From assembly GCA_016176335.1 (NCBI GenBank), contig JACOXI010000005.1, positions 1 to 61,390 of the forward strand: a stretch of DNA of 61,390 nt. The letters are read 5' to 3'. Positions 1 through 61,390 of this stretch are shown here, piece after piece. The stretch comes from Candidatus Daviesbacteria bacterium (GTDB lineage Bacteria; Patescibacteriota; Microgenomatia; Daviesbacterales; UBA10151). The translations under genes were made by a program, and so were the position numbers. Within the stretch, counting starts at the first letter, position 1, and the number at the start of each line of letters is the position of its first letter. A model generated the notes under the pieces. It was not told where the DNA came from and did not search any database. It was given only the letters and a program-made list of their open reading frames with translations.

Positions 1-474
1 GGAGTTGAAATACGCGCCGCCGTCTGGTCTTTTTGTTTCCTCACCGCATTTTCTCTGACAATCACCAGAAACCCCAAGGCATTTATAACTTTCTTTATCG
101 AATATTTTCCGGCAGTCCGGACTTTGAGAATTCTCCTGTTTGGTCTCTGAAGCGCTAGGTTTAGTGTTCTCTTTTACCGCGGTAGCGGGAGAATCTACTT
201 TACTTTTTGGTATAGCAGCCAAACAGGCTTTATAATCAGCATCAACCTGATTGTTGCACGCATTTTCGGCTTGAGTGCAGGTATCTCCACATGCCTTCAC
301 ATCTTTTGTCTGATCTACACAAGGATAATAACACTTACTCCATCCTGTTAAGCAATTATATGATGCACTGGCACGAATTTTGTCGCATTCCTCTCTTGTT
401 TGGGCATTAGCTGCCGGGGACAAGAAAAACAAGAAGGATATGACAAGTATAATGAGCAGGATGAATTTTTTCAT
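1..474 (-). CDS. Secreted Cys-rich protein, truncated by window edge (not in ORF track)
   Basis: ATG at 474 reads MKKFILLIILVISFLFFLSPAANAQTREECDKIRASASYNCLTGWSKCYYPC..., open to base 1; signal-peptide-like N-terminus; starts 1 nt after the stop of 476..1804. Confidence 0.85.
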   Translation of the reverse strand, partial: MKKFILLIILVISFLFFLSPAANAQTREECDKIRASASYNCLTGWSKCYYPCVDQTKDVKACGDTCTQAENACNNQVDADYKACLAAIPKSKVDSPATAVKENTKPSASETKQENSQSPDCRKIFDKESYKCLGVSGDCQRKCGEETKRPDGGAYFNS

Positions 475-475
475 T

Positions 476-1804
476 TTATCTTCTGCGATTGGTTTTGGTC
501 TTTCTTCTTTTGAGAAAGAGTACAACTCCAAACGCCAAAACAACTATTCCGGCAATATATATCCATACTGGCACCTTTGAACCTATTTGATTTTTGGGAA
601 TGGCAATTTTTTCAACGATAGAACCATCTTTCCCAATTTCGAGACGCTTGATTGGCGAACCATAGCTTGAGGCAATGATTTTCTTTTCACCTGTATCGTT
701 ACTTTGGACTTCAATCGACCCGTCATAAATCTCCCATATTGAAACCCCGGTGTCTTTATGGTAGGCAACTCCGAAATCTGTGCCGTAAATTGAAGCGGTA
801 GTATTTGGCGTACTTACCTTCATGTCAGTTTTTATGGGTACCTCTTCAACCTTGAACCGCAGAGCGCCACTTTCTAGTTTTAACTCTCTTCTGTATTTCG
901 TTGGGTCTTTTTGAAAAAGTTCCAGGCTAACTTCCTCAAGTGATTTCAGATTGAATATAATGCCGTTGGAGAATTTAATGAATGCCCTTGAATCATAGCC
1001 GGCAAAGATCGTAGCTCCGGCAGGAATAAAATCCCCATTTTTAAGAGGCAGCCAAGTCCCATCGGCAAGGTGCACATCGATATTTCCGTCAATTTCGTCT
1101 ATCACTCCAGTTAAGGGTTTTTCTGGCGATGGCGACGGTGGAGAAGTATCAGCCGGCTTTAAATCAGTTTCAGCCGGGGCGCTCTCTAAAAGAGATTCAA
1201 CTTGAGGTATTGATCTGCCGAAGATATTATCTTTGATCCAGTCGATGAGCGATTGACCGGATGAAGGTGTAGGCTTGGAGACTTCTGTATCTCCAGTTTC
1301 CTCGGTTTCCGTCTGAGACTGATCGTTCAGTCGACAAACATCAAAACGCCTACCAGCAGATGTTTGAGGAGAACAATCCATGCCTTCCACTGAACACGAC
1401 CCTTTTCCGGTCGCTTTCCATACATACGTATTGCTGCACTTGGAGTATTCTTCGTCAAGCTGTTTTAAGGGACCTGTACATTGAGCTTCAAATTCTGCTG
1501 TTGTCCGTTGCGATTCCCTGCCTTCGCATGTCTCTATAAGCCAACCCACAACACCTGGTATACAATCATTGCATCTGTCAGCCAATTTAGCTTTCTGGTC
1601 CAATAACCCTTTACAATCATCCTCGGCCGCTCGTTTGCACTCAAGAATCTGATAGTCGCGCGCTCCGGTACATACTTGCGAGACTTGTCCTAAGGTTCCA
1701 CATGAGGTTCCGGAAACAGAATCGTTTTGGGCAAAAAGCAAAGGGGTACGAAAAAATAGTAACAAAAAGACGAAAAAACCTATTGGCAGGAGGAATTTTT
1801 TCAC
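476..1804 (-). CDS. Surface protein: signal peptide, Cys-rich domain, P/S/T linker, FecR-like beta domain, C-terminal TM anchor with basic tail
   Basis: FecR-like segment ..GATIFAGYDSRAFIKFSNG..LESGALRFKV..VSTPNTTASIYGTDFGV; C-terminal VWIYIAGIVVLAFGVVLFLKRRK. Confidence 0.7.
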   Translation of the reverse strand: MKKFLLPIGFFVFLLLFFRTPLLFAQNDSVSGTSCGTLGQVSQVCTGARDYQILECKRAAEDDCKGLLDQKAKLADRCNDCIPGVVGWLIETCEGRESQRTTAEFEAQCTGPLKQLDEEYSKCSNTYVWKATGKGSCSVEGMDCSPQTSAGRRFDVCRLNDQSQTETEETGDTEVSKPTPSSGQSLIDWIKDNIFGRSIPQVESLLESAPAETDLKPADTSPPSPSPEKPLTGVIDEIDGNIDVHLADGTWLPLKNGDFIPAGATIFAGYDSRAFIKFSNGIIFNLKSLEEVSLELFQKDPTKYRRELKLESGALRFKVEEVPIKTDMKVSTPNTTASIYGTDFGVAYHKDTGVSIWEIYDGSIEVQSNDTGEKKIIASSYGSPIKRLEIGKDGSIVEKIAIPKNQIGSKVPVWIYIAGIVVLAFGVVLFLKRRKTKTNRRR

Positions 1805-2024
1805 TCTAATACCAGATTAGCATTGAAAAACCTACCAAGTCAATGCTTTATTAGCAACTGCAGGTGGAGTATCCTACTTTTTCTTCAGACGAAGTCGCAA
1901 GATTCTCTTCATTTTGGCAGTCTGAATTTAAGCTCAAATGGGATATAATTAGCCTTAAAATGATTTGTTCTGTTCCCGCTATTTGCCTACCTTTAAAGAC
2001 ATGTGGGGATTATAGCAGGAATTT

Positions 2025-2477
2025 TTAATTCAAGATGATTATTGCCAAGTTTAGGACAGTTGCAAAAGAGACCCAAAGGAGATAAGGGATTAAAAGATTT
2101 CCTGCTAATTTGTTTATTTTATAAAGGGCTTTAATTGTTAAAACAATTGCTATCCACAAGGCTATAATATCCACCAAAGCAAGGGCAGGGTTTCTCATGC
2201 CAAAAAAGATTACGGACCAAACTGCATTCAAAATAAGCTGTATCCAGAAAACAGTCGGAACTTTTTTCTTTGTCCAAACTAAATATAAAGAAATTCCCAT
2301 TAAAATATAAAGAATGGTCCAAACAGGGCCAAACACCCAGTTGGGCGGAGAAAAGATGGGTTTATTTAAAGTTTGATACCAGGTAGGAATGGCAGAGACA
2401 GTGAAGAAGGAGCCCATAATCCCCGCTCCCAAACAAAGACCAATGGATAAAATAAGTTTTGGAATATTTTTAGGCAT
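2025..2477 (-). CDS. tspO: TspO/MBR tryptophan-rich sensory protein
   Basis: WYQTLNKPIFSPPNWVFGPVWTILY and LLIPYLLWVSFATVLN motifs, five hydrophobic segments. Confidence 0.95.
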   Translation of the reverse strand: MPKNIPKLILSIGLCLGAGIMGSFFTVSAIPTWYQTLNKPIFSPPNWVFGPVWTILYILMGISLYLVWTKKKVPTVFWIQLILNAVWSVIFFGMRNPALALVDIIALWIAIVLTIKALYKINKLAGNLLIPYLLWVSFATVLNLAIIILN

Positions 2478-2575
2478 TACTTCCAGTAAATCAGGTTTAA
2501 AGTAAGATTGTCAATTAGCAAGGGTAAATAAGTGTAACCAAAAGTATCGCATATGTGTTTATATAATTCGCTTAA

Positions 2576-2605
2576 TTGACAGAATATATACATCTGATGT
2601 ATACT
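2576..2605 (+). promoter_or_regulatory. Sigma-70 promoter of the VapBC pair with palindromic operator
   Basis: TTGACA 2576-2581, TATACT 2600-2605; inverted repeat TATACATC-T-GATGTATA at 2587-2603. Confidence 0.75.
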
Positions 2606-2613
2606 ACAAATAT

Positions 2614-2859
2614 ATGATTAGGACTCAAATATATATTCCTGAAACTCTCCATGAAAGAGCTAAAAATGTGGCCAAAAGTAAGAAACAAAGTTTGGCTAAT
2701 TTATATCGTGGCTTTATTGCTGGTGGGCTTCAAGCTGTAGAAAAAAAACGAAGAGGTAATTCCTTAGACTCTTTAATTAAATTAAACTTAAAAGGTGGCC
2801 CAAAGGATTTATCTACAAACATTGATCATTATCTCTATGGCGCACCTAAAAAGAGTTGA
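2614..2859 (+). CDS. Ribbon-helix-helix antitoxin (VapB-like)
   Basis: MIRTQIYIPETLHERAK RHH-type N-terminus; stop overlaps the PIN gene start (TGATG). Confidence 0.75.
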   Translation: MIRTQIYIPETLHERAKNVAKSKKQSLANLYRGFIAGGLQAVEKKRRGNSLDSLIKLNLKGGPKDLSTNIDHYLYGAPKKS

Positions 2860-3278
2860 TGTTAAATATCTTACTCGATACAGATGCTTTAGTTGCATTA
2901 ACTAAAAAGGGTGATTCAAATCGCCGAAAAGCTATTAGTATTCATCAAAAATTAAAAGAAAATGATGTCCAATTCTTTTTATCCCCTTTTACAACTGCGG
3001 AAACAGTTACTGTTTTAAGCTACAAACTTTCGCACGAAGAGGCAAAAAAGTTTTTAATAGAAGCGAGAAAAACAGATTTGCCAATACTATCTCTAGAAGA
3101 TAATTCACCAAATATAGCGGATCAATGGTTCTTTAAACAAAACAAAAAAGGGACTTCTTATTTTGACTGTTACAATATGGCACTTTTAGAAAGATACAAG
3201 AAACAACTTAATGCTATCTTTAGCTTTGACAGTGTTTATAAAAGAAATGGCTTCAAAACAGCAGAAGAAATAATTTAG
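2859..3278 (+). CDS. PIN-domain toxin (VapC family)
   Basis: ILLDTDALVAL, TTAETVT, SYFDCYNMAL, AIFSFDSVY PIN motifs; ATG at 2859 preferred over TTG 2856. Confidence 0.9.
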   Translation: MLNILLDTDALVALTKKGDSNRRKAISIHQKLKENDVQFFLSPFTTAETVTVLSYKLSHEEAKKFLIEARKTDLPILSLEDNSPNIADQWFFKQNKKGTSYFDCYNMALLERYKKQLNAIFSFDSVYKRNGFKTAEEII

Positions 3279-3326
3279 GAATGATAAGCAGGCTCCCAAA
3301 GCACTCTCTGCAAACCCTAAATCCTT

Positions 3327-3342
3327 CTCCAAAAACTCTAAA
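3327..3342. repeat. 16-bp direct repeat, left of higBA (partner 4092-4107)
   Basis: CTCCAAAAACTCTAAA identical at both sites. Confidence 0.75.
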
Positions 3343-3371
3343 ATTACTCCTTGCTATGCTAAACTGAATTT

Positions 3372-3734
3372 ATGGATCAGAAATGGGAAATTATCTATTA
3401 CGAAACCTCTCAAGGTAACTCCCCTGTCTTTGAATTTATCCAAAACCTGGATCCCAAAATTAAATCCAAAGTAATAGGTGTTATGGATTTATTAAAAGAA
3501 CTTGGTACTTTGATAGGCCCTCCACATTCAAAGAAAGTTACAGGCACCCCTTTATGGGAACTTCGCATTCTTGGCGGTGACAATATTAGAATCTTTTATG
3601 TAGCGGTTGTTAATCGGAGATTTTTACTACTCCATGTATTTTTGAAAAAGAAACAAAAGACAGATACCAAGGAAATAAAAACCGCCATTAACAGGCTGGA
3701 TGATTACAAATCTCGTCTAAAAACTGACTCTTGA
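3372..3734 (+). CDS. RelE/ParE-superfamily toxin (HigB-like)
   Basis: PHSKKVTGTPLWELRILGGDNIRIFY and FLLLHVFLKKKQKT motifs; precedes an XRE antitoxin. Confidence 0.9.
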   Translation: MDQKWEIIYYETSQGNSPVFEFIQNLDPKIKSKVIGVMDLLKELGTLIGPPHSKKVTGTPLWELRILGGDNIRIFYVAVVNRRFLLLHVFLKKKQKTDTKEIKTAINRLDDYKSRLKTDS

Positions 3735-3758
3735 AATATCACAATATTGTGATATAAT
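3731..3758 (+). promoter_or_regulatory. Internal promoter for the antitoxin with a perfect 20-bp palindromic operator
   Basis: TTGAAA 3731-3736, extended -10 TGATATAAT ending 3758; ATATCACAATATTGTGATAT at 3736-3755. Confidence 0.75.
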
Positions 3759-3767
3759 GTTTATATC

Positions 3768-4040
3768 ATGATGACCTGGGAAAAACACAGAAAAATATTA
3801 ATGAAAGACCCTGAAGTAAGAAAAGCCTGGAAAGAAACCAGGCTTGAATATGAAATTGCCAGGGCTTTAATCCTTGCCAGAGTGAAAAAGCGCTTAACGC
3901 AAGCCCAACTTGCCAAAAAGCTTAAAACTAAACAATCTGTTATTTCCAGAGTGGAAAGCGGCCAAACCACCCCTTCACTGTCATTCCTAAAAAGATTGGC
4001 CAGCGTCCTTGATACTTCCCTTTCAGTGCAATTTAAGTAA
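3768..4040 (+). CDS. XRE-family HTH antitoxin (HigA-like)
   Basis: LTQAQLAKKLKTKQSVISRVESG helix-turn-helix. Confidence 0.92.
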   Translation: MMTWEKHRKILMKDPEVRKAWKETRLEYEIARALILARVKKRLTQAQLAKKLKTKQSVISRVESGQTTPSLSFLKRLASVLDTSLSVQFK

Positions 4041-4047
4041 TTTGTCC

Positions 4048-4075
4048 TTAATACATACTACTTACTACCTGCTAC
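4048..4075. repeat. Degenerate heptamer tandem
   Basis: TTAATAC ATACTAC TTACTAC CTGCTAC. Confidence 0.55.
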
Positions 4076-4091
4076 CAATTCTTCCCCCCAC

Positions 4092-4107
4092 CTCCAAAAA
4101 CTCTAAA
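4092..4107. repeat. 16-bp direct repeat, right of higBA
   Basis: Identical to 3327-3342. Confidence 0.75.
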
Positions 4108-4121
4108 TTATCTTGACACTG

Positions 4122-4394
4122 TTAATTAAGTTTTACTTTTTTCTCTGCTGATTGCATTGCACTTTCAGCACTTTTAATTGTTGCTTCAAGTATAGTTATT
4201 AATTTCTTTGCATGTTCTCGACTCATACCAAACCTTGCAACAACTCTAACATTATTAGTACTCATAAGTCTTTGCATAACATCAAAAACCACACCATCCT
4301 CATTAGCTGTAATATTAATGTTATCTGTATAAACAATTGGAGTAGAGTCAAAATTAATATTTAAATTTTGTACACCTTTTTTCTTTTCATCCAT
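4122..4394 (-). CDS. DUF3467-like small protein
   Basis: YTDNINITANEDGVVFDV..VVARFGMSREHAKKL pattern; start moved to ATG 4394, which follows AAGGAGGTG. Confidence 0.65.
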   Translation of the reverse strand: MDEKKKGVQNLNINFDSTPIVYTDNINITANEDGVVFDVMQRLMSTNNVRVVARFGMSREHAKKLITILEATIKSAESAMQSAEKKVKLN

Positions 4395-4419
4395 ATAATT
4401 CCACCTCCTTCCAAAAATT

Positions 4420-5070
4420 TTATTCTTCAATTACAGTACCTGAAAATGTACTCTCAATAGATTTCCTAGAGTTAATTGCCCCTTCTTCTGGTTCATTTTT
4501 AGAAGTATTAATCTTAAATTCCAAACCCGACTTGCTTAATCCCATAATAAGAATTCCTAAAATAATCAAACCAGAGGCAATAACTATAAAAAATATCTCC
4601 CGATTGTTATCGCCATTTTTTTCTCTTATTAGGAATCTAAATAAAAGAATAAACAGTATAAGAGTTCCGCTTAACAGTAAATCAATTGCTAGAAAATCTT
4701 GAGCATTTAGATTTTTGCTAGTAAGAAAACTAAAATTTACTGATACAAATGTAAATAATGCAACGAAGATTGCCAATGTTTGAATAACCTTATCTTTAAC
4801 CTCCTCAATTTTATCGAAATAATTTTGAAGTTGTTTACTTGCATCACTTACTTTTCCCTCAATTGGTTTTAGCTTACCATTAAGCTCTTCAATCTTAGTA
4901 ACAAAACTCTTATTTAAATTTTTCAAAGCATCGTCAAGTTGTTGGGGTGTCACCGACGTTTTATCTTCTGAGGTACTAGCATCAGATGAAGGTACAAAAC
5001 CCTTGGATGGAGATAAAGATGCATCTTGATTAGATAAGGATGCACTTGAGGAATTTTCTTTGTTATCCAT
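4420..5070 (-). CDS. Hypothetical membrane protein: coiled-coil N-terminus plus three TM helices
   Basis: IQTLAIFVALFTFVSVNF and two further hydrophobic segments; operonic spacing. Confidence 0.75.
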   Translation of the reverse strand: MDNKENSSSASLSNQDASLSPSKGFVPSSDASTSEDKTSVTPQQLDDALKNLNKSFVTKIEELNGKLKPIEGKVSDASKQLQNYFDKIEEVKDKVIQTLAIFVALFTFVSVNFSFLTSKNLNAQDFLAIDLLLSGTLILFILLFRFLIREKNGDNNREIFFIVIASGLIILGILIMGLSKSGLEFKINTSKNEPEEGAINSRKSIESTFSGTVIEE

Positions 5071-5075
5071 ATTAG

Positions 5076-5780
5076 TTAGAAGAATTCAGAATAAACTTTA
5101 TTTGGTCTTGATGAGATTCCTGATGCCTCTTTTATAAAAGCTTGGACATTAGCTAATTGCCATTGAAGTTTATTTTCTTGGTGAGTATTTAGATCATATT
5201 GAATTAGTATTGCTTTATCTTTATTTGCCAAACCTGTCCCTGTTGTTACGTGCTTATTAAAACGAACATTTTTCCATTTTGCATTGCTTGGCTTCCAATT
5301 ATAAGTCAGAACTAGTTTACCATCACGGATCTCATTTTTATTTTTAACGTCCAGTACTTTTCTTATAAGAGTTTCAGGGTTAGATATTTTTTTGTATATG
5401 GTTGTAATATAACCCACTCTATTGAAGGTTTTATCCTTCAGATCTTTTATCAGATCATATGCTTCTCCCAAAACTTTAGTAACTTCTTCTAAATTAATAC
5501 TGAAATTTTCGTCATGCGCTTTATTTCCCCAATATAAACTAATTTTTGCAGGAGCAATCTTAATGTTTACATCATATTTATTAAGTTGAGCATCTATACG
5601 TACCACGTCTTGTGGGAAATTCTCGGGGAAAGTATTAATTATTAATTTATCACTTTTTATGAAACCCTTACTTAAAAGTTCTGCCTGAAGTTCTGATGCA
5701 CTTTGAATTTTGAATTCATTGGGAAATAATGCAATTTGAACTGTATCTATTATCACGGGAGAGTCTGATTTCTTTGCCAT
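5076..5780 (-). CDS. Hypothetical soluble protein (TIGR04255-like, tentative)
   Basis: Intact 234-aa ORF with TFNRVGYITT and ILIQYDLNT motifs; upstream TTGAGA-17-TAAAAT. Confidence 0.65.
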   Translation of the reverse strand: MAKKSDSPVIIDTVQIALFPNEFKIQSASELQAELLSKGFIKSDKLIINTFPENFPQDVVRIDAQLNKYDVNIKIAPAKISLYWGNKAHDENFSINLEEVTKVLGEAYDLIKDLKDKTFNRVGYITTIYKKISNPETLIRKVLDVKNKNEIRDGKLVLTYNWKPSNAKWKNVRFNKHVTTGTGLANKDKAILIQYDLNTHQENKLQWQLANVQAFIKEASGISSRPNKVYSEFF

Positions 5781-5828
5781 ATTCTTGTGAGCATTTTACT
5801 ACTTAAGAGTAACCATCTCAATAACGCA

Positions 5829-5883
5829 AATTTTACTCCTTCGACTGCGCTCAGGACAAGTCCTTTTTGTGGGTAATTTCCAG
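5829..5883. repeat. 55-bp direct repeat R1 containing a REP-like palindrome
   Basis: AATTTTACTCCTTCGACTGCGCTCAGGACAAGTCCTTTTTGTGGGTAATTTCCAG; near-identical to 6521-6576. Confidence 0.9.
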
Positions 5884-5908
5884 GGTTATAAACTTATAAA
5901 GTTTCCAG

Positions 5909-5937
5909 TTGACAAGTATGCACAAATACGTTATTAT
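5909..5937 (+). promoter_or_regulatory. Near-consensus sigma-70 promoter with no downstream gene on this strand
   Basis: TTGACA-17-TATTAT. Confidence 0.6.
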
Positions 5938-5954
5938 ATGAACAATAATCATCT

Positions 5955-5978
5955 AAAAGCCCCCGCAAGGGGGTTTTT
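5955..5978. terminator. Bidirectional intrinsic terminator
   Basis: AAAAGCCCCC-GCAA-GGGGGTTTTT. Confidence 0.85.
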
Positions 5979-5983
5979 GGATT

Positions 5984-6502
5984 CTAGACCCTCTCCACAA
6001 ATTCTCTTAATTTGTTAAAATTTATATACTTATCTGCAGCCCTTAAAAGTTCAAAAGAGACATGGCCTTTTGAGGAGATTACTACCACTTTTTTATCCTT
6101 ACTTTGCAAGTATCTTACCAAGGCATGAAAATCACTGTCTCCGCTCATCAAAATTGCGGTTGAGTAAAATTTTAGGTCTTTAACCGCATCTATAGTCAAC
6201 TCTACATCTAGATTACCCTTCTTTAAAACAGTTCCGTCAGTCTGTCTTATTAATTTAACTTCCTTTGTTCTTATTTTATAACCCCACTGTTTTAATTTTT
6301 TAAAGAAACCTTGCTGCTTTTTATCATCTTTTAAATATGCAAAGTAGAAGTACACATTATCTAACTGATAATTACTTTTAAAATAATTCATCAACTTTTT
6401 AAAATCTATTTGCCATTTCAAAGTCCTTTGGGAATAAATTACGTTTGCGGCATCGATAAATACTGCAGCTTTGGTAGATTGACGGTAGATAATCTTTCTT
6501 AT
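5984..6502 (-). CDS. NYN/LabA (PIN-like) domain protein; start uncertain
   Basis: KKGNLDVELTID and ILMSGDSDF motifs; the frame extends upstream of the tracked TTG (6421) through AAVFIDAAN, with no ATG/GTG/TTG; ATA 6502 is a tentative start. Confidence 0.8.
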   Translation of the reverse strand: MRKIIYRQSTKAAVFIDAANVIYSQRTLKWQIDFKKLMNYFKSNYQLDNVYFYFAYLKDDKKQQGFFKKLKQWGYKIRTKEVKLIRQTDGTVLKKGNLDVELTIDAVKDLKFYSTAILMSGDSDFHALVRYLQSKDKKVVVISSKGHVSFELLRAADKYINFNKLREFVERV

Positions 6503-6520
6503 TAATGGGCACTTTAAGCT

Positions 6521-6576
6521 AATTTTACTCCTTCGACTGCGCTCAGGACAAGGTCTTTTTTGTGGGTAATTTCCAG
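6521..6576. repeat. Direct repeat R2 (56 bp)
   Basis: Differs from R1 only around AAGGTCTTTTTTG vs AAGTCCTTTTTG. Confidence 0.9.
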
Positions 6577-6790
6577 ATTGGAAGTGGCAATTTTTAGGAC
6601 TTTTTGATGAAAATTACCACCCTTTTAGTTTTTTAAACCACATCTGATGCAGAGGACGTTAAAAAATCGCAGTATTTGCGACTCAGGGGAAACACAAACT
6701 GACCGAACATAGTGAGGGAATTTGTGAGGGGTAAAGTCCCCGAGGAGCAAAGACAAGATTTTAGTCCGAACATCACTTGTGGGAGTTTTG

Positions 6791-6846
6791 TCACACTTTT
6801 GCGACTCGCCTCGCTGTCGCTTGGGCGAAGCGGGCCAAAAGTGTGA
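6791..6846. repeat. Long hairpin with a GC-rich REP-like core
   Basis: TCACACTTTTG ... CAAAAGTGTGA perfect 11-bp arms around CTCGCCTCGC/GCGAAGCGGG. Confidence 0.75.
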
Positions 6847-6871
6847 ATGAAAAAATACTTTTGGGGAATAT

Positions 6872-6900
6872 TTGCTTTGTGGGAAACCCTGTGGTATACT
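6872..6900 (+). promoter_or_regulatory. Promoter for the helicase, implying a ~190-nt 5' UTR
   Basis: TTGCTT-17-TATACT with TG extension. Confidence 0.65.
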
Positions 6901-7089
6901 ACTTTTAGTTGATTTAAGAATCTTAAGCTATAGATTATTTTCCGAAGGAAAACAGTCGTTTTGTGAAGCAAAAGGTATATTTTTTCCTCAAGGACTAGAT
7001 TTTTCAAGTAGCTCCTATCCTGAACATCATCGAAGGATTTTTCTTTTTTCAATTTATTAATTGTTCTTCTTCATCCTCTATTTATTAAG

Positions 7090-8316
7090 ATGAAGAAGAA
7101 ACCATATATGTTTTACAAAAATAACTTTAAGCGAAATCGTTTTTCAAACAGATTTTCAAACCGCAGGCCTTTTCCCAATGGCCCGAGGAGGGATCCCAGG
7201 AGAAGCAAACTGGAAGGCGCAGATATAAATATGTTTATTAAAAAAGCTGCTCCATTGGCCCAGGAAGAAGAATTGATAGTCCAAAACAGTTTTGCAGATT
7301 TTAATATTTCCGATAATTTAGCGCAAAATATTTTAAAGCATGGCTATACTCAACCTACACCAATACAATCACAAGCAATAAAACCGATTTTGGAAGGCAG
7401 GGATGTTATTGGTCTGGCCGCAACAGGTACGGGTAAAACCGCAGCTTTCCTAATCCCTCTAATAGATAAGGTCTTTAAAAACAGAGACCAAAAAGTTTTA
7501 ATCATTGCCCCAACCCGAGAGTTGGCTGTCCAAATCAACGAAGAGTTAAGAAGCTTTACTTGGGGCATGGGTATCTATTCGGCCTCAATCATCGGCGGCT
7601 CAAATATGCAAAGACAAATACAGGATATTAGAAGAAACTCCCAATTTGTAATTGCCACCCCCGGCAGGCTAAAAGATCTGATTGAAAGAAAAATAATATA
7701 TTTACAGGATTATTCAAATATTGTTTTGGATGAGGTTGATTTAATGGTAGATATAGGGTTTATTAATGATGTTAAATATTTTATATCTTTAATGCCAAAG
7801 GTTCGCCAGTCATTATTCTTCTCGGCCACAATTCCGCCCAGAGTACAAGAGATTTTACGATCATTTGTAACAAACCCTGTCACTTTATCCGTTAAATTGC
7901 AAGACACTCCTGAAAATGTTGAACAGGACATTGTCAGAGTACAAAATCCTGCCAAAAAAATGGATCAGCTGCACGACCTTTTGATTAAAGACGGTTTTGA
8001 TAAGGTATTAATTTTTGGCCGTACCAAACATGGGATTGAAAAAATGAATCAAGAATTAACTATCAGAGGATTTAAAACAGGGGCGCTTCACGGTAATAAG
8101 AGACAAAGCCAGCGAAGAAGAATACTGGAAGATTTCAAAAGAGATGAGATTCAAATACTTTTGGCAACAGATGTTGCCTCCCGTGGATTGGATATTGACA
8201 ATGTAACTCATGTTATAAATTATGATTTACCCCAAACTTACAATGATTATATTCACAGAATCGGCAGAACAGGAAGGGCTGGGAAAATTGGCACCGCCCT
8301 AACCTTCATCGGATAG
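7090..8316 (+). CDS. DEAD-box RNA helicase (RhlE/CshA-like); start may be ATG 7108
   Basis: Q motif GYTQPTPIQ, ATGTGKT, PTRELA, TPGRL, DEVD, SAT, HRIGRTGRAG. Confidence 0.97.
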   Translation: MKKKPYMFYKNNFKRNRFSNRFSNRRPFPNGPRRDPRRSKLEGADINMFIKKAAPLAQEEELIVQNSFADFNISDNLAQNILKHGYTQPTPIQSQAIKPILEGRDVIGLAATGTGKTAAFLIPLIDKVFKNRDQKVLIIAPTRELAVQINEELRSFTWGMGIYSASIIGGSNMQRQIQDIRRNSQFVIATPGRLKDLIERKIIYLQDYSNIVLDEVDLMVDIGFINDVKYFISLMPKVRQSLFFSATIPPRVQEILRSFVTNPVTLSVKLQDTPENVEQDIVRVQNPAKKMDQLHDLLIKDGFDKVLIFGRTKHGIEKMNQELTIRGFKTGALHGNKRQSQRRRILEDFKRDEIQILLATDVASRGLDIDNVTHVINYDLPQTYNDYIHRIGRTGRAGKIGTALTFIG

Positions 8317-8351
8317 CTCCAATTTACCTCTGTTTCTGTTAAAATATTTTT

Positions 8352-9101
8352 ATGCTTTCTGTGTTGAGTATCCCCAAGGTTCAACTTGTATTAATTTTGT
8401 TTCTTTTATACGCAACGGCCGCCATAAAATTTCCAAACGTTAATACTCTTTTTTTACTTTTTGTTTGTGTAGGATTTAATGTTACGTTTGATCTGCTATT
8501 TACATTGATCAGAAAACGCACCTTTTTTATTCCCTTAGCCGCGATGGTAACCGGACTTATTATGGCTTTAATCATTGATCGATCGTCAACTTGGCTTTAT
8601 ATTGCAACTGCAGCTGCCATTGCCATGGGTATAAAAAACTTTGTCAGAGTAGACAACAGACACATTTTGAACCCTGCTGCAAGTGGATTGTTTTTGTCAG
8701 GCCTGTTATTTAACCAATACTTAAGTTGGTGGGGAGTATCCTTTCAGACAGTTACTCAAATTAACCTGTCAAACATAATATTTTTTTTAATTCTTTTATC
8801 GCCTGCTATTATTTCCTTTTTCAGGTTTAAAAAATACTACAGCATTTTAGCTTACATTTTTTCCAGTACAGTAATTTCCCAACTGCTCCTGTCAAATTTT
8901 TCTTTATTAGACCCATCTATCTTATTTTTTGCAATTGTCATGTTGCCGGAACCTATGACATCACCTGTAAATTACAAAAAGCAAATTATTTATGGAGCGC
9001 TGGTTGCAGTTCTGCCTTTTCTATTTGCCATTCCTTTGGTAAGTAATGACCCGCTCCTTCCGTCTCTACTTTTGGGAAACTTGATATTTTTGAAAAAGTG
9101 A
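8352..9101 (+). CDS. RnfD/NqrB-family membrane protein
   Basis: AIAMGIKNFVRVDNRHILNPAASG and MLPEPMTSP motifs; multi-TM. Confidence 0.75.
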   Translation: MLSVLSIPKVQLVLILFLLYATAAIKFPNVNTLFLLFVCVGFNVTFDLLFTLIRKRTFFIPLAAMVTGLIMALIIDRSSTWLYIATAAAIAMGIKNFVRVDNRHILNPAASGLFLSGLLFNQYLSWWGVSFQTVTQINLSNIIFFLILLSPAIISFFRFKKYYSILAYIFSSTVISQLLLSNFSLLDPSILFFAIVMLPEPMTSPVNYKKQIIYGALVAVLPFLFAIPLVSNDPLLPSLLLGNLIFLKK

Positions 9102-10435
9102 CAAAAAATAATCCTTCAATTGAGCTGTATTTGCTTGTGCTTTCAACTTTGCAAAAGCTAGAGATTCAACCTGTCTGATTCTTTCCCTGGTAAGTCTAAA
9201 TCCTCTTCCTATCTCTTCCAGAGTCTTGGGACCACCATCAGCAAAGCCAAAACGGAGTTCCATAACTTGTCTTTCTTGTGGATTTAAGCAATGTAGTAGC
9301 TCTTCAACTACTGCTCTTAGGTTTGTTTGATCTGCCCTCCGGATAGCTTCTTCAGCCACATCAACTCCTGTATCCTCTATAAAATCTCTAAGAGATCCTG
9401 CTGCTCTTCAAGATCTCCACCCGCCACTTCAGCCTCCAAAGAGGCTGGTTTTCTTCTCCAGCGGTAAACTTCTCTTACTCTCTCTGCTTTAATACCTAAC
9501 TCTTTAGCTATCTCCTCTATCGTCGGTTCTCGTCCTAGCTCACCGAGCAATCTTTCCTCTGCGTTGTTGAGCCTGCTAAAATATCCATGCATCCAAGATG
9601 GCAACCTCATAGTCCTGCTGTGATCATCTAAGGCTCTTGTGATTGTTTGTCTAATCCACCAGGTGGCATAAGTGGACAGTTTAAAGCCTCGCCGATAATC
9701 AAACTTTTTCACTGCCAGCATCAGTCCGGTATTTCCGTCTTGGATTAAATCTAACAAGGGCAATCCTCTCCCTGTATACTTTTTAGCCATCGATACCACC
9801 AGACGTAAGTTGTGATTTACCAACTCTTGTCTTGCTATTTCTCCCCTGGTTTCTATCTCCTCAAGCCTGCTGCCTAAATCTAAAACTCTCGGCTCCAGTC
9901 TTTCCCTCAATTCATCCCATGATAAGAAGGGAGCATTGCAACAAGCTAGGACTTCGTGGGGAAGAACTCGGGTACTCAAGGATATTTTTTCTACAGCACG
10001 TTCACGTTTGCCAGTATCCAGAAGTTCTCTCACCTGGGGATCATGAACTCTTTCAGAAAAAGGGTGGACTACCATATCTTGACTTATTGCCAACTGCTCA
10101 AATTCCGGGAACGATCTGACCATCCGCGCATAAACCAGTCTCAAGATCATCCAGGTGGCAGCCACTCCACCTGTTCCTTGACTATCCAAACGAGCTCTTA
10201 CCCCAGCCAAAATCCGACCCTCCTGTATGTGACGAGCCAATATTTTCTCCTGCTCCCCGTTAATCAGGGGAAGCCTATTGATCTCTTCCAAGTATTTTTT
10301 GACCAGGTTTAACGAGGAGTCTCCTCCGTTGAGTCCTACCTCTTCCCCTAGATCAACTGCGTCATAATTTAAAGATGTGCGCGGCGGACCTTGAACAGGT
10401 TTCCACGGGTGACGAATGCTAGCTTCTACAACCAT
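9066..10435 (-). pseudogene. RpoD-like sigma-70 factor split by a 1-nt frameshift near 9388
   Basis: Regions 1.2/2/3 (YLEEI, DLIQDGNTGLM, STYATWWIRQ) in 9377..10507; region 4 (LEEIGRGFRLTRERIRQ) in 9066..9359; one added G restores LLGDFIED. Confidence 0.85.
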
Positions 10436-10490
10436 GTTCCTGATTCTAGCAGATTTAAGGCTGATTATCGACTTTTTAAAAATAGCTGTT

Positions 10491-11228
10491 TTATAGCCTT
10501 GAGGCAAATTCTTTCAAACTCCAAAAACCTGACACCTTAATTCTTGGCATATTTATGCTTGGCCCGGAAGCTTTGCCGTACCAAGTCCCGAGTCCCCCAA
10601 CATATCCTGCTTTTTGAGCTTGCGCCCACACTGTTTTATTACTTACTCCATACGGATAGGCTATGAAATTTACCGGATAGCCGGTTTGGCTTTGCAAAAC
10701 ATTTTTAGAATCAACAAGTTGTTTGAGGACAGCTGCATAACTTAAGCTGGCCAAATTCGCATGACTAACAGAATGTCCCTCAAAAGTCACCAGACCTGAT
10801 GATTGAATTTCTTTTATTTGATTCCAGTTCATGTAGTAACTGCCACCAATCAGTCCGGTTGGGATAAAGCTGACCGCATGAAAGTTAAACCTTCTTAAGA
10901 TTGGGAAGGCAGTGGTATAAAAATCTATATATCCGTCATCAAAAGTCAACACCACTGCTTTTTCTGGAGCACCTGCTTGACCATTATATATTCCATAAAG
11001 CGTATCCAAAGTAATTGGGGTGTAGCCGTTTTTGGCCAGATAATCCATCTGGGCTTCGAATTTATCAGGGGGGACTGACAGGGCATCTCTTTGTCTGTCC
11101 TTAGAATTGGGGTTATTGGCAATATAGTGATAAGTCAGTATCGGCACTTTGATATTTACTGCCAATGCTGTTGCAGGAATAATGAACAAAAAAATAAGGC
11201 TAAGAAATATAGCCAAAATCGTGCGCAT
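10491..11228 (-). CDS. Secreted polysaccharide deacetylase (NodB family)
   Basis: PILTYH, LTFDDGY, GHSVSH, FIAYPYG motifs; start moved to MRTILAIF. Confidence 0.92.
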   Translation of the reverse strand: MRTILAIFLSLIFLFIIPATALAVNIKVPILTYHYIANNPNSKDRQRDALSVPPDKFEAQMDYLAKNGYTPITLDTLYGIYNGQAGAPEKAVVLTFDDGYIDFYTTAFPILRRFNFHAVSFIPTGLIGGSYYMNWNQIKEIQSSGLVTFEGHSVSHANLASLSYAAVLKQLVDSKNVLQSQTGYPVNFIAYPYGVSNKTVWAQAQKAGYVGGLGTWYGKASGPSINMPRIKVSGFWSLKEFASRL

Positions 11229-11249
11229 AAGTACATAATATGATATATT

Positions 11250-12365
11250 ATGAAGATGAGCAAGCGCAAGCTTACCTACTCTCAAGTTGGAGATGATTAT
11301 TCTACAAAAGATCCCACTAAAAAAATTGCATTAGTTGCTGCAAGACAAACTGCTGAAGAGATGGCGAAAAAAGGCTATCGGGAGATTTCCGATACTAGGG
11401 GTGAATCCGCTTTTGTATGGGCAACACCAAATAACCAGTTTACAGCATCTGTCATTGAAGGCCTAGGGACAAAAAATCTCGTTGCGGACGCCATGAGAAA
11501 AATTACAGGAAAAACCTATTATGACACGCTTGGACATGACACAGTAGCAACAATTATTAATGACTTGATTACAGTTGGAGCAAAACCAATGGTGATTCAT
11601 GCTTACTGGGGAGTTGAAAATAACTCATGGCTTCAAGATGAAGAAAGAATGAACGATTTAATAACAGGATGGAAAGAAGCTTGTATTCTTGCAGAGATTG
11701 CCTGGGGTGGAGGAGAAACACCTACACTTAAAGGAATCATAGTTCCTAATACAATTATGCTCGGTGGTTCTGCTGTTGGAGTCGTACCATCTCAAGACAA
11801 AATTATTACCGATAGCAAGTTAAAAGATAAAGACCGCATATTGCTTTTAAAAAGCAATGGGATCAACACAAATGGCTTATCACTTGCTCGGGCGATCGCA
11901 AAAAAATTACCAGCAGGATATTCAACAAAACTTAATAGTGACATTATGTATGGGGAAGCTCTTTTAACTAAAACAAATATCTACGCGAGACTTGTTAATA
12001 GTTTAATATCCAGTGACATTGATATCCATTATATTTCAAATATAACTGGGCATGGGCATAGAAAAATTATGCGCTCACCAAGAAAATTTACTTATTACAT
12101 TGAAAATATTTTTGAACCGCAAGAGGTATTTTTATTCACGCAAAAATATGCAAATCTTTCTGATTACGATATGTATGAGGAATTTAATATGGGAATGGAT
12201 TATGCAATTTTTCTGCAGGCAGAAGATGCAGATAAAGCTTTAGAAATTATTAAACACAATGGATTTGAAGGGCTAGATGCAGGATATATTGAAGAGGGTG
12301 AAAGAAAAGTGGTTATTAAACCTAAAAATATTATCTTTGAAGGGATAAGTTTAGATTTGCGTTAA
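11250..12365 (+). CDS. purM: AIR synthetase
   Basis: EGLGTKN, GHDTVATIINDL, GGGETP, SNGINTNG, NITGHG, FNMG; start may be 11256. Confidence 0.9.
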   Translation: MKMSKRKLTYSQVGDDYSTKDPTKKIALVAARQTAEEMAKKGYREISDTRGESAFVWATPNNQFTASVIEGLGTKNLVADAMRKITGKTYYDTLGHDTVATIINDLITVGAKPMVIHAYWGVENNSWLQDEERMNDLITGWKEACILAEIAWGGGETPTLKGIIVPNTIMLGGSAVGVVPSQDKIITDSKLKDKDRILLLKSNGINTNGLSLARAIAKKLPAGYSTKLNSDIMYGEALLTKTNIYARLVNSLISSDIDIHYISNITGHGHRKIMRSPRKFTYYIENIFEPQEVFLFTQKYANLSDYDMYEEFNMGMDYAIFLQAEDADKALEIIKHNGFEGLDAGYIEEGERKVVIKPKNIIFEGISLDLR

Positions 12366-12367
12366 TT

Positions 12368-13348
12368 TCACTCCTCATAAGTCCTGTGGGCTTTGGGGAT
12401 TAATTTTTCACTCATTGAATCACCGTTATATATGCACTTAATTGCCTCTGCCAAAAGATTAGCCACAGAAACAATGACAACTTTAGGATCATTTTTAATC
12501 TCTTCCCTAATAGGTACAGTATCCGTAATAAAAATTCTCTCAAAATTTGCTTCTTCTATTCTTTTTCCGGCAGAATCTGAAAAAAGTCCGTGTGTCGCAG
12601 CAGCTGAAACAGATTTTGCACCTTTTTTATTTAGTAATTTTGCAGCCTCACAAATTGTTCCTGCCGTATCTATCATGTCATCAACTATTAATACATCTTT
12701 ACCCCTTACTTCTCCAATCAAATCCAAAGCTTTAGATTCATTTGCCTTCTGTGGATTTCTTTCTTTGTAGACTATTGCTATACCGTCAGCATTTAATAAA
12801 TCTGCATAAAAAGTGGCCTTTAAAACTCCTCCTTTATCAGGTGAGGCAATTACCAGATTCTTAGGGAAAGTTTTTTGCAAAATAGGCAGGAAAGAATAAC
12901 TTGCATATAAATTATCCCAGGGAACTTCTACAAATCCGGGTTCCTGTTCGGAGTGAATATCGATTGTGACAATCCTATCTGCGCCGGCGAATTCAATCAA
13001 TCTAGAAATAATGGATGCTGATATTGGTACGCGGGGTCTATCTTTCCTGTCTTGCCTGGAATATCCGAAATAAGGAATTATTGCGGAAACTTCAGAAGCA
13101 GAAGATCTTTTAGCTGCATCAATGATCAATAACAGCTCAACCAAATTATCATTAACAGGAGGGCATGTTGGTTGGATTATAAAAACATCGCGTTTCCTTA
13201 AATTTTCTGGAATTACAATTCTTTTTTCCCCATCTGCAAATTCTGTAACAGTCTCATCCGCATTTTTGCCCAAAATTTTGGCAATATCTTTTGCCAATTT
13301 TAAATTTGCAGTTCCTGTTAAAAGTACAAAACCGTTACTACTGGGCAT
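12368..13348 (-). CDS. prs: Ribose-phosphate pyrophosphokinase
   Basis: FADGE, IPYFGYSRQDRK, ASPDKGG, VDDMIDTAGT. Confidence 0.97.
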   Translation of the reverse strand: MPSSNGFVLLTGTANLKLAKDIAKILGKNADETVTEFADGEKRIVIPENLRKRDVFIIQPTCPPVNDNLVELLLIIDAAKRSSASEVSAIIPYFGYSRQDRKDRPRVPISASIISRLIEFAGADRIVTIDIHSEQEPGFVEVPWDNLYASYSFLPILQKTFPKNLVIASPDKGGVLKATFYADLLNADGIAIVYKERNPQKANESKALDLIGEVRGKDVLIVDDMIDTAGTICEAAKLLNKKGAKSVSAAATHGLFSDSAGKRIEEANFERIFITDTVPIREEIKNDPKVVIVSVANLLAEAIKCIYNGDSMSEKLIPKAHRTYEE

Positions 13349-13375
13349 AAAAGTTTAAATTCAATTATATATATC

Positions 13376-14314
13376 TTACCAGCTATTTGCAAACTTTAAA
13401 AGATTTTTTCTGATTCTTTTCTCAATCGGGTATTTGAATTTTTTAAATTTTTTTCCCGCAATCTTCTGATAAATTGATACGTACCTTTTGGAAACTGCTT
13501 TTTGTAAACTGGTCGGCATTTTCGGAGGTTTACCTTCTCCTTTATATCCATGCCTAACATACCAAAGCCTTAAAAACTCTTTATCAAAATTTTCCGGTTC
13601 CAAACCTTTTTTAAACCGTTGCATATATGTTTTTTTGACCCAGAATCTTGAAGAATCAGGTGTGTGTACCTCATCTATCAAAAGCAGATTTCCCTTCGCA
13701 TCCAGCCCAAACTCATACTTGGTGTCTACTAAAATTATTCCATTCCTTTCGCAAATTATTGTTCCTTTTTCGAAAAGAGCCAAAGCCACTGTCTTCATTT
13801 GATTCCATATTTTTGCTGAAACCAGTCTTCTTTGAAGAATTTCTTTTTCCGTTAACCTCTCATCATGTCCTACCTCCGCTTTTGTGGTTGGAGTAATCAC
13901 CGCTCTTGGTAATTTTTGATTTTTCCTCAAACCGCTTGGAAATTTTATACCATAAATTATTCTTTCACCTTTTTTATAAGATCCCCAAATGGAGGTTCCT
14001 GTTACACCAGTAATATATCCCCTCACCACCATCTCAATGGGGATAGGTGTGGCGTTTTTTGCAACTGTGACATTGGGGTCGGGAATAGAAATTACATGGT
14101 TATCTATGATCTTTTTTGTTTTGTCAAACCAGAATGCGGACAATAAATTCAAAACAGCGCCTTTGTGCGGAATATATCCTAAAATCACATCAAAAGCAGA
14201 TATGCGATCAGTGGTAATAAGGATTCTCCTCTCACCCAATATATAGTAGTCTCTCACCTTGCCACTATGTTTTTCACCCAAACCTTTTAAATTTACAGTT
14301 TTTAAAACGCCCAT
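13376..14314 (-). CDS. purC: SAICAR synthetase
   Basis: GKVRDYY, TDRISAFD, DTKYEFG, DEVHTPDSSRFW; start moved to MGVLKT, after the purE stop. Confidence 0.96.
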   Translation of the reverse strand: MGVLKTVNLKGLGEKHSGKVRDYYILGERRILITTDRISAFDVILGYIPHKGAVLNLLSAFWFDKTKKIIDNHVISIPDPNVTVAKNATPIPIEMVVRGYITGVTGTSIWGSYKKGERIIYGIKFPSGLRKNQKLPRAVITPTTKAEVGHDERLTEKEILQRRLVSAKIWNQMKTVALALFEKGTIICERNGIILVDTKYEFGLDAKGNLLLIDEVHTPDSSRFWVKKTYMQRFKKGLEPENFDKEFLRLWYVRHGYKGEGKPPKMPTSLQKAVSKRYVSIYQKIAGKKFKKFKYPIEKRIRKNLLKFANSW

Positions 14315-14315
14315 T

Positions 14316-14807
14316 TTATCTACTGCTTTCAAGTTTTTCCGACTTTTTTTCCACTCCCTCTGCCAAACCTTTTTTATACTCAACCATTTTCTTTTCCAAA
14401 GCTTTATCTGAAGTTGCCAGAATTTGTATGGCCAAAAGTCCGCTGTTTCGCGCCCCATTTATGGCCACAGTCGCCACCGGGACACCGGGGGGCATCTGCA
14501 TGCTAGACAACAGCGCATCTATACCCTCCAATGCTCCAGCCTTTAGCGGAACTCCTATCACAGGAAGTGGAAAATGAGCAGCAACAACCCCTGCCAAATG
14601 TGCAGCCAAACCTGCTCCACAAATTATTACCTTCCCACCATTTTTGTGAAATTGATCAATTAACTTGACAGTTCTATTAGGAGATCTGTGTGCGGAAGAA
14701 ATTGTTATTTCATAGCCTACCCCGAATTCCTCCAAAACTTTTGCAGCACCCCCCATCACTTCCAAGTCGGAATCGGAGGCGGAAATTATGAGGATTTTCT
14801 TTTCCAT
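14316..14807 (-). CDS. purE: AIR carboxylase / N5-CAIR mutase
   Basis: SDSDL, SAHRSP, AGLAAHLAG, QMPPGVPVATV. Confidence 0.97.
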   Translation of the reverse strand: MEKKILIISASDSDLEVMGGAAKVLEEFGVGYEITISSAHRSPNRTVKLIDQFHKNGGKVIICGAGLAAHLAGVVAAHFPLPVIGVPLKAGALEGIDALLSSMQMPPGVPVATVAINGARNSGLLAIQILATSDKALEKKMVEYKKGLAEGVEKKSEKLESSR

Positions 14808-14811
14808 AAAT

Positions 14812-16194
14812 TTAGGTTAATTTATCAATTTGTCTTGCCATTGTCAAAGCCTTATCTTTTGCATTTCCTGTATGATGTTTGGCATCCAATAATCGTCTTA
14901 ACTCATCTGGTTTTAAATACTTACCAATTTCTGTGGAACTGATCAGTAAATTTTCCATAGGATTTTCTTTGCCATCTTGGATATCTGCCCAAGCTTTCAT
15001 GGAAATTTCTCTTAAGATCCCATGCATTTTTTGTCTGTCAGCCTTCTTTTTAACTGCCTCAATTATCACTTCCTCTTGAGCGGAAAAAGGCCAGTAGACT
15101 GATAGGTTCTTCGTTATTCGTTTATTGTTTATTGTTAACCCCTCAACAATATTTACAGCTGATGTTATCATCTCGTCAATTGCCAAAAACATTTCAGGAA
15201 TTGCTACCCTTCTATTTGCAGAATCATCCAAAGTCCGCTCCAAAAGCATATGTGCTGCATTATCCCAAGTTATTCTTGATAAACTAACCACCAGTCTGGC
15301 TAAAGAACAAATCTTCTCTGAAGATATAGGGTTTTTCTTAAAAGGCATGGCAGATGAACCAACTTGTGATTTTCCGAATGGCTCTTGCCATTCTCCAAAT
15401 CCGGGAGATTGCATAATTCTTAGATCAAAGGCAAATTTATACAAACTCTGGGCGATTGATGAAAGCAGATTTCCTAACCAACTTTCTATTTTTCTAGGCG
15501 CAGTTTGATTGGTTATTTCAAATGCCTCTAACCTTAACTCCCCCAACACCCCCAATTCCAAATCTTTAGCCTTTTTTAAATCTAAAAGTTTTACATAAGA
15601 TGCAGATGTCCCTACCGCCCCTTTCATTCCTTTACCTTTCAGATTCTTTTTGACAAACTCCAACTGTTCTAAATCCATTAACAAATCCTGTGCATAAAAA
15701 GCAAACCTATATCCTAAAGTGGTTGGTTCAGCCGGCTGCAAGTGTGTATATCCCATGCAAACAAAGTCTGCATATTGTTCAATTTTTTTGCCAAAACTTT
15801 TCAACAGTTTAATTAATTCATTTTCTATAATATTCAACGCTTCTGAAATTCTAATAGTTTCTGCATTATCCGAAACATCCATTGAAGTTGCTCCCAGATG
15901 AATTTTTCCGCCACCCACTTTGGCTTTTTCAGCAAACTCATGGATGGCTGCCACCACATCATGTCTGGTATCTTTCTCTATTTCCCAAATTCTTTCGATA
16001 TCCAAATCATTTTGGTGTTTTTCTAAATCAGAAAGTTCTTCTTTGGAAACGAGTCCCAATTTATGTTGAGCCCGTGCCAACTCCACCCAAATTTTTCTCC
16101 AAAGTCTATATTTGTATTCTTCAGAAAAGATCTGTCTCATTTCCTGCGAACCATATCTCCAGCTAAAAGGTGACTCGTAGTTTTGAGTTTTCAT
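14812..16194 (-). CDS. purB: Adenylosuccinate lyase
   Basis: RHDVVA, HLGATS, THLQPAEPTT, GSSAMPFKKNP. Confidence 0.97.
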   Translation of the reverse strand: MKTQNYESPFSWRYGSQEMRQIFSEEYKYRLWRKIWVELARAQHKLGLVSKEELSDLEKHQNDLDIERIWEIEKDTRHDVVAAIHEFAEKAKVGGGKIHLGATSMDVSDNAETIRISEALNIIENELIKLLKSFGKKIEQYADFVCMGYTHLQPAEPTTLGYRFAFYAQDLLMDLEQLEFVKKNLKGKGMKGAVGTSASYVKLLDLKKAKDLELGVLGELRLEAFEITNQTAPRKIESWLGNLLSSIAQSLYKFAFDLRIMQSPGFGEWQEPFGKSQVGSSAMPFKKNPISSEKICSLARLVVSLSRITWDNAAHMLLERTLDDSANRRVAIPEMFLAIDEMITSAVNIVEGLTINNKRITKNLSVYWPFSAQEEVIIEAVKKKADRQKMHGILREISMKAWADIQDGKENPMENLLISSTEIGKYLKPDELRRLLDAKHHTGNAKDKALTMARQIDKLT

Positions 16195-17720
16195 TAATGT
16201 CTAAATGCCCTCCTTTGGGAAAATACCATCGGAATCCTCGCTTCATTTGCGGCATCTATAGATGCCTGATCATTAACAGAACCTCCCTGTTCTAAAATTG
16301 CAGATATTCCATATTTTGATGCCAGCCTGACACTATCATCAAATGGAAAATAACTGTCACTCACCAAAATTCCACCGCGGGTATAATTTCCTGCTTGCTC
16401 CAGGGCAATTTTGGTTGCCCCAACTCTGGAGGTTTGGCCGGAACCGATTCCTCGAGTTATCGGGACATCTTTATCAATCACTATTACCGCATTGGATCTT
16501 ACTGCTTTGACTGCTTTAAAACCAAATTTCATAAGTTCCAGTTGTTTTTCGCTTGGTTTCTTCTTGGTAACTGCTTGCCAGTTCTTAAACCCTTCCTCGG
16601 CATTGTCATCATGTGTTTGTAATAATACTACTCCTGAAAACCATTTGATATCTAGAGTTTCACTTCTGTCTTTTGGTATGTTACCAAAAACATAAATTCC
16701 CATGCTTTTGCGAACCTTTTTAAGCAGCTCCAAGGCATCTTTTGTAATTTGCGGTACTGCCACCACATCGATATTACCTTCTCTTTCATATTTAAATGAG
16801 GCAATAATTTTGGCAGCATTAATGTCCATTGCTTGATTTAGAACAACTACACCGCCAAACGCCGAAACCGGATCTGCCTCCAAAGCTCTCTCCAAAGCCT
16901 GCCTTGCATCTTTACCTGTTGCAATTCCACAAGGGCTCAAATGCTTAATGACACAGGCTGCAGGATCAGAAAATTGTCTGACTGTTTCTAAACCTGTAAA
17001 AATATCGCCAGTGTTAGTTCCTGACAGTCTCCGCCCCCAAAGATACTCAAGTTTTGCCAAAGGTGAGTTGGTGTTGGGGACCAAATACAACGCTCCCACC
17101 TGGTGTGGATTTTCTCCATATCTTAAATCTTCTTTTTTTGTCAGGGGAATTGTCAATTTTGGCGGAAAAAGTTCTTTGGAAAAGTATGTTCCGATTTGTG
17201 AATCATAATAAGATAAATGATAAAAGGCTTTGGCTGCCAATTCTCGTCTTAACTCCCCTGTTAATTTTCCACTACTGATAGCCCGTGCAACTTTTTCATA
17301 GTCTTTTGAGTCTACAACCACCACAACATTTTCGTAATTTTTGGCTGCAGCTCTTATCATTGTCGGCCCACCAACATCTATTGTTTCAACAGATGGTTTT
17401 TCTTCAAACGGATAAAAATTGCAAACAACAACATCAATTTGTGGAACTCCCAATTTTTCAGCCTGTTCAACATGTGATTTATTTTTACGATCATATAAAA
17501 TTCCCGACTCTATTTGAAAACTTATGGTTTTCATCCTTCCGTCAAAAGCATCTCTGGGGTTTCCTGTTACCTCTTCAATAGGTGTTACATCTATACCAGC
17601 TTTTTTAAGCTGTTCGTAGGTTCCACCTGTAGCAATAATTTTATATCCACTTTTAATGAGTACTCTGGCAAAATCTGTGATCCCACTTTTATCATAAACG
17701 CTTAAAAGTGCATATTTCAT
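16194..17720 (-). CDS. purH: Bifunctional AICAR transformylase/IMP cyclohydrolase
   Basis: ALLSVYDKSG, IDVGGPTMIRAAAKN, LRYGENPHQ, GIGSGQTSR, SDSYFPF. Confidence 0.96.
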   Translation of the reverse strand: MKYALLSVYDKSGITDFARVLIKSGYKIIATGGTYEQLKKAGIDVTPIEEVTGNPRDAFDGRMKTISFQIESGILYDRKNKSHVEQAEKLGVPQIDVVVCNFYPFEEKPSVETIDVGGPTMIRAAAKNYENVVVVVDSKDYEKVARAISSGKLTGELRRELAAKAFYHLSYYDSQIGTYFSKELFPPKLTIPLTKKEDLRYGENPHQVGALYLVPNTNSPLAKLEYLWGRRLSGTNTGDIFTGLETVRQFSDPAACVIKHLSPCGIATGKDARQALERALEADPVSAFGGVVVLNQAMDINAAKIIASFKYEREGNIDVVAVPQITKDALELLKKVRKSMGIYVFGNIPKDRSETLDIKWFSGVVLLQTHDDNAEEGFKNWQAVTKKKPSEKQLELMKFGFKAVKAVRSNAVIVIDKDVPITRGIGSGQTSRVGATKIALEQAGNYTRGGILVSDSYFPFDDSVRLASKYGISAILEQGGSVNDQASIDAANEARIPMVFSQRRAFRH

Positions 17721-18823
17721 GTTAAAATTTTGTCCAACTTTCCTTTCTCAATTGCCTCTTTAATCTCCATAGCAACTCTTTTTCCCATACTTATGTTTTG
17801 TCCATAAAGATAACCACTATATGGGGTAGCAAATATTCCAGGACTCCCTGGCATTCTTGGTGAAACATCAAAAACAATAAACTCCTTTTTGGAAGAACCT
17901 GTTGTAATAAAAGACTGTAAACTAAAGGGCCCTATAACTCCAGGTGGAAATAACTCTTGAGAGACTTTAACGAATTTTTCTCCTATATCCATAGCCGTCT
18001 CTATTAAAGACTCCAACATGGTAACTGCAATATGACCAGCTTCTTCATAACTAATATTTTCTCTAACTTGAGGTTGATACAAACCTGGAAGTTTTAGAAA
18101 TCCTTCTATATTTGTCTGTCGTCTTGTATCAGTACCAATAAGTTCTAGTCTTTTATGTACGGATGAATAGAAAAAATTAAGATTAACTTGTACTCCTAAA
18201 ATAAACTCCTCAATAACCGCTGATTTAAGTCCATCTCGAGTAATTTTTCTCTCTCCGATTAGACGCTCCGATTCAATGTTATATTGCCCCACTGAATTTA
18301 CTACAAAAAATGCCCTTTCATAACCTCGCTTTCTTTCTGGAACCTTAACCATTACAAGTCTATCTATATCTTGATAGCTGTTGAATTGCTTTGGGTATTT
18401 AATATCAGCTTTGGCTAGTAGATCATATTGATTGGTTTTTTCCGTGCGCTCCTCTGTGCGAAGTAAAAATCTGTTTCCAAATATTGGCACCTTAAATTTT
18501 TTCTCAATAGCATTGTAATCATTTAAGTAAACTTCAAAAGACCTGTGAGGGATGAAAATGCAATTTTTAGAAAGTAACTCTTTTTGAATTTTTTCACTTA
18601 AAATATCTGAAAATTTATCCAGTTCTATTACTTCATCAACGCAACCCAGTTCCCCGTAAGTTTTGTAATATTTTGCATAAGTTTTATCCCTACCTTTTTG
18701 TACAACAACCAAAGTTTTAAATCCTAAATCCTTTGCACCCCTACATACATCCAAAGCACTATGACTCCCCAATACTGCGATTGTATATTTTTGATTTTTG
18801 ATTTGTATTTTTGATTTTTGCAT
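17717..18823 (-). CDS. purP: Archaeal-type formate-dependent FAICAR synthetase-like ATP-grasp protein
   Basis: LGSHSALDV, IPHRSF, PGVIGPFSLQ, SPRMPG, MGKRVAMEIK; the N-terminus is encoded by a heptamer repeat. Confidence 0.85.
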   Translation of the reverse strand: MQKSKIQIKNQKYTIAVLGSHSALDVCRGAKDLGFKTLVVVQKGRDKTYAKYYKTYGELGCVDEVIELDKFSDILSEKIQKELLSKNCIFIPHRSFEVYLNDYNAIEKKFKVPIFGNRFLLRTEERTEKTNQYDLLAKADIKYPKQFNSYQDIDRLVMVKVPERKRGYERAFFVVNSVGQYNIESERLIGERKITRDGLKSAVIEEFILGVQVNLNFFYSSVHKRLELIGTDTRRQTNIEGFLKLPGLYQPQVRENISYEEAGHIAVTMLESLIETAMDIGEKFVKVSQELFPPGVIGPFSLQSFITTGSSKKEFIVFDVSPRMPGSPGIFATPYSGYLYGQNISMGKRVAMEIKEAIEKGKLDKILT

Positions 18824-18836
18824 TTTGATTTTTGAT
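18788..18836. repeat. Heptamer tandem (TTTTGAT-like, about 7 units) at the purP-purP junction
   Basis: Encodes MQKSKIQIKNQK on the minus strand. Confidence 0.8.
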
Positions 18837-19904
18837 TTAATCTAAAACCTCTCTTAATTTATTTTGTTTGAGAGCATTCTTAATTTCTCTAGCGATACGG
18901 CGTCCTGTTGACATTGGTTCATCATAAAGAAGATATGTATAAGGAGAACCGTTTATAAAACAATTCGTCCCCGCCACAATCCTAGCAGAGATTTCAATAA
19001 TATAAATTTCTTCAGTTGAGGTAATAATTGTTTCTAAACAAAATGGTCCAAACAAACCTTTTTTTGGCATTAATCTTTGCGAAGTTTCAATAACTCTTTC
19101 AGCCATCTCTAATGCTGGAGCCATCATTGATTCTCTAACTGCCATGGGGATATTAGCAACTACTTCAAAAGATGGTTCTATATCGTATCCTTTTTGATAT
19201 TTTGCAGGAATTCTACCTAATGAATCAACATTGGTTTCATATCTTTTATCAACACTCATAATTTCTACTTTGTGAGTTAGTGGTGAGTAGAAAAAATGAA
19301 AATAAACTGGCACACCAATAACATACTCTTGGACAATAAACTTTTCCTCACTAAAGGTTTTTAATTTCTCATCTAACTCTTTTTGGTTCCTGGCCACAAA
19401 ATACCCTTTTCCTCCTGCAGCCCCATAAGATTTCACAATCACAGGCCTATCAGTTTTGTCTCCTTTCTTAAACCTATGTGGCACTTTAATTCTAGACTCC
19501 TCCATCCAACTTCTTTGCATTTTTCTATTCTCTTCCCAATCTAAAACTAATTTATTTCCAAAGTAAGGCACTTTCATACTCTTATTTGCTTCCATACCCA
19601 AGTATGCCACAAATGACCCATGAGGAATGATAATCGAATTTCTCTTTATTAAATTGCTTTCCAACTTTGGAAAGTCAGACCATTTATCGATTAGCAAAAT
19701 ATCATCAATAAAATTATTGTAAGAAGAATAAAGTGTCTTGCGGTCCGGAGTACAGACAACTGCAGTTTTAAAACCCTCGTCTTTAGCTCCTTTGAGGATT
19801 TGTAAGGCCGAGTGAGAACCTAAAGTGACAATTGTGTATTTTATAAGCGAAGCTTGAAAACTTCGTTTGAAAGTTGAGCTTTCAAACTTGTTTATAATTC
19901 CCAT
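18837..19904 (-). CDS. purP: Second PurP paralogue
   Basis: LGSHSALQILKGAKDEGF, IPHGSFVAY, GPFCLE, EISARIVAGTN, MSTGRRIAREIK. Confidence 0.9.
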   Translation of the reverse strand: MGIINKFESSTFKRSFQASLIKYTIVTLGSHSALQILKGAKDEGFKTAVVCTPDRKTLYSSYNNFIDDILLIDKWSDFPKLESNLIKRNSIIIPHGSFVAYLGMEANKSMKVPYFGNKLVLDWEENRKMQRSWMEESRIKVPHRFKKGDKTDRPVIVKSYGAAGGKGYFVARNQKELDEKLKTFSEEKFIVQEYVIGVPVYFHFFYSPLTHKVEIMSVDKRYETNVDSLGRIPAKYQKGYDIEPSFEVVANIPMAVRESMMAPALEMAERVIETSQRLMPKKGLFGPFCLETIITSTEEIYIIEISARIVAGTNCFINGSPYTYLLYDEPMSTGRRIAREIKNALKQNKLREVLD

Positions 19905-19906
19905 AG

Positions 19907-21262
<1,356 letters not shown>

Positions 21263-21292
21263 TTTATTTAAATTTTTGATAATATAAATTAT

Positions 21293-21463
21293 ATGACAAA
21301 AGTTGATTTTGCGAATAGTGATTCTACCCCGAAGTGCCCTTATTGCGAAAAAGAAATAACAACTATTGAGAGGGTTCAAAAAAATACTGGTTTGGTAATA
21401 ATAAACTATATCTTTTTATGTCCTAATTGCAAAAAAATACTCAGTATATCTTCCTCGCATTGA
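21293..21463 (+). CDS. 56-aa zinc-ribbon protein (below ORF-track cutoff)
   Basis: MTKVDFANSDSTPKCPYCEKE...FLCPNCKKILSISSSH; two CPxC motifs. Confidence 0.75.
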   Translation: MTKVDFANSDSTPKCPYCEKEITTIERVQKNTGLVIINYIFLCPNCKKILSISSSH

Positions 21464-21472
21464 TTGAAAACA

Positions 21473-23020
21473 TCATTCCCATTCCATGGTGGCAGGAGGT
21501 TTGTTGGTGATATCATAAACCACTCTGTTTACTTCTTTTACTTCATTAACAATTCTGGTTGAAATTTTATCCAAAAGTTCATATGGCAGTCTGGCAAAAT
21601 TGGCAGACATGGTGTCTTTGGCCTCAATTGCTCTTATGGCCAAAGTTTGCCCATAAGCTCTGTTATCTCCCCTAACTCCTGTTGTTTTAATTCCTGTTAA
21701 AACTGCAAATGCTTGCCAAAGTTTAATATCTTTTAATTCATCGGTAACAATCGCATCTGCTTTTCTTAAGATATCCAGTTTTTCTTCTGTTACTTCTCCA
21801 ATAATTCTTACTGCCAACCCTGGACCTGGAAAAGGCTGTCTTTGAGTGATACTTTCAGGAAGTCCCAAAATTTTTCCAATTTGCCTTACTTGATCTTTAT
21901 AAAGTTGTCTCAATGGTTCTATTAATTTTAGTTTCATATCTAGCGGAAGTCCACCAACATTATGATGGGATTTAATTGTTTTTGAATGTTTGGATCCTGC
22001 AGATTCTATCACATCAGGATAAATTGTTCCCTGAACCAAAAATTTAGCATGTATTTTTTGGGCTTCTTTTTCAAAAACTTCAATAAAAACTTTTCCGATT
22101 ATCCTTCGTTTCTGCTCAGGATCTACGACTTTTCTTAAATTCTTTAGAAATAAATCCTTGGCATCAACTATTTGAACATTCATTTTGTAATGATCTTTAA
22201 AAACTTTTTTCAAATTTTCTGTTTCCCCTTCTCTCATTAACCCGGATTCCACATAAATAGAGGTCAGATTTTTCCCAATTGCTTTGTGTACTAACAGTGC
22301 TGCAACAGATGAATCCACTCCACCAGACAAAGCACAGATTACTTTTCCATTTTGGACAGATTCTTTGATATCTTGAATAATATTCTCCACAGAATCTTGA
22401 TCTATCCCTGATCTTTTTGGAGTTAGTCCACAAATTTTTAGAAAGTTTTCCAAAATCTGCATGCCAAATTGGGTATGCACCACTTCCGGGTGAAATTGAA
22501 TTCCATAAATTCGCATTTTTTCATTTTCTATTACTGCATGAGGAATTGTTTCTGTAGTGGCAACAGTTTCAAATCCCGGTGGAACTTTCACCACTTCATC
22601 TCCATGACTCATCCAGATAGTTGATTCTGATGGAATATTTTTTAACAACTGTCCACTGTTGCCTGTTGCCTGTTGCCTTAACACCGCTCGTCCATATTCT
22701 TTCTTAAATCCAGGCTTCACCTCACCCCCTAATAGATGACACATCAATTGCTGCCCATAACAAATTCCCAAAATGGGAATTCCTAACTCAAAAATCTTTT
22801 TTTCCAAAGTCGGTGCACCTTTTTCATAAACAGAAGCAGGACCGCCAGAAAATATTATTCCATCCACCCCACCGTCATCCTGAACTTGCCCGCCCTGAGC
22901 GAGGTCGAAGGGTTTCAGGATCCCCTCTGGTTCAACTACCTTAACTTCCACTCCCAGCTCTCTAATTCTTCTGGAGATTAAGTGCGCTGTCTGTGATCCA
23001 AAATCAACTAAAATAATCAT
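21473..23020 (-). CDS. guaA: GMP synthase (glutamine-hydrolysing)
   Basis: DFGSQT, GICYGQQ, QFHPEV, SGGVDSS, HHNVGG, KPPATMEWE; two in-frame repeat inserts. Confidence 0.98.
   Translation of the reverse strand: MIILVDFGSQTAHLISRRIRELGVEVKVVEPEGILKPFDLAQGGQVQDDGGVDGIIFSGGPASVYEKGAPTLEKKIFELGIPILGICYGQQLMCHLLGGEVKPGFKKEYGRAVLRQQATGNSGQLLKNIPSESTIWMSHGDEVVKVPPGFETVATTETIPHAVIENEKMRIYGIQFHPEVVHTQFGMQILENFLKICGLTPKRSGIDQDSVENIIQDIKESVQNGKVICALSGGVDSSVAALLVHKAIGKNLTSIYVESGLMREGETENLKKVFKDHYKMNVQIVDAKDLFLKNLRKVVDPEQKRRIIGKVFIEVFEKEAQKIHAKFLVQGTIYPDVIESAGSKHSKTIKSHHNVGGLPLDMKLKLIEPLRQLYKDQVRQIGKILGLPESITQRQPFPGPGLAVRIIGEVTEEKLDILRKADAIVTDELKDIKLWQAFAVLTGIKTTGVRGDNRAYGQTLAIRAIEAKDTMSANFARLPYELLDKISTRIVNEVKEVNRVVYDITNKPPATMEWE
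22649..22676. repeat. In-frame heptamer tandem in guaA
   Basis: CTGTCCA (CTGTTGC)x3, encoding RQQATGNSGQ. Confidence 0.85.
22874..22923. repeat. Nested REP-like palindromes in frame in guaA
   Basis: Outer GTCATCCTGAACTTG...TTTCAGGATCC; inner 24-nt CCCGCCCTGAGCGAGGTCGAAGGG at 22889-22912. Confidence 0.85.
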
Positions 23021-23796
23021 TTGTTCTCCTTAACATAATTTATCATATCTTCAAAGATAAAAACTCCATGGGGTTTACTTATTTTCTCACGGCGCCAGTT
23101 AGGATATTGAGTACTATCAATAAACTTTTCAGGATGCGGCATCAGCCCCAAAATCCTTCCAGAAGGATCTGTAACTCCAGCAATTGCATTTAAAGATCCG
23201 TTTGGATTTTGGGGGTATTGTTGTGTAGAATTTCCATTTTCATCAACATATCTAAACACCACCAGATCCTCATCTTCAACTTTTTTAATAACTTGGGGTG
23301 TTGAGAAAAATTTTCCTTCTCCATGATTAACAGCAAAATATCCGATATCATATTTGCCTTTCAAAAATATACATTTGTTTTTTTCTGCTTTTAGTTTGAT
23401 CCATCTACATTCAAAGTGTCCGCTACTATTTGGGGCAAGTGTTGCTGACATTTTTCCCATCTCACCAAATGGCAACAAACCTGTCCTAATAAGAACCTGG
23501 AATCCATTGCAAATACCAACTATTATTCCCCCTCTTTGTTTAAATTTTTCAATTTCATTTCTTAAAAAGCTTATTAATTCTATGGCCCAAATTTTTCCGG
23601 AAGCAACATCATCTCCATAAGAAAATCCTCCGGGTAGTGCCAGGATATGAAAATCTTTTAAGCTTTTAGTTTTGCTTCTTAATTGGTTAACATGTACAAA
23701 CTGTGGATTTCCTCCAAACTTTTTAAATGCATAAAAAAGTTCATTATCACAATTAGTTCCATCAGATTGTAATATACAAACATTGACCTTTTTCAT
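23017..23796 (-). CDS. purQ: FGAM synthase glutaminase subunit
   Basis: GTNCD, PGGFSYGDD, GICNGFQ, GLMPHPE; start moved to MKKVNV. Confidence 0.96.
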   Translation of the reverse strand: MKKVNVCILQSDGTNCDNELFYAFKKFGGNPQFVHVNQLRSKTKSLKDFHILALPGGFSYGDDVASGKIWAIELISFLRNEIEKFKQRGGIIVGICNGFQVLIRTGLLPFGEMGKMSATLAPNSSGHFECRWIKLKAEKNKCIFLKGKYDIGYFAVNHGEGKFFSTPQVIKKVEDEDLVVFRYVDENGNSTQQYPQNPNGSLNAIAGVTDPSGRILGLMPHPEKFIDSTQYPNWRREKISKPHGVFIFEDMINYVKENK

Positions 23797-26579
23797 GGAA
23801 ATATCTCCTTCATAGGTTTCGTCCATGCTTTTTGTAATCTATCAATATCAGCAGAAAACAATTTATCAACAACCAGTTTTTCTTCCTTGATAGTCTTTCC
23901 TAAAATCTTAAACTGTACTCCATTAAATAATTTTTTAGCTATTGTTTCATTTTCTACCTCAACAATAAAACATCCTGCTGTTTCTAACAGTAACTCTTCA
24001 GCATTTGCTTTTATATTGACTCCATTGTTTCCCCCAACACACATATCAAAAATGGCAGTTATTAATCCCCCCTCTGAAACGTCATGAGATGCTAGAACTT
24101 TTCCACTGATAATTGCCTTGTGCATTTTTTCCAAAACCTTAGGTAAAACCTTTAAATAAACTTTTAAATCTTGCTTGCCAACCAAAACAATGGTCGATCC
24201 TACCTTTTTAAAATCAGAAGAAACAGTTTTTTTAACATCTGGAATTTTGCCAAAAACCGAGATACAAACTGTTGGCGGACTATGAATTATGACCCCACTG
24301 GATCCTCTGTATGTAGCGGATAAACTATCTTTTCCTGAAATCACCGGAATCTTTAAAGTCTTCATAAAATCACAAACTGCCGTCACAGATGCATCTAACT
24401 TTCCTAACCATTCCTCAGAAGGATTCGGCCAAATGTAATTGTTAATAAGCGAGGCATTTTTAAAGTCTCCTCCAACTGCAACATAGTTTGAAATGGCTTC
24501 TGTAGCAGACCAGATAGTTCCCCAATAAGGGTCTTCTTTTGTTAATTTAGGGTTCAGGCCATGAGATACGACTAAACCATATGGTTTTTCCAGAATTGGT
24601 TTGATAATTGCTGCATCTTGTGGCCCATCTAAACCAACTCCTGCAAAAGGAGGAAGAACATTTGTTCCCTGTACTGTATGGTCATACATTCTTAAAATGG
24701 GCTCTTTAGAATTGCTGTCACCACCTGATAACGTTTCTTCTAAGAATTTTATCCATTCTTTTTCTGTTGATGGAGTTTTAATTTGTTGGTTTTGTCGTAG
24801 ACCTTGAGCGACCGAAGGGAGTCGAAAGGCCTTCATTACTCTTTGTGGTAATCCACTATGCAAAAATTTCATCTCTAAGTCACCGACTTTCTCTCGACCA
24901 AAGTAAACTTTCAATCTTTTGCTCCCATCATATTCTGCTAATTCTTTAGCCTCTACATTATATTTTTTACAAATTTCTAAAAATTTTCTTAGATTCTTTT
25001 TAGTAAGAATTATTAACATTCTCTCTTGAGATTCAGAAAGGAAAATTTCCCAAGGAGCCAAACCTTGATACTTAAGCGGCGCTTTTTCCAGATGAACTTT
25101 CACCCCAATTTCCGCTCCTGTTTCCCCGATGGCAGAAGAAAACCCTCCGGCTCCTAAATCCTGCACTACCCTTATTAAATCTTTATCTCTGGCCTCAAGT
25201 ATGACATCAAAAATTCTTTTTTCCTCAATGGCATTTCCTATTTGTACAGCTTGAGCGTTTACAGAAATGGTTCTTTCTGTCATTTCACCAGATGAAAAGG
25301 TGGCGCCATGTATCCCATCTCTTCCTGTCCTTCCACCAATCACCAAAGCAACATCTCCTACTCTGGGTTTTCCCTTTTTAGCTTTTGCTTTTGGTAAAAT
25401 TCCATATGCCCCAACTAAAACAATTGGTTTTGCTCTAAAGTCTTCATGAAAATGAAAGGAGCCATTATTTGTGGGGATTCCTACTCTATTGCCATAATCC
25501 CGGACAGCGTAAACTACGCGTTTTAACATATAGTCTGGTGGCAAGGTTCCAGGAGGTAATTTACTTTTATCCATATCAGGTGGGGCAAGACAAAATATAT
25601 CTGTTGATACTAAAGCTTTTGCTCCTTGTCCTGTGGCCACCACATCTCGAAACACTCCACCAGACCCTGTCATGGCTCCTCCGTATGGTTCTATTGCTGA
25701 TGGGGCATTGTGAGTTTCCGCTTTACCGTTTATTGCCCATCCTTCATAAAAATCCATAACTCCGGCATTATCAATAAATGCTGAAACAATATTTTTGTTA
25801 TATTTCAATGCTTCTTTTTTTAATCTTGTAAATAGTGGTTCTTTTTCCTTACCATCTAAAATTATTTTTGCTTTAAAAGTTTTATGGGCACAATGCTCGC
25901 TCCAAGTTTGGGCTAAAGTCTCAAGTTCCAAATCTGTTGGATCTCTTTTAATCTTTTGAAAGTAATTTTGAATAGTTTTCATTTCCTCTAAATTCAGGAA
26001 AAGCTGATCTTGAGAAAGTTCCAAAAGATCGCTATCAGTCATCCGGCGTAGCCGGATCACATTTGTTTTTCCTGGGGTACCTTTTATGAGAAGAGTTTTT
26101 GGTTCTTCTGTTACGAAATGTTCAACCATTTCATTAAGAAGATGAAGTTTCTTGGCAATTTCCTCAATTTCCACCCTGAGCGAACTTGTGGAGAGCGTAG
26201 TCGAACCAGTCGAAGGGCCATAAAAGCCATACTCATGTGATGAATCAGCTGCAATCAGTTTAATTCCTAAATCCTCTGCAGTTTTTAGGATTGAGCCGAC
26301 TTCGGGATTCATGACACCAGGTTTGTAAGCTATCTCAAAAACTAGCTGACTACCCAGAATAGGCGCATTTAAGGTATATTTTTGGTAAATACTTTCACAA
26401 AAAACTTTCTCTGCTAAAACTTTGGCGTCTTTTTCGCTTATCCCCTCAAGTCTATAAACTTTTGCACTTTCAACCTGTGTTACACCTTTTTGCCCAAGAG
26501 TATGATGAATATCATGAAGTATCCCCTCCCCAACTAGATCTCTACCTATAATTGTTTTAACTCTTATTGTATGTATCAT
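23793..26579 (-). CDS. purL: FGAM synthase subunit PurL with a PurS-like N-terminal extension
   Basis: QTWSEHCAHK, ETHNAPSAIEPYGGA, QDLGAGG, SESQERM, SGKDSLS, HDVSEGG. Confidence 0.96.
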   Translation of the reverse strand: MIHTIRVKTIIGRDLVGEGILHDIHHTLGQKGVTQVESAKVYRLEGISEKDAKVLAEKVFCESIYQKYTLNAPILGSQLVFEIAYKPGVMNPEVGSILKTAEDLGIKLIAADSSHEYGFYGPSTGSTTLSTSSLRVEIEEIAKKLHLLNEMVEHFVTEEPKTLLIKGTPGKTNVIRLRRMTDSDLLELSQDQLFLNLEEMKTIQNYFQKIKRDPTDLELETLAQTWSEHCAHKTFKAKIILDGKEKEPLFTRLKKEALKYNKNIVSAFIDNAGVMDFYEGWAINGKAETHNAPSAIEPYGGAMTGSGGVFRDVVATGQGAKALVSTDIFCLAPPDMDKSKLPPGTLPPDYMLKRVVYAVRDYGNRVGIPTNNGSFHFHEDFRAKPIVLVGAYGILPKAKAKKGKPRVGDVALVIGGRTGRDGIHGATFSSGEMTERTISVNAQAVQIGNAIEEKRIFDVILEARDKDLIRVVQDLGAGGFSSAIGETGAEIGVKVHLEKAPLKYQGLAPWEIFLSESQERMLIILTKKNLRKFLEICKKYNVEAKELAEYDGSKRLKVYFGREKVGDLEMKFLHSGLPQRVMKAFRLPSVAQGLRQNQQIKTPSTEKEWIKFLEETLSGGDSNSKEPILRMYDHTVQGTNVLPPFAGVGLDGPQDAAIIKPILEKPYGLVVSHGLNPKLTKEDPYWGTIWSATEAISNYVAVGGDFKNASLINNYIWPNPSEEWLGKLDASVTAVCDFMKTLKIPVISGKDSLSATYRGSSGVIIHSPPTVCISVFGKIPDVKKTVSSDFKKVGSTIVLVGKQDLKVYLKVLPKVLEKMHKAIISGKVLASHDVSEGGLITAIFDMCVGGNNGVNIKANAEELLLETAGCFIVEVENETIAKKLFNGVQFKILGKTIKEEKLVVDKLFSADIDRLQKAWTKPMKEIFP
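24802..24829. repeat. REP-like palindrome in frame in purL
   Basis: CCTTGAGCGACCGAAGGGAGTCGAAAGG, encoding FRLPSVAQG. Confidence 0.8.
26174..26217. repeat. Mosaic REP-like palindrome in frame in purL
   Basis: CCCTGAGC...GAGCGTAGTCGAACC-AGTCGAAGGG, encoding PSTGSTTLSTSSLRV. Confidence 0.8.
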
Positions 26580-26621
26580 ATTCTTAATTCATAATTCTAA
26601 ATTCTTAATTCTTAATTCTAT
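26580..26621. repeat. Heptamer tandem (ATTCTWA-like, 6 units) between purD and purL
   Basis: ATTCTTA ATTCATA ATTCTAA ATTCTTA ATTCTTA ATTCTAT; overlaps the purD stop. Confidence 0.85.
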
Positions 26622-28509
26622 TTATGTCCCTCCATCCGATATCTGTTCTGTAGTGCAGATTATTACCCTCAATACTAATTTTCGCCATTGCTTTGTATGC
26701 TTTTTCTTTTGCCTCAATTACATTCTTCCCCTCTGCGACCAGATGAAAAATACGTCCTCCGTTGACAAAAAACTTATTTCCCTCTCTTTTAATTCCTGCA
26801 CCAAATATGGTGATACCTGGCATCTTTCTAGCATCAATTAAACCGAAAATCTCTTTTCCTTTTACAGATGAATAATCACCCGGATAACCTTTCGAACATC
26901 CCGCTACGGAAAGTCTTACCTTTTTATCAAACACTACCTTAGTATTTTTAATTTTTTGCAATCGAACGGCCTGTACCAGATCTAAATAATCGGTCTGAAT
27001 ACTGGGCAAAATCACTTCCGCCTCCGGATCACCCCACCTGGAGTTAAACTCAATTATTTTTACACCGTCCTTTGTTAACATTCCACCCAGATATAGAATA
27101 CCTTTATATGGTCTTTCCTCTTTTTTCATCCCCTTGAGCAGTGGTTTAAAGATTTTTATCCCAATTATTCGAATCATCGAGGCAGTGACACAACCAGTAG
27201 GAGCAACACTCCCCATCCCTCCTGTGTTTGGTCCCAGGTCCCCATCATAAATGGTTTTGTGATCTTGCGCAGATTTAGCCACAACAAAATCTTCCCCATC
27301 GCTGATGGCAAAAAGTGAAAATTCTTCTCCAATTAAAGCTTGTTCAATCAAAAAAGTTTCACCGGATTTTCCAAATTGCGACATTGACTTAATTGCTTCT
27401 ATCGCTTGTTTTTTGTTCTCTGCTCTTATGGCACCCTTGCCTCCTACCAAGCCGGCTGCTTTGACATACAGGAGCTGTTCAGGAAGAGATTTAACATAGC
27501 TAGTAGCCTCCTTTTTATTAGAAAATGATCTAAATTTTGGGATGGGAAGTCCATATTTGGCCATAAAATTTCTTGCCCACTCTTTATCCCATTCCAGTTG
27601 TGAAGCCTTTTTTGTTGGGCCAAAGGCAGCTATCCCCAATTTCTCTAATCTATCAACATACCCTGCTGCAATAACATCGTCTTGTGCAACATCAACAACA
27701 TCTATTTTCTCTTTTTGACAAACTTTCACAATTCCCTCAAAATCCATCATGGTAACACTCGGATAGTTTTTAATTTTCTTGTTGTGATAATCTGTCAAAC
27801 CATTACCTGGAGTCATGATCACTTTTTTCACTTTTTTACTTTTTGCATAAGTAGCAGCTAAAGCATGTTCGCGTCCGTTTGATCCAATTACCAAAATGTT
27901 CATTTTTCCCTCTTGACAAAGTTTTGCTAAAATATCCACATATAATCTGTTTTCTTTCTTCTTTAACCTCGTGTATAAGGAATCTATACTGTCTCCCTTT
28001 TGAACTTTTTCAAAACACCTACCTAACACAAGTCCAAAATCAAAATCTTTTGATAAAAAATGAATTGTTGAACCCGCATATGTGGCGCCGTTATCAAGAA
28101 AATTCTGTACCGCTTGATCAGTCAATTTTCCTCGATTCCATAAGCCCCAACTTCCATCAGGATTTAAAACTTTTCCATCCATACTGTCAGGAATCAGTCC
28201 CGGGTGAAGATTAACAATTCTATTGGGGAATGACTCTATCACCTCATCTAAAATAATCTGTTTCCAACCAGCAAGGCATATAAAATCTGGATTGAGTTTT
28301 TTCAAAAGAGATAAGAGATTCTGCTTTTTGGGGCAGATTTTAATGGGGAGTTGGTGTTTTCTTGCCCGTTCTAGACCAATCGCATCAGAGGTGTCAGATA
28401 TTACTGCCACAATCTTTGCATTAATTTTCCCAAAATTTACCCCGTCAATAATTGCTTGTAAATTTGTACCTGTTCCAGTGTTGGAAATTAATAATGCAAT
28501 CAGTTTCAT
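26605..28509 (-). CDS. purD: Fused GAR transformylase (PurN) - GAR synthetase (PurD)
   Basis: N-terminal ISNTGTGTNLQA, CLAGWKQI, NLHPG; C-terminal MNILVIGSNGREHA, VKAAGLVGGKG, EFNSRWGDPE, YRTDIG. Confidence 0.92.
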   Translation of the reverse strand: MKLIALLISNTGTGTNLQAIIDGVNFGKINAKIVAVISDTSDAIGLERARKHQLPIKICPKKQNLLSLLKKLNPDFICLAGWKQIILDEVIESFPNRIVNLHPGLIPDSMDGKVLNPDGSWGLWNRGKLTDQAVQNFLDNGATYAGSTIHFLSKDFDFGLVLGRCFEKVQKGDSIDSLYTRLKKKENRLYVDILAKLCQEGKMNILVIGSNGREHALAATYAKSKKVKKVIMTPGNGLTDYHNKKIKNYPSVTMMDFEGIVKVCQKEKIDVVDVAQDDVIAAGYVDRLEKLGIAAFGPTKKASQLEWDKEWARNFMAKYGLPIPKFRSFSNKKEATSYVKSLPEQLLYVKAAGLVGGKGAIRAENKKQAIEAIKSMSQFGKSGETFLIEQALIGEEFSLFAISDGEDFVVAKSAQDHKTIYDGDLGPNTGGMGSVAPTGCVTASMIRIIGIKIFKPLLKGMKKEERPYKGILYLGGMLTKDGVKIIEFNSRWGDPEAEVILPSIQTDYLDLVQAVRLQKIKNTKVVFDKKVRLSVAGCSKGYPGDYSSVKGKEIFGLIDARKMPGITIFGAGIKREGNKFFVNGGRIFHLVAEGKNVIEAKEKAYKAMAKISIEGNNLHYRTDIGWRDINRIKN

Positions 28510-28573
28510 AGCCCAATATAACCTAATTGAGGCTATAAGTCAAGTTTTTTTTAAAAAATGCTATACTTAATTT

Positions 28574-28933
28574 ATGTCTGAAAAAAAATTTAGTGTTCTT
28601 TCTTTTAAATACGCATTAGAGGGTATTGTTACCGCATTAAAAGAAGAGCCTAATCTTAAAATTCATTTTTTCATTTCCGTATTAACGTTAACTCTTTCCT
28701 ATTTCTTACAAATTTCCAGACAAGATTGGATTAATATAATTTTGGTAATAGGCTTTGTGTTTGCCGTAGAATTTACTAATACCGCAATTGAAGCAACTGT
28801 TGATGCATTTACCGAAAGCAAACATCCCGGTGCCAAACTTGCAAAAGATATATCTGCCGGGGCAGTGTTGGTTGCAGCGGTAACCGCGATCGCTTTGGGG
28901 CTGTTAATTTTTTTCCCCTATTTAACCAAATAA
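28574..28933 (+). CDS. dgkA: DgkA-family diacylglycerol/undecaprenol kinase
   Basis: SFKYALEGI, EPNLKIH, EFTNTAIE, AKDISAGAVL. Confidence 0.93.
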   Translation: MSEKKFSVLSFKYALEGIVTALKEEPNLKIHFFISVLTLTLSYFLQISRQDWINIILVIGFVFAVEFTNTAIEATVDAFTESKHPGAKLAKDISAGAVLVAAVTAIALGLLIFFPYLTK

Positions 28934-29457
28934 TGGATAATCTTGGTCTATTTTTTTTCATATTTGGGTTGAGCAATAAAAACGCTTTTTTGGATACTGT
29001 AATGGTTTTTGGTGCTGAATTTGTTGTTTATCTAACCTTGATAATAATTTTCCTGCTGGCGCTCGGAGGAGGGACAAAAGAAAAAAAATCTTTAATTGTG
29101 GCACTTATTAGTGTGCCTGTTGTAATAATCTTGATTAAATTTATACACTTATTTTATCTTGAACCAAGGCCGTTTGTTTCACAAAATATAACTCCTCTGA
29201 TTATACATGCCCAAGATGCCTCATTCCCGTCAAGGCACGAAACAATCATGGCCGCAATTGCTTTTGTATATTTGTACTACAAATCAAAATGGGCACCCCT
29301 TATATTATTTTTGACTGTTTGGGTTGGGATATCAAGAATTTATGTTGGAGTACATTATCCACTGGATATTTTAGGGGGGGTGGTAATTGGTTTACCGGCA
29401 ACTTTCATATCCATAAAGATTAAAAGTTTTTTAAAAGCCAGGTTGATTTCTTTGTAA
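28933..29457 (+). CDS. PAP2-family undecaprenyl-diphosphate phosphatase (BcrC-like)
   Basis: EPRPF, SFPSRH, SRIYVGVHYPLD. Confidence 0.92.
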   Translation: MDNLGLFFFIFGLSNKNAFLDTVMVFGAEFVVYLTLIIIFLLALGGGTKEKKSLIVALISVPVVIILIKFIHLFYLEPRPFVSQNITPLIIHAQDASFPSRHETIMAAIAFVYLYYKSKWAPLILFLTVWVGISRIYVGVHYPLDILGGVVIGLPATFISIKIKSFLKARLISL

Positions 29458-30705
29458 TCGGTCTATTGCAGCAATATAAGAGGCAATTCTTAAATTTACT
29501 TTCTTTTTTTGAGAAATATCCCAAACATTTTCAAAAGCTTTTGTCATGTTCTCTTTTAATTTACTTCTAACTTTCTGTATTGTCCACCTCTCCTGCGTTC
29601 TATTTTGCAACCATTCAAAATATGAAACAGTGACCCCGCCTGCATTGGCCAATACATCCGGTACCACCATAATACCTCTCTTGTTTAAGATCTCATCAGC
29701 TTTTGGGGTGGTCGGCCCATTTGCCATTTCAAAAACTATCTTTGCAGAAATTTTGCCGGCATTATGCTCCGTAATGACATTTTCCAAGGCGGCAGGTATT
29801 AAAATATCAACCGGCGATTCCAATAACTCTTCATTTGTTAAAATTCCATCATCAACTTTTCTGGCCAAATCACAGACAGACCCGATACAATAACAACCTG
29901 CCAAAAAACCCTTTTCCTCCTTACATTGTTTTACCAGATCAACATTAAAACCTATTTTTTGGGGATCATAAATGGCACCCTTGATATCGGAAAGAACAAC
30001 TATCAAATAACCGTTTCCATACAGTATGCGGGCCATGTTTGAACCGACGTTGCCAAACCCCTGTATGGCAACTGTTAAGGGTTTTTTAAGACCCAATTTC
30101 TCAATCAATTTTTCCAAAACAAAAAATCCCCCCAAACCGGTTGCCTCTTCCCGACCTTTCGAACCGCCGTTTGCCAAAGACTTCCCTGTGACAACAGCTT
30201 TTGATCTCTTACCCAACAGTTTTGAGTATTCATCTTCTATCCAATCCATGATTTTTGAGTTGGTGTTGACATCCGGAGCCGGAACATCTACATCCTCCCC
30301 TATGTTGGGGGACAATGCTTTGGTAAATTGTCTGGTCAGTCTCTCCAACTCCTTTTCTGAAAATTTCTTGGGATCTATTTGCAATCCGCCTTTGCCTCCA
30401 CCAAAGGGAACACCAATTAATGCATTTTTTATCATCATCCAAAAAGCAAGAGATTTTACCTCATCCATGTCCACCTTGGGATGAAAACGCAGTCCTCCTT
30501 TAAAAGGACCTAACCAGTTATTGTATTGCACCCTATACCCTTTTATAAAATCTTTCTTCCCCGAATCATAGACAAAAGGAAGGTTTAGCTCGATTATCCT
30601 TTGAGGTTGGGATATTATTTCCAAAAAGGTTTTATCCGCCTTAATTTTTACAGCAGCTTTTTTAAGAGGGATTAGAACTTGATCAAAATAATTACTTCTG
30701 CCCAT
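29431..30705 (-). CDS. gdhA: Glu/Leu/Phe/Val dehydrogenase (probably glutamate dehydrogenase)
   Basis: GPFKGGLRFHP, PFGGGKGG, DVPAPDVNT, IQGFGNVG, NAGGVTVSYFEW. Confidence 0.95.
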   Translation of the reverse strand: MGRSNYFDQVLIPLKKAAVKIKADKTFLEIISQPQRIIELNLPFVYDSGKKDFIKGYRVQYNNWLGPFKGGLRFHPKVDMDEVKSLAFWMMIKNALIGVPFGGGKGGLQIDPKKFSEKELERLTRQFTKALSPNIGEDVDVPAPDVNTNSKIMDWIEDEYSKLLGKRSKAVVTGKSLANGGSKGREEATGLGGFFVLEKLIEKLGLKKPLTVAIQGFGNVGSNMARILYGNGYLIVVLSDIKGAIYDPQKIGFNVDLVKQCKEEKGFLAGCYCIGSVCDLARKVDDGILTNEELLESPVDILIPAALENVITEHNAGKISAKIVFEMANGPTTPKADEILNKRGIMVVPDVLANAGGVTVSYFEWLQNRTQERWTIQKVRSKLKENMTKAFENVWDISQKKKVNLRIASYIAAIDRLQRNQPGF

Positions 30706-30722
30706 TTATATATTAATTGAAA

Positions 30723-31985
30723 TTAGGTAAGGATTCTTTCAAAATTATCAATTTTTTTGAAAGGGCCAATCACTTGTAAATTAAATTTCTCTTTTACAAA
30801 TAATTCTCTCGCAATCTTTTGAATATCCTCAACTGTGACATTTTCGATATTTTTTAAATATTCCTCAAATGTTTCTATTTTACCCTCCAAAACAAAATTA
30901 GTGCCAAAATATTCTGCTAAAAAATTTGTTGATTCACTGTGCAAAGCGATTCTACCTCTGATCATTTCTTTAGCTTTTTTCAACTCCTCACCCGAAACTT
31001 TCTCCATTACTGTCCGTATTAACTCTGCATATATAACCTCTAATCCTTCATATACCTTTTCCAGTTTTAATCCTGCATAAGCTGTAAAAGTACCTGTATC
31101 CAAATAACAATTATTACTGGCGCTAACACGATAAGCCAAACCCCTACGCTCTCTCACTTGGATAAATAATCTTGAGGACATACCCTCTCCCAAAATTACA
31201 GATAAAATTTCAGCCGCATATCTTCTATTGTCAAACTTATCAAATCCCTCAACTCCCAGTATTAAATTGGCCTGATCTGTTTGCTTATAAAAAACATTAA
31301 CTTTGGCCTTTGTCTGCTTTGTCTTTTTGAAAGGTTCAAATTTAGTAATCGGTCTTGGCCGTATATCCGAAAAATAATTTGCGGCCAATCTTTCTATATC
31401 TTTTGGCAATCTACCTACATAAACCAATGTCATATTTTTTGAGGAATATAAAGACTCCATATATTTTACAAAATCATCTCTTAAAAATAAGTTTATTGTT
31501 TTTTCATCGCCGCCCAAATCCCAGCCCAAAGGCTGATCACCAAACTGCAACTCCTCATAAAGATCCCAGACCAAACGAGCAGGGATATCGCGAAGCATTC
31601 GGAGCTCTTCAGTAATAACTCCTTTCTCTTTCTCAATTTCTTCTCTTGATAAAAGAGATTCTTTAATCATTGAAGATAAAATATCGGATGCCAATTCTAT
31701 ATTTTTACTTGCGGATTTTATCCAGTAAAAAGTTACTTCCTTTGAGGTTGCCGCATTATTTACCGCTCCAATACCGTCAATCAAACCAGCAATTCTCTCC
31801 GCAGTAGGGAATTTTGCAGACCCTTTAAAAAACATGTGTTCCAGAAAATGTGATATGCCGTTTATTTTTTTGGTTTCATATCTGGAACCGGCTCCGACAG
31901 CAACTAGAGTGGTAACAGAATCCAGATGAGGTAGATCTACAGTAATCAGTGTTAAACCATTTGGTAAAGTTTTTAATCTATGCAT
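30723..31985 (-). CDS. M16-family zinc peptidase
   Basis: HFLEHMFFKG inverted zinc motif; MSSRLFIQVRERRGLAY. Confidence 0.95.
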   Translation of the reverse strand: MHRLKTLPNGLTLITVDLPHLDSVTTLVAVGAGSRYETKKINGISHFLEHMFFKGSAKFPTAERIAGLIDGIGAVNNAATSKEVTFYWIKSASKNIELASDILSSMIKESLLSREEIEKEKGVITEELRMLRDIPARLVWDLYEELQFGDQPLGWDLGGDEKTINLFLRDDFVKYMESLYSSKNMTLVYVGRLPKDIERLAANYFSDIRPRPITKFEPFKKTKQTKAKVNVFYKQTDQANLILGVEGFDKFDNRRYAAEILSVILGEGMSSRLFIQVRERRGLAYRVSASNNCYLDTGTFTAYAGLKLEKVYEGLEVIYAELIRTVMEKVSGEELKKAKEMIRGRIALHSESTNFLAEYFGTNFVLEGKIETFEEYLKNIENVTVEDIQKIARELFVKEKFNLQVIGPFKKIDNFERILT

Positions 31986-34002
31986 AATCTTTCAAATGTT
32001 TGAGCATTTCCGTAACTGTGTCTGCTATATCTAAATTTGTATTATCCAAAACAATTGCATCTTTGGGAATTCTCATAGGAGAAGCTTCCCTTTCGCTGTC
32101 GTATTTATCTCTTTCCATCATATCTTTTAAAACTGCGCCATAAGTTATTTCGGGCTCTTTTTTTAATTGCTTAAATCTTCTCCTAGCTCTTTCCTCCAAA
32201 GAAGCTGTCAGAAAAAATTTAAATTTTGCATCGGGGAAGATTTCGGACCCGATATCCCGTCCGCTCATCACCACTTTTCCATTTTCTGCAATCTTCCTTT
32301 GAGTATCTTTGACTATTTCTCTCACTTGGGGTTTTGCCGCCACAACATATACAAGACTTGAGATTTGGGGTGTATGTAGTTTATCCGTGACATCCTCATT
32401 ATCAAGATACATTTTCCAACCACTTCCGTTTTCAAATTTAATATCCAAATTTTTGTAAATATCCAAAATTTTATCCAACTCATCAGCACTGACATTTTCC
32501 TTCAGCATTCTCAAACATCCGGCCCGAAAAATCATTCCCGAATCAATGTATTTAAACCTTAATTTTTGCGCCAATAAAAATCCGACACTATTCTTGCCGG
32601 ATGAAGTCGGACCGTCAATGGTTATTATATCTTCCACAACTTTTAGCGCGGAGCGCCCCTTGTTTACCACTTTAACCTTCGGACCAGAAGATGTATCTTC
32701 TACCTCAAAACCTAACTTCTTAATTTCTAATCTTTTTTTATCCGACTCTTTGAAATTTCCTTTTTTTCTGGCATTTTCCCGTTCGTTTACTAATTTCATA
32801 ATATTTTCCGAAACTTTTATCTTTTTTCCCAAAATTTCATCAAGTTTTAATCCCAAAATTTTATCCATTTCCAAAATTGTTTTGGCTTTGGCTGATGTGG
32901 GATAATCGGAGCGAACCATATCCCAGAGGATGGCCAAAGCTTGTGGCATTCCCAGATCATTATTTATAGCTTCGACAAAATCCTGTTCAAACTGGGCGCA
33001 CCCAATTTTTGGATCATCCCAATCTCTAATTATTTCCCTTAAATTATTCAAAGCATTTTGGGCAGCTTTTAAAGATTCCCAAGTAAAATTCAATTTATCC
33101 CTATAATGAGCTGTTAAACTAAGATAGCGAAAACTCAAAGGATCAAAGCCTTTATCTTCCAGATCCTTCAGTTTGTAAAAGTTACCTGCAGATTTTGCCA
33201 TTTTTTGACCGCTTACCAGAAGATGTTCCCCTTCTACAAAAAAATTTACAAACTTGTGGGCAGTTTTCCCCTCCGATTGCGCTATCTCGTTTTCATGGTG
33301 GGGAAAAATCAAATCTACCCCGCCCGCATGAATATCGAATGTCTGGCCTAAATATTCCTGGCTCATCACCGAACACTCAATATGCCAGCCGGGCCTGCCT
33401 CTTCCCCAAGGAGAATCATATCCAACCTCATCAAGGTGTACCGCTTTCCATAAGGCGAAATCCACTATATTATCTTTGGTGTATTCATCAGATAAAATCC
33501 TGGTGCCACTTTTTAACTCCCGCTTATCAACACCCGAAAGTCTTCCATAACCTCGAAATTCCGATATGTCAAAATAAACGGATCCATCTTTTTCAACATA
33601 AGCCATACCTTTCTTTATCAGCTCCTCAATATACTTGACCATGTGTCCTATGTGTTCGGTTGCCTTAGGATATACATTTGCCGATTTGATATTCAGTTTT
33701 TCTAAGTCTTTGAAGAATGCTTGTTCATATGGCTTGGAAAACTCATCAATGGGTAAACCTTTTTCTTTTGCTCCCTTGATAATTTTGTCATCAATATCCG
33801 TGATATTCATTACCCTTTTTACCTCAAATCCGTTTGCCTCCAATACCATTTGTAAAACGTCTTCAAAAATAAAAGTCCTTAAATTTCCAATATGGGCAAA
33901 ATCGTATGTGGTGGGACCGCAGGTATACAAACCTACTGTAGGAGGATTCAAAGATTTAAATTCTTCGACGCTTTTGCTTAAATAATTATAAATTTTTAAC
34001 AT
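31978..34002 (-). CDS. cysS: Cysteine-tRNA ligase fused to a C-terminal cytidylate kinase
   Basis: CGPTTYDFAHIGN, DFALWK, PGWHIEC, KMAKS; then ITIDGPTSSGK, YIDSGMIFRA, GRDIGSEIFPDA, RDKYDSEREASP. Confidence 0.93.
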   Translation of the reverse strand: MLKIYNYLSKSVEEFKSLNPPTVGLYTCGPTTYDFAHIGNLRTFIFEDVLQMVLEANGFEVKRVMNITDIDDKIIKGAKEKGLPIDEFSKPYEQAFFKDLEKLNIKSANVYPKATEHIGHMVKYIEELIKKGMAYVEKDGSVYFDISEFRGYGRLSGVDKRELKSGTRILSDEYTKDNIVDFALWKAVHLDEVGYDSPWGRGRPGWHIECSVMSQEYLGQTFDIHAGGVDLIFPHHENEIAQSEGKTAHKFVNFFVEGEHLLVSGQKMAKSAGNFYKLKDLEDKGFDPLSFRYLSLTAHYRDKLNFTWESLKAAQNALNNLREIIRDWDDPKIGCAQFEQDFVEAINNDLGMPQALAILWDMVRSDYPTSAKAKTILEMDKILGLKLDEILGKKIKVSENIMKLVNERENARKKGNFKESDKKRLEIKKLGFEVEDTSSGPKVKVVNKGRSALKVVEDIITIDGPTSSGKNSVGFLLAQKLRFKYIDSGMIFRAGCLRMLKENVSADELDKILDIYKNLDIKFENGSGWKMYLDNEDVTDKLHTPQISSLVYVVAAKPQVREIVKDTQRKIAENGKVVMSGRDIGSEIFPDAKFKFFLTASLEERARRRFKQLKKEPEITYGAVLKDMMERDKYDSEREASPMRIPKDAIVLDNTNLDIADTVTEMLKHLKDYA

Positions 34003-34424
34003 CAGCCGCCAACTCCTCTTCCTTTACCTCTTTCTGCCTGGGTTCTAGCAATATCTTCCCTTAATTCTCCTGGTCTTTTGGGGGCTTGTTGTAATTGGGC
34101 CTTTTGTACTTTTTTGGTTTGCGCTTCCTGTTGCATTTGTTGCAATCTTTGGGCTTCTGTCTGTTTTCTATCTTGTTGGGCTTTTTTAATATTTATATCC
34201 AAGGTTTTATAGTAATTGATTACTTTTCTGGCTTTCTCAAGTCTTTGTTGTTCTTCCTGTTGTTTTTGTTGCATTTGTTGCGGAGTAAGTTGTGTGCCGG
34301 CTGCTGTCTGAATATTTTGTTCTATCATCTGACCAACCTCATCTTTCACATCCTTTGCCACCTCTTTGACAGTTTGTAACATCTCCCCTGTAACCTGTTT
34401 TATTCCACCAGCGGCATCAGCCAT
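34002..34424 (-). CDS. Hypothetical Gln/Lys-rich coiled-coil protein
   Basis: Intact ORF abutting the cysS start. Confidence 0.8.
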   Translation of the reverse strand: MADAAGGIKQVTGEMLQTVKEVAKDVKDEVGQMIEQNIQTAAGTQLTPQQMQQKQQEEQQRLEKARKVINYYKTLDINIKKAQQDRKQTEAQRLQQMQQEAQTKKVQKAQLQQAPKRPGELREDIARTQAERGKGRGVGG

Positions 34425-34436
34425 GAGTTAAGTATA

Positions 34437-34524
34437 AAGAATTTAGAATTAAGAATCTAGAATGCAGAATTAAATTCAGAATGTAAAATTTTTATTCTGA
34501 ATTCTGAACTCTAAATTCTAAATT
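34437..34524. repeat. Inverted heptamer arrays forming a long hairpin
   Basis: WAGAATT-like left arm, ATTCTRA-like right arm; core AATTCAGAAT/ATTCTGAATT. Confidence 0.85.
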
Positions 34525-34527
34525 AAC

Positions 34528-35124
34528 CTAGTATTCCTTCCTACCTTCTAACGCCCTTGATAAGGTGGTCTCGTCTGCATACTCTATATCAGACCCGACC
34601 GGTAATCCTCTGGCAATTCTGGTCATTGTTACTCCCAGTGGTGATATTAATCTTTGAAGATACATAGCAGTTGCCTCTCCTTCCATGGTGGGATTTGTTG
34701 CCAAAATTATTTCCTTGACTTTTCCATTTTTGAGGCGAGGCAACAGCTCCCTGATATGTAACTCACCCGGTCCGATATTTTCCAGAGGGGAGATCACTCC
34801 GTGTAATACATGATATAAACCTTTATAGTTTGCCTTCTCCAATGCCAACACATCCAAAGGATTCTCCACAACCATTAAAGTTTGTCTATCGCGGGATTCA
34901 TCAGAACAGATACTACAAGTGTCTTCCTCTCCTATGTTAAAACAAATGGAGCAGATTTTGGTTTTCTCTTTCATCTCAAGAGCGGCATGTGCCAGGCTTT
35001 CAGCTTGTTCGTAAGGAGCATGGAGTAAGTAGAATGTTAGTCTTTCTGCGGTTTTGGGACCAATTCCCGGAAGTCTTTCAAAAGCCTCAATCAAATTTTG
35101 TATCGGTTTTGGAACTCGTGCCAT
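34528..35124 (-). CDS. recR: Recombination mediator RecR
   Basis: LPGIGPKTAERL, CSICFN, YHVLHG, ATNPTMEGEATA. Confidence 0.98.
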   Translation of the reverse strand: MARVPKPIQNLIEAFERLPGIGPKTAERLTFYLLHAPYEQAESLAHAALEMKEKTKICSICFNIGEEDTCSICSDESRDRQTLMVVENPLDVLALEKANYKGLYHVLHGVISPLENIGPGELHIRELLPRLKNGKVKEIILATNPTMEGEATAMYLQRLISPLGVTMTRIARGLPVGSDIEYADETTLSRALEGRKEY

Positions 35125-35140
35125 TGCGAGGCAAATTGTA

Positions 35141-35419
35141 TCACATTCCGGGGATGCCTAAGCCGCCCATCATGGGTTTCATTTCATCTGCTGCGACTTT
35201 TTGAGATTGTTTTAAAGCTTCATTAACAGCTTCTGTTATTTTTTCAAAATTCTGCTCCCCTGAAATGGAAACTACTTTTTGATCTGCCGTCATTATAACT
35301 ATTACCCCTTTGTGTTCAACCGTAATTTGAATCCCAGCCAACTTTTTTTGAATTTCCATGGCCTGATCTCTCATTTTCTTAAGATCACCAAGCTGTTTTA
35401 AATTGTCCATTAAACCCAT
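35141..35419 (-). CDS. YbaB/EbfC nucleoid-associated protein
   Basis: Size, AVNEALKQSQ motif and adjacency to recR. Confidence 0.88.
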   Translation of the reverse strand: MGLMDNLKQLGDLKKMRDQAMEIQKKLAGIQITVEHKGVIVIMTADQKVVSISGEQNFEKITEAVNEALKQSQKVAADEMKPMMGGLGIPGM

Positions 35420-35426
35420 ATGATTT

Positions 35427-35496
35427 GTTTATCGTTTATGGTTTATCGTTAATCGTTTTTTGCGCTTTACGATATACGATAATCGATCTTACGATA
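35427..35496. repeat. Inverted heptamer arrays (TTTATCG / ACGATAW)
   Basis: TTTATCG TTTATGG TTTATCG TTAATCG ... ACGATAT ACGATAA. Confidence 0.8.
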
Positions 35497-36328
35497 TTCC
35501 TCCTTTGACAGATTCTACCACATTCTTTAACAAGCTCACAATTGTTAAAGGACCAATTCCGCCAATGGTTGGACAATATAATTTGGCAATTTTACTGACA
35601 TCTTCCTCTTTAATATCTCCATAAATTTTCTCTTTTCCTGCCACAATTTCTTTGCCAACCCCCACCCCCACCACATAAGCTCCTTTTTTAAGATTTGTTT
35701 TATTGAGAATATTTTTCACTCCTGTTGCGCTAATCACAACATCTCCACCTTTTATCACTGTCTCTGGATTCAGAGTATCTCTTACAACAATCTCCGGATT
35801 AAATCCTTTACTTTCCAGAAGTTTTATAGTTGGTCTACCTGCTGTTTTACCACGACCTACTACCACAATCTTTTTACCCTTTAAAAAGTCTTCTGTTTGT
35901 TTAAATCCTTCAATATATGCAAAAGCTGTTAACATCTCCCAAACAGCTAAAGCAGTTGCACCATGATATGGAGAATTTTCTAAAAACCCATCTACATCTT
36001 TTTGAAGAATAATACTATTTTCAAATTCATCAAAATTCCATGAATCATAAACAGGATATTGAACTATGATTCCGTTAACAATTGGATCTTTGTTTAATCT
36101 TTCAATAGTTTTTTTACATTTCTCTGTTTCATCCTCTGAAAACTCATAAAGAGTTGTTTCTACTCCTATTGTTTTTGCAGTTTTTATTTTATTTTTGACA
36201 TAAATTCTGGATAAAGGATTATTACCTGCTAAAATTATTGCCAGGCGCGGGTGAAGTTTTTTGTTTTTAATTTCTATCTCTAATTTCTTAAGTATTGCCT
36301 CTGCAACATCCTTTCCGGATACTTTCAT
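35489..36328 (-). CDS. folD: Methylene-THF dehydrogenase/cyclohydrolase
   Basis: SRIYVKNK, NGIIVQYP, KDVDG, VVGRG, GGIGPLTI; start moved to MKVSGK. Confidence 0.93.
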   Translation of the reverse strand: MKVSGKDVAEAILKKLEIEIKNKKLHPRLAIILAGNNPLSRIYVKNKIKTAKTIGVETTLYEFSEDETEKCKKTIERLNKDPIVNGIIVQYPVYDSWNFDEFENSIILQKDVDGFLENSPYHGATALAVWEMLTAFAYIEGFKQTEDFLKGKKIVVVGRGKTAGRPTIKLLESKGFNPEIVVRDTLNPETVIKGGDVVISATGVKNILNKTNLKKGAYVVGVGVGKEIVAGKEKIYGDIKEEDVSKIAKLYCPTIGGIGPLTIVSLLKNVVESVKGGIS

Positions 36329-36356
36329 GCAGAATACTATACCATAAATAAAGAGG

Positions 36357-37685
36357 CTATTTAATCCCTGGTACTGGGAATTTTCCGGCAAAGGCTTTTA
36401 TCTCTTTAGCAATCTCTAGCAATTTTTTATTCTTTACTATTTCTTTTCTAAACTTCTTCCAAAATTCTGATCTTTGTTCTTTATCAGTTGGCATCTGTTC
36501 TCCGCTAACTTCTTCAACGACCCTGTTTATCCAAGCTGCAACTTTCACCATTTCCTTTTCCTTCATTCCACGGGATGTTAAAGCTGGAGTTCCAAGCCTT
36601 ATGCCGGAGGGATAAAATGGTGGCATTGGGTCATTTGGGACTGCATTTTTATTTGTTACAATTCCTGCCACCTCCAAAGCAAGTGCTGCAACTGCTCCGT
36701 TAACATTTTTATTCGATAAATCTATTAAAAGCAAGTGATTATCAGTACCTCCCGAAACTAAATTAAAGCCATGTTTTGTTAATTCAGTGGCTAAAGTTTT
36801 TGCGTTTTTAACAATCTGTGCTCCATATTTTTTAAATGCAGGCGTTGACGCCTCTTCCAGGGCAACTGCGATTGCTGCTGTTGTATTATCATGTGGTCCG
36901 CCCTGAAGACCGGGAAACACAGCTTTATCTATTTTATCTGCAAGGTCCGGATCTTTTTTGAGACCTTTTTCTGTTACCATTAACATTGCTCCCCTTGGTC
37001 CCCTCAAAGTTTTGTGTGTTGTTGTCATCATAATATGTGCATGATCTACGGGTGAAGGATGAACTCCTGCAATAATAAGTCCTGTAATATGAGAGATATC
37101 TGCTAAAAGATAGGCTCCCACCTTGTCGGCAATTTCTCCAAATCTTTTAAAATTAACTGTTCTTGGATAAGCTGTAAAACCACAGACAATAATTTTTGGT
37201 TTTGCCTTTAGAGCGATTTTCTCCAACTCATCATAATCAAGCCACCCATCTGTTCCCAAAGAATAAGGGATTATTTTAAAATATTTCCCTGAAAAAGAAA
37301 CAGGTGAGCCATGTGTTAAGTGTCCACCCGCCCCTAAACCTAACCCCATTATCTTATCTTTAAAAGGTTCTAAAAGAGCTAAATAAACTGCTGCATTTGC
37401 AGGAGAACCAGAATAGGGTTGAACATTTACATGAGGCACATCAAATAATTTTTTAACTAAGTCCTGCGCATAGTCTTCTACGGAATCAGCGATTTTATTT
37501 CCCTGATAATACCTCTTATGCGGATATCCTTCTGAATACTTGTTAATTAAAACTGATCCGACTGCTTTCATGACGTCTGCTGAAGTGTAGTTTTCAGAAG
37601 GGATCATCTCCAAATCTTCTTCTTGTCTTTTCTTTTCTAGATCTATTAATTTAAAAACTTTTTTTGCAGCAACGTGTGATGCCAT
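36357..37685 (-). CDS. glyA: Serine hydroxymethyltransferase
   Basis: LEMIPSENY, NKYSEGYP, GGHLTHG, TTTHKTLRGPRG, SGIRLGT; start uncertain (37685 chosen, below TTGACA-17-GAAAAT). Confidence 0.96.
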   Translation of the reverse strand: MASHVAAKKVFKLIDLEKKRQEEDLEMIPSENYTSADVMKAVGSVLINKYSEGYPHKRYYQGNKIADSVEDYAQDLVKKLFDVPHVNVQPYSGSPANAAVYLALLEPFKDKIMGLGLGAGGHLTHGSPVSFSGKYFKIIPYSLGTDGWLDYDELEKIALKAKPKIIVCGFTAYPRTVNFKRFGEIADKVGAYLLADISHITGLIIAGVHPSPVDHAHIMMTTTHKTLRGPRGAMLMVTEKGLKKDPDLADKIDKAVFPGLQGGPHDNTTAAIAVALEEASTPAFKKYGAQIVKNAKTLATELTKHGFNLVSGGTDNHLLLIDLSNKNVNGAVAALALEVAGIVTNKNAVPNDPMPPFYPSGIRLGTPALTSRGMKEKEMVKVAAWINRVVEEVSGEQMPTDKEQRSEFWKKFRKEIVKNKKLLEIAKEIKAFAGKFPVPGIK

Positions 37686-37720
37686 GGATGCGATCATTTT
37701 CAAACCTGGAGCAGTATTTG

Positions 37721-37748
37721 TCAATACTTCAACTTCATTCAGTATTGA
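37721..37748. repeat. Degenerate REP-like palindrome overlapping the glyA -35 box
   Basis: TCAATACT-TCAACTTCATTC-AGTATTGA. Confidence 0.7.
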
Positions 37749-37767
37749 CCCTGAAGTTAATTTGAAC

Positions 37768-39369
37768 TTAATTAACAGTATCCGAATTAAAAATTTCCGC
37801 AGCGGCTCTGATAATCTCATCATCTGCTGCAACTTCTATATTGGCTACATCCTCCGCTTTTGCCGGCCTGTTCCCCAAAACTGTGGAAACCTTGATAATT
37901 CTTCCCAAAATATCCGACAGTATTGACTCTAACAGTTCCCTGTTTTTTGGGGCTTCCAAGATTCTTTGATGAAATGAATACGGAACTTCCACAATAACAG
38001 CTGTATCAGTACATTCTGTGATATTAATAGATCGAAGCAGAGCTTCCAAAGAAAAATTATACGGCCTGATAGTTTCACAAACATAGGTCCATTTTTCCTT
38101 AAGTTTTTGGATATCGTCGTTAGACTGCGGATATTGGATGATAGGAGATTTCAAGCTCCCATCTTTTACCTCAATTATCTTCAATTTTCTATCTTCTACC
38201 TCTAGCTTCGATCTTCTATCATCTACCGTCTTATTCGTTTCCTCTCCGCATATTTCAATAACCGCTAATTCCAATGGTAATGATGGGATTGATGTAGTCT
38301 TTAACTTTTCATAAGATTTTTGAAAAATATTTAAACTACTACTCAAATCTTGGGCAGTAAACTGATTGGTTAGAGTCAGAAGAGTCGAATATTGCCCGCT
38401 GCCATATTGCGGCTGAACAAGAGACGGGCCCAGATCATTTTTAATGAGTACCAACGCACGCATTATTTCCATCACTGCTCCTGTAAATAATTTAAAGTCA
38501 ATACCAAATTTCTCTAAATTGCTAATTAATAAAATTGAGCTTTTAACATCATGCTTAGCTAAGTTTTCCAATAAACTCAACACCTGCTCAATATCGGTAC
38601 CATGCAGAATTCTCCTGATTTCTGAAGCTTGGACCTTATCACTTATTCCCGATACCTGATCAAGTATCTTAATGGCATCCCTAAAGCTTCCCTGCGCAGC
38701 TGTTTTTAAAATTTGTAGCGCTTCTTCACTTATATCAATTTTTTCAATCTTAATAATTTTCTTGAGCACTTGAGATAATTCTTCTTGTGAGGCCAGTTTA
38801 AAATCCAGTCTTTGGACTCTGGAAAGAATTGTTTGAGGAATTTTCGAGCCTTCAGTTGTTGCCAAAATAAATAGGGCATGCTGGGGCGGTTCCTCTAAAG
38901 TTTTCAAAAGCGCGTTGAAAGCTTCGGGTGTGAGCATATGAACTTCATCAATAATGTATACTTTTTTATTTGCGGCAGTTGGGGCAAGTTTTATTTTCTC
39001 ACGTAAGGACCGAATGTCTTCAATTCCCCTATTTGAGGCAGCATCAATTTCTATTAGATCCAAGTTTGACCCATCGGTAATTGATAAACATGTATCGCAC
39101 CTGTTACAGGGTATATTGTTTATCGTATATCGATTATCGTTTTTGTCTTTACGATTCATGATTAACGATTCACGATTAACGAACTCACAGTTAACCATTT
39201 TTGCCAAAATTCTGGCAGTTGAAGTTTTACCGGTTCCTCTTGGCCCCACAAAAAGATAAGCATGAGATAACCTGTTATTTTGAAAGGCAGACATGAGATT
39301 TTTCTTGACAACATCTTGCCCCGTTAAATCATCTAAAGATTTGGGACGGTACTTTAAATAATAAGTCAT
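37768..39369 (-). CDS. dnaX: DNA polymerase III gamma/tau
   Basis: KYRP, GPRGTGKTS, EIDAASNRG, DEVHML, NALLKTLEEPP, TILSR; two repeat-derived inserts. Confidence 0.97.
   Translation of the reverse strand: MTYYLKYRPKSLDDLTGQDVVKKNLMSAFQNNRLSHAYLFVGPRGTGKTSTARILAKMVNCEFVNRESLIMNRKDKNDNRYTINNIPCNRCDTCLSITDGSNLDLIEIDAASNRGIEDIRSLREKIKLAPTAANKKVYIIDEVHMLTPEAFNALLKTLEEPPQHALFILATTEGSKIPQTILSRVQRLDFKLASQEELSQVLKKIIKIEKIDISEEALQILKTAAQGSFRDAIKILDQVSGISDKVQASEIRRILHGTDIEQVLSLLENLAKHDVKSSILLISNLEKFGIDFKLFTGAVMEIMRALVLIKNDLGPSLVQPQYGSGQYSTLLTLTNQFTAQDLSSSLNIFQKSYEKLKTTSIPSLPLELAVIEICGEETNKTVDDRRSKLEVEDRKLKIIEVKDGSLKSPIIQYPQSNDDIQKLKEKWTYVCETIRPYNFSLEALLRSINITECTDTAVIVEVPYSFHQRILEAPKNRELLESILSDILGRIIKVSTVLGNRPAKAEDVANIEVAADDEIIRAAAEIFNSDTVN
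38119..38226. repeat. Degenerate heptamer array in frame in the dnaX linker
   Basis: CTATCTTCTACCTCTAGCTTCGATCTTCTATCATCTAC and flank; encodes DDRRSKLEVEDRKLK.. Confidence 0.6.
39118..39187. repeat. Inverted heptamer arrays in frame in the dnaX zinc-binding region
   Basis: TATATCG ATTATCG ... ACGATTC ATGATTA ACGATTC ACGATTA; encodes VNRESLIMNRKDKNDNRYTIN. Confidence 0.8.
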
Positions 39370-39370
39370 A

Positions 39371-39784
39371 TTAAGTATGGTGAATTCCCAAAAGATGGTC
39401 TAATCCATGCTCCACCAAATCTCTAAGCTCCTCATCAACAGATATCCCATCTAAACTGGCATCTTCCAAGGCTTGCGGGTATGAGATGACAATATCTCCC
39501 AGTCTTAAAATTTTATCCGGAGATGCCACAAACCCAACTCTTGGTATGTGTTGCAAACTGACAGGATTTGGGTCCTCCAAAGCAAAAGACAAAATGTCTG
39601 TTGTGGAATCTATCCCGCGATACCTTCTGTTTAACTCATGCATTTTCCGATCGCCCACGATACTTATACCAATCTCAACTCTGCCAAAAATTCGATGCCT
39701 CTGCAGTACTTCCAAAACAACGGACCTGATTGCTATTTTATTAATACTATACCTTGGATCTGAAGAAACAACGATATTTATCAT
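39371..39784 (-). CDS. ybeY: rRNA maturation endoribonuclease YbeY
   Basis: LNRRYRG, TDILSF, LGDIVIS, HGLDHLLG. Confidence 0.95.
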   Translation of the reverse strand: MINIVVSSDPRYSINKIAIRSVVLEVLQRHRIFGRVEIGISIVGDRKMHELNRRYRGIDSTTDILSFALEDPNPVSLQHIPRVGFVASPDKILRLGDIVISYPQALEDASLDGISVDEELRDLVEHGLDHLLGIHHT

Positions 39785-40221
39785 GACAATTTTTCTTTCA
39801 CTAATGCACTTACCACTCCTCCATCAGCCTGACCTTTAACTTTACCCATCACCATACCCATCACTCTTCCCATATCCTGTATGCTACTTGCCCCTAATTC
39901 TTTTATAGACTCTTCCACAATCTTAGTCAATGCCTCCTCCGAAAGCTGAACCGGAAGATAGCTTTCCAAGACCTTTCGCTCCGCCTCCTCCTTTAAAGCT
40001 TGATCCTCTTTCCCCCCCAGCCTGAAACCCGCTGCTGCTTCTGATCTTTTTTTAACTTCTTTTTGGGCAATAATAATTACTTCCTCATCCGAAAGATCGC
40101 CACCCTTGGCAATTTGAGCATTTTTCACCTCTGACAATAAAAGACGCAGAGTTGAAGTTTTTATCTCGTCTCTTCGCAGTTGAGATTGTTTTAGATCTTC
40201 TTGTATCTTATCAATTAACAT
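39781..40221 (-). CDS. GatB/YqeY domain protein
   Basis: TLRLLLSEVKN, YLPVQLSE, DMGRVMG, ADGGVVS. Confidence 0.95.
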   Translation of the reverse strand: MLIDKIQEDLKQSQLRRDEIKTSTLRLLLSEVKNAQIAKGGDLSDEEVIIIAQKEVKKRSEAAAGFRLGGKEDQALKEEAERKVLESYLPVQLSEEALTKIVEESIKELGASSIQDMGRVMGMVMGKVKGQADGGVVSALVKEKLS

Positions 40222-40223
40222 TA

Positions 40224-40421
40224 TTAATTTCCGAAACGTCGGGACCTCATGATCTTGCGTCTTTTTTCAGCTAAGTATTCCTGTCTTTTTTCGGAAGGTT
40301 TTTTATAAACCGTTCTATCCCGAATTTCTTGAACCAAACCTTCGGCAATAACCCTTTTTTGAAATTTCCTGATCACTGAATCCGTACTTTCACCCGGATT
40401 TGCCTTTACTACAATTGACAT
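40224..40421 (-). CDS. rpsU: 30S ribosomal protein bS21
   Basis: GESTDSVIRKFQK, YKKPSEKR. Confidence 0.9.
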   Translation of the reverse strand: MSIVVKANPGESTDSVIRKFQKRVIAEGLVQEIRDRTVYKKPSEKRQEYLAEKRRKIMRSRRFGN

Positions 40422-40426
40422 AATGA

Positions 40427-40502
40427 AGCTGTCAGCCTTCAGTCGTCAGTCTTCAGACTTTAAAAATTTAATCTGATAGCTGAAAGCTGATGACTGATAG
40501 CT
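40427..40502. repeat. Inverted heptamer arrays forming a hairpin in the rpsU leader
   Basis: GCTGTCA GCCTTCA GTCGTCA GTCTTCA ... TCTGATA GCTGAAA GCTGATG ACTGATA. Confidence 0.85.
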
Positions 40503-40517
40503 CATATCACCTCCTTT

Positions 40518-40850
40518 TTAAATGAATTTCTTCCATTGTCCCCCTAATAGATGAAAATGTAAATGAGGAACATGCTGCGCTTTACCGCCATTTACAACTA
40601 CACGATATGCATCATCTGTTAACTTATTCTCCAAAACCAACTTATTAACAATAGCATAAATCTCACCAAGTAGTTTTGTTTGCTCTTCCCCAATTTCTCC
40701 TATTCCCCCTATATGCATCTTTGGCACAATGAGTAGATGTAAATCAGCAGAAGGATTGATGTCTGGAAAAACCACTAAATTTTCTGACTCGTAGTTAAAG
40801 TCTTTGGGAATTTCTTTCTTGATAATCTTACAAAAAATACAATTATCCAT
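40518..40850 (-). CDS. HIT-family nucleotide hydrolase
   Basis: CIFCKII, HLLIVPK, QHVPHLHFH. Confidence 0.96.
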   Translation of the reverse strand: MDNCIFCKIIKKEIPKDFNYESENLVVFPDINPSADLHLLIVPKMHIGGIGEIGEEQTKLLGEIYAIVNKLVLENKLTDDAYRVVVNGGKAQHVPHLHFHLLGGQWKKFI

Positions 40851-40871
40851 AAGTAAAAGACGGAGCTGACT

Positions 40872-41939
40872 TTAAGAAACAATCTTTTTCAAAAGATCCA
40901 AGGTCCTTGTCTGACGAAGAGCGTGCCTTAAATGTAACCTTGGTTCTTGAGAGGCAAATTGAGCCTTGACTCTTTGGTCCTGGATTTTATCCACCTCTGC
41001 TTGTAATTCCTGATCTGAAATTGTGACGTTTTCTGCTCTTGCTATATCTGCAAGCCCCAGCTCCATCCTGACATTTTTTTCAGCCTGCATCCTCCACTCA
41101 TTTTTGATCTGTTCCAAAGTTTTACCTTGACCTTTTAAGTAATCTTCCAAAAGTAACCCCATATCAGCAACCCTTCTTTGAAGGGAAACAAGCATTCTGT
41201 TTAACTCATCCTGGATTAAGATTTCCGGCAGTTCAACCGTGGTCATCTTTTCCACCTCCTGTAAAATTGCCTCCTCATAATCAAGCTCATTGTTGTATTT
41301 GACATTTGCCTCCAAGTCTGCCCGTACTTTTGTTTTGAGGTCGTTCAGCGTTGTTGCCCCCATGGCTTTGGCAAACTCATCATTGGGAATATCAGCCTGA
41401 CCATTTCCCTGAAAGTTTATTGATCCGGCCTGACCACCAGACTGGGTTGTTGACTGTTGAGGAGTACCAGCATAGGGGGATTTTGCTTTCCATCTTTTAT
41501 ATAAATCGTCAATAACTTTAGTAACTTCTTCATCTGTAACAGGTTTTATTGCAGGCCGGACAGCCTTAATCGTCTTGTAGTTTCCAACAGCAACTTGCGG
41601 CCTGTTGGTAATTGTTGCTTTAAATTGCAACTGCTGGCCGCGGGTAAAAGAAATTAAATCATATTTTGGATAATCTATCGGGACAATGTCTGTGCCTTTT
41701 AAGGCTTCAATCAAAAAATTGGGCATGGCAGTTTTTAATACCTCATCCTGCAACCTTTGGCCAAGCTGGCCCTCCACCATATTGAGGGGAGCCTGACCTT
41801 TTCTAAAACCGGCAATCTCAATATCAGCTGCCATTTTCTGAAGCGTCTGATCCCAGCTGGTTTGCAAATCGCTCCATGGAACTGTCACAGTTACTTCCAC
41901 TATAGATTTTGGCTGTTTAATGATATTCTTGTTAATCAT
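40872..41939 (-). CDS. tig: Trigger factor lacking the PPIase domain
   Basis: GFRKGQAP signature; C-terminal chaperone domain; Q/G-rich linker replaces the FKBP domain; start moved to MINKNI. Confidence 0.88.
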   Translation of the reverse strand: MINKNIIKQPKSIVEVTVTVPWSDLQTSWDQTLQKMAADIEIAGFRKGQAPLNMVEGQLGQRLQDEVLKTAMPNFLIEALKGTDIVPIDYPKYDLISFTRGQQLQFKATITNRPQVAVGNYKTIKAVRPAIKPVTDEEVTKVIDDLYKRWKAKSPYAGTPQQSTTQSGGQAGSINFQGNGQADIPNDEFAKAMGATTLNDLKTKVRADLEANVKYNNELDYEEAILQEVEKMTTVELPEILIQDELNRMLVSLQRRVADMGLLLEDYLKGQGKTLEQIKNEWRMQAEKNVRMELGLADIARAENVTISDQELQAEVDKIQDQRVKAQFASQEPRLHLRHALRQTRTLDLLKKIVS

Positions 41940-41978
41940 ACTGCAGAGTAATCTACCAGAATTATGTTCAAAAATCAA

Positions 41979-43421
41979 TCAATATGCTTGACCAAAGAGC
42001 CAACGAAATTTAGCAGGTTTTTTACAATAGATACACTTTCCTTCAGTCTCCATCGATCCTAAAGGTAAACATCTGGTTGTAGCTTTTGTCTCCTGCTTAA
42101 TCTTTGCCTCGCAATCTGGATCCTCACACCAAAATGCCTCAATAAATCCTCTGTCTGTTTCCATAATTTCTTTAAACTGAGGGTAATTATCAGCCTGTCT
42201 GGTATTATCCTTGGTAAATTGTTTTGATTTTTCAAATAAACTTATCTGCATTCCATCAAGAAGTTTTTGGACATTTTCCGCTAAATGTTCCAGCTTTGAA
42301 ACGGTGTAATTCGACTTATTGTTTCTGACACCTATACTAAATTCCTTATTCGTTGCTTCCCAAGACCCAATTTCAATTCTAACGGGAACACCTTCGAGAT
42401 CGTATTGATTCAACTTCCATCCTACGGATTGATCACTGTTATCCAGTTTAACTCTGGTGGAATAACTTGCCAATAATTCATAAGCCTTGTTAGCTAAATC
42501 GTTTATGGTCTTATTATCTGAAGACTTGGTGGTAATTGGGATTATAACAACTTGAGTTGAGGCTAGTCTGGGAGGCAAAACCAACCCGTTATCATCTCCA
42601 TGTACCATAATCATTGCTCCAATTGATCTGGTAGAAAGCCCCCAAGAAGTTTGATAGACATATTGTAATTTCCCCACTTTGTCTTGAAATTGGACTTTAA
42701 AAACTTTGGCAAAATTCTGACCCAAGTTATGGGAGGTGCACCCTTGGACAATTTTCCCGTCCGGCATCAAAATCTCGAAAGTTAAGGTGGCATCTGCACC
42801 AGGGAATTTTTCTGACTCAGACTTTCTGCCTGCATATCCGTAAAGCCCAAGTACTTTCTGATAAAAATCTACATACATTTTTAAAGCTTCATCAACCATT
42901 TTTTGGGCATCCTCATTATTCTCGTGTGCACTATGCCCTTCCTGCCATAAAAATTCGGTTGTTCGTAAAAAATAGTACGGACGTTTTTCCCACCTCACTA
43001 CATTACACCATTGATTGAAGATCAATGGCAGATCTCTAAAAGATTGAATCCATCTTGAGAAAGCATCATACATGATAGTTTCTGAAGTGGGACGAACCAC
43101 CAAGGGCTCTTTTAATTTTTCTCCTCCCCCATGAGTAATAACTGCCAAGTCCGGAGCAAAACCTTTGATATGCTCTTTTTCTTTTGAAAAAAATGAGTAG
43201 GGTATGAATAAGGGGAAGTAAACACTCTGGGCACCCAAATCTTTTATTCTTGTATCCAAAATTTTTTGAACTGTTTCCCACAACACAAAACCTTTCGGCC
43301 GCCAAATCATAGTTCCCTTCACAGGACCATGTTCAGCTAGTTGTGCGCGTTCAATGACGTCATTATACCAAGCTGATATATTTTGACTTTTTTTGGTAAT
43401 ACTTTTTACTTGACCCTTCAT
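41979..43421 (-). CDS. proS: Proline-tRNA ligase (eukaryote/archaea-like type)
   Basis: VRPTSET, FLRTTEFLWQEGH, TSHNLGQNF, QTSWGLSTR, C-terminal Cys motifs. Confidence 0.97.
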   Translation of the reverse strand: MKGQVKSITKKSQNISAWYNDVIERAQLAEHGPVKGTMIWRPKGFVLWETVQKILDTRIKDLGAQSVYFPLFIPYSFFSKEKEHIKGFAPDLAVITHGGGEKLKEPLVVRPTSETIMYDAFSRWIQSFRDLPLIFNQWCNVVRWEKRPYYFLRTTEFLWQEGHSAHENNEDAQKMVDEALKMYVDFYQKVLGLYGYAGRKSESEKFPGADATLTFEILMPDGKIVQGCTSHNLGQNFAKVFKVQFQDKVGKLQYVYQTSWGLSTRSIGAMIMVHGDDNGLVLPPRLASTQVVIIPITTKSSDNKTINDLANKAYELLASYSTRVKLDNSDQSVGWKLNQYDLEGVPVRIEIGSWEATNKEFSIGVRNNKSNYTVSKLEHLAENVQKLLDGMQISLFEKSKQFTKDNTRQADNYPQFKEIMETDRGFIEAFWCEDPDCEAKIKQETKATTRCLPLGSMETEGKCIYCKKPAKFRWLFGQAY

Positions 43422-43427
43422 ACTTAC

Positions 43428-43760
43428 TTAATATAATTTTGCTCCTAATGGTGCATCTTTATCTGGCACAACCAGTATGCACCTATGCTCCTCATCTGGC
43501 ACACCTATGGTAAGGACCTCTGATACAAAAGGACCGATTTGTCTGGGTTCCAGATTAACAACCCCCAATACTAGTTTACCTTCTAGGTCTTCCTTTGTAT
43601 ATAGATCCACTAGTTGTGCTGAAGATCTCTTTGTTCCTATTTCCAAACCAAAATCTATAGTCAGCTTATATGATGGTTTTCTGGCTTCTGGGAAATCTTC
43701 AACTTTGATAATTTTTCCAACTCTGATATCTAGTTTTAGGAAATCATCAATATTTGCCAT
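43428..43760 (-). CDS. tRNA-binding OB-fold protein (CsaA/Trbp111 family)
   Basis: DFLKLDIRVGKI, KLTIDFG, VVNLEPRQIG. Confidence 0.92.
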   Translation of the reverse strand: MANIDDFLKLDIRVGKIIKVEDFPEARKPSYKLTIDFGLEIGTKRSSAQLVDLYTKEDLEGKLVLGVVNLEPRQIGPFVSEVLTIGVPDEEHRCILVVPDKDAPLGAKLY

Positions 43761-43968
43761 TAAAAAAACACCTCCCCTCTTTTAAGGACGAAGGTGTAAA
43801 CTCCGTGGTACCACCTTAATTGTTTCTTATTCAGGTTATCACGTTACTAACGGGAATACTTCCTCCTTCGCCATACTTCGGCTGACAGGCTTCATACCCA
43901 GCTTGGGGCCTTCGGCCCTGAGGGGCTCAGGCCCTCGAAGGGGCGGGAAACCCCTTCATTGCTTTTCT
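43761..43968 (-). promoter_or_regulatory. T-box riboswitch (antiterminator and terminator clear, stem I atypical)
   Basis: AAGGTGGTACCACGG at 43817-43803; CCCGTTA at 43854-43848; hairpin ACACCTTC..GGAGGTGT followed by a U-tract. Confidence 0.75.
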
Positions 43969-44732
43969 TTTCTAATTTTATCAGGATGTTCTTTTGGTGT
44001 CAAATTTGAATCTTCTTTTCTTGTTTCTTGCCTGTTGTCCTGTTTTTGTGACCGTTGTCTTTCTTCCTCCAGTTTTTTCTTGATTTCCTCAAGCCTTTTT
44101 CTGGCTTCTTCTATTTCCTTTCGTCTTTGCTTTTCCTTTTCTTCTTCCTGCCTATTTGGCCTTGGTGTAGGTTCAACAGTAGGAAGCGGGGTTGAAGTAG
44201 GTTGAACAGTTGGGAGTGGCGTTGGGCGGACAGTTGCAACAGGAGTGGCTTTAGGAGTAGGGGAAGGTATTGTTTCAGCAGATGGAGTTGGAGATGGTGT
44301 AATCGCAGGTTGGAGAACAGCTGGTGGAATGCTTGGCTTCGCAGTCAATTGTTGTAATCCTTGATCGTATTTTTCAATAGATTGAGAAAGTTGGTTGATC
44401 AGTTGTTCTTTTTGTTTTTGGTCTGTTATTTGATTAATTTGACCGGCTGCTATATCTGTTTGTACCACCAACTCGTTTAAAGTCTCTTTTGCTTGTTTTC
44501 CCTCTGTTATCAAAACAGTGACTTCCTGAAATCTCCTGTCAGATCTGGCAGCAGCAAACCAAGCCTTGGAAGTTGGAGTCAAAGATGCCACAGCATAGAT
44601 CACATCTTCTAATCCCCGCTTAATCGGGTATGTGGCATCACCAGGTGCCGCATTATTGGAAATAACAGCCAAGGCAGCCGGAGGGAAAAGTACAATTGTT
44701 AAAATTAAACTGATGATACCGAGCAGTTTCAC
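43956..44732 (-). CDS. Secreted helical protein with a P/T-rich linker (DUF5667-like, tentative)
   Basis: Signal peptide, APGDATYPIKRGLE motif, PT repeats, charged tail. Confidence 0.7.
   Translation of the reverse strand: MKLLGIISLILTIVLFPPAALAVISNNAAPGDATYPIKRGLEDVIYAVASLTPTSKAWFAAARSDRRFQEVTVLITEGKQAKETLNELVVQTDIAAGQINQITDQKQKEQLINQLSQSIEKYDQGLQQLTAKPSIPPAVLQPAITPSPTPSAETIPSPTPKATPVATVRPTPLPTVQPTSTPLPTVEPTPRPNRQEEEKEKQRRKEIEEARKRLEEIKKKLEEERQRSQKQDNRQETRKEDSNLTPKEHPDKIRKEKQ
43975..44003 (-). promoter_or_regulatory. Near-consensus promoter for the T-box leader
   Basis: TTGACA-17-TAAAAT with TG extension, inside the 3' end of the upstream ORF. Confidence 0.8.
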
Positions 44733-44750
44733 AACAATTTCAGTATATCA

Positions 44751-45839
44751 TTACGGCAGCATTTTGCGGATATCAGAATATGTCACAAGCAATGCCAAAG
44801 CAAGAAGCAGTACGAAACCTATCTGGTGTACTAATCTTTCTATATCTTCTCTGACCTTTTTTTTACTGACTGCCTCAATGACCAAAAATAACAACCTGCC
44901 TCCATCCAAAGCCGGTATCGGCAAAATATTAAAAATGGACAAAGTTAAAGATATTACCCCTACAAACCAAAGGTAAAAAGGCCAAGCCTCCCTGCCGCTA
45001 CTTAAAATATTATTACTCATGTTGGCAAGCCCTACCGGACCTGCCACTGATTGTGAAGCCGATTTAAAGTTGCCAAAGATCAGATCAGAGATAGTTCTTT
45101 TCAGTCCTACAAAAGTAAGTCTTGTGAGGTTGTATGAATAAGTTATCCCAGAAAATATTTTTTCCACCCCCCTGGTATATTGTTTGGTTGCCAAAGGACT
45201 AAACCCTACTCCGATTAAAGCCTCTCCGCCTTCCGTTTTCTTAGGCATCATTGTCAAAACCCGCTGATTTTTTCCATCAATATCTGAAAGAGTTAAAGTA
45301 ACGGCTTCCCCTTTTTTCTCTCTGATAAAGTTTCTAGCATCCTCAAACTGTTTAACTTCTCTTCCATCTACTTCCAAAACCTTATCTCCGATGTTAATCC
45401 CTGCTTTTTGGGCGGGAAAATCTTTTTCTAGGTAACCTACGAAAACAGCAGGTTCTAAAGTGGGATAAACTATCTTGAAATTTTGATAAAAAATTACTGT
45501 GTAAAAAATTATCCAGGATAAAATAAGGTTCATCACAACTCCTGCCACAACCACAAGAATTCTTTTCCAAACATTTTGTGATGCAAAAGAACGGGGATTG
45601 TTTAATAGTTTTTTGTCTATCTCATCTTCTCCCAATAGCCTGACAAATCCACCCAAAGGCAGCGCATTCAAAGAATATAGCGTCTCACCAATTTTTTTCC
45701 CAAAAATTTTCGGAGGAATCCCAAAACCAAATTCTTCAACTTTTATCCCAAATCTTTTAGCCATGATGAAATGACCCAGTTCATGGATCACTACCAGGAC
45801 TAATAGGGTAATAATGAAGATAAGTATCGAGATTAACAT
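44751..45839 (-). CDS. rseP: Site-2 membrane metalloprotease with PDZ domain
   Basis: HELGH, NALPLGGFV, NILPIPALDGG. Confidence 0.95.
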   Translation of the reverse strand: MLISILIFIITLLVLVVIHELGHFIMAKRFGIKVEEFGFGIPPKIFGKKIGETLYSLNALPLGGFVRLLGEDEIDKKLLNNPRSFASQNVWKRILVVVAGVVMNLILSWIIFYTVIFYQNFKIVYPTLEPAVFVGYLEKDFPAQKAGINIGDKVLEVDGREVKQFEDARNFIREKKGEAVTLTLSDIDGKNQRVLTMMPKKTEGGEALIGVGFSPLATKQYTRGVEKIFSGITYSYNLTRLTFVGLKRTISDLIFGNFKSASQSVAGPVGLANMSNNILSSGREAWPFYLWFVGVISLTLSIFNILPIPALDGGRLLFLVIEAVSKKKVREDIERLVHQIGFVLLLALALLVTYSDIRKMLP

Positions 45840-45840
45840 A

Positions 45841-45965
45841 AATTTCTAATTACTAATTTCTAATTAACCTAAATAAATTCCAATGACTTAATGACTAAAA
45901 ATATTTGGACACTAGACATTTTGTCATTATTTAGAAATTAGATCAATTAGGTTAATTAGGTCAAT
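45841..45965. repeat. Inverted AT-rich heptamer arrays between frr and rseP
   Basis: CTAATTTCTAA/TTAGAAATTAG and TAATTAACCTAA/TTAGGTTAATTA perfect inverted pairs. Confidence 0.8.
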
Positions 45966-46520
45966 TTATATTTGTATCAACTCTTCTTCTTTACCTTTTC
46001 CTAAATCATCAACCCCTGTCATCTTTTTATCCACCAACTCCTGTAGCAATTTTTCTCTTCTGAAAAATTCATCTTCCCCGTACTTACCATCCTCCTGCTC
46101 CCCTTTCCACTCATTTCTAAAATCCTGCCTGACTTGCCTAATTTCTACTCTTGCTTGTTCCATTTTTTGATGTAAAAGTTTTATAAATTCTTCTCTTCTT
46201 TCGGAAGTTAAAGGCGGGATAGGTAAACGAATTAAAGTACCTTCACTGGAAGGGTTTAACCCTAAATTTGCCTCCTGTATAGCTTTTATGACATTTTGTA
46301 AAATTGATGCATCCCAAACTTGAATTGTTAAAAGCGTGGGTTGGGGAGCGGAAATATTTCCAACTTCCATAAGTTTCATTTTACCTCCATAAGCATCCAC
46401 CAAAACATTTTCCACCAAAGCCGGATTGGCCCTGCCTGCCCGTATCCCTGCAATTTCCATCTTAAAATGATGCAAGGCTGCCTCTACTTTTTGATTAGGT
46501 TGTGATAGTACCGGGTCCAT
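45966..46520 (-). CDS. frr: Ribosome recycling factor
   Basis: IRAGRANPALV, IRLPIPPLTSERR; start moved to MDPVLS. Confidence 0.96.
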   Translation of the reverse strand: MDPVLSQPNQKVEAALHHFKMEIAGIRAGRANPALVENVLVDAYGGKMKLMEVGNISAPQPTLLTIQVWDASILQNVIKAIQEANLGLNPSSEGTLIRLPIPPLTSERREEFIKLLHQKMEQARVEIRQVRQDFRNEWKGEQEDGKYGEDEFFRREKLLQELVDKKMTGVDDLGKGKEEELIQI

Positions 46521-46534
46521 AATAATGTATAAAA

Positions 46535-46683
46535 GACAGCGAAGTCGCGAGCTAGAAAAAATGTAGTGCAGTTGAGCACATTCCAGACCCCATGTTTTCG
46601 AGGTCATTGCTCGGCGTGAAACAAACTCCAAGCGAGCGAGTCCCTACAGCGCGAGCGGTTTTTTCAGCCGTGACGAGCCGACT
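46535..46683. other. Structured ~149-nt intergenic element, copy A
   Basis: Shares terminal blocks and fold with 50695-50838. Confidence 0.7.
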
Positions 46684-47131
46684 AACCACCTAAAGCAATT
46701 CTTTCAAATCTGCCAATTTGAATATTTTCTCCCAATTTTCCAATAACGGATTTTATTAACTGATCACAAGTCAGGGAATTGTCTCTAATATACTCTTGCT
46801 TTAACAACTCCTCCAAAGAGGATGGATTCATGGAAGCAATCTGAAGAGCCAGTTCGTGCGCCAAATTTTTAAAATCCGAAGTTTGTGCCACAAAATCTGT
46901 CTCACAGAGAACTTCCACCAGAACTCCCACCTTACCATTGTGAGAATAGACCTCAACAATACCGTTCTTTACTTCCCTGTCTGCTTTTTGAGCAGATTTT
47001 TCAATTCCTTTCTCTTTAAGATAAACTTTAGCCTTTGCCAAATCCCCTAAAGATTTGGCCAATGCCTCTTTGCAATCGGCAATTCCCGCGCCAGTCTGTT
47101 CACGCAGTTTTTTTATTAAATCTAAGTTCAT
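46682..47131 (-). CDS. tsf: Elongation factor Ts (short form)
   Basis: LREQTGAGIADCKEAL, VEVLCETDFVA, LGENIQIGRFER. Confidence 0.96.
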   Translation of the reverse strand: MNLDLIKKLREQTGAGIADCKEALAKSLGDLAKAKVYLKEKGIEKSAQKADREVKNGIVEVYSHNGKVGVLVEVLCETDFVAQTSDFKNLAHELALQIASMNPSSLEELLKQEYIRDNSLTCDQLIKSVIGKLGENIQIGRFERIALGG

Positions 47132-47134
47132 ATA

Positions 47135-47974
47135 CTAAATCACCTTTCTTTCAAAATCCTTAACTGTGGCCTTCTCAATTTCCTCCTCTGCCACTGCCAC
47201 TTCCATCTTTACATCTTCCGGCAATTCCTCCTCCTGTGCTTTTTTCTCCGCTGCTTCCTTGTCCCGCGAAGCTTTAGCAGAGTAGGATTTTTTGCCCTCT
47301 TCATAAGCTTCTGCCACAGCCTCTGTTAACATTTTAATAGATTTTATGGCATCATCATTACCCGGAATCGGGTAATCAATTAATGTGGGGTCACAATTTG
47401 AGTCAGCTATAGCAACAACTTTTATACCCAGTTTTGCAGCCTCTTTAACAGCGATCTTATCAGATACCGCATCCACCACAAAAATGGCATCAGGCAATTC
47501 GTCCAAATCCAAAACCCCGCCCAAATCTTTTTGCAACTTGTCCATTCGCCGTTCTATCAATAATTGCTCTTTTTTGGTATATTTTGAAAGAGTGCCTTTT
47601 TCTTTTTGATCTTTAAACTCCTTTAGCTTCTTGATATTTTTCTTGACTTCCTCAAAATTAGTCAGAAAACCTCCTATCCATCGTTGTGTCAGAAAAGGGG
47701 CTTGAAGTTTTTTCGCCAGCTCTTCAACAATTCCTTGTGCCTGTTTTTTGGTACCTACAAAAAGTATAATCTTTCCCTCTTTGCCAAAATTATAAACAGC
47801 GCCAGTGGCTTCTGTAAGATATTTTTCCGATTGGGTCAAATCAATAATATGTACTCCCTCTCTGGCGCCATAAATATATGGTTTCATCCTGGGATGGCCA
47901 CGGCTAACCTGATGTCCAAAATGAACACCAGCTTCTAATAATTCCTGTAATGTTGGCAATTTATATGCTGACAT
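47135..47974 (-). CDS. rpsB: 30S ribosomal protein uS2
   Basis: LLEAGVHFGH, FVGTKKQA, RWIGGFLTNF, PIPGNDDAIKS. Confidence 0.98.
   Translation of the reverse strand: MSAYKLPTLQELLEAGVHFGHQVSRGHPRMKPYIYGAREGVHIIDLTQSEKYLTEATGAVYNFGKEGKIILFVGTKKQAQGIVEELAKKLQAPFLTQRWIGGFLTNFEEVKKNIKKLKEFKDQKEKGTLSKYTKKEQLLIERRMDKLQKDLGGVLDLDELPDAIFVVDAVSDKIAVKEAAKLGIKVVAIADSNCDPTLIDYPIPGNDDAIKSIKMLTEAVAEAYEEGKKSYSAKASRDKEAAEKKAQEEELPEDVKMEVAVAEEEIEKATVKDFERKVI
47258..47287. repeat. REP-like palindrome in frame in the rpsB tail
   Basis: CTTGTCCCGCGAAGCTTTAGCAGAGTAGGA, encoding SYSAKASRDK; related to 43863-43889. Confidence 0.65.
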
Positions 47975-48070
47975 AGTCTCTTATCCTCCCCGTAATGCTG
48001 TGGTCAGAGACTTAAAAAACTACGGGTGTGTAATTGAGGTTATTTTAACAACCAAAGCCCGATAAATCAA
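47975..48070 (-). promoter_or_regulatory. rpsB promoter and structured leader
   Basis: TTGATT-17-TAAAAT; ACACACCCGTA..TACGGGGAGG; AGTCTCT..AGAGACT. Confidence 0.65.
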
Positions 48071-48121
48071 GTCGTAGAAAGTTAGAGTGTATCAGCTTCT
48101 CCTTTGTTATATAATTTCCTC

Positions 48122-48586
48122 ATGCTAAAGCTAAGAAGGTATCAAGCCGCAGACAAACTCGTCATCTGGCGACTGCATAGACTGGCCATAGGAGATATTG
48201 ACCTAAACCCCCGTTACAAATATCCTTGGGAAAAGGATTTGGATGATATAGAAACTACCTACCTTGAGGGAGGTGATTTTTTAATAGGTGAAATCATGGG
48301 AAAAATTGTGGCCATGGGGGCTTTTAGAAAAATAAATAATGAAACAGCCGAGATAAAAAGAATGAGGGTTCATCCTGATTTTCAAAGAAGAGGATTTGGT
48401 CGAATAATCCTTGAAGAGCTTGAAACAAGAGCCAAAAAAATGGGATACAAGAAAATGGTAATGGATACCAGCGAGAAATGGATCCATGCTCAAAACTTTT
48501 ACATTAAAAACGGGTACAAAGAAACAGGCAGAAAAGTACTCCACAAAAGGTATCACGCCATTTATTACGAAAAAGATCTAAAATAA
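48122..48586 (+). CDS. GNAT acetyltransferase
   Basis: AEIKRMRVHPDFQRRGFG, FYIKNGY. Confidence 0.93.
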   Translation: MLKLRRYQAADKLVIWRLHRLAIGDIDLNPRYKYPWEKDLDDIETTYLEGGDFLIGEIMGKIVAMGAFRKINNETAEIKRMRVHPDFQRRGFGRIILEELETRAKKMGYKKMVMDTSEKWIHAQNFYIKNGYKETGRKVLHKRYHAIYYEKDLK

Positions 48587-48606
48587 AGGCTTTAAATTTT
48601 GGGCTG

Positions 48607-49092
48607 TTACATCTCAAAATCTAAAAATTTATACCTAAAACCTTCATGTTCCTGCCAATCTGATTCAAAAACCACCTTTTTAAAATCAGAATAATCCGGG
48701 AAAAAGACATCTCCTTCTATCTCTTTATCTATTTTAGTTAAATACAGCTTGTCAGCTAAAGGCAGGGCCTGTTTATAAATTTCTCCTCCGCCGATGACGA
48801 AAATCTCCTCGTCTCCGGGTTTACCTTGAGCAACGTTCAGACCTTCATCCAATGAATGAACAATAATACACCCCAATGCTCTGTAACCCGGTTCATGAGT
48901 GATCACAATATTTGTTCGACCTCCTAAAGCTTTGCCAATAGACTCATGGGTTTTTCTGCCCATAATGATAGGATGTCCCATGGTAATTTCTTTAAATCTT
49001 TTTAGCTCGGCCGGTATATACCAAGGAAGGCCTCCTTTTTTCCCAATGACTCTTTTCTTTCCTGCCACTGCTACAATGATGCTAATCTTCAT
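48607..49092 (-). CDS. folA: Dihydrofolate reductase
   Basis: LPWYIPAELKRFK, IIMGRKT, VIGGGEIY, GDVFFP. Confidence 0.97.
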   Translation of the reverse strand: MKISIIVAVAGKKRVIGKKGGLPWYIPAELKRFKEITMGHPIIMGRKTHESIGKALGGRTNIVITHEPGYRALGCIIVHSLDEGLNVAQGKPGDEEIFVIGGGEIYKQALPLADKLYLTKIDKEIEGDVFFPDYSDFKKVVFESDWQEHEGFRYKFLDFEM

Positions 49093-49097
49093 AGGTA

Positions 49098-49144
49098 AAT
49101 TTAGAATTTATAATTCATAATTTAATTCTGAATTCTAGATTCTC
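49098..49144. repeat. Heptamer array between thyA and folA
   Basis: TAATTCA TAATTTA ATTCTGA ATTCTAG ATTCT. Confidence 0.65.
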
Positions 49145-50122
49145 TCAAAAACCGCCTACCACTGTTACTTCTCCTTTAATTGGCGGGTAAGGATTGTATC
49201 CAACAAGTTCAAAATCTTCCAATTTAAAATCATCAATATTTTTAATTTTAGGATTAATTTTCATTTTCGGGAAAGGTCGAGGTGTCCTTTTAAGTTGTTC
49301 TTTAACAGCCTCAAAGTGGTTACTGTAAATATGAACATCGCCAAAAGTATGGACAAATTCGCCTGGTTTTAGCCCAACCACTTGAGCAAGCATCATGGTA
49401 AAAAGAGCATATGAGGCAATATTAAAAGGAACACCCAAGAAAGTGTCTGCTGACCGCTGATATAGCTGCAGAGATAATCTCCCTTTATTGACGTTAAACT
49501 GAAAAAGAGTATGGCAAGGAGGCAAAGCCATGGATTTTCCCTTTAAGGCCATCTCATAAATGAACTCCGGATTCCAGGCAGATACCACAATAGATTTTCT
49601 AAACGGCGTTGTTTTTAACTCGCTTATTGCCCAAGCCAGCTGGTCTATAACTCTGCCATCAGATGTTCTCCATCTCCTCCATTGCACTCCATACACATTG
49701 CCCAAATCCCCCCATTTTTTAACAAAAGGATCACTCTTTGGCAATTCCTTTATTTTCTGTATAAACTCTTCCTGTGTCATTAAGCTTTTCGCTTTTCGCT
49801 TTTCGCTTTTCGCCAGGACTACTCTGTAGCCCTTATAAGCCCATTCATCCCAAATGTGCACATCCTGATCAACCAGATACTTAATATTTGAATCTCCCTT
49901 TAAAAACCAAAGTAGCTCATGAATTATTCCTCTCAAAAAAACTTTTTTAGTAGTTAAAAGCGGAAAACCCACTGATAGATCAAACCTCATCTGTCTTCCG
50001 AAAACAGATTTGATATGTACCCCTGGATTATTGAATACTGGTTTATTAACCCCGTTTTTAAGGATATCTTGTAATAAATCTAAATATTGATACTCTTCAT
50101 GTCTAAACTTGTTGTTCGGCAT
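49145..50122 (-). CDS. thyA: Thymidylate synthase
   Basis: [45 protein letters not shown]. Confidence 0.98.
49784..49811. repeat. Perfect (GCTTTTC)x4 in frame in thyA
   Basis: Encodes [10 protein letters not shown]. Confidence 0.9.
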
Positions 50123-50687
50123 CTGTAGGACTTATTCTACCACCTTGATGCTGACCTCTGTAACTGACAGTTTGCCCTTCAATCTTAAAGAAAACTATGT
50201 TACAAATTCTAGCCCCCATTTGCAGCCTTACATCAAACTCACTCAAATTTTTTAATCCCATGGTAAGAGTTCCTTTGTATCCCGGATCGGTTTTAGAATT
50301 TAACAGCAAAAGTCCTGCTCTAAAAAGAGAGGTTCTGGGGAAAACTACCGGCATTAAATCCTTGGGCGTATTCAGCGACTCCACCGTGGATGCCAAATAA
50401 TACTCGCCTGATTTTATCACAACCCACTGCTGATTTCTTTTCCTCTTCTTAAATTCAGCCAGAACCTGTGTCTTCACACCCCTCCTTTTCCCTAGCACTA
50501 CTTGCCCTGAGCTTGTCGAAGGGTCCCCTTGTATAAATGCTCCACCTTGCACAATTTGATAAACAGCACCCAACCTCAAATCTATCCCTACACCTTCCGG
50601 ATTCTTAAGCTCTCTTTTGCCTAAATTTTTTACAAGAGAATGCTTTTTAATTCTTTTGTGAATTTCGTTAATACCAAGTACGCTCAT
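50103..50687 (-). CDS. dCTP deaminase/dUTPase-family protein
   Basis: [30 protein letters not shown]; start moved to MSVLG. Confidence 0.85.
50504..50523. repeat. REP-like palindrome in frame
   Basis: GCCCTGAGCTTGTCGAAGGG, encoding PSTSSGQ. Confidence 0.85.
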
Positions 50688-50694
50688 AAATATA

Positions 50695-50838
50695 AGTAGC
50701 GAAGTCAGCAGCGGCCAAAAAATGTTGAGGATTTTGTGCAATAGTACTCAATGTCTTTGAATATCTAAATCACAAAATTCTCACCAAGCGAGTAAGTTCC
50801 TACCGTGCGAGCGATTTTTTGCGCGCTGACGAGCTACT
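50695..50838. other. Structured 144-nt element, copy B
   Basis: AGTAGC/GCTACT, GTCAGC/GCTGAC, A6/T6 and GAGGATTTTGTG/CACAAAATTCTC arms. Confidence 0.7.
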
Positions 50839-51477
50839 TCTCTTCCCCGTTATATTTGATACTTCAGGCATATTACTACCCCCATATCTGTTATTAGGAG
50901 AATTTTTGTATGAACGGGACACAGGCGCTGCTAACTTTTCAAAAGAAAATGCACAAATTGGAGCTCCCTCATAAATCACCACTCTTTTACCTTTTAAAAA
51001 AGTGCCAAATTCCAAAACAGGATGACCATTCCAACCAGGGTCAAATCTGGCTGCTGTGGAATGAACCGCAATTCCCAAGCGGGCCAACGAACTTTTTCCA
51101 TGCAAATGTCCCACAATGTTATCCGGCAAAGTCAATTTTTCTTTGGTGGTGGCAATCACAAAATCTTTATCCGACAAAACAAAAGGCTGGCCCGGCTTTA
51201 GTTCAATCAGCTTCATCATAGATTCCATTTCTTGTTTGGTTGTATGCTTGGTGTCAATAATATCCCAGCCGTCACCAGTGAATACTCGAAGTTTATTTCC
51301 CAGATGAAAATCAATTGTCACCTCATCAACTGATTCTTCCCAGTTGTTAGGAAGAGGGTCAATTTTTATAATACCTTTTTTAATATAATCTTTGATAACC
51401 CAATCAGGCAAAGTTCCAACAATATCATGGACAGAAGATTTTTTTGAAGACTTGTTCTTTGGCATACTCTTTCTCAA
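50800..51477 (-). CDS. dcd: dCTP deaminase
   Basis: IDFHLGN, GKSSLARLGI, DPGWNG, ICAFSFE. Confidence 0.88.
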   Translation of the reverse strand: MRKSMPKNKSSKKSSVHDIVGTLPDWVIKDYIKKGIIKIDPLPNNWEESVDEVTIDFHLGNKLRVFTGDGWDIIDTKHTTKQEMESMMKLIELKPGQPFVLSDKDFVIATTKEKLTLPDNIVGHLHGKSSLARLGIAVHSTAARFDPGWNGHPVLEFGTFLKGKRVVIYEGAPICAFSFEKLAAPVSRSYKNSPNNRYGGSNMPEVSNITGKRSSSSARKKSLAR

Positions 51478-51544
51478 AGGCTAGTTTAGCTTAAAGTTCG
51501 GAAAAATCCAAGGTGGCAAAATAAGTAGAGCTTGCTTCGCTCGC

Positions 51545-52789
51545 TTAAAAATTAAGCGTCGCGAAGTAGTCATCAACTGTTTCTGCACGGCGAATCATTT
51601 CCACTGTACCATCAACTTTTAACAAAAGTTCAGCTGAACGCAGTTTCCCATTATAGTTAAACCCCATGGCATAACCGTGTGCACCTGTATCATGAATCAC
51701 AATAATATCGCCGATCTCTATTTTGGGTAGTTCTCTATCAACTGCAAACTTATCATTGTTCTCACACAAAGATCCTACCACATCATAAGTATGATTTTTA
51801 GGAGATTTTTCTTTCCCTAAAATAGTCTCATGATGATAAGCCCCGTACATCCCAGGTCTCATTAAATTGGCCATACAAGCATCCACCCCGATGTAGTCTT
51901 TATAGGTGTGTTTTTCATGAATTGTTGTTGTCACCAAATATCCGAAAGGTCCTGTTATCATCCTGCCACATTCATAGAATATCTTTAAGGGGTCTAGGTG
52001 ATTTTTAACAATTTTTTGCTCATATAATTTTTTAACCCTTTTGGCAAGCTTCTCTAAATTAACTTCTTCTTGCTCTACTTTGTAAGGAATTCCAATCCCT
52101 CCACCCAAATTTACAAACTCCAGTTTTATTCCCAGTTTTTCATAAACCTCAACTGTTAGATCAAAAAGCATGGCTGCAGTTTCTGCCAAAGCTTTTATGT
52201 CCAGCTCGTTTGAAACAACCATGGTGTGCAACCCAAACCTTTTTACACCTTTAGCTTTCATAATTTTGTATCCCTCAAAAAGCTGATTTTTGGTCATCCC
52301 ATACTTTGCTTCTTCAGGCTTTCCAATAATGGTATTTACTCCGCTTTTTCTTAAAGGTCCTGGGTTGTACCTAAAACAGATAATGTCAGGAGTATCAAGA
52401 GATTCCAGCATCTCAATGTGGGTAATATCATCCAAATTTATTATGGCTCCCAAACTTTTGGCTTTTTTAAACTCTTTTTGCGGAGTATCATTCGAGGAAA
52501 ACATGATATTTTCTCCCAAAATCCCAACTGTTTCTGCCATCATCAGCTCCGGCAAAGAGCTGCAATCCGTACCCATTCCCTCTTTTTTTAGAATTTTTAA
52601 AATATAAGGGTTAGGGCAAGCCTTGACAGCAAAATAGTTTTTAAAATTTGGCGCCCAGGAAAATGCTTGATAGAATCTTTTGGCATTTTCCCTTATTCTT
52701 TTTTCATCATAAATATGAAAAGGTGTGGGATATTTTTTAATTATTTTTTCAATTTGCTGTTTATTAAATGGTAATTTTTTTGTGCTCAT
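51545..52789 (-). CDS. lysA: Diaminopimelate decarboxylase
   Basis: YFAVKACPN, NLGGGIG, ECGR, GSLCENND, GAHGYAMGFNYN. Confidence 0.95.
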   Translation of the reverse strand: MSTKKLPFNKQQIEKIIKKYPTPFHIYDEKRIRENAKRFYQAFSWAPNFKNYFAVKACPNPYILKILKKEGMGTDCSSLPELMMAETVGILGENIMFSSNDTPQKEFKKAKSLGAIINLDDITHIEMLESLDTPDIICFRYNPGPLRKSGVNTIIGKPEEAKYGMTKNQLFEGYKIMKAKGVKRFGLHTMVVSNELDIKALAETAAMLFDLTVEVYEKLGIKLEFVNLGGGIGIPYKVEQEEVNLEKLAKRVKKLYEQKIVKNHLDPLKIFYECGRMITGPFGYLVTTTIHEKHTYKDYIGVDACMANLMRPGMYGAYHHETILGKEKSPKNHTYDVVGSLCENNDKFAVDRELPKIEIGDIIVIHDTGAHGYAMGFNYNGKLRSAELLLKVDGTVEMIRRAETVDDYFATLNF

Positions 52790-54006
52790 AAATTTAAATT
52801 CTCTTTAATGCTTATCATGGCTTTTCTAACATTCTCTCTGTGTCCAAATGCAGACAACCTTAAGTATCCTTCTCCCATTTGACCAAAGCCTGAACCCGGA
52901 GTGCCAACTACATGAGCTTTTTTAAGCAGCTTATCAAAAAATTCCCAAGAGGAAAGCCCTTCGGGACATTTAACCCAAAGATAAGGAGCATTTTCTCCCC
53001 CAAAAACCGTCAGACCCATATCCTTCAAACCTCGTTTAATAATCGCGGCGTTCTCCATGTAATAATTAACCTGTTTTCGCGTCTGTTTTTGTCCTTCCGC
53101 AGAAAGAATTGCCAACCCCCCTTCCTGGGCAATATTGGAGGCCCCATTAAACATAGTGGTTTGTCTTCTATGCCAAAACTGGTTTATCTCACCAGGCTGA
53201 CTCCCTTCCACAATTAAATCTTTTGGCACCACTGTCCACCCTAACCTTACTCCTGTAAAACCTGCACTTTTAGAAAAACTTTGCAGCTCTATTGCACAAC
53301 TTTTCGCCCCCTTGATTTCGTAAATACTTGTTGGTAAATTTTTATCCTTTATATACTCGGAGTAAGCTGCATCAAAAATAATAACAGCTCGGTTTCCAGT
53401 AGCATAATCCACAAACTCCTTAAGCTGTTTTTTTGTTGCCACTGCTCCTGTTGGATTATTAGGAAAACACAAAAAGATTAAATCAACTTTTTGTTTTGGG
53501 AGAGTTGGGATAAAACCATTTTTTTCATCAGCCGATAAGTAGACTATCTTCTTTCCAGCAATCACATTTGAATCCAAATAAACAGGGTAAACAGGATCAG
53601 TAATGGCGACCACACTATCAGGACTAAAGATAGAAGAAATGTTAGCGGCATCCGGTTTGGCCCCATCAGATATAAATATCTCATCAGCTAAAAGATTAAT
53701 TCCTCTTTTTTTACCAGCGCCAGCTGGCAAGCTGTGCTTATACCAGTCGGATAAAGCCTGTCTTAACCTGCTATCGCCTTGTTCGTCACCATATCCTGTG
53801 TAACTATCTAATTTGGCTAACTTTTTAACACCGTTTATCAATCCGTCAATAACAGATGGAGCTAAAGGCTCGGTGGTATTACCTATCCCCAATTTTAAAA
53901 TTTCAACTTTTGGATTTTTTTCTAAAAATGCCTCTGTTCTTTTGGCAATTTCGGAAAACAAATAACTTTTGGGCAGTTTTCGATAATTGGAATTAATTTT
54001 TGCCAT
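52786..54006 (-). CDS. dapL: LL-diaminopimelate aminotransferase
   Basis: SYLFSEIAKR, LGIGNTT, ISDGAK, PNNPTG, SFSKSAGFTGVR. Confidence 0.93.
   Translation of the reverse strand: MAKINSNYRKLPKSYLFSEIAKRTEAFLEKNPKVEILKLGIGNTTEPLAPSVIDGLINGVKKLAKLDSYTGYGDEQGDSRLRQALSDWYKHSLPAGAGKKRGINLLADEIFISDGAKPDAANISSIFSPDSVVAITDPVYPVYLDSNVIAGKKIVYLSADEKNGFIPTLPKQKVDLIFLCFPNNPTGAVATKKQLKEFVDYATGNRAVIIFDAAYSEYIKDKNLPTSIYEIKGAKSCAIELQSFSKSAGFTGVRLGWTVVPKDLIVEGSQPGEINQFWHRRQTTMFNGASNIAQEGGLAILSAEGQKQTRKQVNYYMENAAIIKRGLKDMGLTVFGGENAPYLWVKCPEGLSSWEFFDKLLKKAHVVGTPGSGFGQMGEGYLRLSAFGHRENVRKAMISIKENLNL
53714..53733. repeat. Small palindromic insert in frame in dapL
   Basis: GCCAGCTGGC core, encoding SLPAGAG between DWYK and KRGIN. 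Confidence 0.5.
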
Positions 54007-55057
54007 CTAAGTATCCTTTTGCTTTCAAAAGTTCAGCTGTCAAAATCGCTCCTCCGGCTGCACCCCTTATAGTATTGTGTGACAGTCCTACAAATTTATA
54101 ATCCAAAATAGTGTCTTCTCTTAATCTTCCTACACTAATTCCCATACCGTTTCCCAAATCTCTGTCCAATCTGGTCTGCGGTCTGTCTTCCTCTTCAAAA
54201 TAAGTAATAAAATGTTTCGGTGAAGAGGGTAATTTTAAAGACTTTAAGGGATTAAAGTTTTTCCAGCCATTTTTAATTTGAGAGGGGGTTGGTTTTTTTG
54301 TGAATGATACTGCCACTGATGCCATATGGCCATCTTCAAGCGGAACCCTAATACAAGTCGCTGTAATTTTTATTCCCTTTGCTTCATTACCCCAGATTTT
54401 TAAAGGTTCCTTTTCACTTTTTTCTTCTTCTCCGCCTATAAACGGAATGACATTTTCCTGCATTTGGGGCCACCCTTCTAAAGTTTTCCCAGCCCCGGAT
54501 ACTGCTTGAAGAGTGGTTACCATGACCTTTTTTGGTTGAAACGTCAAAAGTGGAGTAATTAAGGGCACGTATGATTGAATAGAACAATTGGGTTTAACTA
54601 CTACAAATCCATTTTCCCAACCATGATTTTTTTGTTGGACTTTAATCAGTTGCAGATGATCAGGATTAATCTCCGGTATGATCATGGGCACATCAGGAGT
54701 CCAGCGGTGAGCCGAATTGTTGGAAACAACCACCACACCATGACTGGCAAACTCATTTTCAATCTTGCGGATTTTGTCCTTGTCCATATCAAGGGCAGAA
54801 AAGACCAATGATACTTGCTTTGCAATTTGATCCATATCCTCTTCCGCAGCAAGGACTTTCATATTGGCAATATTTTTTGGAATGGGTTCATCCATTACCC
54901 ACCTATCACCTACTGCATCTTTATATTTTTTACCGGCGGACTTGGGGGAGGCGGCCACACAAACTACTTCAAACCAAGGGTGGTCTTTCAAAAGGGTTAT
55001 AAATCTTTGGCCCACCATTCCAGTAGCGCCTAATATGCCGACTGGTATTTTTTTCAT
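53993..55057 (-). CDS. asd: Aspartate-semialdehyde dehydrogenase
   Basis: LGATGMVGQ, KPNCS, QAVSGAG, HNTIRGAAG. Confidence 0.97.
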   Translation of the reverse strand: MKKIPVGILGATGMVGQRFITLLKDHPWFEVVCVAASPKSAGKKYKDAVGDRWVMDEPIPKNIANMKVLAAEEDMDQIAKQVSLVFSALDMDKDKIRKIENEFASHGVVVVSNNSAHRWTPDVPMIIPEINPDHLQLIKVQQKNHGWENGFVVVKPNCSIQSYVPLITPLLTFQPKKVMVTTLQAVSGAGKTLEGWPQMQENVIPFIGGEEEKSEKEPLKIWGNEAKGIKITATCIRVPLEDGHMASVAVSFTKKPTPSQIKNGWKNFNPLKSLKLPSSPKHFITYFEEEDRPQTRLDRDLGNGMGISVGRLREDTILDYKFVGLSHNTIRGAAGGAILTAELLKAKGYLDGKN

Positions 55058-55941
55058 ATCAGCTGGTGGGATTTTAGAACTGCTTTTAAGCTCTCCTTAT
55101 TCTTTTCCTCCATACCTACTAAAGGCAATCTGAAAACTTCTTTGATTTTTCCCATCAAAGCCAGCGCGGTTTTAACCGGAATTGGGTTTGATTCAATAAA
55201 GTTAATATTCATCAAATCCAACCACTCATAATGCAATTTTCTGGCCTTTGCAAAATCCCCGTTCAGACAAGCTGCCGTCAAATCAGACATGGCCTTTGGA
55301 ACCTCGTTAGAAGCAACAGAAATAATGCCAACACCACCCACTGCCATCAAAGGCAAAGTAAAAGCATCATCTCCTGACAGAACTGAAAAAGATGAGGATA
55401 CACCTTTAACAATTTCCATCATCTGGGTAATATTGCCTGAAGCCTCTTTCACCCCCACAACAGATGGCACTTCTTTAGAAATTTTAATTGTTGTGGCAGC
55501 CGACACATTAGAACCGGTTCTGCCTGGCACATTATATAAAATGATTGGCAAATCTACTTCCTTTGCGATGGCTTTAAAGTGAGCCAAAAGCCCGGCAGGG
55601 GTAGGTTTATTATAGTAGGGAGTAACATGCAAAAGCGCATCTGCTCCACTCTTTTTGGCAATTTGGGAATAATGAATAGCTTTATGTGTATCGTTACTGC
55701 CAGCTCCGGCAATAATTGGTACTCTGCCCTTTGCTTCTTTAACTACTGTCTCAACCACTAATCTGTACTCATCCTGATCGAGGGTGGCAGCTTCCCCTGT
55801 GGTCCCACAAGGCACTATCCCGCTAATATGACCTTTAATTTGGAAACGCACCAAATTCTTTAAGCTTTCCACATCAACTTTGCCATCTGCCTGAAACGGT
55901 GTAACTAATGCTGTAATTGCTCCGCTAAATTTTTTACTCAA
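55054..55941 (-). CDS. dapA: 4-hydroxy-tetrahydrodipicolinate synthase
   Basis: GTTGE, PYYNKP, YNVPGRTG, GVKEASG, ESNPIPVK. Confidence 0.97.
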   Translation of the reverse strand: MSKKFSGAITALVTPFQADGKVDVESLKNLVRFQIKGHISGIVPCGTTGEAATLDQDEYRLVVETVVKEAKGRVPIIAGAGSNDTHKAIHYSQIAKKSGADALLHVTPYYNKPTPAGLLAHFKAIAKEVDLPIILYNVPGRTGSNVSAATTIKISKEVPSVVGVKEASGNITQMMEIVKGVSSSFSVLSGDDAFTLPLMAVGGVGIISVASNEVPKAMSDLTAACLNGDFAKARKLHYEWLDLMNINFIESNPIPVKTALALMGKIKEVFRLPLVGMEEKNKESLKAVLKSHQLI

Positions 55942-55944
55942 ATT

Positions 55945-56682
55945 TTATTTCACCCCCTCTACAAATACCTCATCAACTGAATGCCAGCCTTTTTTACCTT
56001 TGATATACTCTGCTGCCAGCACTGCTCCTTCTGCAAAACCTCTTCTTGAGTGAGCACTATGAGCAAGTTTGATCTCGTCAGCACTGCTGTCAAAAATAAT
56101 CTCATGGAAACCAAAATTTCTTCCAGCCCTAAGCGAGGCAAAGTGAAACTCATCATCTTTGATATGTCTATCTAATCTGCCAGTTTCGAGTACTTTCTTT
56201 TTGGGAAAATTTTCCATAATGATAGAGGCAAGTTTTTTAGCTGTTCCAGAAGGGCTATCTTTTTTGCCGGTATGATGAATCTCCAGTCCAGCTACATCAT
56301 AGTTACCAAATTTGGAAAAAAGTTTACTGGCAAATCCTACCACCTGGAAAAAGATGTTGGCACCTATGGAGAAATTCTGACCATAAATCAGGCCTCCTTT
56401 ATACTTTTTGACTAAAGTCTTTACCTTTGATAAATCATCGTACCAACCTGTTGTTCCCACCACCATGTTAGTACCAAGACGTAGAACTTCTTGTATGGTG
56501 CCCACCACTATTTCTGGCGAGGTAAAATCAATTGCCACATCAGCTTTTTTAATACCTTCTTTATCTAGCTTTTCTTTAGAGTTTTTGTAACTGATTGAGA
56601 CAACCTCGTGAGCAGTTGACTCACCAATCACTTCTTCAACCGCATGTCCCATTTTTCCGTAACCGATTAAAGCGATTTTCAT
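55945..56682 (-). CDS. dapB: 4-hydroxy-tetrahydrodipicolinate reductase
   Basis: IGYGKMG, DFTSP, VVGTTG, EIHHTGKKDSPSGTA; start moved to MKIALIG. Confidence 0.96.
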   Translation of the reverse strand: MKIALIGYGKMGHAVEEVIGESTAHEVVSISYKNSKEKLDKEGIKKADVAIDFTSPEIVVGTIQEVLRLGTNMVVGTTGWYDDLSKVKTLVKKYKGGLIYGQNFSIGANIFFQVVGFASKLFSKFGNYDVAGLEIHHTGKKDSPSGTAKKLASIIMENFPKKKVLETGRLDRHIKDDEFHFASLRAGRNFGFHEIIFDSSADEIKLAHSAHSRRGFAEGAVLAAEYIKGKKGWHSVDEVFVEGVK

Positions 56683-56683
56683 T

Positions 56684-58036
56684 TTATTTTGAGGCAATTA
56701 TACCACTGCTTGCAAATAAAAGCCGTTCATGAAGGACCTTGACAGCCTTCTCTACCTTGTCAGATTCTATCACCAGACTAATGTTTATATTGGTTGCTCC
56801 TAAAGAAACCATCCTGACTAATATTTGCTCCTTGTCCAAAATATCAAAAATTTTCTTGATAGTCTGACTTGAAGAGGTTACCCCTTCACCAATCAAGGAT
56901 ACCATTCCTAAATCTTTAATAATTGACACAGATGTAAATGAAGACAATTGTTTTACCGCATTCACCAGCCCTCCGTCATTATCTAAGGATACTGAAATAC
57001 TAACCTCAGACACGCTGACTAAATCAATTGAGAGATCGTTGCTTCCAAAGATTTTAAAAACCCGTGCCAAAAATCCTCTTTGTAACAGCATCTCTGTTGA
57101 GTAAATATTAACCAGAGTAATTTTTCTTTTAAAAGAGATGCTCCTTATTGCCTTCGATGTTTTAACCTCTTTTATAATTAAAGTTCCGTGACTTTTAGGA
57201 TTAAAAGTATTTAAAACCCTTACAGGAATACCTGCTTTAATGGCAGGATGAATAGTTCTGGGGTGTAAAACTCTTGCTCCAAAGGTCGCCATTTCTGCTG
57301 CTTCTTTAAAAGAAACTACAGGCAAAGACCGGGCTGTTGTAACCAACCTTGGATCTGCTGTAAACATCCCGTCCACATCTGTCCAAATTTGAATCTCCTT
57401 TACCCCTAAACAAAACCCAATAATAGAGGCAGTATAATCTGACCCACCTCGTCCCAGAGTTGTCACCTGACCGCTTGTTGTTGAACCGATAAAACCTGTC
57501 ACAACAGGGACTATCCCCCTCTTTATAATAGGAGTTAAAATGCTTTTAACATTTCTTTTAGTTGGTTCTAAAATAAAATCAGCTGAACCAAAGTTGTCAT
57601 TGGTCACAATTAAGTCTGTGGCTAAAACCTGAAAAGATTTTATGCCATTCTGATCTAAAGCATTGGCAACAATATAGGATGAAATAATTTCTCCAAAAGA
57701 ACATAATTTATCCAAAGTTTTTTTCTGGTTATTTAAGTTGAGTTTGAGAATTTCATTAACCTTTTCATCAACAAACTGCATCACTCTTTTTTGCTCTTTT
57801 GGATCTTTAAAAACTTTATTAATTAACTCTTTATGAGTATTTTTAAGTCTTCGAATTTCTGCCTGAAATTTATATTTGGGAAGTGAGGGCAAAGATAAAA
57901 GTAAATCTGTTATTCCACTAAGTGCCGAGACCACCACTACTAGGTCCAAATTCTTTTGATTTTTAACAATTTCACAGATTGTTAAAATGCTTTCTCTAGA
58001 ACTGACTGATGTCCCACCAAACTTTGCAACAATCAT
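56684..58036 (-). CDS. lysC: Aspartate kinase
   Basis: KFGGTSV, VVSALSG, TLGRGGSDYTA, WTDVDG, two ACT domains. Confidence 0.96.
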   Translation of the reverse strand: MIVAKFGGTSVSSRESILTICEIVKNQKNLDLVVVVSALSGITDLLLSLPSLPKYKFQAEIRRLKNTHKELINKVFKDPKEQKRVMQFVDEKVNEILKLNLNNQKKTLDKLCSFGEIISSYIVANALDQNGIKSFQVLATDLIVTNDNFGSADFILEPTKRNVKSILTPIIKRGIVPVVTGFIGSTTSGQVTTLGRGGSDYTASIIGFCLGVKEIQIWTDVDGMFTADPRLVTTARSLPVVSFKEAAEMATFGARVLHPRTIHPAIKAGIPVRVLNTFNPKSHGTLIIKEVKTSKAIRSISFKRKITLVNIYSTEMLLQRGFLARVFKIFGSNDLSIDLVSVSEVSISVSLDNDGGLVNAVKQLSSFTSVSIIKDLGMVSLIGEGVTSSSQTIKKIFDILDKEQILVRMVSLGATNINISLVIESDKVEKAVKVLHERLLFASSGIIASK

Positions 58037-58069
58037 TATGGGGTATATTATCGTAGTTTCCTGATATAA

Positions 58070-58723
58070 TCAAATCAGATAAGAAGATAAACTTTTAACA
58101 ATTTCCTGATGGATCTGCTCTTTAGGTCTCATTTTGCCATTTTCCATACAATCTATTACCACCCAATTTTCTTCTGCTTGGGATAATTCAAAATAGATTT
58201 TTGCTGCTTTTTGTTCATGTTCTATGTTACTCTCATGCAAATCCACCCTATGGTCTTTTTGGACATTTTGTTGCCCAATTTTTGGATCAACATCTAAAAG
58301 AATTGTGAAATCTTCTTTTGGTATGTTATTTGTTTTGTATTCCAAATCATCAAGCCATTTAAAAAATTCTTCTCTTTTTTCCTCCGGCAAATTTGCTCCC
58401 AGATGAGCTTTGCTTGAGGAAACATACCTGTTGATAATGACTACTTTTCCCCCTCTCAACCACTCTTCGATCAAAGGCTTTGCCAGAGCTCTATCACCGG
58501 CATAGGCCAAAGCCACCAGGTATGGATTCACCTGACTTATGGATCCAAATTCTCCTGCCAAATATCTTCTAATCAGTTTGCCATACAAATTGTGTTCATA
58601 ACGAGGAAAGCTGATTGTCTGATATGGAAAATCTCTCTCACTAAAGTATTTTATCAGAAGTTCAATCTGGGTAGTTTTCCCAGAACCATCTATACCATCA
58701 ATAACAATTAATTTACCGCTCAT
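58070..58723 (-). CDS. tmk: Thymidylate kinase
   Basis: IDGIDGSGKTTQ, YAGDR, NRYVSS. Confidence 0.92.
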   Translation of the reverse strand: MSGKLIVIDGIDGSGKTTQIELLIKYFSERDFPYQTISFPRYEHNLYGKLIRRYLAGEFGSISQVNPYLVALAYAGDRALAKPLIEEWLRGGKVVIINRYVSSSKAHLGANLPEEKREEFFKWLDDLEYKTNNIPKEDFTILLDVDPKIGQQNVQKDHRVDLHESNIEHEQKAAKIYFELSQAEENWVVIDCMENGKMRPKEQIHQEIVKSLSSYLI

Positions 58724-60333
58724 AATTTAATTTGGCTTGCAGCTTTGACAAAGCCCACAAATAATGGATGTGGAGACAGCGGTCTTGATTTTAATTCCGG
58801 ATGGAATTGAGTTCCTACAAAAAACGGATGGTCTTTTAACTCGATTATTTCCACCAATTTCCCGTCCGGAGAAGTCCCGGAAATAATTAACCCTTTTTTC
58901 ATAAAAGCAGCCAAAAAATCATTATTAAATTCAAATCTGTGCCTGTGGCGTTCAGAGATTTCGGATTTACCATAAAGCTTTCTAACCATAGAATTCTCTT
59001 TTAGAGAACAATCCCATGCTCCCAGTCTCATGGTTGCCCCATACTCCCTGTTTAACATCTTTTTTTGCTGATCCGGCATGATGTGAATAACCGGATATTT
59101 AGTTTCTGGATCTATTTCTGTGGTATGTGCTCCTTCCAGTTCCAAAATATCTCTTGCAAACTCTACAACAGCCAACTGCATGCCATAACACAGGCCAAAA
59201 TAGGGAATTTTATTCTCTCTGGCATATTTTATGGCAACAATCTTTCCTTCAATATCCCTTGATCCGAAACCTCCAGGCACAATAATTCCCTGGAATTTCT
59301 TTAAAATTTCAATATTATCCAAGACTTTTCCACTGTCAAGCCAAGTGATTTCCGGCTTTAACCCATTGGTCCAGCCAGCATGTTTTATGGCTTCAATGAC
59401 AGATATGTAAGAATCTGCCAGAGTAAAATCACCTGTTGTAAAATACTTTCCCACTATGGCAATCTTGACACTGCGCTTTGCGGAGGAAATTTTATCGACA
59501 AACTCCTGCCAGTCTTTTAGATCCTTTCCCTTCCTTTTGAATCCTAATTTATTAAGCAGCCTATCTGTTAGATGTTGTTTGTCAAAACCGATTGGGACTT
59601 TGTAAATACTGTCCAAATCCGGTGCCGATATAATATCTTCCGGCTCCAAACCTGTGGTGATGGAAAGTTTTTTAATTCTTTGCTGATCCAGTGGTTTCTC
59701 GCTTCTTGCCAACAGAATATCCGGTTGAATACCAACAGCATTTAAGTCTCTGACAGACATTTGGGCAGGCTTGCTCTTCATCTCACCAATGGAGGCAGGA
59801 ATAGGCAGGTAGGTAATATGGGCATGGATAACATCCTGGGGATTTTTTAATTTCAACAGTCTGTTCGCTTCTAAAAACAGGATGTTTTGATATTCTCCTG
59901 TAGTTCCGCCAATTTCTATGACCACCGCATCCGCATTATTGGCTCTGCCTGCTTCTTTAATCCTCTTGATGATCTCTTCTGTGATATATGTCACCACATC
60001 TACACACTCACCGTCATACTCCAAATTTCTTTCTCTTTGAATGACTGATAAATAAATGGATCCTTGAGTTGCATAGTTTGTTTTATTTAAAGACTCATTT
60101 AAAAATCTCTCATAATGGCCTAAATCCTGATCTGTTTCTGTTCCATCATCCAAAACAAACACTTCTCCATGTTCTATTGGATTCATGGTTCCGGCATCAA
60201 CATTTAAGTATGGATCCATTTTTATGGGGGCAACTCTAAACCCCGCAGATTTCAAAAGCAGGGCAATGGAGGAGGTAGCAATACCTTTACCCAAACCACT
60301 AATCACACCACCACTGACAAATATGTATTTCAT
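58720..60333 (-). CDS. pyrG: CTP synthase
   Basis: GGVISGLGKG, DPYLNVDAGTM, GLCYGMQ, HRHRFE, QFHPE. Confidence 0.98.
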   Translation of the reverse strand: MKYIFVSGGVISGLGKGIATSSIALLLKSAGFRVAPIKMDPYLNVDAGTMNPIEHGEVFVLDDGTETDQDLGHYERFLNESLNKTNYATQGSIYLSVIQRERNLEYDGECVDVVTYITEEIIKRIKEAGRANNADAVVIEIGGTTGEYQNILFLEANRLLKLKNPQDVIHAHITYLPIPASIGEMKSKPAQMSVRDLNAVGIQPDILLARSEKPLDQQRIKKLSITTGLEPEDIISAPDLDSIYKVPIGFDKQHLTDRLLNKLGFKRKGKDLKDWQEFVDKISSAKRSVKIAIVGKYFTTGDFTLADSYISVIEAIKHAGWTNGLKPEITWLDSGKVLDNIEILKKFQGIIVPGGFGSRDIEGKIVAIKYARENKIPYFGLCYGMQLAVVEFARDILELEGAHTTEIDPETKYPVIHIMPDQQKKMLNREYGATMRLGAWDCSLKENSMVRKLYGKSEISERHRHRFEFNNDFLAAFMKKGLIISGTSPDGKLVEIIELKDHPFFVGTQFHPELKSRPLSPHPLFVGFVKAASQIKL

Positions 60334-60348
60334 ACTTTGGGGGTTCCG

Positions 60349-60368
60349 TCCTGAGCGAAGTCGAAGGA
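60349..60368. repeat. REP-like palindrome in the pyrG leader
   Basis: TCCTGAGCGAAGTCGAAGGA; same family as the R1/R2 core. Confidence 0.85.
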
Positions 60369-60384
60369 TTTTGAGGCCCTCAAT

Positions 60385-60413
60385 ATAATACTAAATCTTC
60401 CGAGTTATGTCAA
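60385..60413 (-). promoter_or_regulatory. pyrG promoter
   Basis: TTGACA-17-TATTAT. Confidence 0.75.
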
Positions 60414-60425
60414 TTCGGCGATTTC

Positions 60426-60737
60426 CTATGTGGAAACGACAATATATTCTCGCCTGATTCTTTCCATTACATCCACTCGTACCCCTTCTAATGCCCTCCT
60501 TGATCCTGGAGTTCGACCAACAGTGAAACCACATCTCCTGGCAGATGCACCCAACTCTTCCAGCTCCATGTCCACATAAGCTTTTGCTTCCCAGTCCCCA
60601 ATCACAGGCCTTGGTGCCTGCGAGCGTCTTCTGAATGGACCATGTCGATCGAGGAAAGGATTACCTGTCATATACCCTCTACCACCTCTCATAACGTGAC
60701 GGAAAGTTGCTGCGTCAACCGACTCGGGGCTCATCAT
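60426..60737 (-). CDS. Hypothetical protein
   Basis: 103-aa ORF filling the intergenic space; no recognised motif. Confidence 0.5.
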   Translation of the reverse strand: MMSPESVDAATFRHVMRGGRGYMTGNPFLDRHGPFRRRSQAPRPVIGDWEAKAYVDMELEELGASARRCGFTVGRTPGSRRALEGVRVDVMERIRREYIVVST

Positions 60738-60854
60738 AGGCTTTAATCTTTGGTAAAAGTGTAATCCTTTGCCTTGGAAAAATCAAGTATCAAACAGAGT
60801 CGCACTTTATTTGCCTTTAAATAGGCTTCTTCTGCATTGATCATATTTTAGAAT

Positions 60855-61094
60855 CTAGCGGATTTTGTGAGGAACGGCAACTGATTGAATTGACTCATCG
60901 GTTTTTCTTACACCTAATTTAGAACCCACAACTTTAGAAGCATTAAAAATCTCAATTCCAATTGGTTTGTCATTTTTGTCATACTCAACTGTGATATTCT
61001 CTGAGAGATCTTCAAATCTTTCTTCAACGCCTGGTCTTAAAAAAATATATATTGCATCTGTTTTTTTATCGTAGTGAATCTTAGGTTTTTTCAT
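60855..61094 (-). CDS. DUF2283 domain protein
   Basis: YDKKTDAIYI, YDKNDKPIGIEIFNAS; GAAGGTGG precedes ATG 61094. Confidence 0.88.
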   Translation of the reverse strand: MKKPKIHYDKKTDAIYIFLRPGVEERFEDLSENITVEYDKNDKPIGIEIFNASKVVGSKLGVRKTDESIQSVAVPHKIR

Positions 61095-61368
61095 AACTCC
61101 ACCTTCCTGAAATAAGTCTATTTTTAATCTCCCCATCTGTTATTGGATGGGTAGAAACTATCTCAGTTCTATCTCCTATTTTATCATAAGCTGCTAGCAT
61201 TTTCCTCAATTTACCTTTATATGTCACTCTAGAAACTACAATGTGACGATTTCTTAAATTATCCCAGTAAAATTCTTCTGACTTTTCAAAAATCTTTTCA
61301 ACTATCTTCTCACTAATATCTCTTAATTTTAATCTTTCCTTTAGATGATCAGTAAGAATGAGTTTCAT
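61081..61368 (-). CDS. DUF4258-like protein
   Basis: LTDHLKERLKLRDI and EIVSTHP; overlaps the DUF2283 gene. Confidence 0.7.
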   Translation of the reverse strand: MKLILTDHLKERLKLRDISEKIVEKIFEKSEEFYWDNLRNRHIVVSRVTYKGKLRKMLAAYDKIGDRTEIVSTHPITDGEIKNRLISGRWSYEKT

Positions 61369-61390
61369 TGAGTAGTTGAAGATACTGCTT

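What the first reader, a model, noticed from the sequence alone, without database searches (positions are those of the whole stretch)
22874..22923. A palindromic element inserted inside another, in frame, within GMP synthase
Seen: removing the 24-nt inner element rejoins an outer palindrome, GTCATCCTGAACTTGTTTCAGGATCC, and changes the peptide ILK-PFDLAQGG-QVQDD to ILKQVQDD. The inner element belongs to the CCTGAGC..TCGAAGG family seen at 5837, 6529, 24802, 26174, 50504 and 60349. Its length is a multiple of 3. Established: Rickettsia palindromic elements insert in frame in genes. Inference: these elements target each other's loops, implying an active mobilisation mechanism not encoded in this window.
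Basis: partly seen in the sequence, partly recalled or inferred. Interest (0 to 1): 0.75.

Follow-up and report, generated by a model that had tools for sequence, protein, structure and literature searches.

The report
Nested hairpin repeats inside GMP synthase
In an uncultured groundwater bacterium (Candidatus Daviesbacteria), the GMP synthase gene carries one tiny DNA hairpin repeat with a second 24-base repeat sitting exactly in its loop, both translated into a floppy surface loop; related genes show the empty, single and nested stages, giving before-and-after snapshots of how these poorly understood repeats spread.

Summary
Window 22873-22924 is CGTC-ATCCTGAA-CTTG[CCCGCCCTGAGCGAGGTCGAAGGG]T-TTCAGGAT-CCC, in frame in guaA (residues 34-49).

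- **Allelic series.** Orthologous Daviesbacteria guaA genes show every stage at the DNA level: empty, outer only (exactly the predicted rejoined palindrome, ILKQVQDD) and nested.
- **Outer element.** It fits the published CGTC-tagged REP class, which includes Rickettsia RPE-4 and RPE-6. The identical hairpin lies 8 nt upstream of a small GIY-YIG nuclease gene in another Daviesbacteria genome, as in the Ssn/NTS systems described in 2025.
- **Inner element.** It is a discrete 24-nt unit of a cross-phylum family. It is an imperfect hairpin with tandem G·A mismatches.
- **Loop targeting.** Fourteen more outer-plus-inner composites occur in several phyla. They differ in inner subtype and junction. 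In 12 of 14 tested, window included, deleting one block restores a normal 5-nt loop, so there is no target duplication.
- **Second series.** purL in the same window gives another empty/single/nested series.
- **What is missing.** The window encodes no transposase or nuclease. The mobilising enzyme and current activity remain inferred.

Caveats: the outer replaces native helix codons (net +1 codon), and some composites may spread as preformed units.

Verdict: a real, in-frame, nested variant of a known repeat class.

The parts
21473..23020 (-). guaA, glutamine-hydrolysing GMP synthase, 515 aa; host gene
   Evidence: ORF. Pfam GATase plus GMP_synt_C on the identical cluster, and 120 orthologues named GMP synthase of Candidatus Daviesbacteria. 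PDB GuaA hits down to E = 1e-153.
22873..22876 (+). Unpaired CGTC tag of the outer hairpin
   Evidence: Read directly. T or C precedes GTC in 83 of 105 family copies. Tag as defined in PMC3733652.
22877..22884 (+). Outer 5' arm, ATCCTGAA
   Evidence: Pairs with 22914-22921 (fold).
22885..22888 (+). First four bases (CTTG) of the outer loop CTTGT
   Evidence: CTTGT is the commonest loop of the family, 25 of 82. Orthologues L002 and L003 have the intact loop.
22889..22912 (+). Inner 24-nt unit CCCGCCCTGAGCGAGGTCGAAGGG; encodes P37-G44 on the minus strand
   Evidence: Absent from L002 and L003 and present in diverged form in L001. Family copies. The same unit sits in loops of other hairpins.
22913..22913 (+). 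Last base (T) of the outer loop
22914..22921 (+). Outer 3' arm, TTCAGGAT
22922..22924 (+). 3-nt tail CCC of the outer element
   Evidence: Family tails are CTC, CTA, CCA or CCC. A tail is a stated feature of CGTC REPs.
26174..26217 (-). Second nested composite, in purL: CCCTTCGAC|TGGTTCGACTACGCTCTCCACAAG|TTCGCTCAGGG. An inner-family hairpin carries another 24-nt unit at its apex.
   Evidence: Orthologue L333 has the single unit GTCCTTCGACTACGCTCAGGAC at the same codons. Most PurL orthologues are empty there.
5838..5855 (-). Inner-family copy, intergenic (TGTC-tagged: cttGTCCTGAGCGCAGTCGAAGGag)
6530..6547 (-). Inner-family copy, intergenic; near-duplicate context of the 5838 copy
60350..60367 (+). 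Inner-family copy (CGTC-tagged), intergenic, upstream of the CTP synthase gene
50506..50522 (+). Divergent inner-family copy (CCTGAGCTTGTCGAAGG) inside a dCTP-deaminase-like ORF
24803..24818 (+). Degenerate inner-family copy inside purL (peptide PSVAQG)

Best explanation
The 52-nt stretch is two very small hairpin repeat units, one inside the other, read through in frame.

**Outer unit.** It is a 28-nt CGTC-tagged REP-type hairpin: tag, 8-bp stem beginning AT, 5-nt loop, 3-nt tail. It belongs to the class that includes Rickettsia RPE-4/RPE-6 and the Neisseria NTS/dRS3 repeats. In guaA it occupies the place of the short helix between strands beta2 and beta3 of the glutamine amidotransferase domain.

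**Inner unit.** It is a discrete 24-nt member of the cross-phylum CCTGAGC-N4-TCGAAGG family. It entered the single-stranded loop of the outer hairpin precisely, with no target-site duplication. This happened either in situ or by copying from a composite made the same way elsewhere.

**Effect on the protein.** Together the two units encode a disordered surface loop that the enzyme tolerates.

**Inferred mechanism.** Hairpins extruded from single-stranded DNA expose their loops. These 24-nt units integrate preferentially into such loops. The most likely enzyme partners are small single-domain GIY-YIG (Ssn-like) single-strand nucleases encoded elsewhere, whose genes are flanked by the same hairpins.

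**Shown:** the anatomy, the allelic series, family membership, precise loop insertion, recurrence in many genomes, and proximity to GIY-YIG genes in other genomes.

**Inferred:** the order of events in this lineage, the single-stranded intermediate, the enzyme, and whether the process is still active.
For: **Allelic series in guaA.**
- L002 and L003 carry ATCCTGAA(A/T)CAAGTTCAGGATGAC with no inner block.
- L001 carries the nested form.
- L004, L331 and L332 are empty.
- Of 120 orthologues, 94 are empty and 26 carry hairpin-type sequence at this loop.
- A sister relationship between the two nested alleles is not rejected (p-AU 0.52).

**Outer family.**
- It fits the CGTC REP definition.
- It is abundant, with CTTGT the commonest loop.

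**Inner family.**
- The closing pairs covary.

**Precise loop insertion.**
- In 12 of the 14 composites tested, window included, removing one 24-nt block (27 nt in three) restores a common 5-nt loop.
- The composites have different junctions and inner subtypes and come from Curtissbacteria, Daviesbacteria, Dependentiae, Bacteroidota and metagenomes. This requires several independent nesting events.
- Most composites are intergenic, so the 24-nt length is intrinsic to the unit and not a product of frame selection.
- Counts were 7 nested against 0 adjacent to an intact outer hairpin.
- Flanking stems are enriched six-fold or more over the control.

**Second series, in purL**.

**Protein context.**
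- Residues 41-48 have pLDDT below 50 and lie between strands 26-29 and 54-57.
- Solved GuaA structures lack about 9 residues here.

**Enzyme lead.**
- GIY-YIG (PF01541) ORFs lie within about 100 nt of these hairpins in 6 of 8 independent cases.
- In Daviesbacteria locus L210 the identical outer hairpin lies 8 nt before the ORF.
- This mirrors the published NTS-ssnA-NTS layout. In that work, loop identity was not needed for SsnA cleavage.
Against: - The outer allele is only 1 codon longer than the usual empty allele. It replaces 8 native codons, so it is not a simple insertion.
- Monophyly of the 8 outer-bearing (QVQDD-type) alleles, six outer-only and the two nested, is rejected (p-AU 0.0002). 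This means either repeated acquisition at the same codons or recombination between lineages. I could not tell which.
- About 90% of inner copies are not nested by my measure.
- Five composites (window, L203/L264, L210, L270) share the same junction class and inner subtype, and L203 is nearly identical in sequence to the window's. They may therefore spread as preformed composites.
- No 24-nt indel polymorphism was seen. Only assembler contigs were available, and these drop rare variants.
- The outer does not match the published SRM search motif.
- Ssn enzymes are known only to cut, not to join.
Confidence: 0.75

Rival explanations
1. The composite reached guaA as a ready-made unit. A 45-nt outer-plus-inner composite formed once elsewhere and spreads as such. 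Alternatively, a simple outer hairpin already in guaA was converted to the composite by repair or gene conversion from another composite copy, using the 8-11 nt arms as homology. Under this reading nothing was inserted into the loop at this locus.
For: Composites with the same junction and subtype (CTT[G/A]-CCCGC-CCTGAGC....TCGAAGG-G) occur in the window, L203/L264 (Curtissbacteria), L210 (Daviesbacteria) and L270. Across alleles the outer arms are 23-24 of 24 identical while the flanks are 64-82% identical. This fits homogenisation by conversion.
Against: Other composites have other junctions (after loop base 1, or after bases 3-4) and other inner subtypes (CCTGT-, CTC-, TTAC-, and a 27-nt TGTCAT- type). 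Loops have therefore been hit several times independently. The purL series shows a different host and guest pair. Even under this rival, the first composite still needed a loop insertion.
Confidence: 0.18
2. These are REP/REPIN elements moved by a RAYT (HUH, Y1) transposase, as the first reader suggested checking.
For: There is a general resemblance: short hairpin repeats with an unpaired tetranucleotide tag, and action on single-stranded DNA. RAYT-linked REPs are the best-understood case.
Against: The tag is CGTC/TGTC, not GTAG. Di Nocera et al. found no transposase associated with CGTC REPs. No HUH or transposase domain occurs in any window ORF of 120 aa or more. The only recurrent non-phage neighbouring gene family in the fetched loci was GIY-YIG.
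Confidence: 0.04
3. The sequence is a selected feature of guaA, for example an adaptive protein loop or an mRNA hairpin that controls translation, rather than selfish or neutral repeat DNA.
For: The outer arms are more conserved than the flanking codons. The outer peptide ILKQVQDD has the same hydrophobic and polar pattern as the helix it replaces (AIKIIKET in L331).
Against: 78% of orthologues lack any element here. Sister alleles P0042 and P0050 carry entirely different elements. The same units occur mostly in intergenic DNA of unrelated phyla. The region is predicted to be disordered. The inner block has decayed in L001, with 15 of 24 bases identical.
Confidence: 0.03
4. It is chance, or arose in place: an ordinary coding sequence that happens to contain two inverted repeats, with no insertion.
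For: None beyond the short length of the motifs.
Against: There were 0 matches to the core in 100 shuffles, against 4 observed. The sequence is identical to widespread families. Orthologues lack exactly the 24 nt.
Confidence: 0.01

Closest known systems
CGTC-tagged REPs (Di Nocera, De Gregorio & Rocco 2013, BMC Genomics 14:522, PMC3733652). These include Rickettsia conorii RPE-4 and RPE-6 and Neisseria dRS3.
   Same: An unpaired CGTC/TGTC tag, an 8-9 bp stem beginning with A-T pairs, a 4-5 nt loop and a 3-nt tail. Copies occur inside genes. Some REPs were noted to sit inside other palindromes.
   Different: The host is a CPR bacterium, a group not covered by that survey. The stem sequence ATCCTGAA could not be looked up, because the paper's family consensus sequences are in figures that were not available to me. 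Nesting of one repeat unit in the loop of another, with an orthologous allelic series, is not described there.
Ssn single-strand nucleases with NTS / Ssn-related motifs (Chenal et al. 2025, Nat Commun 16:2388, PMC11893778)
   Same: Hairpin repeats with a directional CGTCAT tag flank small single-domain GIY-YIG genes. The NTS itself (CGTCATTCCCGCG..CGCGGGAATC) is the type of element found at this same guaA loop in alleles P0011, P0049 and P0073, encoding DSRLRGND. In L210 the outer hairpin lies directly upstream of a GIY-YIG ORF. Loop identity is dispensable for SsnA cleavage.
   Different: The outer does not match the published SRM degenerate motif. No ssn-like gene lies in the window, and the genome could not be searched. 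Ssn is shown to cut single-stranded DNA and to modulate transformation, not to move repeats. That paper reports NTS as rarely intragenic (2%), and says nothing about nesting.
Rickettsia palindromic elements (RPE; Ogata et al. 2000, cited here through PMC3733652)
   Same: Small palindromic repeats inserted in frame in housekeeping genes, translated, and tolerated in surface regions.
   Different: A different phylum. RPE-1 is much longer (about 100-150 bp, from my own knowledge). Here the units are 24-28 nt and stacked inside one another.
REP/REPIN-RAYT systems
   Same: Hairpin repeats with a tetranucleotide tag, an associated single-copy enzyme gene flanked by the repeats, and single-strand DNA chemistry.
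   Different: They carry a GTAG tag and use a HUH Y1 transposase. Neither is found here.
Insertion sequences that target REP hairpins (Tobes & Pareja 2006, cited as reference 12 in PMC3733652; IS1397 inserting into loops of E. coli palindromic units, from my own knowledge)
   Same: A hairpin repeat serves as the preferred integration site.
   Different: Those guests are kilobase-sized IS elements that carry their own transposase and make target duplications. Here the guest is 24 nt, has no gene and makes no duplication.

Membership tests
CGTC-tagged REP superfamily (PMC3733652) | Unpaired CGTC (or TGTC/CCTC) motif at one end | tested here: met
   CGTC lies at 22873-22876. T or C precedes GTC in 83 of 105 family copies.
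CGTC-tagged REP superfamily (PMC3733652) | Stem of 8-9 bp with complementary A-T residues in the first and second positions | tested here: met
   ATCCTGAA / TTCAGGAT, 8 bp, starting with A-T then T-A.
CGTC-tagged REP superfamily (PMC3733652) | Loop of 4-5 nt | tested here: inconclusive
   Met in the rejoined form and in orthologues L002 and L003 (5 nt). Not met in the window as it stands, where the loop is 29 nt because of the nested unit.
CGTC-tagged REP superfamily (PMC3733652) | Short unpaired 3' tail (consensus CCA) | tested here: met
   The tail is CCC here. Family tails are CTC, CTA, CCA or CCC.
CGTC-tagged REP superfamily (PMC3733652) | Repeated many times within the host genome | not testable with these tools
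   There is only one outer copy in the 61-kb window. Contig depth rises 10- to 100-fold over 22873-22914 in the source metagenomes, so the repeats are abundant in the community.
Ssn-related motif (SRM) / Ssn system (PMC11893778) | Match to the degenerate SRM search sequence HGTCWYN(0-2)YYVSBRHN(0-5)WNVSBRGN(0-2)RNCYNB | tested here: not met
   Neither the rejoined outer, the window sequence nor inner-type elements match. An NTS control does match. The window has 0 matches.
Ssn-related motif (SRM) / Ssn system (PMC11893778) | The hairpin flanks a small single-domain GIY-YIG (cd10448) gene | tested here: inconclusive
   Met for the family. In L210 (Daviesbacteria) the identical hairpin lies 8 nt upstream of a 97-aa PF01541 ORF, with other TGTC hairpins downstream. 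Five further loci show the same proximity. Not shown for this genome. The cd10448 assignment could not be made, and NCBIfam gave no specific family.
Ssn-related motif (SRM) / Ssn system (PMC11893778) | Cleaved as single-stranded DNA by the cognate Ssn nuclease | not testable with these tools
   This needs biochemistry.
Rickettsia palindromic elements (RPE) | Palindromic repeat inserted in frame in a protein-coding gene whose product stays intact | tested here: met
   guaA is full length with its catalytic regions conserved. The insert lies in a low-confidence surface loop.
Rickettsia palindromic elements (RPE) | Sequence membership in RPE-1 to RPE-10 of Rickettsia | not tested
   No RPE sequences were at hand. 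The link is only through the shared CGTC class (RPE-4, RPE-6) reported in PMC3733652.
REP/REPIN-RAYT | GTAG-type tag and an associated Y1 HUH transposase gene | tested here: not met
   The tag is CGTC. No HUH or transposase domain was found among all window ORFs of 120 aa or more.
MITE | Terminal inverted repeats of an IS plus a target-site duplication | tested here: not met
   Removing one block restores a standard loop in 12 of 14 composites, so there is no duplication. The units are 24-28 nt.

The most novel reading that the evidence does not exclude
The 24-nt CCTGAGC-N4-TCGAAGG units would be among the smallest mobile DNAs known. They would integrate, without target duplication, into the single-stranded loops of other extruded hairpins: REP-type repeats, terminators, and each other. 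Small Ssn-like GIY-YIG nucleases would cut, and host repair would seal. Repeated loop-in-loop accretion would then build composite palindromes. In small CPR genomes it would also write new, rapidly turning-over peptide loops into essential enzymes. This would supply the missing mobilisation mechanism for the CGTC class of REPs.
Probability: 0.3. Interest if true: 0.8.

Novelty: new variant of a known kind. Interest (0 to 1): 0.6.

Why it matters
How CGTC-type REPs spread has been open since they were defined; they 'apparently lack a dedicated transposase'. The 2025 Ssn work raised, but did not test, the idea that the hairpins and their GIY-YIG genes are a domesticated mobile element.

This locus supplies what that question lacks:
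- Orthologous before-and-after sites with exact junctions, in two adjacent genes.
- No target duplication.
- A constant 24-nt guest.
- The hairpin loop as the target.

These are concrete predictions that can be tested with oligonucleotides and a purified nuclease. The locus also shows that in Daviesbacteria one permissive loop of an essential enzyme has been rewritten many times by at least five hairpin families. This is a Rickettsia-like process of protein-segment creation, in a different and very large bacterial radiation.

Tried and rejected
- **Outer elsewhere in the window.** No second copy of the outer, even at 2 mismatches.
- **Generic inverted-repeat search.** It mostly returned AT-rich noise.
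- **Simple GIY..YIG regular expression.** It found nothing in the window or the viral loci. An HMM built from neighbouring ORFs was needed.
- **Genes next to the outer hairpin in viral contigs.** No recurrent family.
- **Nested and adjacency patterns in viral contigs.** All gave 0 hits, so they were uninformative.
- **Reads.** All holders are kept as assembler contigs only. No allele with a precise 24-nt deletion was seen, but absence cannot be concluded. One joint (22782 to 22941, with 119 other letters between) comes from a related organism's allele.
- **Published SRM motif.** It does not match these hairpins.
- **NCBIfam.** It gave no specific family for the GIY-YIG ORFs.
- **Literature.** Searches for in-frame palindromic elements in CPR bacteria found no paper.
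- **One origin for all QVQDD alleles.** Considered and rejected by the AU test.
- **Frame selection as the reason for the 24-nt length.** Considered and rejected, because most composites are intergenic.
Full report
**1. What is there**

guaA is the minus-strand ORF 21473..23020 (515 aa). Its best relatives are GMP synthases of Candidatus Daviesbacteria (CPR/Patescibacteria), at 77% identity or less. The plus strand at 22873-22924 reads CGTC-ATCCTGAA-CTTG-[CCCGCCCTGAGCGAGGTCGAAGGG]-T-TTCAGGAT-CCC. On the coding strand this gives I34 L K | P37 F D L A Q G G44 | Q45 V Q D D49.

The rejoined outer folds as a clean 8-bp hairpin (-6.1 kcal/mol, z = -3.3). The inner block alone does not (z = 0). The inner is a hairpin closed by CCT/AGG around tandem G·A mismatches. 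Covariation of its closing pairs supports this: 69 of 118 variants are complementary, against 7.4 expected. These counts are of copies, not of independent events.

**2. Allelic series in guaA**

Among 120 orthologues, 94 have a plain loop here, usually 25 residues between ELG and SGGP. The other 26 carry hairpin-type peptides.

At the DNA level:
- L002 (P0116) and L003 (P0064) have ATCCTGAA(A/T)CAAGTTCAGGATGAC. This is the reverse complement of the predicted rejoined palindrome, at the same codons and without the 24 nt.
- L001 (P0003) has the nested form. Its inner block has decayed to 15 of 24 identical, while the outer is 23 of 24 identical.
- L004, L331 and L332 are empty.

Holding the two nested alleles together as sisters is not rejected, and even scored a higher likelihood than the free tree (p-AU 0.52).

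Two complications:
- The outer is not a clean addition. In the sister pairs L002/L331 and L003/L332 it occupies the place of 8 native helix codons, for a net gain of 1 codon.
- The 8 outer-bearing alleles (six outer-only plus the two nested) are not one clade (p-AU 0.0002). This means either repeated acquisition or recombination between lineages.

The loop is a hot spot. At least five hairpin families occur there:
- ILKQVQDD
- IRSF..QDD
- DSRLRGND, which corresponds to the Neisseria NTS type
- ..IQND
- DSGLRQND

Other nested states occur in P0042, P0050 and P0088, and upstream of the gene in L001. Sister alleles P0042 and P0050 carry entirely different elements.

**3. Both units belong to large families**

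*Outer.* GTCATCCTGAA-N5-TTCAGGAT occurs in 74 viral-contig stretches. Of 105 matches, 82 have a 5-nt loop, CTTGT is the commonest loop, and T or C usually precedes GTC. This fits, feature by feature, the CGTC-tagged REP class of Di Nocera et al. 2013. That class includes Rickettsia RPE-4/RPE-6 and Neisseria dRS3, and 'apparently lacks a dedicated transposase'.

Recurrent 5' leaders include GCCTGC, GCCTGT, GTTCGC, TGTCAC and GCCCGC; the last is the window's type.

**4. Loop targeting**

- A scan of one genome per species found 8 more outer-plus-inner composites: one each in Curtissbacteria, another Daviesbacteria, Lutibacter, Bacteroidales and Vicingaceae, and three in Dependentiae.
- The capped metagenome scan added 7 nested copies; one of them (L264) is the same Curtissbacteria sequence as genome hit L203. 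It found no case of the inner unit lying just downstream of an intact outer hairpin. A ratio of 1:3 would be expected if placement near the hairpin were uniform.
- In 12 of the 14 composites tested, window included, removing one 24-nt block (27 nt in three) restores a common 5-nt loop. There is thus no target duplication. Insertion points fall after loop base 1 or after bases 3-4, depending on the inner subtype.
- Ten of the 15 further composites (those found outside the window) are not inside an ORF, so the 24-nt length is intrinsic to the unit.
- More generally, 10% of inner copies have flanking inverted repeats of 6 bp or more, against 1.7% in a partner-shuffled control. Some of these hosts look like terminators or GTAG-type hairpins.

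**5. A second series in the same window**

purL carries CCCTTCGAC|TGGTTCGACTACGCTCTCCACAAG|TTCGCTCAGGG at 26174-26217. Removing the middle 24 nt restores the inner-family consensus. The closest orthologue, L333, has the single unit GTCCTTCGACTACGCTCAGGAC at the same codons. Most orthologues are empty there, and P0124 has a larger nested insert. The 'guest' family of guaA is therefore itself a 'host' in purL.

**6. Protein context**

An AlphaFold2 model (mean pLDDT 79.8) puts residues 41-48 below pLDDT 50, between strands 26-29 and 54-57. Solved GuaA structures are about 9 residues shorter here. The insert lies in a permissive surface loop.

**7. Enzyme**

No window ORF of 120 aa or more has a transposase, HUH or GIY-YIG domain. 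The window encodes purine, pyrimidine and lysine biosynthesis genes, translation factors, toxin-antitoxin genes and similar functions. An HMM for small GIY-YIG proteins also found nothing in the window.

In the fetched loci, however, GIY-YIG (PF01541) ORFs were the only recurrent non-phage neighbour of these hairpins. Six of 8 independent ORFs lie within about 100 nt of one. In Daviesbacteria locus L210, TGTC-ATCCTGAA-CTTGT-TTCAGGAT-CTA lies 8 nt before the GTG start of a 97-aa GIY-YIG ORF. This hairpin is the same as the rejoined guaA outer. The 3' end of that ORF overlaps another TGTC hairpin.

This is the NTS-ssnA-NTS layout of Chenal et al. 2025. They showed that Ssn proteins cut single-stranded DNA next to such hairpins, that the loop sequence is dispensable, and that extensions at the loop are tolerated. 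The outer does not match their degenerate SRM motif. I therefore say it works like an SRM but do not file it as one.

**8. Activity**

All sequencing runs that hold this strain are available only as contigs. No 24-nt-deleted allele was seen. Depth rises 10- to 100-fold over the element, and assemblies break there, as expected for an abundant repeat.

**9. Verdict**

The reading that elements nest in each other's loops is supported by two allelic series and by independent composites in several phyla.

What remains inferred:
- the intermediate
- the enzyme (Ssn-like GIY-YIG is my best guess, at about 0.3)
- whether this particular composite formed in guaA or was copied in
- whether the process is still running

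Relative to the literature, this is a new variant of a known kind: CGTC REP/RPE/Ssn-type repeats in a new phylum, with nesting and precise loop insertion.

Earlier notes of this scan report similar nested hairpins and GIY-YIG links in this and other Daviesbacteria genomes. I used them only as leads. One of them pointed me to the CGTC paper.

Noticed in passing
window 26174-26217 (purL, minus strand): An inner-family hairpin carries another 24-nt unit at its apex (peptide PST|GSTTLSTS|SLRV). The closest orthologue has the single unit and most orthologues have none. This is a second empty/single/nested series.
   Followed up: yes
window 6790-6844 (inside ORF 6633..7052, which has no Pfam match): A TGTC-tagged 9-bp stem (ACACTTTTG/CAAAAGTGT) encloses a 34-nt GC-rich hairpin. 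It folds at -20.1 kcal/mol, z = -5.6. This looks like another nested composite, built from different families.
   Followed up: partly
window 43896-43954: A 59-nt GC-rich block upstream of the ORF at 43956..44732 contains CCTGAGG-GGCTCAGG-CCCTCGAAGGGG-type motifs. It looks like stacked hairpin units.
   Followed up: no
window 5838-5855 and 6530-6547: Two TGTC-tagged inner-family copies lie in near-identical ~50-nt contexts on either side of the NYN-domain gene 5984..6421.
   Followed up: no
L079 (P0042) and L201 (P0050), guaA codons after SGGPASV: Both sister alleles share a second in-frame insert, YNAPRYKKRRDIIASD. Its DNA is rich in short palindromes (for example ATCGCAAGCGAT) and is absent from the other orthologues.
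   Followed up: no
L001 1-100 (upstream of guaA of P0003): A canonical hairpin ATCCCGTA-CTTGA-TACGGGAT lies here, followed by an NTS-type hairpin (ATTCCCGC..GCGGGAAT-GAC). The loop of the second holds the perfect palindrome TCGCTTCGCGAAGCGA. This is nesting in a 5' untranslated region.
   Followed up: partly
L202 (P0034) and L201 (P0050), guaA loop: TGTC-ATCCTGAG-[GGCGAAGCC]-CGAAGGAT and CGTC-ATCCTGA-[TCCCGCCTCTGGCGGGA]-GAAGGAT share the same outer frame but have different apical mini-hairpins. GCGAAGC is the classic very stable DNA mini-hairpin (from my own knowledge).
   Followed up: no
window 22873-22914, runs X1, X4, X6, X7: Summed contig depth rises 10- to 100-fold over the element, and assemblies of two samples break inside it. 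These repeats are very abundant in the groundwater communities.
   Followed up: partly
window 31978-34002: A single ORF combines a complete class I CysRS catalytic domain with a cytidylate kinase domain. This unusual fusion was also noted by another first-stage note.
   Followed up: no
L263 3798-5513 and L258 2942-4198 (metagenome loci): The same outer-plus-inner composite lies in frame in long ORFs of other organisms, in the same reading frame as in guaA (ILKQ|SFDYAQDDI|VQDD and ILN|HPSTLLRVK|VQDD).
   Followed up: no

Follow-up and report, generated by a model that had tools for sequence, protein, structure and literature searches.

How does a bacterium come to carry short GC-rich hairpins inside the reading frames of its core enzymes? 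The question is raised by a 61,390-nucleotide stretch of DNA (hereafter the window) from Candidatus Daviesbacteria, a small-genome groundwater bacterium of the CPR. A preliminary description of the window had noted in-frame palindromes in guaA, purL (twice), the rpsB tail, a dcd-like gene and dapL, with intergenic relatives. The answer that we consider probable is that the units are non-autonomous hairpin repeats that have been inserted both between genes and in permissive surface loops of housekeeping proteins. The main family, A, has one conserved core, which recurs in almost all bacterial phyla, and is read through in frame as extra enzyme loops. There is also good reason to think that the window holds at least three classes of short module: the hairpins of family A, a single GTCAT-tagged hairpin of Ssn/NTS type, and heptamer cassettes; the units are 15-49 nt long. 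Judged from sequence, the sites first listed are not equivalent: they comprise family A members, a singleton and non-members.

What defines family A? Its dispersed motif, CCTTCGAC-N2-3-GCTCAGG, is present at guaA, at the dcd-like gene and at both purL sites, and the octamer CCTTCGAC occurs six times in the 61-kb window against 0.71 expected (~8-fold excess), a count reached in 0/100 shuffles. In the window, the covariance model gives five strong matches (E <= 1e-4) and three weaker ones (both purL sites and the T-box leader); four copies are coding and four are intergenic. The model bears out the family, without the glyA promoter hairpin that had been counted among its relatives: this AT-rich, unrelated hairpin was rejected. 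To call the copies palindromes is inexact: under standard parameters the simple ones are no more stable than shuffled sequence (z 0 to +0.8), and their conserved part is the sequence core. All window copies are singletons, not doublets. No match to family A 14-mers was found in print in the literature searched.

Could the flagged sites be chance GC-rich palindromes in ordinary coding DNA, or assembly artefacts? As a general account this is highly improbable, given the octamer excess, the covariance-model statistics and clean indels relative to dozens of orthologues, yet it holds for the rpsB tail, for the glyA upstream hairpin and for a covariance-model match at 22099-22124, which proves to be GuaA's conserved DPEQKRRI motif and was rejected as family A; of the GC-rich 24-mers in the window, many code for conserved Gly/Pro/Arg motifs. 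Independent runs in two studies yield contigs that cover the purL, dcd and dapL sites without differences, and the sequence is identical across contigs from seven runs in two studies; the repeat sites are not an assembly artefact. Within the population, no site was observed in both an empty and a filled form, though absence is not something that Logan contigs can show. The chance or artefact reading is already refuted for guaA, purL 122-136, the dcd-like gene and dapL, and stands only for rpsB and glyA.

The five peptides listed in the preliminary description were recovered exactly, position for position, on the minus strand: FRLPSVAQG (24801-24827; PurL aa 585-593), PSTGSTTLSTSSLRV (26172-26216; PurL aa 122-136), SYSAKASRDK (47258-47287; rpsB tail), PSTSSGQ (50502-50522; dcd-like) and SLPAGAG (53713-53733; dapL). 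Orthologue alignments uphold in-frame insertion at purL 122-136, guaA, dcd-like and dapL; purL 585-593 lies in a linker of hypervariable length, and rpsB drops out. The broader claim, that several repeat families lie in frame in core enzymes and are tolerated, stands. Only copies that keep the frame survive in genes, where they are translated as extra coil, in all likelihood with neutral consequences for the proteins.

In guaA, a composite element (22874-22922, plus strand) encodes LKPFDLAQGGQVQDD and adds 9 aa relative to seven orthologues. Its outer hairpin, GTCAT-CCTGAA...TTCAGG-ATC, is built like those of the Ssn/NTS type and holds a nested family A unit (22890-22915; covariance-model E 7.7e-5) in its loop, and the element DNA folds with a z of -2.4. 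At 22874 and 22922 metagenome contigs have loose ends, which together with a 10-60-fold depth spike mark the limits of the element; one relative (L131) keeps a guaA-type outer hairpin with a differently filled loop. Nesting recurs at purL 122-136, where the family A unit (26172-26216, plus strand) has a second, stem-swapped unit, GGAGAGC-GTA-GTCGAACC, at its centre (26186-26211), and the protein is 10 aa longer than ~80 orthologues. At the DNA level, relatives form a graded series of empty site (L202), simple unit (CCTTCGACTACGCTCAGG at the identical site in L203) and nested units, L201 having the same ends as the window and another nested core. A depth spike, with loose ends at 26175 and at 26215, bounds this repeat as well. 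Many metagenome contigs of other contexts match the window only at 22874-22922 and 26175-26215, so that the composite units, 49 and 41 nt long, are found entire in surroundings other than those of the window. Target-site duplications and exact junctions are not definable because the nearest relatives are only ~80% identical.

The dcd-like gene (ORF 50103-50741, true start probably M19) carries the best covariance-model match (50502-50526, with the GAGC strand on plus; 31.2 bits, E 1.5e-6), which is read from the minus strand as DPSTSSGQ and makes the protein 5 aa longer than its closest homologue, P0361. The insert falls in coil 53-66, the lowest-pLDDT region of the AlphaFold model. The second purL unit (24799-24832, plus strand) is a diverged family A variant, CCTTGAGC-[13 nt]-CGAAAGG, with a weak covariance-model E of 0.15. 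It has no relatives in the 2 Mb compared and no metagenome depth spike. The linker around it, from GLPQRVMKA to PKxEKE, ranges from 14 to ~35 aa among orthologues and contains varied repeat-derived peptides; P0034 has LRLPSVAQGLRQ in common with the window, and L124 carries an oppositely oriented family A unit. Across the orthologue alignments, identical permissive sites have been refilled by different modules in different lineages.

The dapL insertion (53713-53739, minus strand) is 27 nt of GC-rich DNA that adds nine residues, KHSLPAGAG, in frame. It is carried by the window, P0122 and P0125 and missing in 32 orthologues; the empty site in L210 reads TGG TAT/GAA AAA against TAT[27 nt]AAA AAA when filled, and the insert is nearly unchanged in the three lineages despite diverged flanking codons. 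In the predicted DapL structure, residues 94-97, in the coil following helix 79-90, are the sole segment with pLDDT < 50; in the predicted structures of DapL and the dcd-like protein, the inserts lie in the lowest-confidence coil loops. The dapL DNA folds with a z of -2.0, has no relatives in the 2 Mb compared and shows no depth spike; it is a singleton that belongs to no recognised family. A further repeat class of the same in-frame phenomenon, absent from the preliminary list, is the heptamer repeat of thyA (49783-49813, minus strand): in-frame TCGCTTT units encoding KSEKRKAKS, with a 12-mer present three times at period 7, a depth spike, and loose ends at 49783 and 49810-49813. ThyA is ~45 residues longer than the Pfam profile. 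A heptamer cassette is also seen in the purL-purN/D spacer. The rpsB tail (minus strand) is neither an insertion nor a repeat member: it aligns without gaps to the same-length tails of 35 orthologues, its folding is at shuffle level (z -0.1 to -0.25), and it has no DNA relatives in the 2 Mb compared. Equal length in orthologues had itself been named beforehand as evidence against an insert, and equal length is what is found at rpsB.

Intergenic relatives had been placed in two direct repeats (R1 and R2), the pyrG leader, a T-box leader and the glyA promoter; all but the last hold, the T-box leader only as a partial, composite copy. R1 (5829-5885) and R2 (6521-6576), 96% identical over 56 nt, lie on either side of an NYN-domain gene (domain match E 4.8e-24) and contain minus-strand family A units at 5834-5859 (E 1.5e-5) and 6526-6551 (a strong match). 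The pyrG copy (60346-60371, plus strand; E 7.7e-6) ends 14 nt upstream of the pyrG ATG. In the leader of the csaA-like and proS genes, a GC-rich composite palindrome (43905-43945) is made of family A half-motifs, CCTTCG-GCCCTGAG-GGG-CTCAGG-CCCTCGAAGG; the covariance model matches it on both strands, with E 0.015 (minus) and 0.91 (plus), and it is the strongest DNA hairpin of the window (-12.8 kcal/mol). At the gathering threshold Rfam gives 0 matches in the window, with no T-box reported at this leader, and only tRNA, SRP RNA and 5S rRNA in 15 motif-bearing loci; family A fits no Rfam family. The regulatory part first suggested for the intergenic hairpins finds no support in these results.

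How far does family A extend? The core motif is found, with non-random flanks, in at least 120 contigs from many phyla, and the apex, GAGC-N2-3-GTCGA, is invariant in CPR, Proteobacteria, Chloroflexota, Bacteroidota and Cyanobacteria. The preliminary description had the copies all differing in sequence but sharing their stems; for family A the reverse is true: the apex is fixed, and the stems vary in sequence yet stay complementary. Among the 177 tested core matches, which are those with non-canonical flanks, the flanking pairs are complementary at 3/3 positions in 65, against 17.6 in shuffles. In alignment A5, the three innermost stem pairs were chosen for pairing, so only the outer pairs and the 177-match flank test are unbiased; the fourth pair, not used for selection, is paired in 64/68 sequences (UA 23, CG 21, GC 13), and the covariation score is 0.57 vs 0.20 in shuffles and collapses once partner columns are slid. 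The main stem subfamilies are CCT/AGG, GCT/AGC and GGT/ACC, within the flank consensus GYTCRY / RYGARC (GYTCRY on the 5' side). Family A is a hairpin unit of ~25 nt. Complementary stems could stem from unit formation, not selection.

Are such units made on the spot? Local slippage, template switching or snap-back synthesis at GC-rich microhomologies, with likeness due to convergence or composition and with no dedicated enzyme or transfer, would suit the heptamer cassettes of thyA and the purL-purN/D spacer, which are classic slippage products, as well as the dapL insert, the purL 585-593 variant and the rpsB tail, which have no detectable relatives; the centre of purL 122-136 also resembles a partial internal duplication. 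This origin is doubtful for the system as a whole, since many phyla, and several unrelated sites of the window, share an identical 17-18-nt core with specific flanks, composite units recur whole in other contexts, and the subfamilies are compensatory stem swaps around an unchanged apex, which local slippage does not predict.

The units occur singly, as inverted doublets (in other genomes, for example in Sphingobium and Moraxella), in tandem arrays or nested in the loop of another unit or repeat: 54/77 adjacent pairs are <= 100 nt apart, and 39 of the 54 are inverted. Many copies in other genomes lie directly 3' of genes or between genes. The window has 5-8 copies in 61 kb vs 4 strong ones in 174 kb of relatives, and the expansion is lineage-specific, with a density that differs several-fold between this genome and close relatives. 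The reduced genome, in which the preliminary description had set the repeat system, is not the key feature: family A is pan-bacterial, and close relatives have far fewer copies.

An invariant apex and covarying stems are also what a functional structured element would show. Might the units be selected as terminators, mRNA stabilisers, translation modulators or host-protein sites, with coding copies adding useful loops? Positions 3' of genes or between genes, the copy 14 nt from the pyrG start, the composite in a leader, and the dapL insert, near-constant amid diverged codons, would all fit. We nevertheless think this unlikely, if less so than a local origin: presence is erratic among close orthologues, unrelated modules fill one site, copy density shifts several-fold between relatives, and the units behave as repeats do in forming nests, tandem arrays and inverted doublets. 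The inserts also sit in the least ordered (predicted) loops, no Rfam family matches, and the mRNA of coding copies is the strand that is unable to form the G.A apex.

If the units are hairpin repeats pasted into place, how would they move? They may fold as single-stranded DNA, and the apex of the GAGC strand could form two sheared G.A pairs and one G-C pair. A putative trans-acting enzyme would recognise the folded unit by this apex, in a sequence-specific and structure-dependent manner, and would either cut and re-join the unit or copy it, much as RAYT (IS200/IS605-like Y1) acts on REP/REPINs or as the Ssn nucleases (GIY-YIG, specific for ssDNA) act on NTS/SRM hairpins. In the 600 bp around each of 137 family A copies, no gene is seen repeatedly, and no GIY-YIG gene was found in the 61-kb window or in 120 motif-selected loci. 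The three Ssn loci examined (those of the Daviesbacteria relative L123, of Sphingobium and of Sinorhizobium) have GTCA[CT] hairpins rather than family A at their sides; in L123, an SsnA homologue lies next to guaA between GTCAT hairpins. The two RAYT loci examined (in a Chloroflexota and on a Kovacikia plasmid) have GTAG REPs on their flanks and lack the family A core there, and the family A-rich plasmids searched gave no RAYT match. The Ssn and RAYT genes examined being flanked by other hairpins, no mobilising enzyme is linked to family A.

Which known systems do these units resemble? NTS/SRM are widespread repeats, 20-50 nt long, that form directional hairpins headed at the 5' end by a conserved GTC(A/T)Y, with a conserved C beyond the palindrome; they flank the gene for a small nuclease, the GIY-YIG (cd10448) ssDNA nuclease SsnA, and only 2% of Neisseria NTS lie inside genes (Chenal et al. 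2025, PMC11893778). The guaA outer hairpin has the GTCAT head and ATC tail of the L123 ssnA-flanking hairpins (the published SRM search pattern, which also misses those hairpins, has 0 matches in the window), whereas family A lacks the GTCWY head and half of its window copies are coding, in contrast to 2% in Neisseria. REP/REPINs are imperfect palindromes of 20-40 nt, often inverted doublets and mainly intergenic (Bertels and Rainey 2011, PMC3116915; PMC3733652), with some REPs inside ORFs (Di Nocera et al. 2013, PMC3733652, where RPEs are also discussed); their mobilisation in trans as folded single strands has been proposed (PMC3116915; PMC3733652). Family A units are likewise paired as inverted doublets in other genomes; unlike REPs, they bear neither a GTAG nor a fixed CGTC tag (in the window the corresponding letters are TTGTC, TTGCC, CCGTC and CCACC) and conserve the apex, not the stem foot, and RAYT was not found in the window.

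Also comparable are the Rickettsia palindromic elements (RPE) of Ogata and colleagues (2000), which are said to be ~100-150 bp long, folded into a long palindrome, confined to Rickettsia, a small-genome host, and inserted in frame within essential genes, where they are reportedly translated and tolerated in surface regions, with intergenic copies too. In-frame insertions absent from orthologues at purL, guaA, dcd-like and dapL, though not rpsB, match this pattern; the units described here differ in being 15-50 nt long, in forming several mutually nested families and in that the main one is pan-bacterial. The SDR1-8 elements of Nostocaceae, from the work of Elhai and colleagues in 2008, are reported to be nested mobile mini-repeats of 21-27 nt, described only in heterocystous cyanobacteria, with no obvious target duplication and coexisting with heptamer repeats; in-frame colonisation of core enzymes is not known as their main feature. 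Nested units are likewise seen here in purL, both in the window and in L201, and in the GTCAT hairpin of guaA.

Several very short repeat classes sit in frame at permissive sites of core enzymes in the window, and the main one, family A, is a pan-bacterial hairpin whose apex is invariant and whose stems covary. The window has a GC content of ~38%, carries nearly all of its genes on the minus strand and shows negative GC skew throughout; the orthologues of its PurL, DapL and S2 bear the names Candidatus Daviesbacteria or Microgenomates, which places the genome in the CPR (Patescibacteria). The comparison drew on the window itself, on fetched loci totalling about 2 Mb, on protein databases and on public runs. 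A preliminary description had assigned five peptides, besides a site in guaA, to in-frame palindromes: all five are indeed encoded on the minus strand where it had placed them, and DNA inspection reveals a common element in three of them and in guaA, but this element is a motif rather than a palindrome, namely CCTTCGAC, followed by 2-3 variable bases and GCTCAGG(R). The octamer CCTTCGAC occurs six times in the window against 0.71 expected (0/100 shuffles reach six): on the plus strand at 5838 and 6530, within the direct repeats R1 and R2, and on the minus strand at 22904 (guaA), 26209 (purL), 50515 (the dcd-like gene) and 60360 (the pyrG leader); a variant, CCTTTCGAC...GCTCAAGG, lies at 24801 in purL.

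A covariance model built from 68 aligned units and run with filters off finds these places: on the plus strand 50502-50526 in the dcd-like coding sequence (E 1.5e-6), 60346-60371 in the pyrG leader (E 7.7e-6), 22890-22915 in guaA (E 7.7e-5), 24799-24832 in the purL linker (E 0.15) and 26186-26211, the inner purL unit (E 0.64); on the minus strand 5834-5859 in R1 and 6526-6551 in R2 (E 1.5e-5 each) and 43905-43935, a composite palindrome upstream of csaA/proS (E 0.015). By this model, four family A places are coding and four intergenic. One further match, 22099-22124 (E 0.033), coincides with DPEQKRRI, a conserved GuaA motif, and is attributed to chance. The intergenic relatives that had been proposed in R1/R2 and the pyrG leader are borne out; the one assigned to a T-box leader corresponds to the composite palindrome, which matches the model weakly. 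Neither a T-box nor any other Rfam family reaches the gathering threshold anywhere in the window, including the leader at 43761-44003, where the window's strongest GC-rich palindrome lies. The supposed relative in the glyA promoter is lost, the hairpin upstream of the SHMT gene (36357-37832) being AT-rich and unrelated. The ORF at 7090-8316 encodes a DEAD-box helicase and is not glyA; a GC-rich N-terminal stretch of this ORF (7174-7203, PNGPRRDPRR) may be another small insert.

Copy number varies among close relatives. The covariance model yields four strong matches in 174 kb of relatives, and the strict family A pattern is absent from four loci that are 61-74% identical (L121-L124); family A density is therefore several-fold higher in the window lineage. 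R1 (5829-5885) and R2 (6521-6576) are ~56 nt direct repeats, 96% identical, with one family A unit each. Between them lies the gene of an NYN-domain nuclease (5984-6421, minus strand), within an AT-rich island that also holds toxin-antitoxin-like genes, and the two repeats may mark a cassette boundary. Nearby, a strong GC-rich hairpin at 6791-6850 (GCGACTCGCCTCGCTGTCGCTTGGGCGAAGCGGGC, about -10.9 kcal/mol) falls inside ORF 6633-7052, for which Pfam gives no match; a 33-nt relative in the Daviesbacteria locus L123 is 91% identical, which places the hairpin in another small repeat family.

What, then, defines a family A unit? A pattern of 15 specified bases hits at least 120 contigs when one genome per species is scanned, including Bacteroidota, Chloroflexota, Cyanobacteriota, Actinomycetota, Acidobacteriota, Nitrospirota, Planctomycetota, Proteobacteria, Saccharibacteria and others. 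By our estimate, about 3,000 such matches are expected by chance in 596 Gb, so a single match is little proof; among the pattern matches listed, however, the flanks are non-random, with RY upstream and RYGARC downstream, and AA or AG predominates at the centre. With the pattern loosened to the inner core TCGAC-N2-4-GCTC, the anatomy emerges: the three bases on each side of the core are complementary and change together (CCT/AGG 144, GCT/AGC 21, GGT/ACC 19 and rarer pairs), and among 177 non-canonical cases 65 retain all three flanking pairs, against 17.6 in shuffles. In the 68-unit alignment, the three innermost pairs were selected to pair and carry no evidential weight, but the fourth, not used for selection, is paired in 64 units (UA 23, CG 21, GC 13); its covariation score, 0.57 versus 0.20 in shuffles, falls away once the partner columns are shifted. 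Complementary, co-changing flanks and a paired fourth position together identify the unit as a hairpin in which the stem is free to vary and the apex invariant. At this apex, two sheared G.A pairs plus one G-C pair could arise on the strand reading GAGC-NN-GTCGA but not on its complement. In standard nearest-neighbor folding the short-stemmed window copies are no stabler than shuffles (z 0 to +0.8). A less likely rival view holds that the units are kept for a selected structural or regulatory function, with which the covarying stems would agree.

Family A units nest inside one another's loops, and they also occur as tandem arrays, at the tips of heptamer-repeat hairpins and, frequently, as inverted doublets no more than 100 nt apart. 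Sphingobium chromids hold up to 22 family A places per replicon, and Moraxella osloensis plasmids also carry doublets; both are cultivable carriers. In a Sphingobium plasmid (AP027312.1, L206, 18690-18790) and a Moraxella osloensis plasmid (L209, 2500-2560), inverted doublets of two stem subfamilies lie just 3' of genes. Family A matches no Rfam family, either in the window or across 15 motif loci, and searches of published text for its 14-mers and peptides returned only primers or nothing. Known elements fit no better: a tRNA T-arm or D-arm origin fails on register, hammerheads and K-turn/C-D boxes on missing core residues, DNA uptake sequences on the pan-phylum distribution, and attC and dif sites on their consensus.

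How do these units come to be read as protein? At PurL residues 122-136, the window has 15 residues, versus 5-6 in nearly all of 80 aligned PurS-PurL orthologues (60-80% identity); one orthologue (P0009) reads PSTTLR here, and another (P0002) reads PST, a different core, then STTSLRV. In DNA, the site is empty in the relative L202 and holds a simple 18-mer, CCTTCGACTACGCTCAGG, in L203; the window and L201, its closest purL relative (79% identity), share both ends, the added material being central. In L201 the added material is a second, inverted unit that has an 8-bp stem to itself; in the window it is a unit with swapped closing pairs (GG...CC, not CC...GG). Residues 585-593 fall within a linker, from GLPQRVMKA to PKxEKE, that ranges from 14 to about 35 residues; its repeat-derived fillings vary by orthologue, among them heptamer-coded SRQSSVVSRQ, palindromic THVKVAPSLRSHLNMP, LRGAYSVTSEV...LLRGGP and VIPSEARNL, and in L124 and some other relatives the linker carries a family A unit with reversed orientation, read as HPER..K..EG. 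The purL-based metagenome scan met few close relatives, which leaves the orientation and coding/intergenic statistics weak. The purL gene (23793-26579) encodes a PurS-PurL fusion of 928 residues and is followed by a PurN-PurD fusion (26605-28509; Formyl_trans_N + GARS; 634 residues), both also found in relatives; purF, upstream in L201 and L202, is absent from the corresponding window position, and L201 has an extra 228-aa ORF between purL and purQ (9822-10508, no Pfam match) that is absent from the window and L202.

Other enzymes tell a similar story. GuaA has nine additional residues at the element relative to seven orthologues, the dcd-like protein has five exactly at PSTSS relative to a 72%-identical homolog, and DapL has a clean nine-residue insertion, KHSLPAGAG, common to two orthologues and absent in 32, where the empty site TGG TAT|GAA AAA becomes TGG TAT[27 nt]AAA AAA. 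By contrast, the proposed insert in the rpsB tail dissolves on comparison: SYSAKASRDK aligns gap-free with same-length tails in 35/35 orthologues, the outcome that the preliminary description had named as its refutation. Chance, as a general account of these elements, holds only for rpsB and glyA. The purL and dcd inserts could not be located on PDB structures, all too distant for alignment at these sites. In AlphaFold models, with mean pLDDT of 88.7 for DapL and 92.2 for the dcd-like protein, the sole DapL segment below 50 (94-97) lies within the insert, in a coil after helix 79-90, and the dcd-like insert falls in coil 53-66, the lowest-confidence part; these predictions fit tolerated surface loops. 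The listed dcd-like ORF (50103-50741) appears to begin 18 codons too early: homologs all start at M19 (MSVLGINE...), probably the true start. A very stable hairpin (51523-51577, AGCTTGCTTCGCTCGCTTAAAAATTAAGCGTCGCGAAG, -12.5 kcal/mol) separates lysA from the second dcd paralogue, whose Ser/Arg/Lys-rich C-terminal tail it overlaps; a search for its relatives found none.

The region is present in seven groundwater runs from two studies, whose contigs cross the purL, dcd-like and dapL inserts with zero differences; the inserts are thus not assembly artifacts. No insert-free variant appears among the Logan contigs, although such contigs could not reveal absence. Summed contig depth rises 10-60-fold across 22709-23082 and 26075-26261, and numerous contigs align over 22874-22922 or 26175-26215 alone and diverge beyond, which defines the unit limits and shows that the units recur in other community contexts. 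In these runs the dapL insert and purL 585-593 give no depth spike or loose ends and, as neither has DNA relatives in 2 Mb of loci, they are singletons. A third repeat class, heptamer cassettes, occurs in frame in thyA and also in the spacer that separates purL from the purN-purD fusion. In thyA (49783-49813), three to four heptamers (TCGCTTT on the plus strand) encode KSEKRKAKS, with a depth spike and loose ends resembling those of other repeats; ThyA is ~45 residues longer than the Pfam profile. Contigs matching the AT-rich spacer repeats (26583-26620, ATTCTTA-like units) total a word depth of about 5,000-25,000, making this repeat extremely common in the community. Purely local slippage would be an unlikely rival source of the inserts, one that suits the heptamers; the guaA and purL 122-136 units recur in other contexts.

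Which enzyme could move such units? In guaA, family A sits within the 29-nt loop of a larger repeated unit (plus strand), GTCAT-CCTGAA-loop-TTCAGG-ATC; locus L131 has the same GTCAT hairpin with its loop filled differently. The outer element shares its head-stem-loop-stem-tail layout with the Neisseria NTS, CGTCAT-TCCCGCG-...-CGCGGGA-ATC (PMC11893778). Immediately 3' of guaA, L123 carries a 96-aa SsnA-type GIY-YIG gene (22299-22640; Pfam GIY-YIG E 2.4e-16; 43% identity to the gonococcal ssnA locus), flanked by an inverted pair, GTCAT-CCCGAA...TTCGGG-ATC and GTCAT-GCTGAA...TTCAGC-ATC. The NTS-like layout and the hairpins flanking this gene make the guaA outer element plausibly Ssn-related. The window lacks a gene at this position but carries a GTCAT hairpin inside guaA itself. 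Nowhere in the window is the published SRM pattern matched, though this pattern also misses the hairpins around ssnA in L123, and a loose GTCAT-hairpin scan does no better than shuffles. For family A, when every ORF lying up to 600 bp from any of 137 copies was clustered, no gene family recurred, and regular-expression and phmmer searches found no GIY-YIG genes near its copies or in the window. A link to Ssn failed in the three loci examined: ssnA in L123, Sphingobium and Sinorhizobium has GTCA[CT]-headed hairpins or RIME-like repeats at its flanks and no family A. A link to RAYT likewise failed, the two loci examined (Chloroflexota and a cyanobacterial plasmid) being flanked by GTAG REPs.

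By analogy to REP-RAYT and NTS-Ssn, the units would spread as folded single-stranded DNA, moved by a trans-acting, apex-specific enzyme, and selection would afterwards retain only frame-preserving copies in loops. We tentatively consider, as a possibility short of an even chance, that family A represents a pan-bacterial class of ultra-small (~25 nt) mobile DNA, in which a single-strand-specific enzyme, in the examined examples neither RAYT nor the GTCA-hairpin Ssn, recognizes the invariant GAGC-NN-GTCGA apex, whose two sheared G.A pairs sit on a stem of free sequence; units would be pasted into loops of other repeats and unrelated sites, providing spacer-poor, small CPR genomes with a steady supply of new loops in essential enzymes. 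There are also practical consequences: the repeats break short-read assemblies (Logan contigs stop at them), yield spurious “low-complexity” peptides in metagenome proteins (PSTSSGQ, PFDLAQG, HPERAKRVEG) and inflate apparent divergence in marker-gene alignments.

Nested mini-repeats are known from cyanobacterial SDRs. Rickettsia RPEs are in-frame palindromic repeats, and REPs within ORFs have been reported (PMC3733652); we could not find in the literature a description of the apex-conserved family A, its pan-phylum spread or its colonization of CPR housekeeping genes. If the modules are mobile, CPR would be the second clear case, after Rickettsia, of selfish repeats continually remodeling the loops of essential proteins; unlike the Rickettsia repeats, the units here are five-fold smaller and common to many phyla. 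The conserved apex and covarying stems point to a specific, widespread DNA-binding or DNA-cutting protein; this protein, if found, would make a third system beside REP-RAYT and NTS-Ssn and could give another site-specific ssDNA tool.

What the first reader, a model, noticed from the sequence alone, without database searches (positions are those of the whole stretch)
31978..34002. Cysteinyl-tRNA synthetase fused to cytidylate kinase
Seen: complete CysRS, the linker VVNKGRSALKVVED, then complete Cmk, with no stop. The linker DNA holds a small palindrome GCGC-GGA-GCGC (32646-32656), and a GTG could start Cmk separately. Established: the two enzymes are normally separate and functionally unrelated; known Cmk fusions involve partners such as Der, PanC or AroA. 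Inference: an accidental read-through fusion, possibly repeat-mediated, or a real link between translation and CTP supply.
Basis: partly seen in the sequence, partly recalled or inferred. Interest (0 to 1): 0.55.

Follow-up and report, generated by a model that had tools for sequence, protein, structure and literature searches.

The report
Recent cysS-cmk gene fusion
In this ultra-small groundwater bacterium (Candidatus Daviesbacteria), a 16-base insertion has joined the neighbouring genes for cysteinyl-tRNA synthetase and cytidylate kinase into one reading frame; this looks like a young, probably neutral accident rather than a new biological link.

Summary
Window 31978-34002 (- strand) is one 674-codon frame. 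It holds a complete CysRS (aa 1-447), eight new linker codons, and a complete Cmk (aa 456-674).

The junction is not an assembly error. Contigs from four runs in two groundwater studies cross it without a single difference.

About a quarter of family genomes have cysS directly followed by cmk. There cmk has its own leaderless promoter, an extended -10 (TGGTAAACT) that also encodes the CysRS tail VVN plus the stop.

In the window a GC-rich 16-mer (32646-32661) sits inside that hexamer. Removing it restores the -10, the TAA stop and a 7-nt spacing to the GTG start. So one insertion probably destroyed the promoter, shifted the stop out of frame and brought cmk into frame.

All close relatives, including a CysRS 89% identical, keep the stop. 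One other family genome (G080) has an independent stop-free fusion with a different junction. A third (G046) fuses CysRS to the next gene downstream, an M16 peptidase.

No CysRS-Cmk protein turned up in two very large protein searches. The 16-mer has no other copy in the genome, so a repeat origin is not shown.

Verdict: a real, recent, lineage-specific bifunctional gene, most likely tolerated rather than selected. Interest is modest.

The parts
31978..34002 (-). Fused cysS-cmk ORF, 674 codons plus TAG stop
   Evidence: junction confirmed in contigs of 4 runs
32662..34002 (-). CysRS module, aa 1-447. It has Cys28, HIGN, Cys209, His234/Glu238, KMAKS and the C-terminal anticodon-binding part. 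The last three codons (VVN) are the translated remnant of the cmk promoter.
   Evidence: aligned with E. coli CysRS 1li5 over residues 1-455; for VVN
32662..32669 (-). TGGTAAAC: the truncated extended -10 of the ancestral leaderless cmk promoter. Its last T is now separated from it by the insert.
   Evidence: Intact TG[GA]TAAACT lies 7-9 nt before the cmk start in most of the 27 cmk loci (about 20 of 25 unfused; TATAAT-type -10 in 2 more). The same motif class is enriched 6-10 nt before long-ORF starts in this genome.
32646..32661 (-). 16-nt GC-rich insert AAGGGGCGCTCCGCGC. It contains the mini-hairpin GGCGC-TCC-GCGC(T) and provides most of the linker codons.
   Evidence: Comparison with junctions of relatives. 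Deleting it restores the -10, the TAA stop and a 7-nt spacer. It has no second copy in the genome. It is one of 54 islands with at least 13 of 14 GC in 925 kb.
32638..32661 (-). New linker codons KGRSALKV (aa 448-455), read from the insert plus the former stop and spacer
32635..32637 (-). GTG, the ancestral cmk start codon, now Val456 inside the fused frame
   Evidence: Aligned with the GTG/ATG starts of free cmk genes
31981..32637 (-). Cmk module, aa 456-674. It has the P-loop GPTSSGK, DSGMIFR, SGRD and ERDxxDxxR.
   Evidence: aligned with E. coli Cmk 1kdo residues 4-220. It is the only cmk above cut-off in the genome.
30723..31985 (-). Downstream M16 peptidase gene. Its ATG overlaps the end of the fused ORF, and the same synteny is seen in G080.

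Best explanation
The fused gene is real and young. It encodes a bifunctional protein of about 77 kDa (estimated from length): canonical CysRS followed by cytidylate kinase.

Shown: in this family cysS is often directly followed by cmk. cmk carries its own extended -10 promoter (TGGTAAACT) 7-9 nt before a GTG start. When the genes abut, that promoter is also read as the last CysRS codons VVN plus the stop.

Inferred: in the window's lineage one 16-nt GC-rich insertion landed between TAAAC and T of the -10. That single event split the promoter and moved it 16 nt away from the GTG. It also pushed the TAA stop out of frame and brought cmk from the +2 frame into the cysS frame.

Inferred: Cmk, the genome's only copy, is now made mainly or only as the C-terminal domain of CysRS, translated from the cysS start. 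A linker of about 14 residues (VVNKGRSALKVVED) joins the domains, and each keeps its own activity. The fusion is most likely tolerated, neutral or slightly costly, rather than selected for a joint function.
For: The ORF, both domains and all catalytic motifs are intact. The junction is identical in contigs of four runs from two studies. The genome has no second cmk above cut-off.

The best 120 homologues are all stand-alone CysRS of 425-470 aa. The closest, at 89% identity, ends ...GPKVKMVN-stop. cysS-cmk adjacency with a stop is seen in about 24 of 96 family genomes.

The -10 motif travels with cmk even where cmk is not next to cysS. CysRS ends in VVN-stop only where cmk abuts. The same motif class sits 6-10 nt before long-ORF starts in 59 of 336 occurrences in this genome, against a background of about 2 per position.

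Deleting the 16-mer restores TGGTAAACT, TAA and a 7-nt spacer, read directly.

An independent second fusion exists in G080 with a different junction (GEFT, GTG replaced by ACG, no promoter). The CysRS halves of the two fusions cannot be sisters (AU p = 1e-78). CysRS is fused to the M16 peptidase in G046. Terminal branch lengths of both halves are ordinary: 0.18 and 0.31 against medians of 0.26 and 0.25.
Against: There are no transcript or protein data, so the size of the product is untested. The GTG is retained. An SD-like AAGGGG lies 18 nt upstream with a small hairpin between, so some free Cmk by internal initiation is conceivable. DNA of the 89%-identical relative could not be fetched, so the predicted ancestral junction is inferred from more distant relatives at 72-77% identity. 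The origin of the 16-mer is unknown. The AU test on the short Cmk half does not formally reject a common origin of the two fusions (p = 0.058). The AlphaFold model was uninformative for the Cmk half.
Confidence: 0.7

Rival explanations
1. The fused frame exists, but functional Cmk is still made mostly as a free protein. It would start internally at the retained GTG (Val456). The insert would supply a new ribosome-binding site: AAGGGG pairs with the anti-SD, and the GGCGC-TCC-GCGCU hairpin would bring it within normal reach of the GTG, as in the split initiation regions of phage T4 genes 38 and 25.
For: The GTG is kept here, whereas the other fusion (G080) lost it to ACG. AAGGGG lies 18 nt upstream, and the predicted 5-bp hairpin occupies 13 of those nt.
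Against: The fold of the junction is no more stable than shuffled sequence (z = 0.09 and -0.70). AAGGGG is a weak SD. Ribosomes elongating through from cysS would compete with internal initiation. The GTG may simply not have had time to mutate. There are no expression data.
Confidence: 0.17
2. The fusion is adaptive: tethering Cmk to CysRS couples CMP recycling and CTP supply to tRNA charging, or fixes their stoichiometry, and it was selected twice in the family.
For: There are two stop-free CysRS-Cmk fusions in one family, with different junctions. The cysS-cmk neighbourhood is conserved.
Against: Both fusions are single tips among unfused relatives. None was found in the 401 class genomes apart from the window's own genome G000, among 370-1180-aa proteins matching the Cmk region, or among the 150 best of 1.84 billion representatives. 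In unfused relatives cmk has its own promoter, so it is not even co-translated. CysRS is also fused to a different neighbour in G046, which fits accident in tightly packed genomes. No biochemical link between the two enzymes is known to me.
Confidence: 0.08
3. Sequencing or assembly artefact, or a minority allele: the real population has separate genes.
For: The genome is a metagenome-assembled genome (7 contigs, 96.9% complete). The laid data are contigs, which drop rare variants.
Against: Contigs from four runs, at least four samples and two studies (dated 2017 and 2020) carry the identical junction at depths of 6.6-19. The difference from relatives is a 16-nt block, not a homopolymer slip.
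Confidence: 0.03

Closest known systems
Bifunctional Cmk fusion proteins curated by NCBIfam: PanC/Cmk (NF010004), AroA/Cmk (NF008816) and Cmk/Der (NF007071). S1-Cmk and Cmk-PlsC architectures were also seen.
   Same: A full cytidylate kinase domain is joined in one polypeptide to an unrelated housekeeping enzyme that is its chromosomal neighbour. Cmk is the C-terminal module, as in PanC/Cmk and AroA/Cmk.
   Different: The partner is CysRS. Whole-protein scores are far below those families' cut-offs (183 vs 524, 168 vs 943, 131 vs 953). Those fusions are fixed across clades, whereas this one is a single tip with unfused sisters.
Other CysRS fusions found here: cysteine synthase (PALP)-CysRS and CysRS-glycosyltransferase 2
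   Same: A canonical CysRS carries an extra enzyme domain in one ORF.
   Different: PALP-CysRS links two steps of cysteine use and is N-terminal. Here the partner is functionally unrelated and C-terminal, directly after the anticodon-binding domain.
Fusion of adjacent genes by loss of the intervening stop (the 'Rosetta stone' composite proteins analysed in PMC2248599)
   Same: Two co-oriented neighbours become one frame. The unfused state persists in relatives.
   Different: Here the before and after states and the causal lesion can be read at base level: a 16-nt insert that also destroys an embedded promoter. The fusion probably does not signal a functional association, which is a caution for that inference method.
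G080 CysRS-Cmk (L037:1501-3543) in the same family
   Same: Same two domains, same order, same downstream M16 peptidase gene, and no stop.
   Different: A different junction: a 4-codon linker GEFT, the start codon changed to ACG, and no GC-rich insert. Its CysRS half belongs to a different deep clade (AU p = 1e-78). It was not checked at read level.

Membership tests
Cysteine--tRNA ligase (TIGR00435 / PF01406) | Whole-protein score above the curated cut-off, with the full-length profile covered | tested here: met
   464.2 bits against a cut-off of 340; profile positions 1-464 of 466 on aa 2-444. PF01406 scores 360.8 bits.
Cysteine--tRNA ligase (TIGR00435 / PF01406) | Class I signature motifs HIGH and KMSKS | tested here: met
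   HIGN and KMAKS align with HIGH and KMSKS of E. coli 1li5. HIGN is the family consensus in alignment A1.
Cysteine--tRNA ligase (TIGR00435 / PF01406) | Zinc ligands Cys28, Cys209, His234 and Glu238 (E. coli numbering; residue roles from my own knowledge) | tested here: met
   All four are aligned and identical in the 1li5 alignment: CGPT, WHIECS, PHHENE.
Cysteine--tRNA ligase (TIGR00435 / PF01406) | C-terminal anticodon-binding domain | tested here: met
   The alignment to 1li5 runs to residue 455 of 461. PF23493 alone is below its cut-off (17.3 vs 23). The AlphaFold model is confident (pLDDT about 87-98) to roughly residue 440 and falls off from about 441.
Cysteine--tRNA ligase (TIGR00435 / PF01406) | Aminoacylation of tRNA-Cys | not testable with these tools
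   Needs an enzyme assay.
(d)CMP kinase, bacterial type (TIGR00017 / PF02224) | Whole-domain score above the cut-off | tested here: met
   206.1 bits against a cut-off of 135.55; profile positions 4-216 of 217. PF02224 scores 210.3 bits.
(d)CMP kinase, bacterial type (TIGR00017 / PF02224) | P-loop and CMP-binding motifs (GxxxxGK, DSGxxYR, GRD, RDxxDxxR) | tested here: met
   GPTSSGK, DSGMIFR, SGRD and ERDKYDSER align with E. coli 1kdo and two other solved Cmk structures.
(d)CMP kinase, bacterial type (TIGR00017 / PF02224) | CMP/dCMP phosphorylation | not testable with these tools
   Needs an enzyme assay.
Curated bifunctional Cmk fusions (PanC/Cmk NF010004, AroA/Cmk NF008816, Cmk/Der NF007071) | Whole-protein score above the cut-off, meaning both halves are present | tested here: not met
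   182.8 vs 524, 168.4 vs 943, and 130.8 vs 953. Only the Cmk part matches.
Dispersed GC-rich hairpin mini-repeats of Daviesbacteria (earlier notes of this scan, e.g. e1-1563439) | Further copies of the same element elsewhere in the genome | tested here: not met
   There is no second copy of the 15-22-mer even with 2-4 mismatches. The 11-nt palindrome occurs only once more in the genome. The GC-rich islands of the genome are heterogeneous, and several are ordinary conserved codons.

The most novel reading that the evidence does not exclude
Tethering Cmk to CysRS is advantageous in these reduced genomes and has been selected at least twice in Daviesbacteria. It would give a true bifunctional enzyme that couples pyrimidine-nucleotide recycling to tRNA charging, or that uses CysRS expression to set the Cmk dose after loss of the cmk promoter.
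Probability: 0.07. Interest if true: 0.55.

Novelty: new member of a known kind. Interest (0 to 1): 0.3.

Why it matters
This is a cleanly documented gene fusion caught early. The unfused ancestral layout, the causal 16-nt lesion and the fused product can all be read. An independent second fusion, and a third with a different partner, occur at the same locus in sister genera.

It shows how overlapping signals in very compact genomes let one small insertion remove a stop and a promoter together and create a two-enzyme protein. Here the overlapping signal is a leaderless promoter that doubles as the last codons and stop of the upstream gene.

It is also a caution for 'Rosetta stone' function prediction and for annotation pipelines. 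The CysRS-Cmk architecture most likely says nothing about a functional link.

If both activities survive, the organism's only Cmk now depends on cysS translation. That is a testable example of a tolerated fusion.

Tried and rejected
I therefore could not fetch the DNA of the closest relatives known only as proteins: P0002 at 89% and P0003-P0009 at 81-83%.

2. The search for related loci on metagenome contigs was swamped by the generic pattern IFPHHENE. The best locus was 54% identical and no close relative or fusion was found.

3. The exact 674-aa protein is not in the 15-billion-protein collection, so cluster size and other holders are unknown.

4. No RNA holder was listed by the look-up of sequencing runs, so nothing can be said on expression.

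5. AlphaFold2 on a 50-row alignment gave a confident CysRS half (pLDDT above 90). The Cmk half was poor (pLDDT 28-57, modelled as all helices) because only about 18 Cmk rows were supplied. It is uninformative on domain packing, so no fold search was run.

6. A repeat-family origin for the insert is rejected. GC island as a class marker is rejected because several islands are ordinary conserved motifs such as HMGNARGG of ArgRS.

7. The large 'open_frame_aa' values for G109, G108, G051, G110, G095 and G015 suggested more fusions. Direct inspection shows normal 450-483-aa CysRS frames ending in stops.

8. The consensus promoter/terminator scan of 31800-35600 gave nothing above shuffles at the junction.

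9. Literature searches found no paper on a CysRS-Cmk fusion, and nothing useful on leaderless genes in CPR.

10. Earlier notes of this scan hold no record of this fusion.
Full report
**Observation.** The window holds one open frame at 31978..34002 on the - strand, 674 aa. Pfam and NCBIfam place a full cysteine--tRNA ligase on aa 1-444 (TIGR00435, 464 bits, cut-off 340, profile 1-464 of 466). They place a full (d)CMP kinase on aa 459-671 (TIGR00017, 206 bits, cut-off 135.55).

Alignments with solved structures show the expected catalytic residues. For CysRS these are Cys28, HIGN, Cys209, His234/Glu238 and KMAKS. For Cmk they are GPTSSGK, DSGMIFR, SGRD and ERDxxDxxR. Names attached to homologues place the organism in Candidatus Daviesbacteria (Patescibacteria/CPR). 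The genome held is 925 kb in 7 contigs at 38.7% GC.

**Is the junction real?** Logan contigs of four groundwater runs were laid on 31500-34500. The runs are X1 and X6 from a study dated 2017, and X4 and X5 from a study dated 2020. In each run a contig bridges 32620-32680 with no differences and no gaps, at depths of 6.6-19. The samples of X5 and X6 are not flagged as the possible source of this assembly. Contigs cannot exclude a minority allele, but an assembly or sequencing error private to one data set is very unlikely.

**What do relatives have?** The 120 best hits in the 5.8-billion-protein search are all stand-alone CysRS of 425-470 aa. The closest, at 89% identity, ends ...GPKVKMVN-stop, exactly where the window reads ...GPKVKVVN-K.

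Across 96 genomes of the same family, cmk lies directly downstream of cysS (110 nt or less) in about 26, and within about 1.3 kb in some 20 more. Only one other genome has a stop-free CysRS-Cmk frame: G080 (L037), in a different genus. Several large 'open frame' figures proved not to be fusions on inspection.

Beyond the family the architecture was not found:
- None apart from the window's own genome G000 in a 401-genome sample of the class.
- None among 370-1180-aa proteins matching the Cmk region. That search returned S1-, PlsC- and AroA-Cmk fusions instead.
- None among the 150 best of 1.84 billion cluster representatives. The long CysRS proteins there are PALP-CysRS, CysRS-GT2 or tandem forms.

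**Anatomy of the junction.** In about 20 of the 25 unfused cmk loci examined, an extended -10 of the form TG[GA]TAAACT lies 7-9 nt before the GTG or ATG start of cmk, and two more carry a TATAAT-type -10 at the same distance. This also holds where cmk is separated from cysS by 0.4-1.2 kb. That spacing predicts a leaderless or nearly leaderless mRNA, an inference from the usual distance between -10 and transcription start.

The same motif class is strongly enriched 6-10 nt before long-ORF starts in this genome. That accounts for 59 of 336 occurrences, against about 2 per position elsewhere.

Where cysS abuts cmk, the promoter is read in the cysS frame as GTG-GTA-AAC-TAA/TAG, which is the tail VVN-stop. 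CysRS proteins whose gene is not followed by cmk lack that tail. So VVN is a translated promoter.

The window reads GTGGTAAAC, then AAGGGGCGCTCCGCGC, then TAAAAGTT, then GTG GAA GAT. Removing the 16-mer (32661-32646) restores three ancestral features at once: an intact TGGTAAACT, a TAA stop in the cysS frame, and a 7-nt spacer to the GTG. Spacings of 6-7 nt are the commonest in this genome. cmk would then lie in the +2 frame.

A single 16-nt insertion therefore explains three things together: loss of the stop by frame displacement, the in-frame join, and the split, displaced promoter. This is inference from relatives 72-77% identical, because the 89% relative's DNA could not be fetched.

The insert is 14 of 14 GC at its core and folds into a 5-bp hairpin. 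That fold is no better than shuffled sequence. The insert has no second copy in the genome. Its origin is unknown. Earlier notes of this scan report GC-rich hairpin mini-insertions in this genome, but I could not show membership of any family. GC-rich islands here are a mixed bag.

**Independent events.** The G080 junction is different...GSEVK-GEFT-EDIITIDGP. It has no promoter motif, ACG in place of the GTG start, and no GC-rich insert.

In the CysRS tree the two fused genes fall in two well-supported clades (99 and 95 SH-aLRT), each among unfused genes. Forcing them together costs 335 log-likelihood units (AU p = 1e-78). In the Cmk tree, G080 pairs with unfused G045 (support 97) and the window pairs with unfused G088 (support 88). 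The AU test there is only borderline (p = 0.058). Independent origin is the better reading.

In a third genome, G046, CysRS continues without a stop into the M16 peptidase, which is the next gene after cmk in the window (single 2.6-kb contig, unchecked). Fusions at the 3' end of cysS thus recur with different partners. That fits accident in tightly packed operons better than a specific CysRS-Cmk partnership.

**Function.** The fused gene carries the genome's only cmk above cut-off. It also carries the only full-length CysRS. A second CysRS-like gene of 390 aa lacks the anticodon-binding domain. Both halves have ordinary terminal branch lengths.

I conclude, by inference, that Cmk is now produced as the C-terminal domain of CysRS and that both activities persist. 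The main uncertainty is whether some free Cmk still arises from the retained GTG. An SD-like AAGGGG sits 18 nt upstream with the hairpin between them, a layout recalling the split initiation regions of T4 genes 38 and 25. I give this rival about 0.17.

**Comparison and novelty.** Cmk is a frequent fusion partner: PanC, AroA and Der in NCBIfam, and S1 and PlsC. CysRS also occurs in other fusions. I found the CysRS-Cmk pair in no database search and in no paper. This is a new member of a well-known kind, the fusion of adjacent genes by loss of a stop. It is of modest interest, chiefly as a base-level before-and-after example and as a caution for fusion-based function inference (PMC2248599).

No claim in this report rests on the unpublished genome G160 listed.

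Noticed in passing
G000:C1:77697-78866 (L129:1198-2367, - strand): A second CysRS-like gene of 390 aa. It scores 414.6 bits on TIGR00435 but covers only profile positions 1-370 of 466, so it lacks the anticodon-binding domain, an MshC-like architecture. Homologues at 37-42% identity occur in at least 25 genomes of the family.
   Followed up: partly
L134:6-2618 (G046:C72, + strand): CysRS (aa 18-319 on PF01406) runs without a stop into an M16 peptidase (PF00675 and PF05193, aa 472-790), with no cmk between. This is another fusion at the 3' end of cysS, on a 2.6-kb contig, with the frame open at the contig end. It was not checked at read level.
   Followed up: partly
Whole genome G000; in the window, e.g. 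32662-32669: Extended -10 motifs (TGnTA[AT]A[AC]T) pile up 6-10 nt before the starts of long ORFs, in 59 of 336 occurrences. This suggests many leaderless genes in this Daviesbacteria genome. No paper on leaderless genes in CPR was found.
   Followed up: partly
L037:1491-1503 (G080): The conserved N-terminus of G080 cysS has no ATG, GTG or TTG. An ATT at 1501-1503, 4 nt after GGAGGG, aligns with the start of the window's CysRS, so ATT is the probable start codon.
   Followed up: no
Loci L003-L042 (trees): The CysRS and Cmk trees disagree. The Cmk genes of G088, G080 and G015 group with those of G000 and G045 (support 99), yet their CysRS genes lie in the other deep family clade. One of the two adjacent genes has been exchanged between genera, possibly with break points at the junction.
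   Followed up: no
L006, cysS-cmk spacer (G016): The spacer holds about 3.5 tandem copies of the heptamer CACTTGT/TCACTTG just before the cmk -10. It is the same kind of 7-base repeat reported by earlier notes for Daviesbacteria.
   Followed up: no
window 34002-34424 (- strand): A 140-aa Gln/Lys/Glu-rich ORF with no Pfam match lies directly upstream. Its stop overlaps the cysS start (TGATG). A similar ORF precedes cysS in G080.
   Followed up: no

Follow-up and report, generated by a model that had tools for sequence, protein, structure and literature searches.

The gene for ribosomal protein bS21 (rpsU) in the genome of Candidatus Daviesbacteria, an uncultured bacterium from groundwater (Microgenomates, Patescibacteria), carries an unusually long Shine-Dalgarno (SD) sequence that is separated from its start codon by one copy of a dispersed, heptamer-repeat hairpin. 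On balance, we think it probable that this repeat hairpin is tolerated at rpsU since its folding would keep the SD and the AUG adjacent, the two together making up a split ribosome-binding site (RBS). The window analyzed here is the whole 61,390-nt stretch of DNA from positions 1 to 61,390 of contig JACOXI010000005.1 (assembly GCA_016176335.1), and its own genome, G000, comprises 925 kb in 7 contigs with ~39% G+C; loci outside the window are given by contig (C3, C5 or C7) and position. Comparisons were made with 30 relatives, representing 24 genera of the family and 5 other families of the class, and with a second set of 67 named Daviesbacteria/Gottesmanbacteria species.

Architecture of the rpsU leader

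All features of the rpsU leader lie on the minus strand (Table 1), and inspection of the sequence places the SD, the upstream open reading frame (uORF), the hairpin and the rpsU ATG where the original prediction had put them, to the base. AAGGAGGTGAT occupies 40516-40506 and, with the addition of A40517, provides 12 nt complementary to the 16S tail of relatives, AUCACCUCCUUU. The energy of this SD/anti-SD duplex, -19.1 kcal/mol, is the strongest when set against all 652 unambiguous gene starts, and the SD 11-mer has 8 occurrences in the 925-kb genome. GGAGG and AUG stand 88 nt apart at rpsU, whereas hairpin-less relatives have 7-17 nt between them. Pairing with the anti-SD reaches only -4.8 kcal/mol in the last 20 nt before the ATG, which bears out the earlier claim that rpsU is without an SD of its own. 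The choice of ATG 40421 as the start codon agrees with the conserved N-terminus MSI(V/I)VKA in an alignment of the 30 relatives, which reads MSIVVKA here.

Table 1 Features of the rpsU leader and the adjoining genes, in coordinates of the window.
Feature	Coordinates	Strand	Basis or remark
Weak promoter-like match, TTTACA-17-GACAAT	40535..40563	-	Inside the 3' end of the HIT gene; consensus scan only
HIT-family gene, 110 aa	40518..40850	-	ORF list; Pfam PF01230 HIT, E 2e-16, also PF11969
Stop codon TAA of the HIT gene	40520-40518	-	One base before the 12-nt SD
Extended Shine-Dalgarno, AAAGGAGGTGAT	40506..40517	-	12 nt complementary to the 16S 3' tail
uORF, 19 codons plus TGA, MSYQSSAFSYQIKFLKSED	40446..40505	-	ATG 40505-40503, stop TGA 40448-40446
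Heptamer-repeat hairpin, 76 nt	40427..40502	-	Fold, period-7 array, inverted repeat
rpsU (bS21, 65 aa)	40224..40421	-	Pfam PF01165, E 6.5e-10; PDB bS21 matches; ATG 40421-40419
YqeY-like gene	39781..40221	-	Downstream; start 2 nt past the rpsU stop; without SD

Because the leader sequence was matched at 100% identity in five independent groundwater metagenome runs, the locus is not an assembly artefact; all of these matches come from DNA metagenomes. A promoter consensus scan returned 4 matches where 2.4 were expected, and the promoter-like match inside the HIT gene could, but need not, drive transcription of rpsU. In the rpsU leaders of relatives, TGGTATAAT-like boxes are located 8-25 nt upstream of the SD.

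The arms of the hairpin are built of tandem heptamers of the form NNNTCAG (period-7 score 0.62). The 5' arm, (AGCTATC)(AGTCATC)(AGCTTTC)(AGCTATC)AG, leads into an A/T loop, after which comes the complementary 3' arm. Weak outer pairs extend the hairpin to 40423-40505, and this copy ends 1-5 nt upstream of the rpsU ATG. In 131 nt of context the predicted fold has an energy of -36.3 kcal/mol (z = -3.5), which was equalled by 1/200 shuffles, and the SD-AUG spacer alone folds in silico at -31.2 kcal/mol, leaving 4+1 nt unpaired. With the hairpin looped out, the predicted distance between GGAGG and AUG is therefore 5 unpaired nt, or ~10 if the weak AUGA/UCAU closing pairs open, close to the figure of about 8 unpaired nt put forward at the outset. 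The base of the stem in the predicted fold includes a weak pairing of GUGAU, within the SD, with AUUAU of the rpsU start region, an interaction that would inhibit translation, not help it. The hairpin was also considered as an intrinsic terminator of the HIT gene and rejected, as it has no U-tract and no terminator-like sites were found.

Conservation of the SD among relatives

Conservation of the SD upstream of rpsU, a check called for in the original prediction, extends throughout the lineage. AAAGGAGGTG is found upstream of rpsU in 29/30 relatives, as a rule with a U-rich spacer of 7-17 nt between it and the ATG, TTG or GTG start; the plain order of GGAGG, 7-17-nt U-rich spacer and start codon is present in 23/30. 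Among the named species, 66/67 have an rpsU SD at -14 kcal/mol or stronger, and the spacer measures 7-16 nt in 55/67. The neighbouring genes tig, yqeY and ybeY have a weak SD or none in the same genomes. An empty site, GGAGGTGAT-GAATTTAGT-ATG, occurs in metagenome contigs of related organisms from the same aquifers. Given that most relatives have short spacers and that the empty site exists in these contigs, comparison of the sequences indicates that the rpsU SD is ancestral in the lineage and that the hairpin is an insertion.

G000 is not alone in bearing such an insertion. Hairpins are present in the rpsU leaders of 7/30 relatives and 7/67 named species, and those in the rpsU spacer of other genera (G012, G016, G022, G024 and G004 of the first set; L099, L129, L131, L136 and L089 of the second) are unrelated hairpins. 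In all of these hairpin-bearing leaders (7 of the 30 set, 7 of the 67 set) a perfect 10-12-nt SD is kept. The unpaired flanks on the two sides of the hairpin sum to 2-18 nt, against spacers of 7-17 nt in hairpin-less leaders.

The hairpin belongs to a dispersed repeat family

The rpsU hairpin is one copy of a dispersed heptamer-hairpin family that occupies many gene junctions. Period-7 tandem arrays of at least 3 copies number 212 in G000, as against no more than 16 for any other period, and many such arrays come in pairs that fold back on each other. At least 8 other loci, on C3, C5 and C7, match the arms of the rpsU hairpin at 85-95% identity, and full hairpins of the same family ('TCAG') are located at C3:10067-10144, C3:131102-131179 and C7:98752-98826. 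As such, a dedicated rpsU regulatory structure is not supported as an account of the hairpin. The wider hairpin census relied on a palindrome scan, which at a looser threshold returned 537 hits in the real sequence and 200 in shuffled sequence, a high false-positive rate.

Members of the family favor a particular position. Of 16 non-coding heptamer hairpins in G000, 11 have their end no more than 21 nt (typically 2-8 nt) before a start, and 5/7 heptamer hairpin copies in G009, a relative of another genus, end 2-8 nt before an ATG. The first three bases of family copies (TAG/TAA) are often the stop codon of the upstream gene, and several copies, for example C7:98752 and C5:183006, precede starts that have no SD on either side of the hairpin.

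G009 carries a hairpin at the same site of its rpsU leader, built of TTAGTTA units, with paralogues of 94%, 90% and 83% identity elsewhere in G009. The differences between the two genomes (CAG/CTG versus TAG/CTA) look compensatory and were considered as a sign of selection. This was rejected, since each hairpin matches the repeat family of its own genome; the two are different repeat families and not a conserved rpsU structure. Strand asymmetry of folding, arising from G-U versus A-C pairs, was likewise set aside as a test for RNA-level selection because the outcome was mixed, with ~5 copies folding better in the sense and 4 in the antisense orientation. The rpsU hairpin itself folds alike on both strands (-34.9 sense versus -34.1 antisense). 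That the copies overall fold no better in the sense than in the antisense orientation points to DNA-level elements and not to RNA structures under selection.

Small dispersed repeats of this general kind include REP/MITE-like elements, Rickettsia palindromic elements and the heptamer repeats (STRR) of cyanobacteria. Like these, the Daviesbacteria elements are short foldbacks with many diverged copies per genome, fall into lineage-specific families, and are situated between genes as well as in frame inside genes. Unlike them, the Daviesbacteria family has arms made of tandem 7-nt units, and its copies favor the bases just before starts or just after stops, including the SD-AUG spacer.

The uORF is probably an incidental product of the repeat

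The uORF lends itself to a coupling mechanism, also raised in the original prediction, in which ribosomes would bind the SD, start at AUG 40505 and unwind the hairpin as they translate the 19 codons, before terminating at UGA 40446 and initiating anew at AUG 40421. Its start lies directly after a very strong SD, ribosomes translating it would unwind the 3' arm immediately before the rpsU AUG, and it ends 22 nt before rpsU. The uORF is also in frame with rpsU, a point absent from the original prediction, the two starts being 84 nt apart with the TGA between them. We nevertheless hold a uORF-dependent translation of rpsU to be highly improbable. The long uORF is restricted to G000: in G009, whose leader has a hairpin at this site too, the SD is not followed by a start codon, and the other hairpin-bearing rpsU leaders among the 30 and the 67 relatives contain no uORF of more than 8 codons. 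Other copies of the hairpin family have TAG or TAA where this one has ATG. The uORF AUG, moreover, is paired in the stem and lies 4 nt from GGAGG, abutting the 12-bp SD duplex, whereas the real starts of relatives lie at 7-17 nt. At the far end, the 22-nt gap between UGA 40446 and AUG 40421 contains no SD, and the stop neither overlaps nor adjoins the rpsU start. Coupling through the uORF is thus not supported, and the uORF is probably an incidental product of the repeat sequence.

Recoding of the TGA so as to fuse the uORF to rpsU was rejected as well, since TGA is an ordinary stop in this genome, where it ends 239/890 crude ORFs, and the bS21 N-terminus aligns from ATG 40421.

Initiation signals across the genome

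The strength of the rpsU SD stands in a genome that is SD-poor and rich in leaderless-type starts. Among 652 unambiguous ATG starts of long ORFs, pairing at -10 kcal/mol or stronger was found at 36 with the SD and at 10 with a mock SD, and at -12 kcal/mol or stronger at 14 and 1, respectively, corresponding to a real SD on ~4% of genes. A 400-kb sample of the relative G024 agreed with this, giving 19 SD and 8 mock-SD hits among 322 starts at -10 kcal/mol or stronger. The many CACCTCCTT hits before ATGs at first suggested that SDs are common in this genome, but the positional and mock-SD analyses showed otherwise. Among upstream hexamers the strongest enrichment is that of TATAAT, ~25-fold over background, with a peak 12-15 nt before the ATG; we take this peak as the signature of leaderless mRNAs, and many genes appear to be leaderless.

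Ribosomal protein genes follow the general pattern, with no SD on those for S18, S6, S16, S20, L27 and L34, nor on the gene for EF-Tu, and a moderate SD on a few (S19, S9 and L21). Strongly SD-led genes other than rpsU are rplL, rpsD, groEL, hsp20 and many small ORFs, and genes other than rpsU reach -13 to -17 kcal/mol. The 9-mer AAGGAGGTG is present 26 times in the genome, 18 of them before start codons, giving ~18 AAGGAGGTG-led ORFs.

The anti-SD is canonical as far as the relatives show. Following the suggestion that the 16S 3' end be checked, we found that the 16S rRNA of three family members (G024, G012 and G005) ends in GGAUCACCUCCUUUCU, which is the canonical anti-SD (CCUCC). The 16S gene is absent from the window's own assembly, and the canonical anti-SD is attributed to G000 on the basis of these relatives.

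The same layout at other genes

An SD, a hairpin and an AUG in this order are also found elsewhere in G000. At rplL (C7:106738), AAAGGAGGTGA with an SD energy of -17.8 kcal/mol is followed by a hairpin of the TATCGTA family and the ATG; at a GATase_3 gene (C3:131179), GGCGGAGGAAAAT is followed by a TCAG-family hairpin and then TTATG. The layout is repeated at ahcY (C5:158845) and, within the window, at a gene for a 140-aa protein (hairpin 34430-34546). An SD-like sequence at -8 kcal/mol or stronger lies just 5' of 6/12 start-proximal hairpins, compared with 10% of random windows (binomial p ~6e-4, for a set that is small and hand-curated).

In the relatives, rplL was used as a control gene. 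Its extended SD is conserved in 28/28, at -13 to -18 kcal/mol, embedded in the end of rplJ, and in 10-11/28 a 75-140-nt hairpin lies between this conserved SD and the conserved MADD... start of the protein. These hairpins are either a heptamer foldback or an element of the GTCATCCTGAGCG...GAATGAC type. At control junctions without SD, mostly yqeY to ybeY, structured inserts of more than 40 nt are found in 5/27. Set beside the 7/30 for rpsU, the rplL and control-junction counts imply that the hairpin is not an rpsU-specific device, and the idea that rpsU is a special hot spot for hairpins was dropped. The rplL gene is generally essential and highly expressed. That a gene of this kind carries the same layout argues that the layout must allow translation, and that efficient translation is compatible with it.

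A probable split ribosome-binding site

These observations fit a model in which rpsU has kept the ancestral, unusually long SD of its lineage while a copy of the 'TCAG'-family hairpin landed in the SD-AUG spacer. The spacer would originally have measured ~9-10 nt, the layout minus the hairpin being GGAGGUGAU + 9 nt + AUG. The near-perfect foldback of the insert would yield a stem of ~30 bp in the transcribed RNA, whose ends would bring the SD, at the 5' base, and the rpsU AUG, at the 3' base, to within ~5-10 unpaired nt of each other. A 30S subunit anchored by the 12-bp SD/anti-SD helix could in this way still position AUG 40421 in the P site, and the uORF would be a by-product, with its AUG sitting within the closing pairs of the stem (AUGA/UCAU). 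We infer from the arrangement as a whole that initiation proceeds across the folded hairpin. Counted in favor of this model are the ancestral SD with its inserted hairpin, the dispersed family whose copies lie just before starts, the recurrence of the layout at other genes, and the range of the summed flanks (2-18 nt) beside that of hairpin-less spacers (7-17 nt). The original prediction that the SD might work across a hairpin is plausible in our reading, and hairpins recur at the rpsU site in other genera.

A precedent also counts in its favor. Split initiation regions have been shown experimentally in phage T4 (Nivinskas et al. 1999; Malys and Nivinskas 2009, as reviewed in PMC3014915), where a hairpin cuts the spacing between SD and AUG from 22 nt to 5 nt in gene 38 and from 27 nt to 11 nt in gene 25. 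As in T4, the SD and AUG of the Daviesbacteria rpsU are too far apart in the primary sequence and are brought closer by a stem-loop (from 88 to ~5-10 nt here, as predicted), and the layout exists in only a subset of related genomes. The two systems differ in that the hairpin here measures 76-83 nt, and 75-140 nt in the rplL of relatives; in that it is a copy of a dispersed, mobile repeat and not a locus-specific structure; and in that different genera bear unrelated hairpins at the same site. The genes concerned here are cellular ribosomal protein genes, and their split RBS is a predicted one.

Several points count against the split RBS. The intervening structure (76-83 nt, ~30 bp) is 3-4 times the size of those in T4, some of the SD is predicted to pair weakly with the start region of rpsU at the stem base, and the copies as a whole show no preference for folding on the sense strand. 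Others bear on a different account of the same layout, according to which the insertion uncoupled the SD from rpsU, leaving it as a relic, and the gene is translated independently of any SD like ~95% of genes. The 5' end of the transcript would then possibly be generated by RNase III cleavage of the long hairpin, and the element would count as selfish DNA, either neutral or mildly harmful. Most genes do lack an SD and many seem leaderless, judging from the TATAAT box at -15 to -12, so that rpsU, too, could be SD-independent; an A/U-rich region precedes the rpsU AUG, and several hairpin copies, among them C7:98752 and C5:183006, likewise stand in front of SD-less starts. Stems of ~30 bp are classic substrates of RNase III. 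The genome encodes a homologue of this enzyme at C3:90080-90697 (E 2e-34), and cleavage could separate the SD from the ORF. Retention of the SD may only reflect recent insertion, since an unused SD would not yet have decayed; the insertions look recent, the G009 copy being 94% identical to a paralogue.

We regard a relic SD as a credible but unlikely alternative. The perfect 10-12-nt SD is kept in every one of the hairpin-bearing rpsU leaders, 7/30 and 7/67, the SD-like sequence is enriched just 5' of start-proximal hairpins in general (6/12 versus 10%), and both of the ribosomal genes with the strongest SDs, rpsU and rplL, repeatedly tolerate the layout. A stable hairpin 1-5 nt from an AUG, as at rpsU, would normally hinder the binding of 30S subunits without an SD.

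Comparison with bS21 feedback in Bacteroidota

A split RBS leaves aside the purpose that so long an SD might serve at rpsU. An extended rpsU SD together with bS21 autoregulation is established for F. johnsoniae and other Bacteroidota (PMC7797042, PMC9976891, PMC13000453), and the original prediction proposed a similar circuit here. By analogy, the conserved extended SD would be the sensor of bS21 feedback as in Flavobacterium johnsoniae: ribosomes lacking bS21, with a freer anti-SD, would prefer rpsU, and within this circuit the hairpin would either modulate or simply be carried along. This proposal concerns what the SD is for and is compatible with the split RBS.

Some of the analogy stands. 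Like the Bacteroidota, the present lineage has an SD-poor genome (36 versus 10 of 652 starts in G000, 19 versus 8 of 322 in G024), retains a canonical anti-SD in relatives, and has a lineage-conserved rpsU SD of 9-13 bp. At 10-12 nt and -15 to -19 kcal/mol, this SD is the strongest in the genome and is kept in 29/30 and 66/67 relatives, while its neighbours and most ribosomal protein genes have none; its energies fall in the range of those of Bacteroidia rpsU, -14 to -21 kcal/mol (PMC9976891).

The rest of the analogy fares less well. Strong SDs are found here on genes other than rpsU, unlike in Bacteroidota: the rplL SD is equally extended and conserved in 28/28 relatives, and at least 14/652 long genes (-12 kcal/mol or stronger) plus the ~18 AAGGAGGTG-led ORFs have strong SDs. 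With so many strong SDs, rpsU is not the single outlier that it is in Flavobacteriales, and since SD-led genes both exist and are conserved, the ribosomes are probably not SD-'blind'. The protein also differs. Bacteroidetes bS21 has a markedly less basic C-terminal tail with a signature Tyr54, which stacks on A1534 (PMC7797042). The tail is strongly basic in 30/30 relatives (pI 10.1-12.0, net charge +4 to +13), and the only Tyr in that region, Y49, is limited to one sub-clade; an ungapped extrapolation from the match to 7jil_z puts an Arg at the position equivalent to Tyr54, in an alignment that is tentative. Two further differences concern initiation itself, in that Bacteroidia are described as relying on upstream adenines whereas many mRNAs here look leaderless, and in that a hairpin interrupts the initiation region here. 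A feedback circuit of the Flavobacterium type is for these reasons only partly supported and rather unlikely in Daviesbacteria.

Implications for initiation in Daviesbacteria

Two points appear to be new, namely that, across Daviesbacteria, hairpin elements repeatedly occupy the SD-AUG spacer of rpsU and rplL, two of the few genes led by a strong SD, and that an SD-poor, leaderless-rich lineage retains an extreme SD on rpsU; a search of one literature library found no paper on either point for bacteria of the Candidate Phyla Radiation (CPR). An SD-poor CPR lineage with an extreme rpsU SD presents the same oddity that lies behind the bS21/anti-SD feedback model of Bacteroidota, and the generality of bS21/anti-SD logic can here be examined in an independent lineage. 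For annotation, predictors of start codons and RBSs will miss or misplace genes with this layout, or will call the uORF instead.

A wider reading, which we offer as speculation and consider rather improbable in its full extent, is that in Daviesbacteria and related Microgenomates strong SDs on a few genes allow initiation across folded inserts of 75-140 nt, and that the extended SDs may be the regulon of a ribosome subpopulation, for instance one lacking bS21. In such a mostly leaderless or SD-less lineage, 10-12-nt SDs would be kept on rpsU, rplL, chaperone genes and many small proteins. Initiation by 'shunting', or at a split RBS, would then be natural and lineage-wide, and the SD-AUG spacer would act as a safe harbour that is recolonised by hairpin elements. 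A regulon of ribosomes lacking bS21 would be convergent with Bacteroidota. Should ribosomes indeed initiate across these hairpins, as the split RBS model has it, rpsU and rplL, both highly expressed, would show a bacterial SD acting over ~80-140 nt of folded RNA, far more than the 22-27 nt of the T4 examples, and it would be clear how small foldback repeats can build up right at ribosome-binding sites while the gene stays alive.

Hairpin elements in the rplL leader and elsewhere in the window

The extended Shine-Dalgarno (SD) sequence of rplL is conserved and lies within the end of rplJ, both in the genome that contains the window (G000) and at the corresponding loci of relatives (L045–L074). 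In 10–11 of 28 relatives, a hairpin element of 75–140 nt separates this SD from the conserved MADD... start, which is kept in the L7/L12 protein of the relatives. Some of these elements are heptamer foldbacks; the others belong to a second type, GTCATCCTGAGCG...GAATGAC. The G000 L7/L12 protein carries an apparent N-terminal low-complexity extension of ~90 aa (MADDQQKQDQQSEQ...), which precedes the Pfam dimerisation domain.

Within the window, heptamer repeats also occur in frame in dnaX, where one block codes for the odd segment ...RESLIMNRKDKNDNRYTINNIP... and the second has a hairpin fold on the plus strand. A further heptamer hairpin lies between genes of 198 aa and 140 aa, with a AGGAAGGA motif at its 5′ base and an ATG 5 nt beyond its 3′ base.

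Coordinates of dnaX, the heptamer repeats and the rplL locus in G000
Feature	Position	Strand	Detail
dnaX	window 37768-39369	minus	in-frame heptamer-repeat blocks
dnaX heptamer-repeat block	window 38135-38225		
dnaX heptamer-repeat block	window 39111-39182		
Heptamer hairpin, 117 nt	window 34430-34546	minus (fold)	units AGAATTT/ATTCTAA; -31.7 kcal/mol
rplL leader	C7:106738-106833		outside the window
L7/L12 protein	C7:106831-107478		

Sequences upstream of rpsU and the database records of relatives

In an alignment of the rpsU region from 30 family and class relatives, many show a TGGTATAAT-like extended -10 box 8–25 nt before the rpsU SD, often within the end of the upstream HIT-family gene. 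Its placement suggests a candidate rpsU-specific promoter in these relatives; G000 has merely a degenerate version of the box. Within the HIT-rpsU clade (loci L003–L012), most genera have an SD of moderate strength (-9 to -11 kcal/mol) before the HIT gene. G000 and G009, the two genomes whose rpsU leader contains a heptamer hairpin, have no such SD there.

The public records of many close relatives, which are binchicken TPA assemblies, carry the label 'uncultured Gammaproteobacteria bacterium'. Because the proteins of their rpsU loci are 80–88% identical to those of named Candidatus Daviesbacteria, these records are probably mislabelled. An Rfam SSU search and conserved 16S/23S motif probes detected no 16S rRNA gene in the seven contigs of G000, despite an estimated completeness of 96.9%.

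Start signals across the genome

Upstream of start codons, the most enriched hexamer is TATAAT (~25-fold), which peaks 12–15 nt before the ATG at ~16% of unambiguous starts; a real SD is found in only ~4% of genes (whole G000 genome and, in the relative G024, C1:100001-500000). The enrichment and position of TATAAT suggest that leaderless mRNAs are widespread in this CPR family. Across G000, the 9-mer AAGGAGGTG precedes ~18 ORFs, mostly encoding small proteins of 45–90 aa (Cys-rich, membrane and AbrB-like), together with an RRM RNA-binding protein, Hsp20 and argG. These ORFs may make up a separate group of genes led by strong SDs within an otherwise SD-poor genome.
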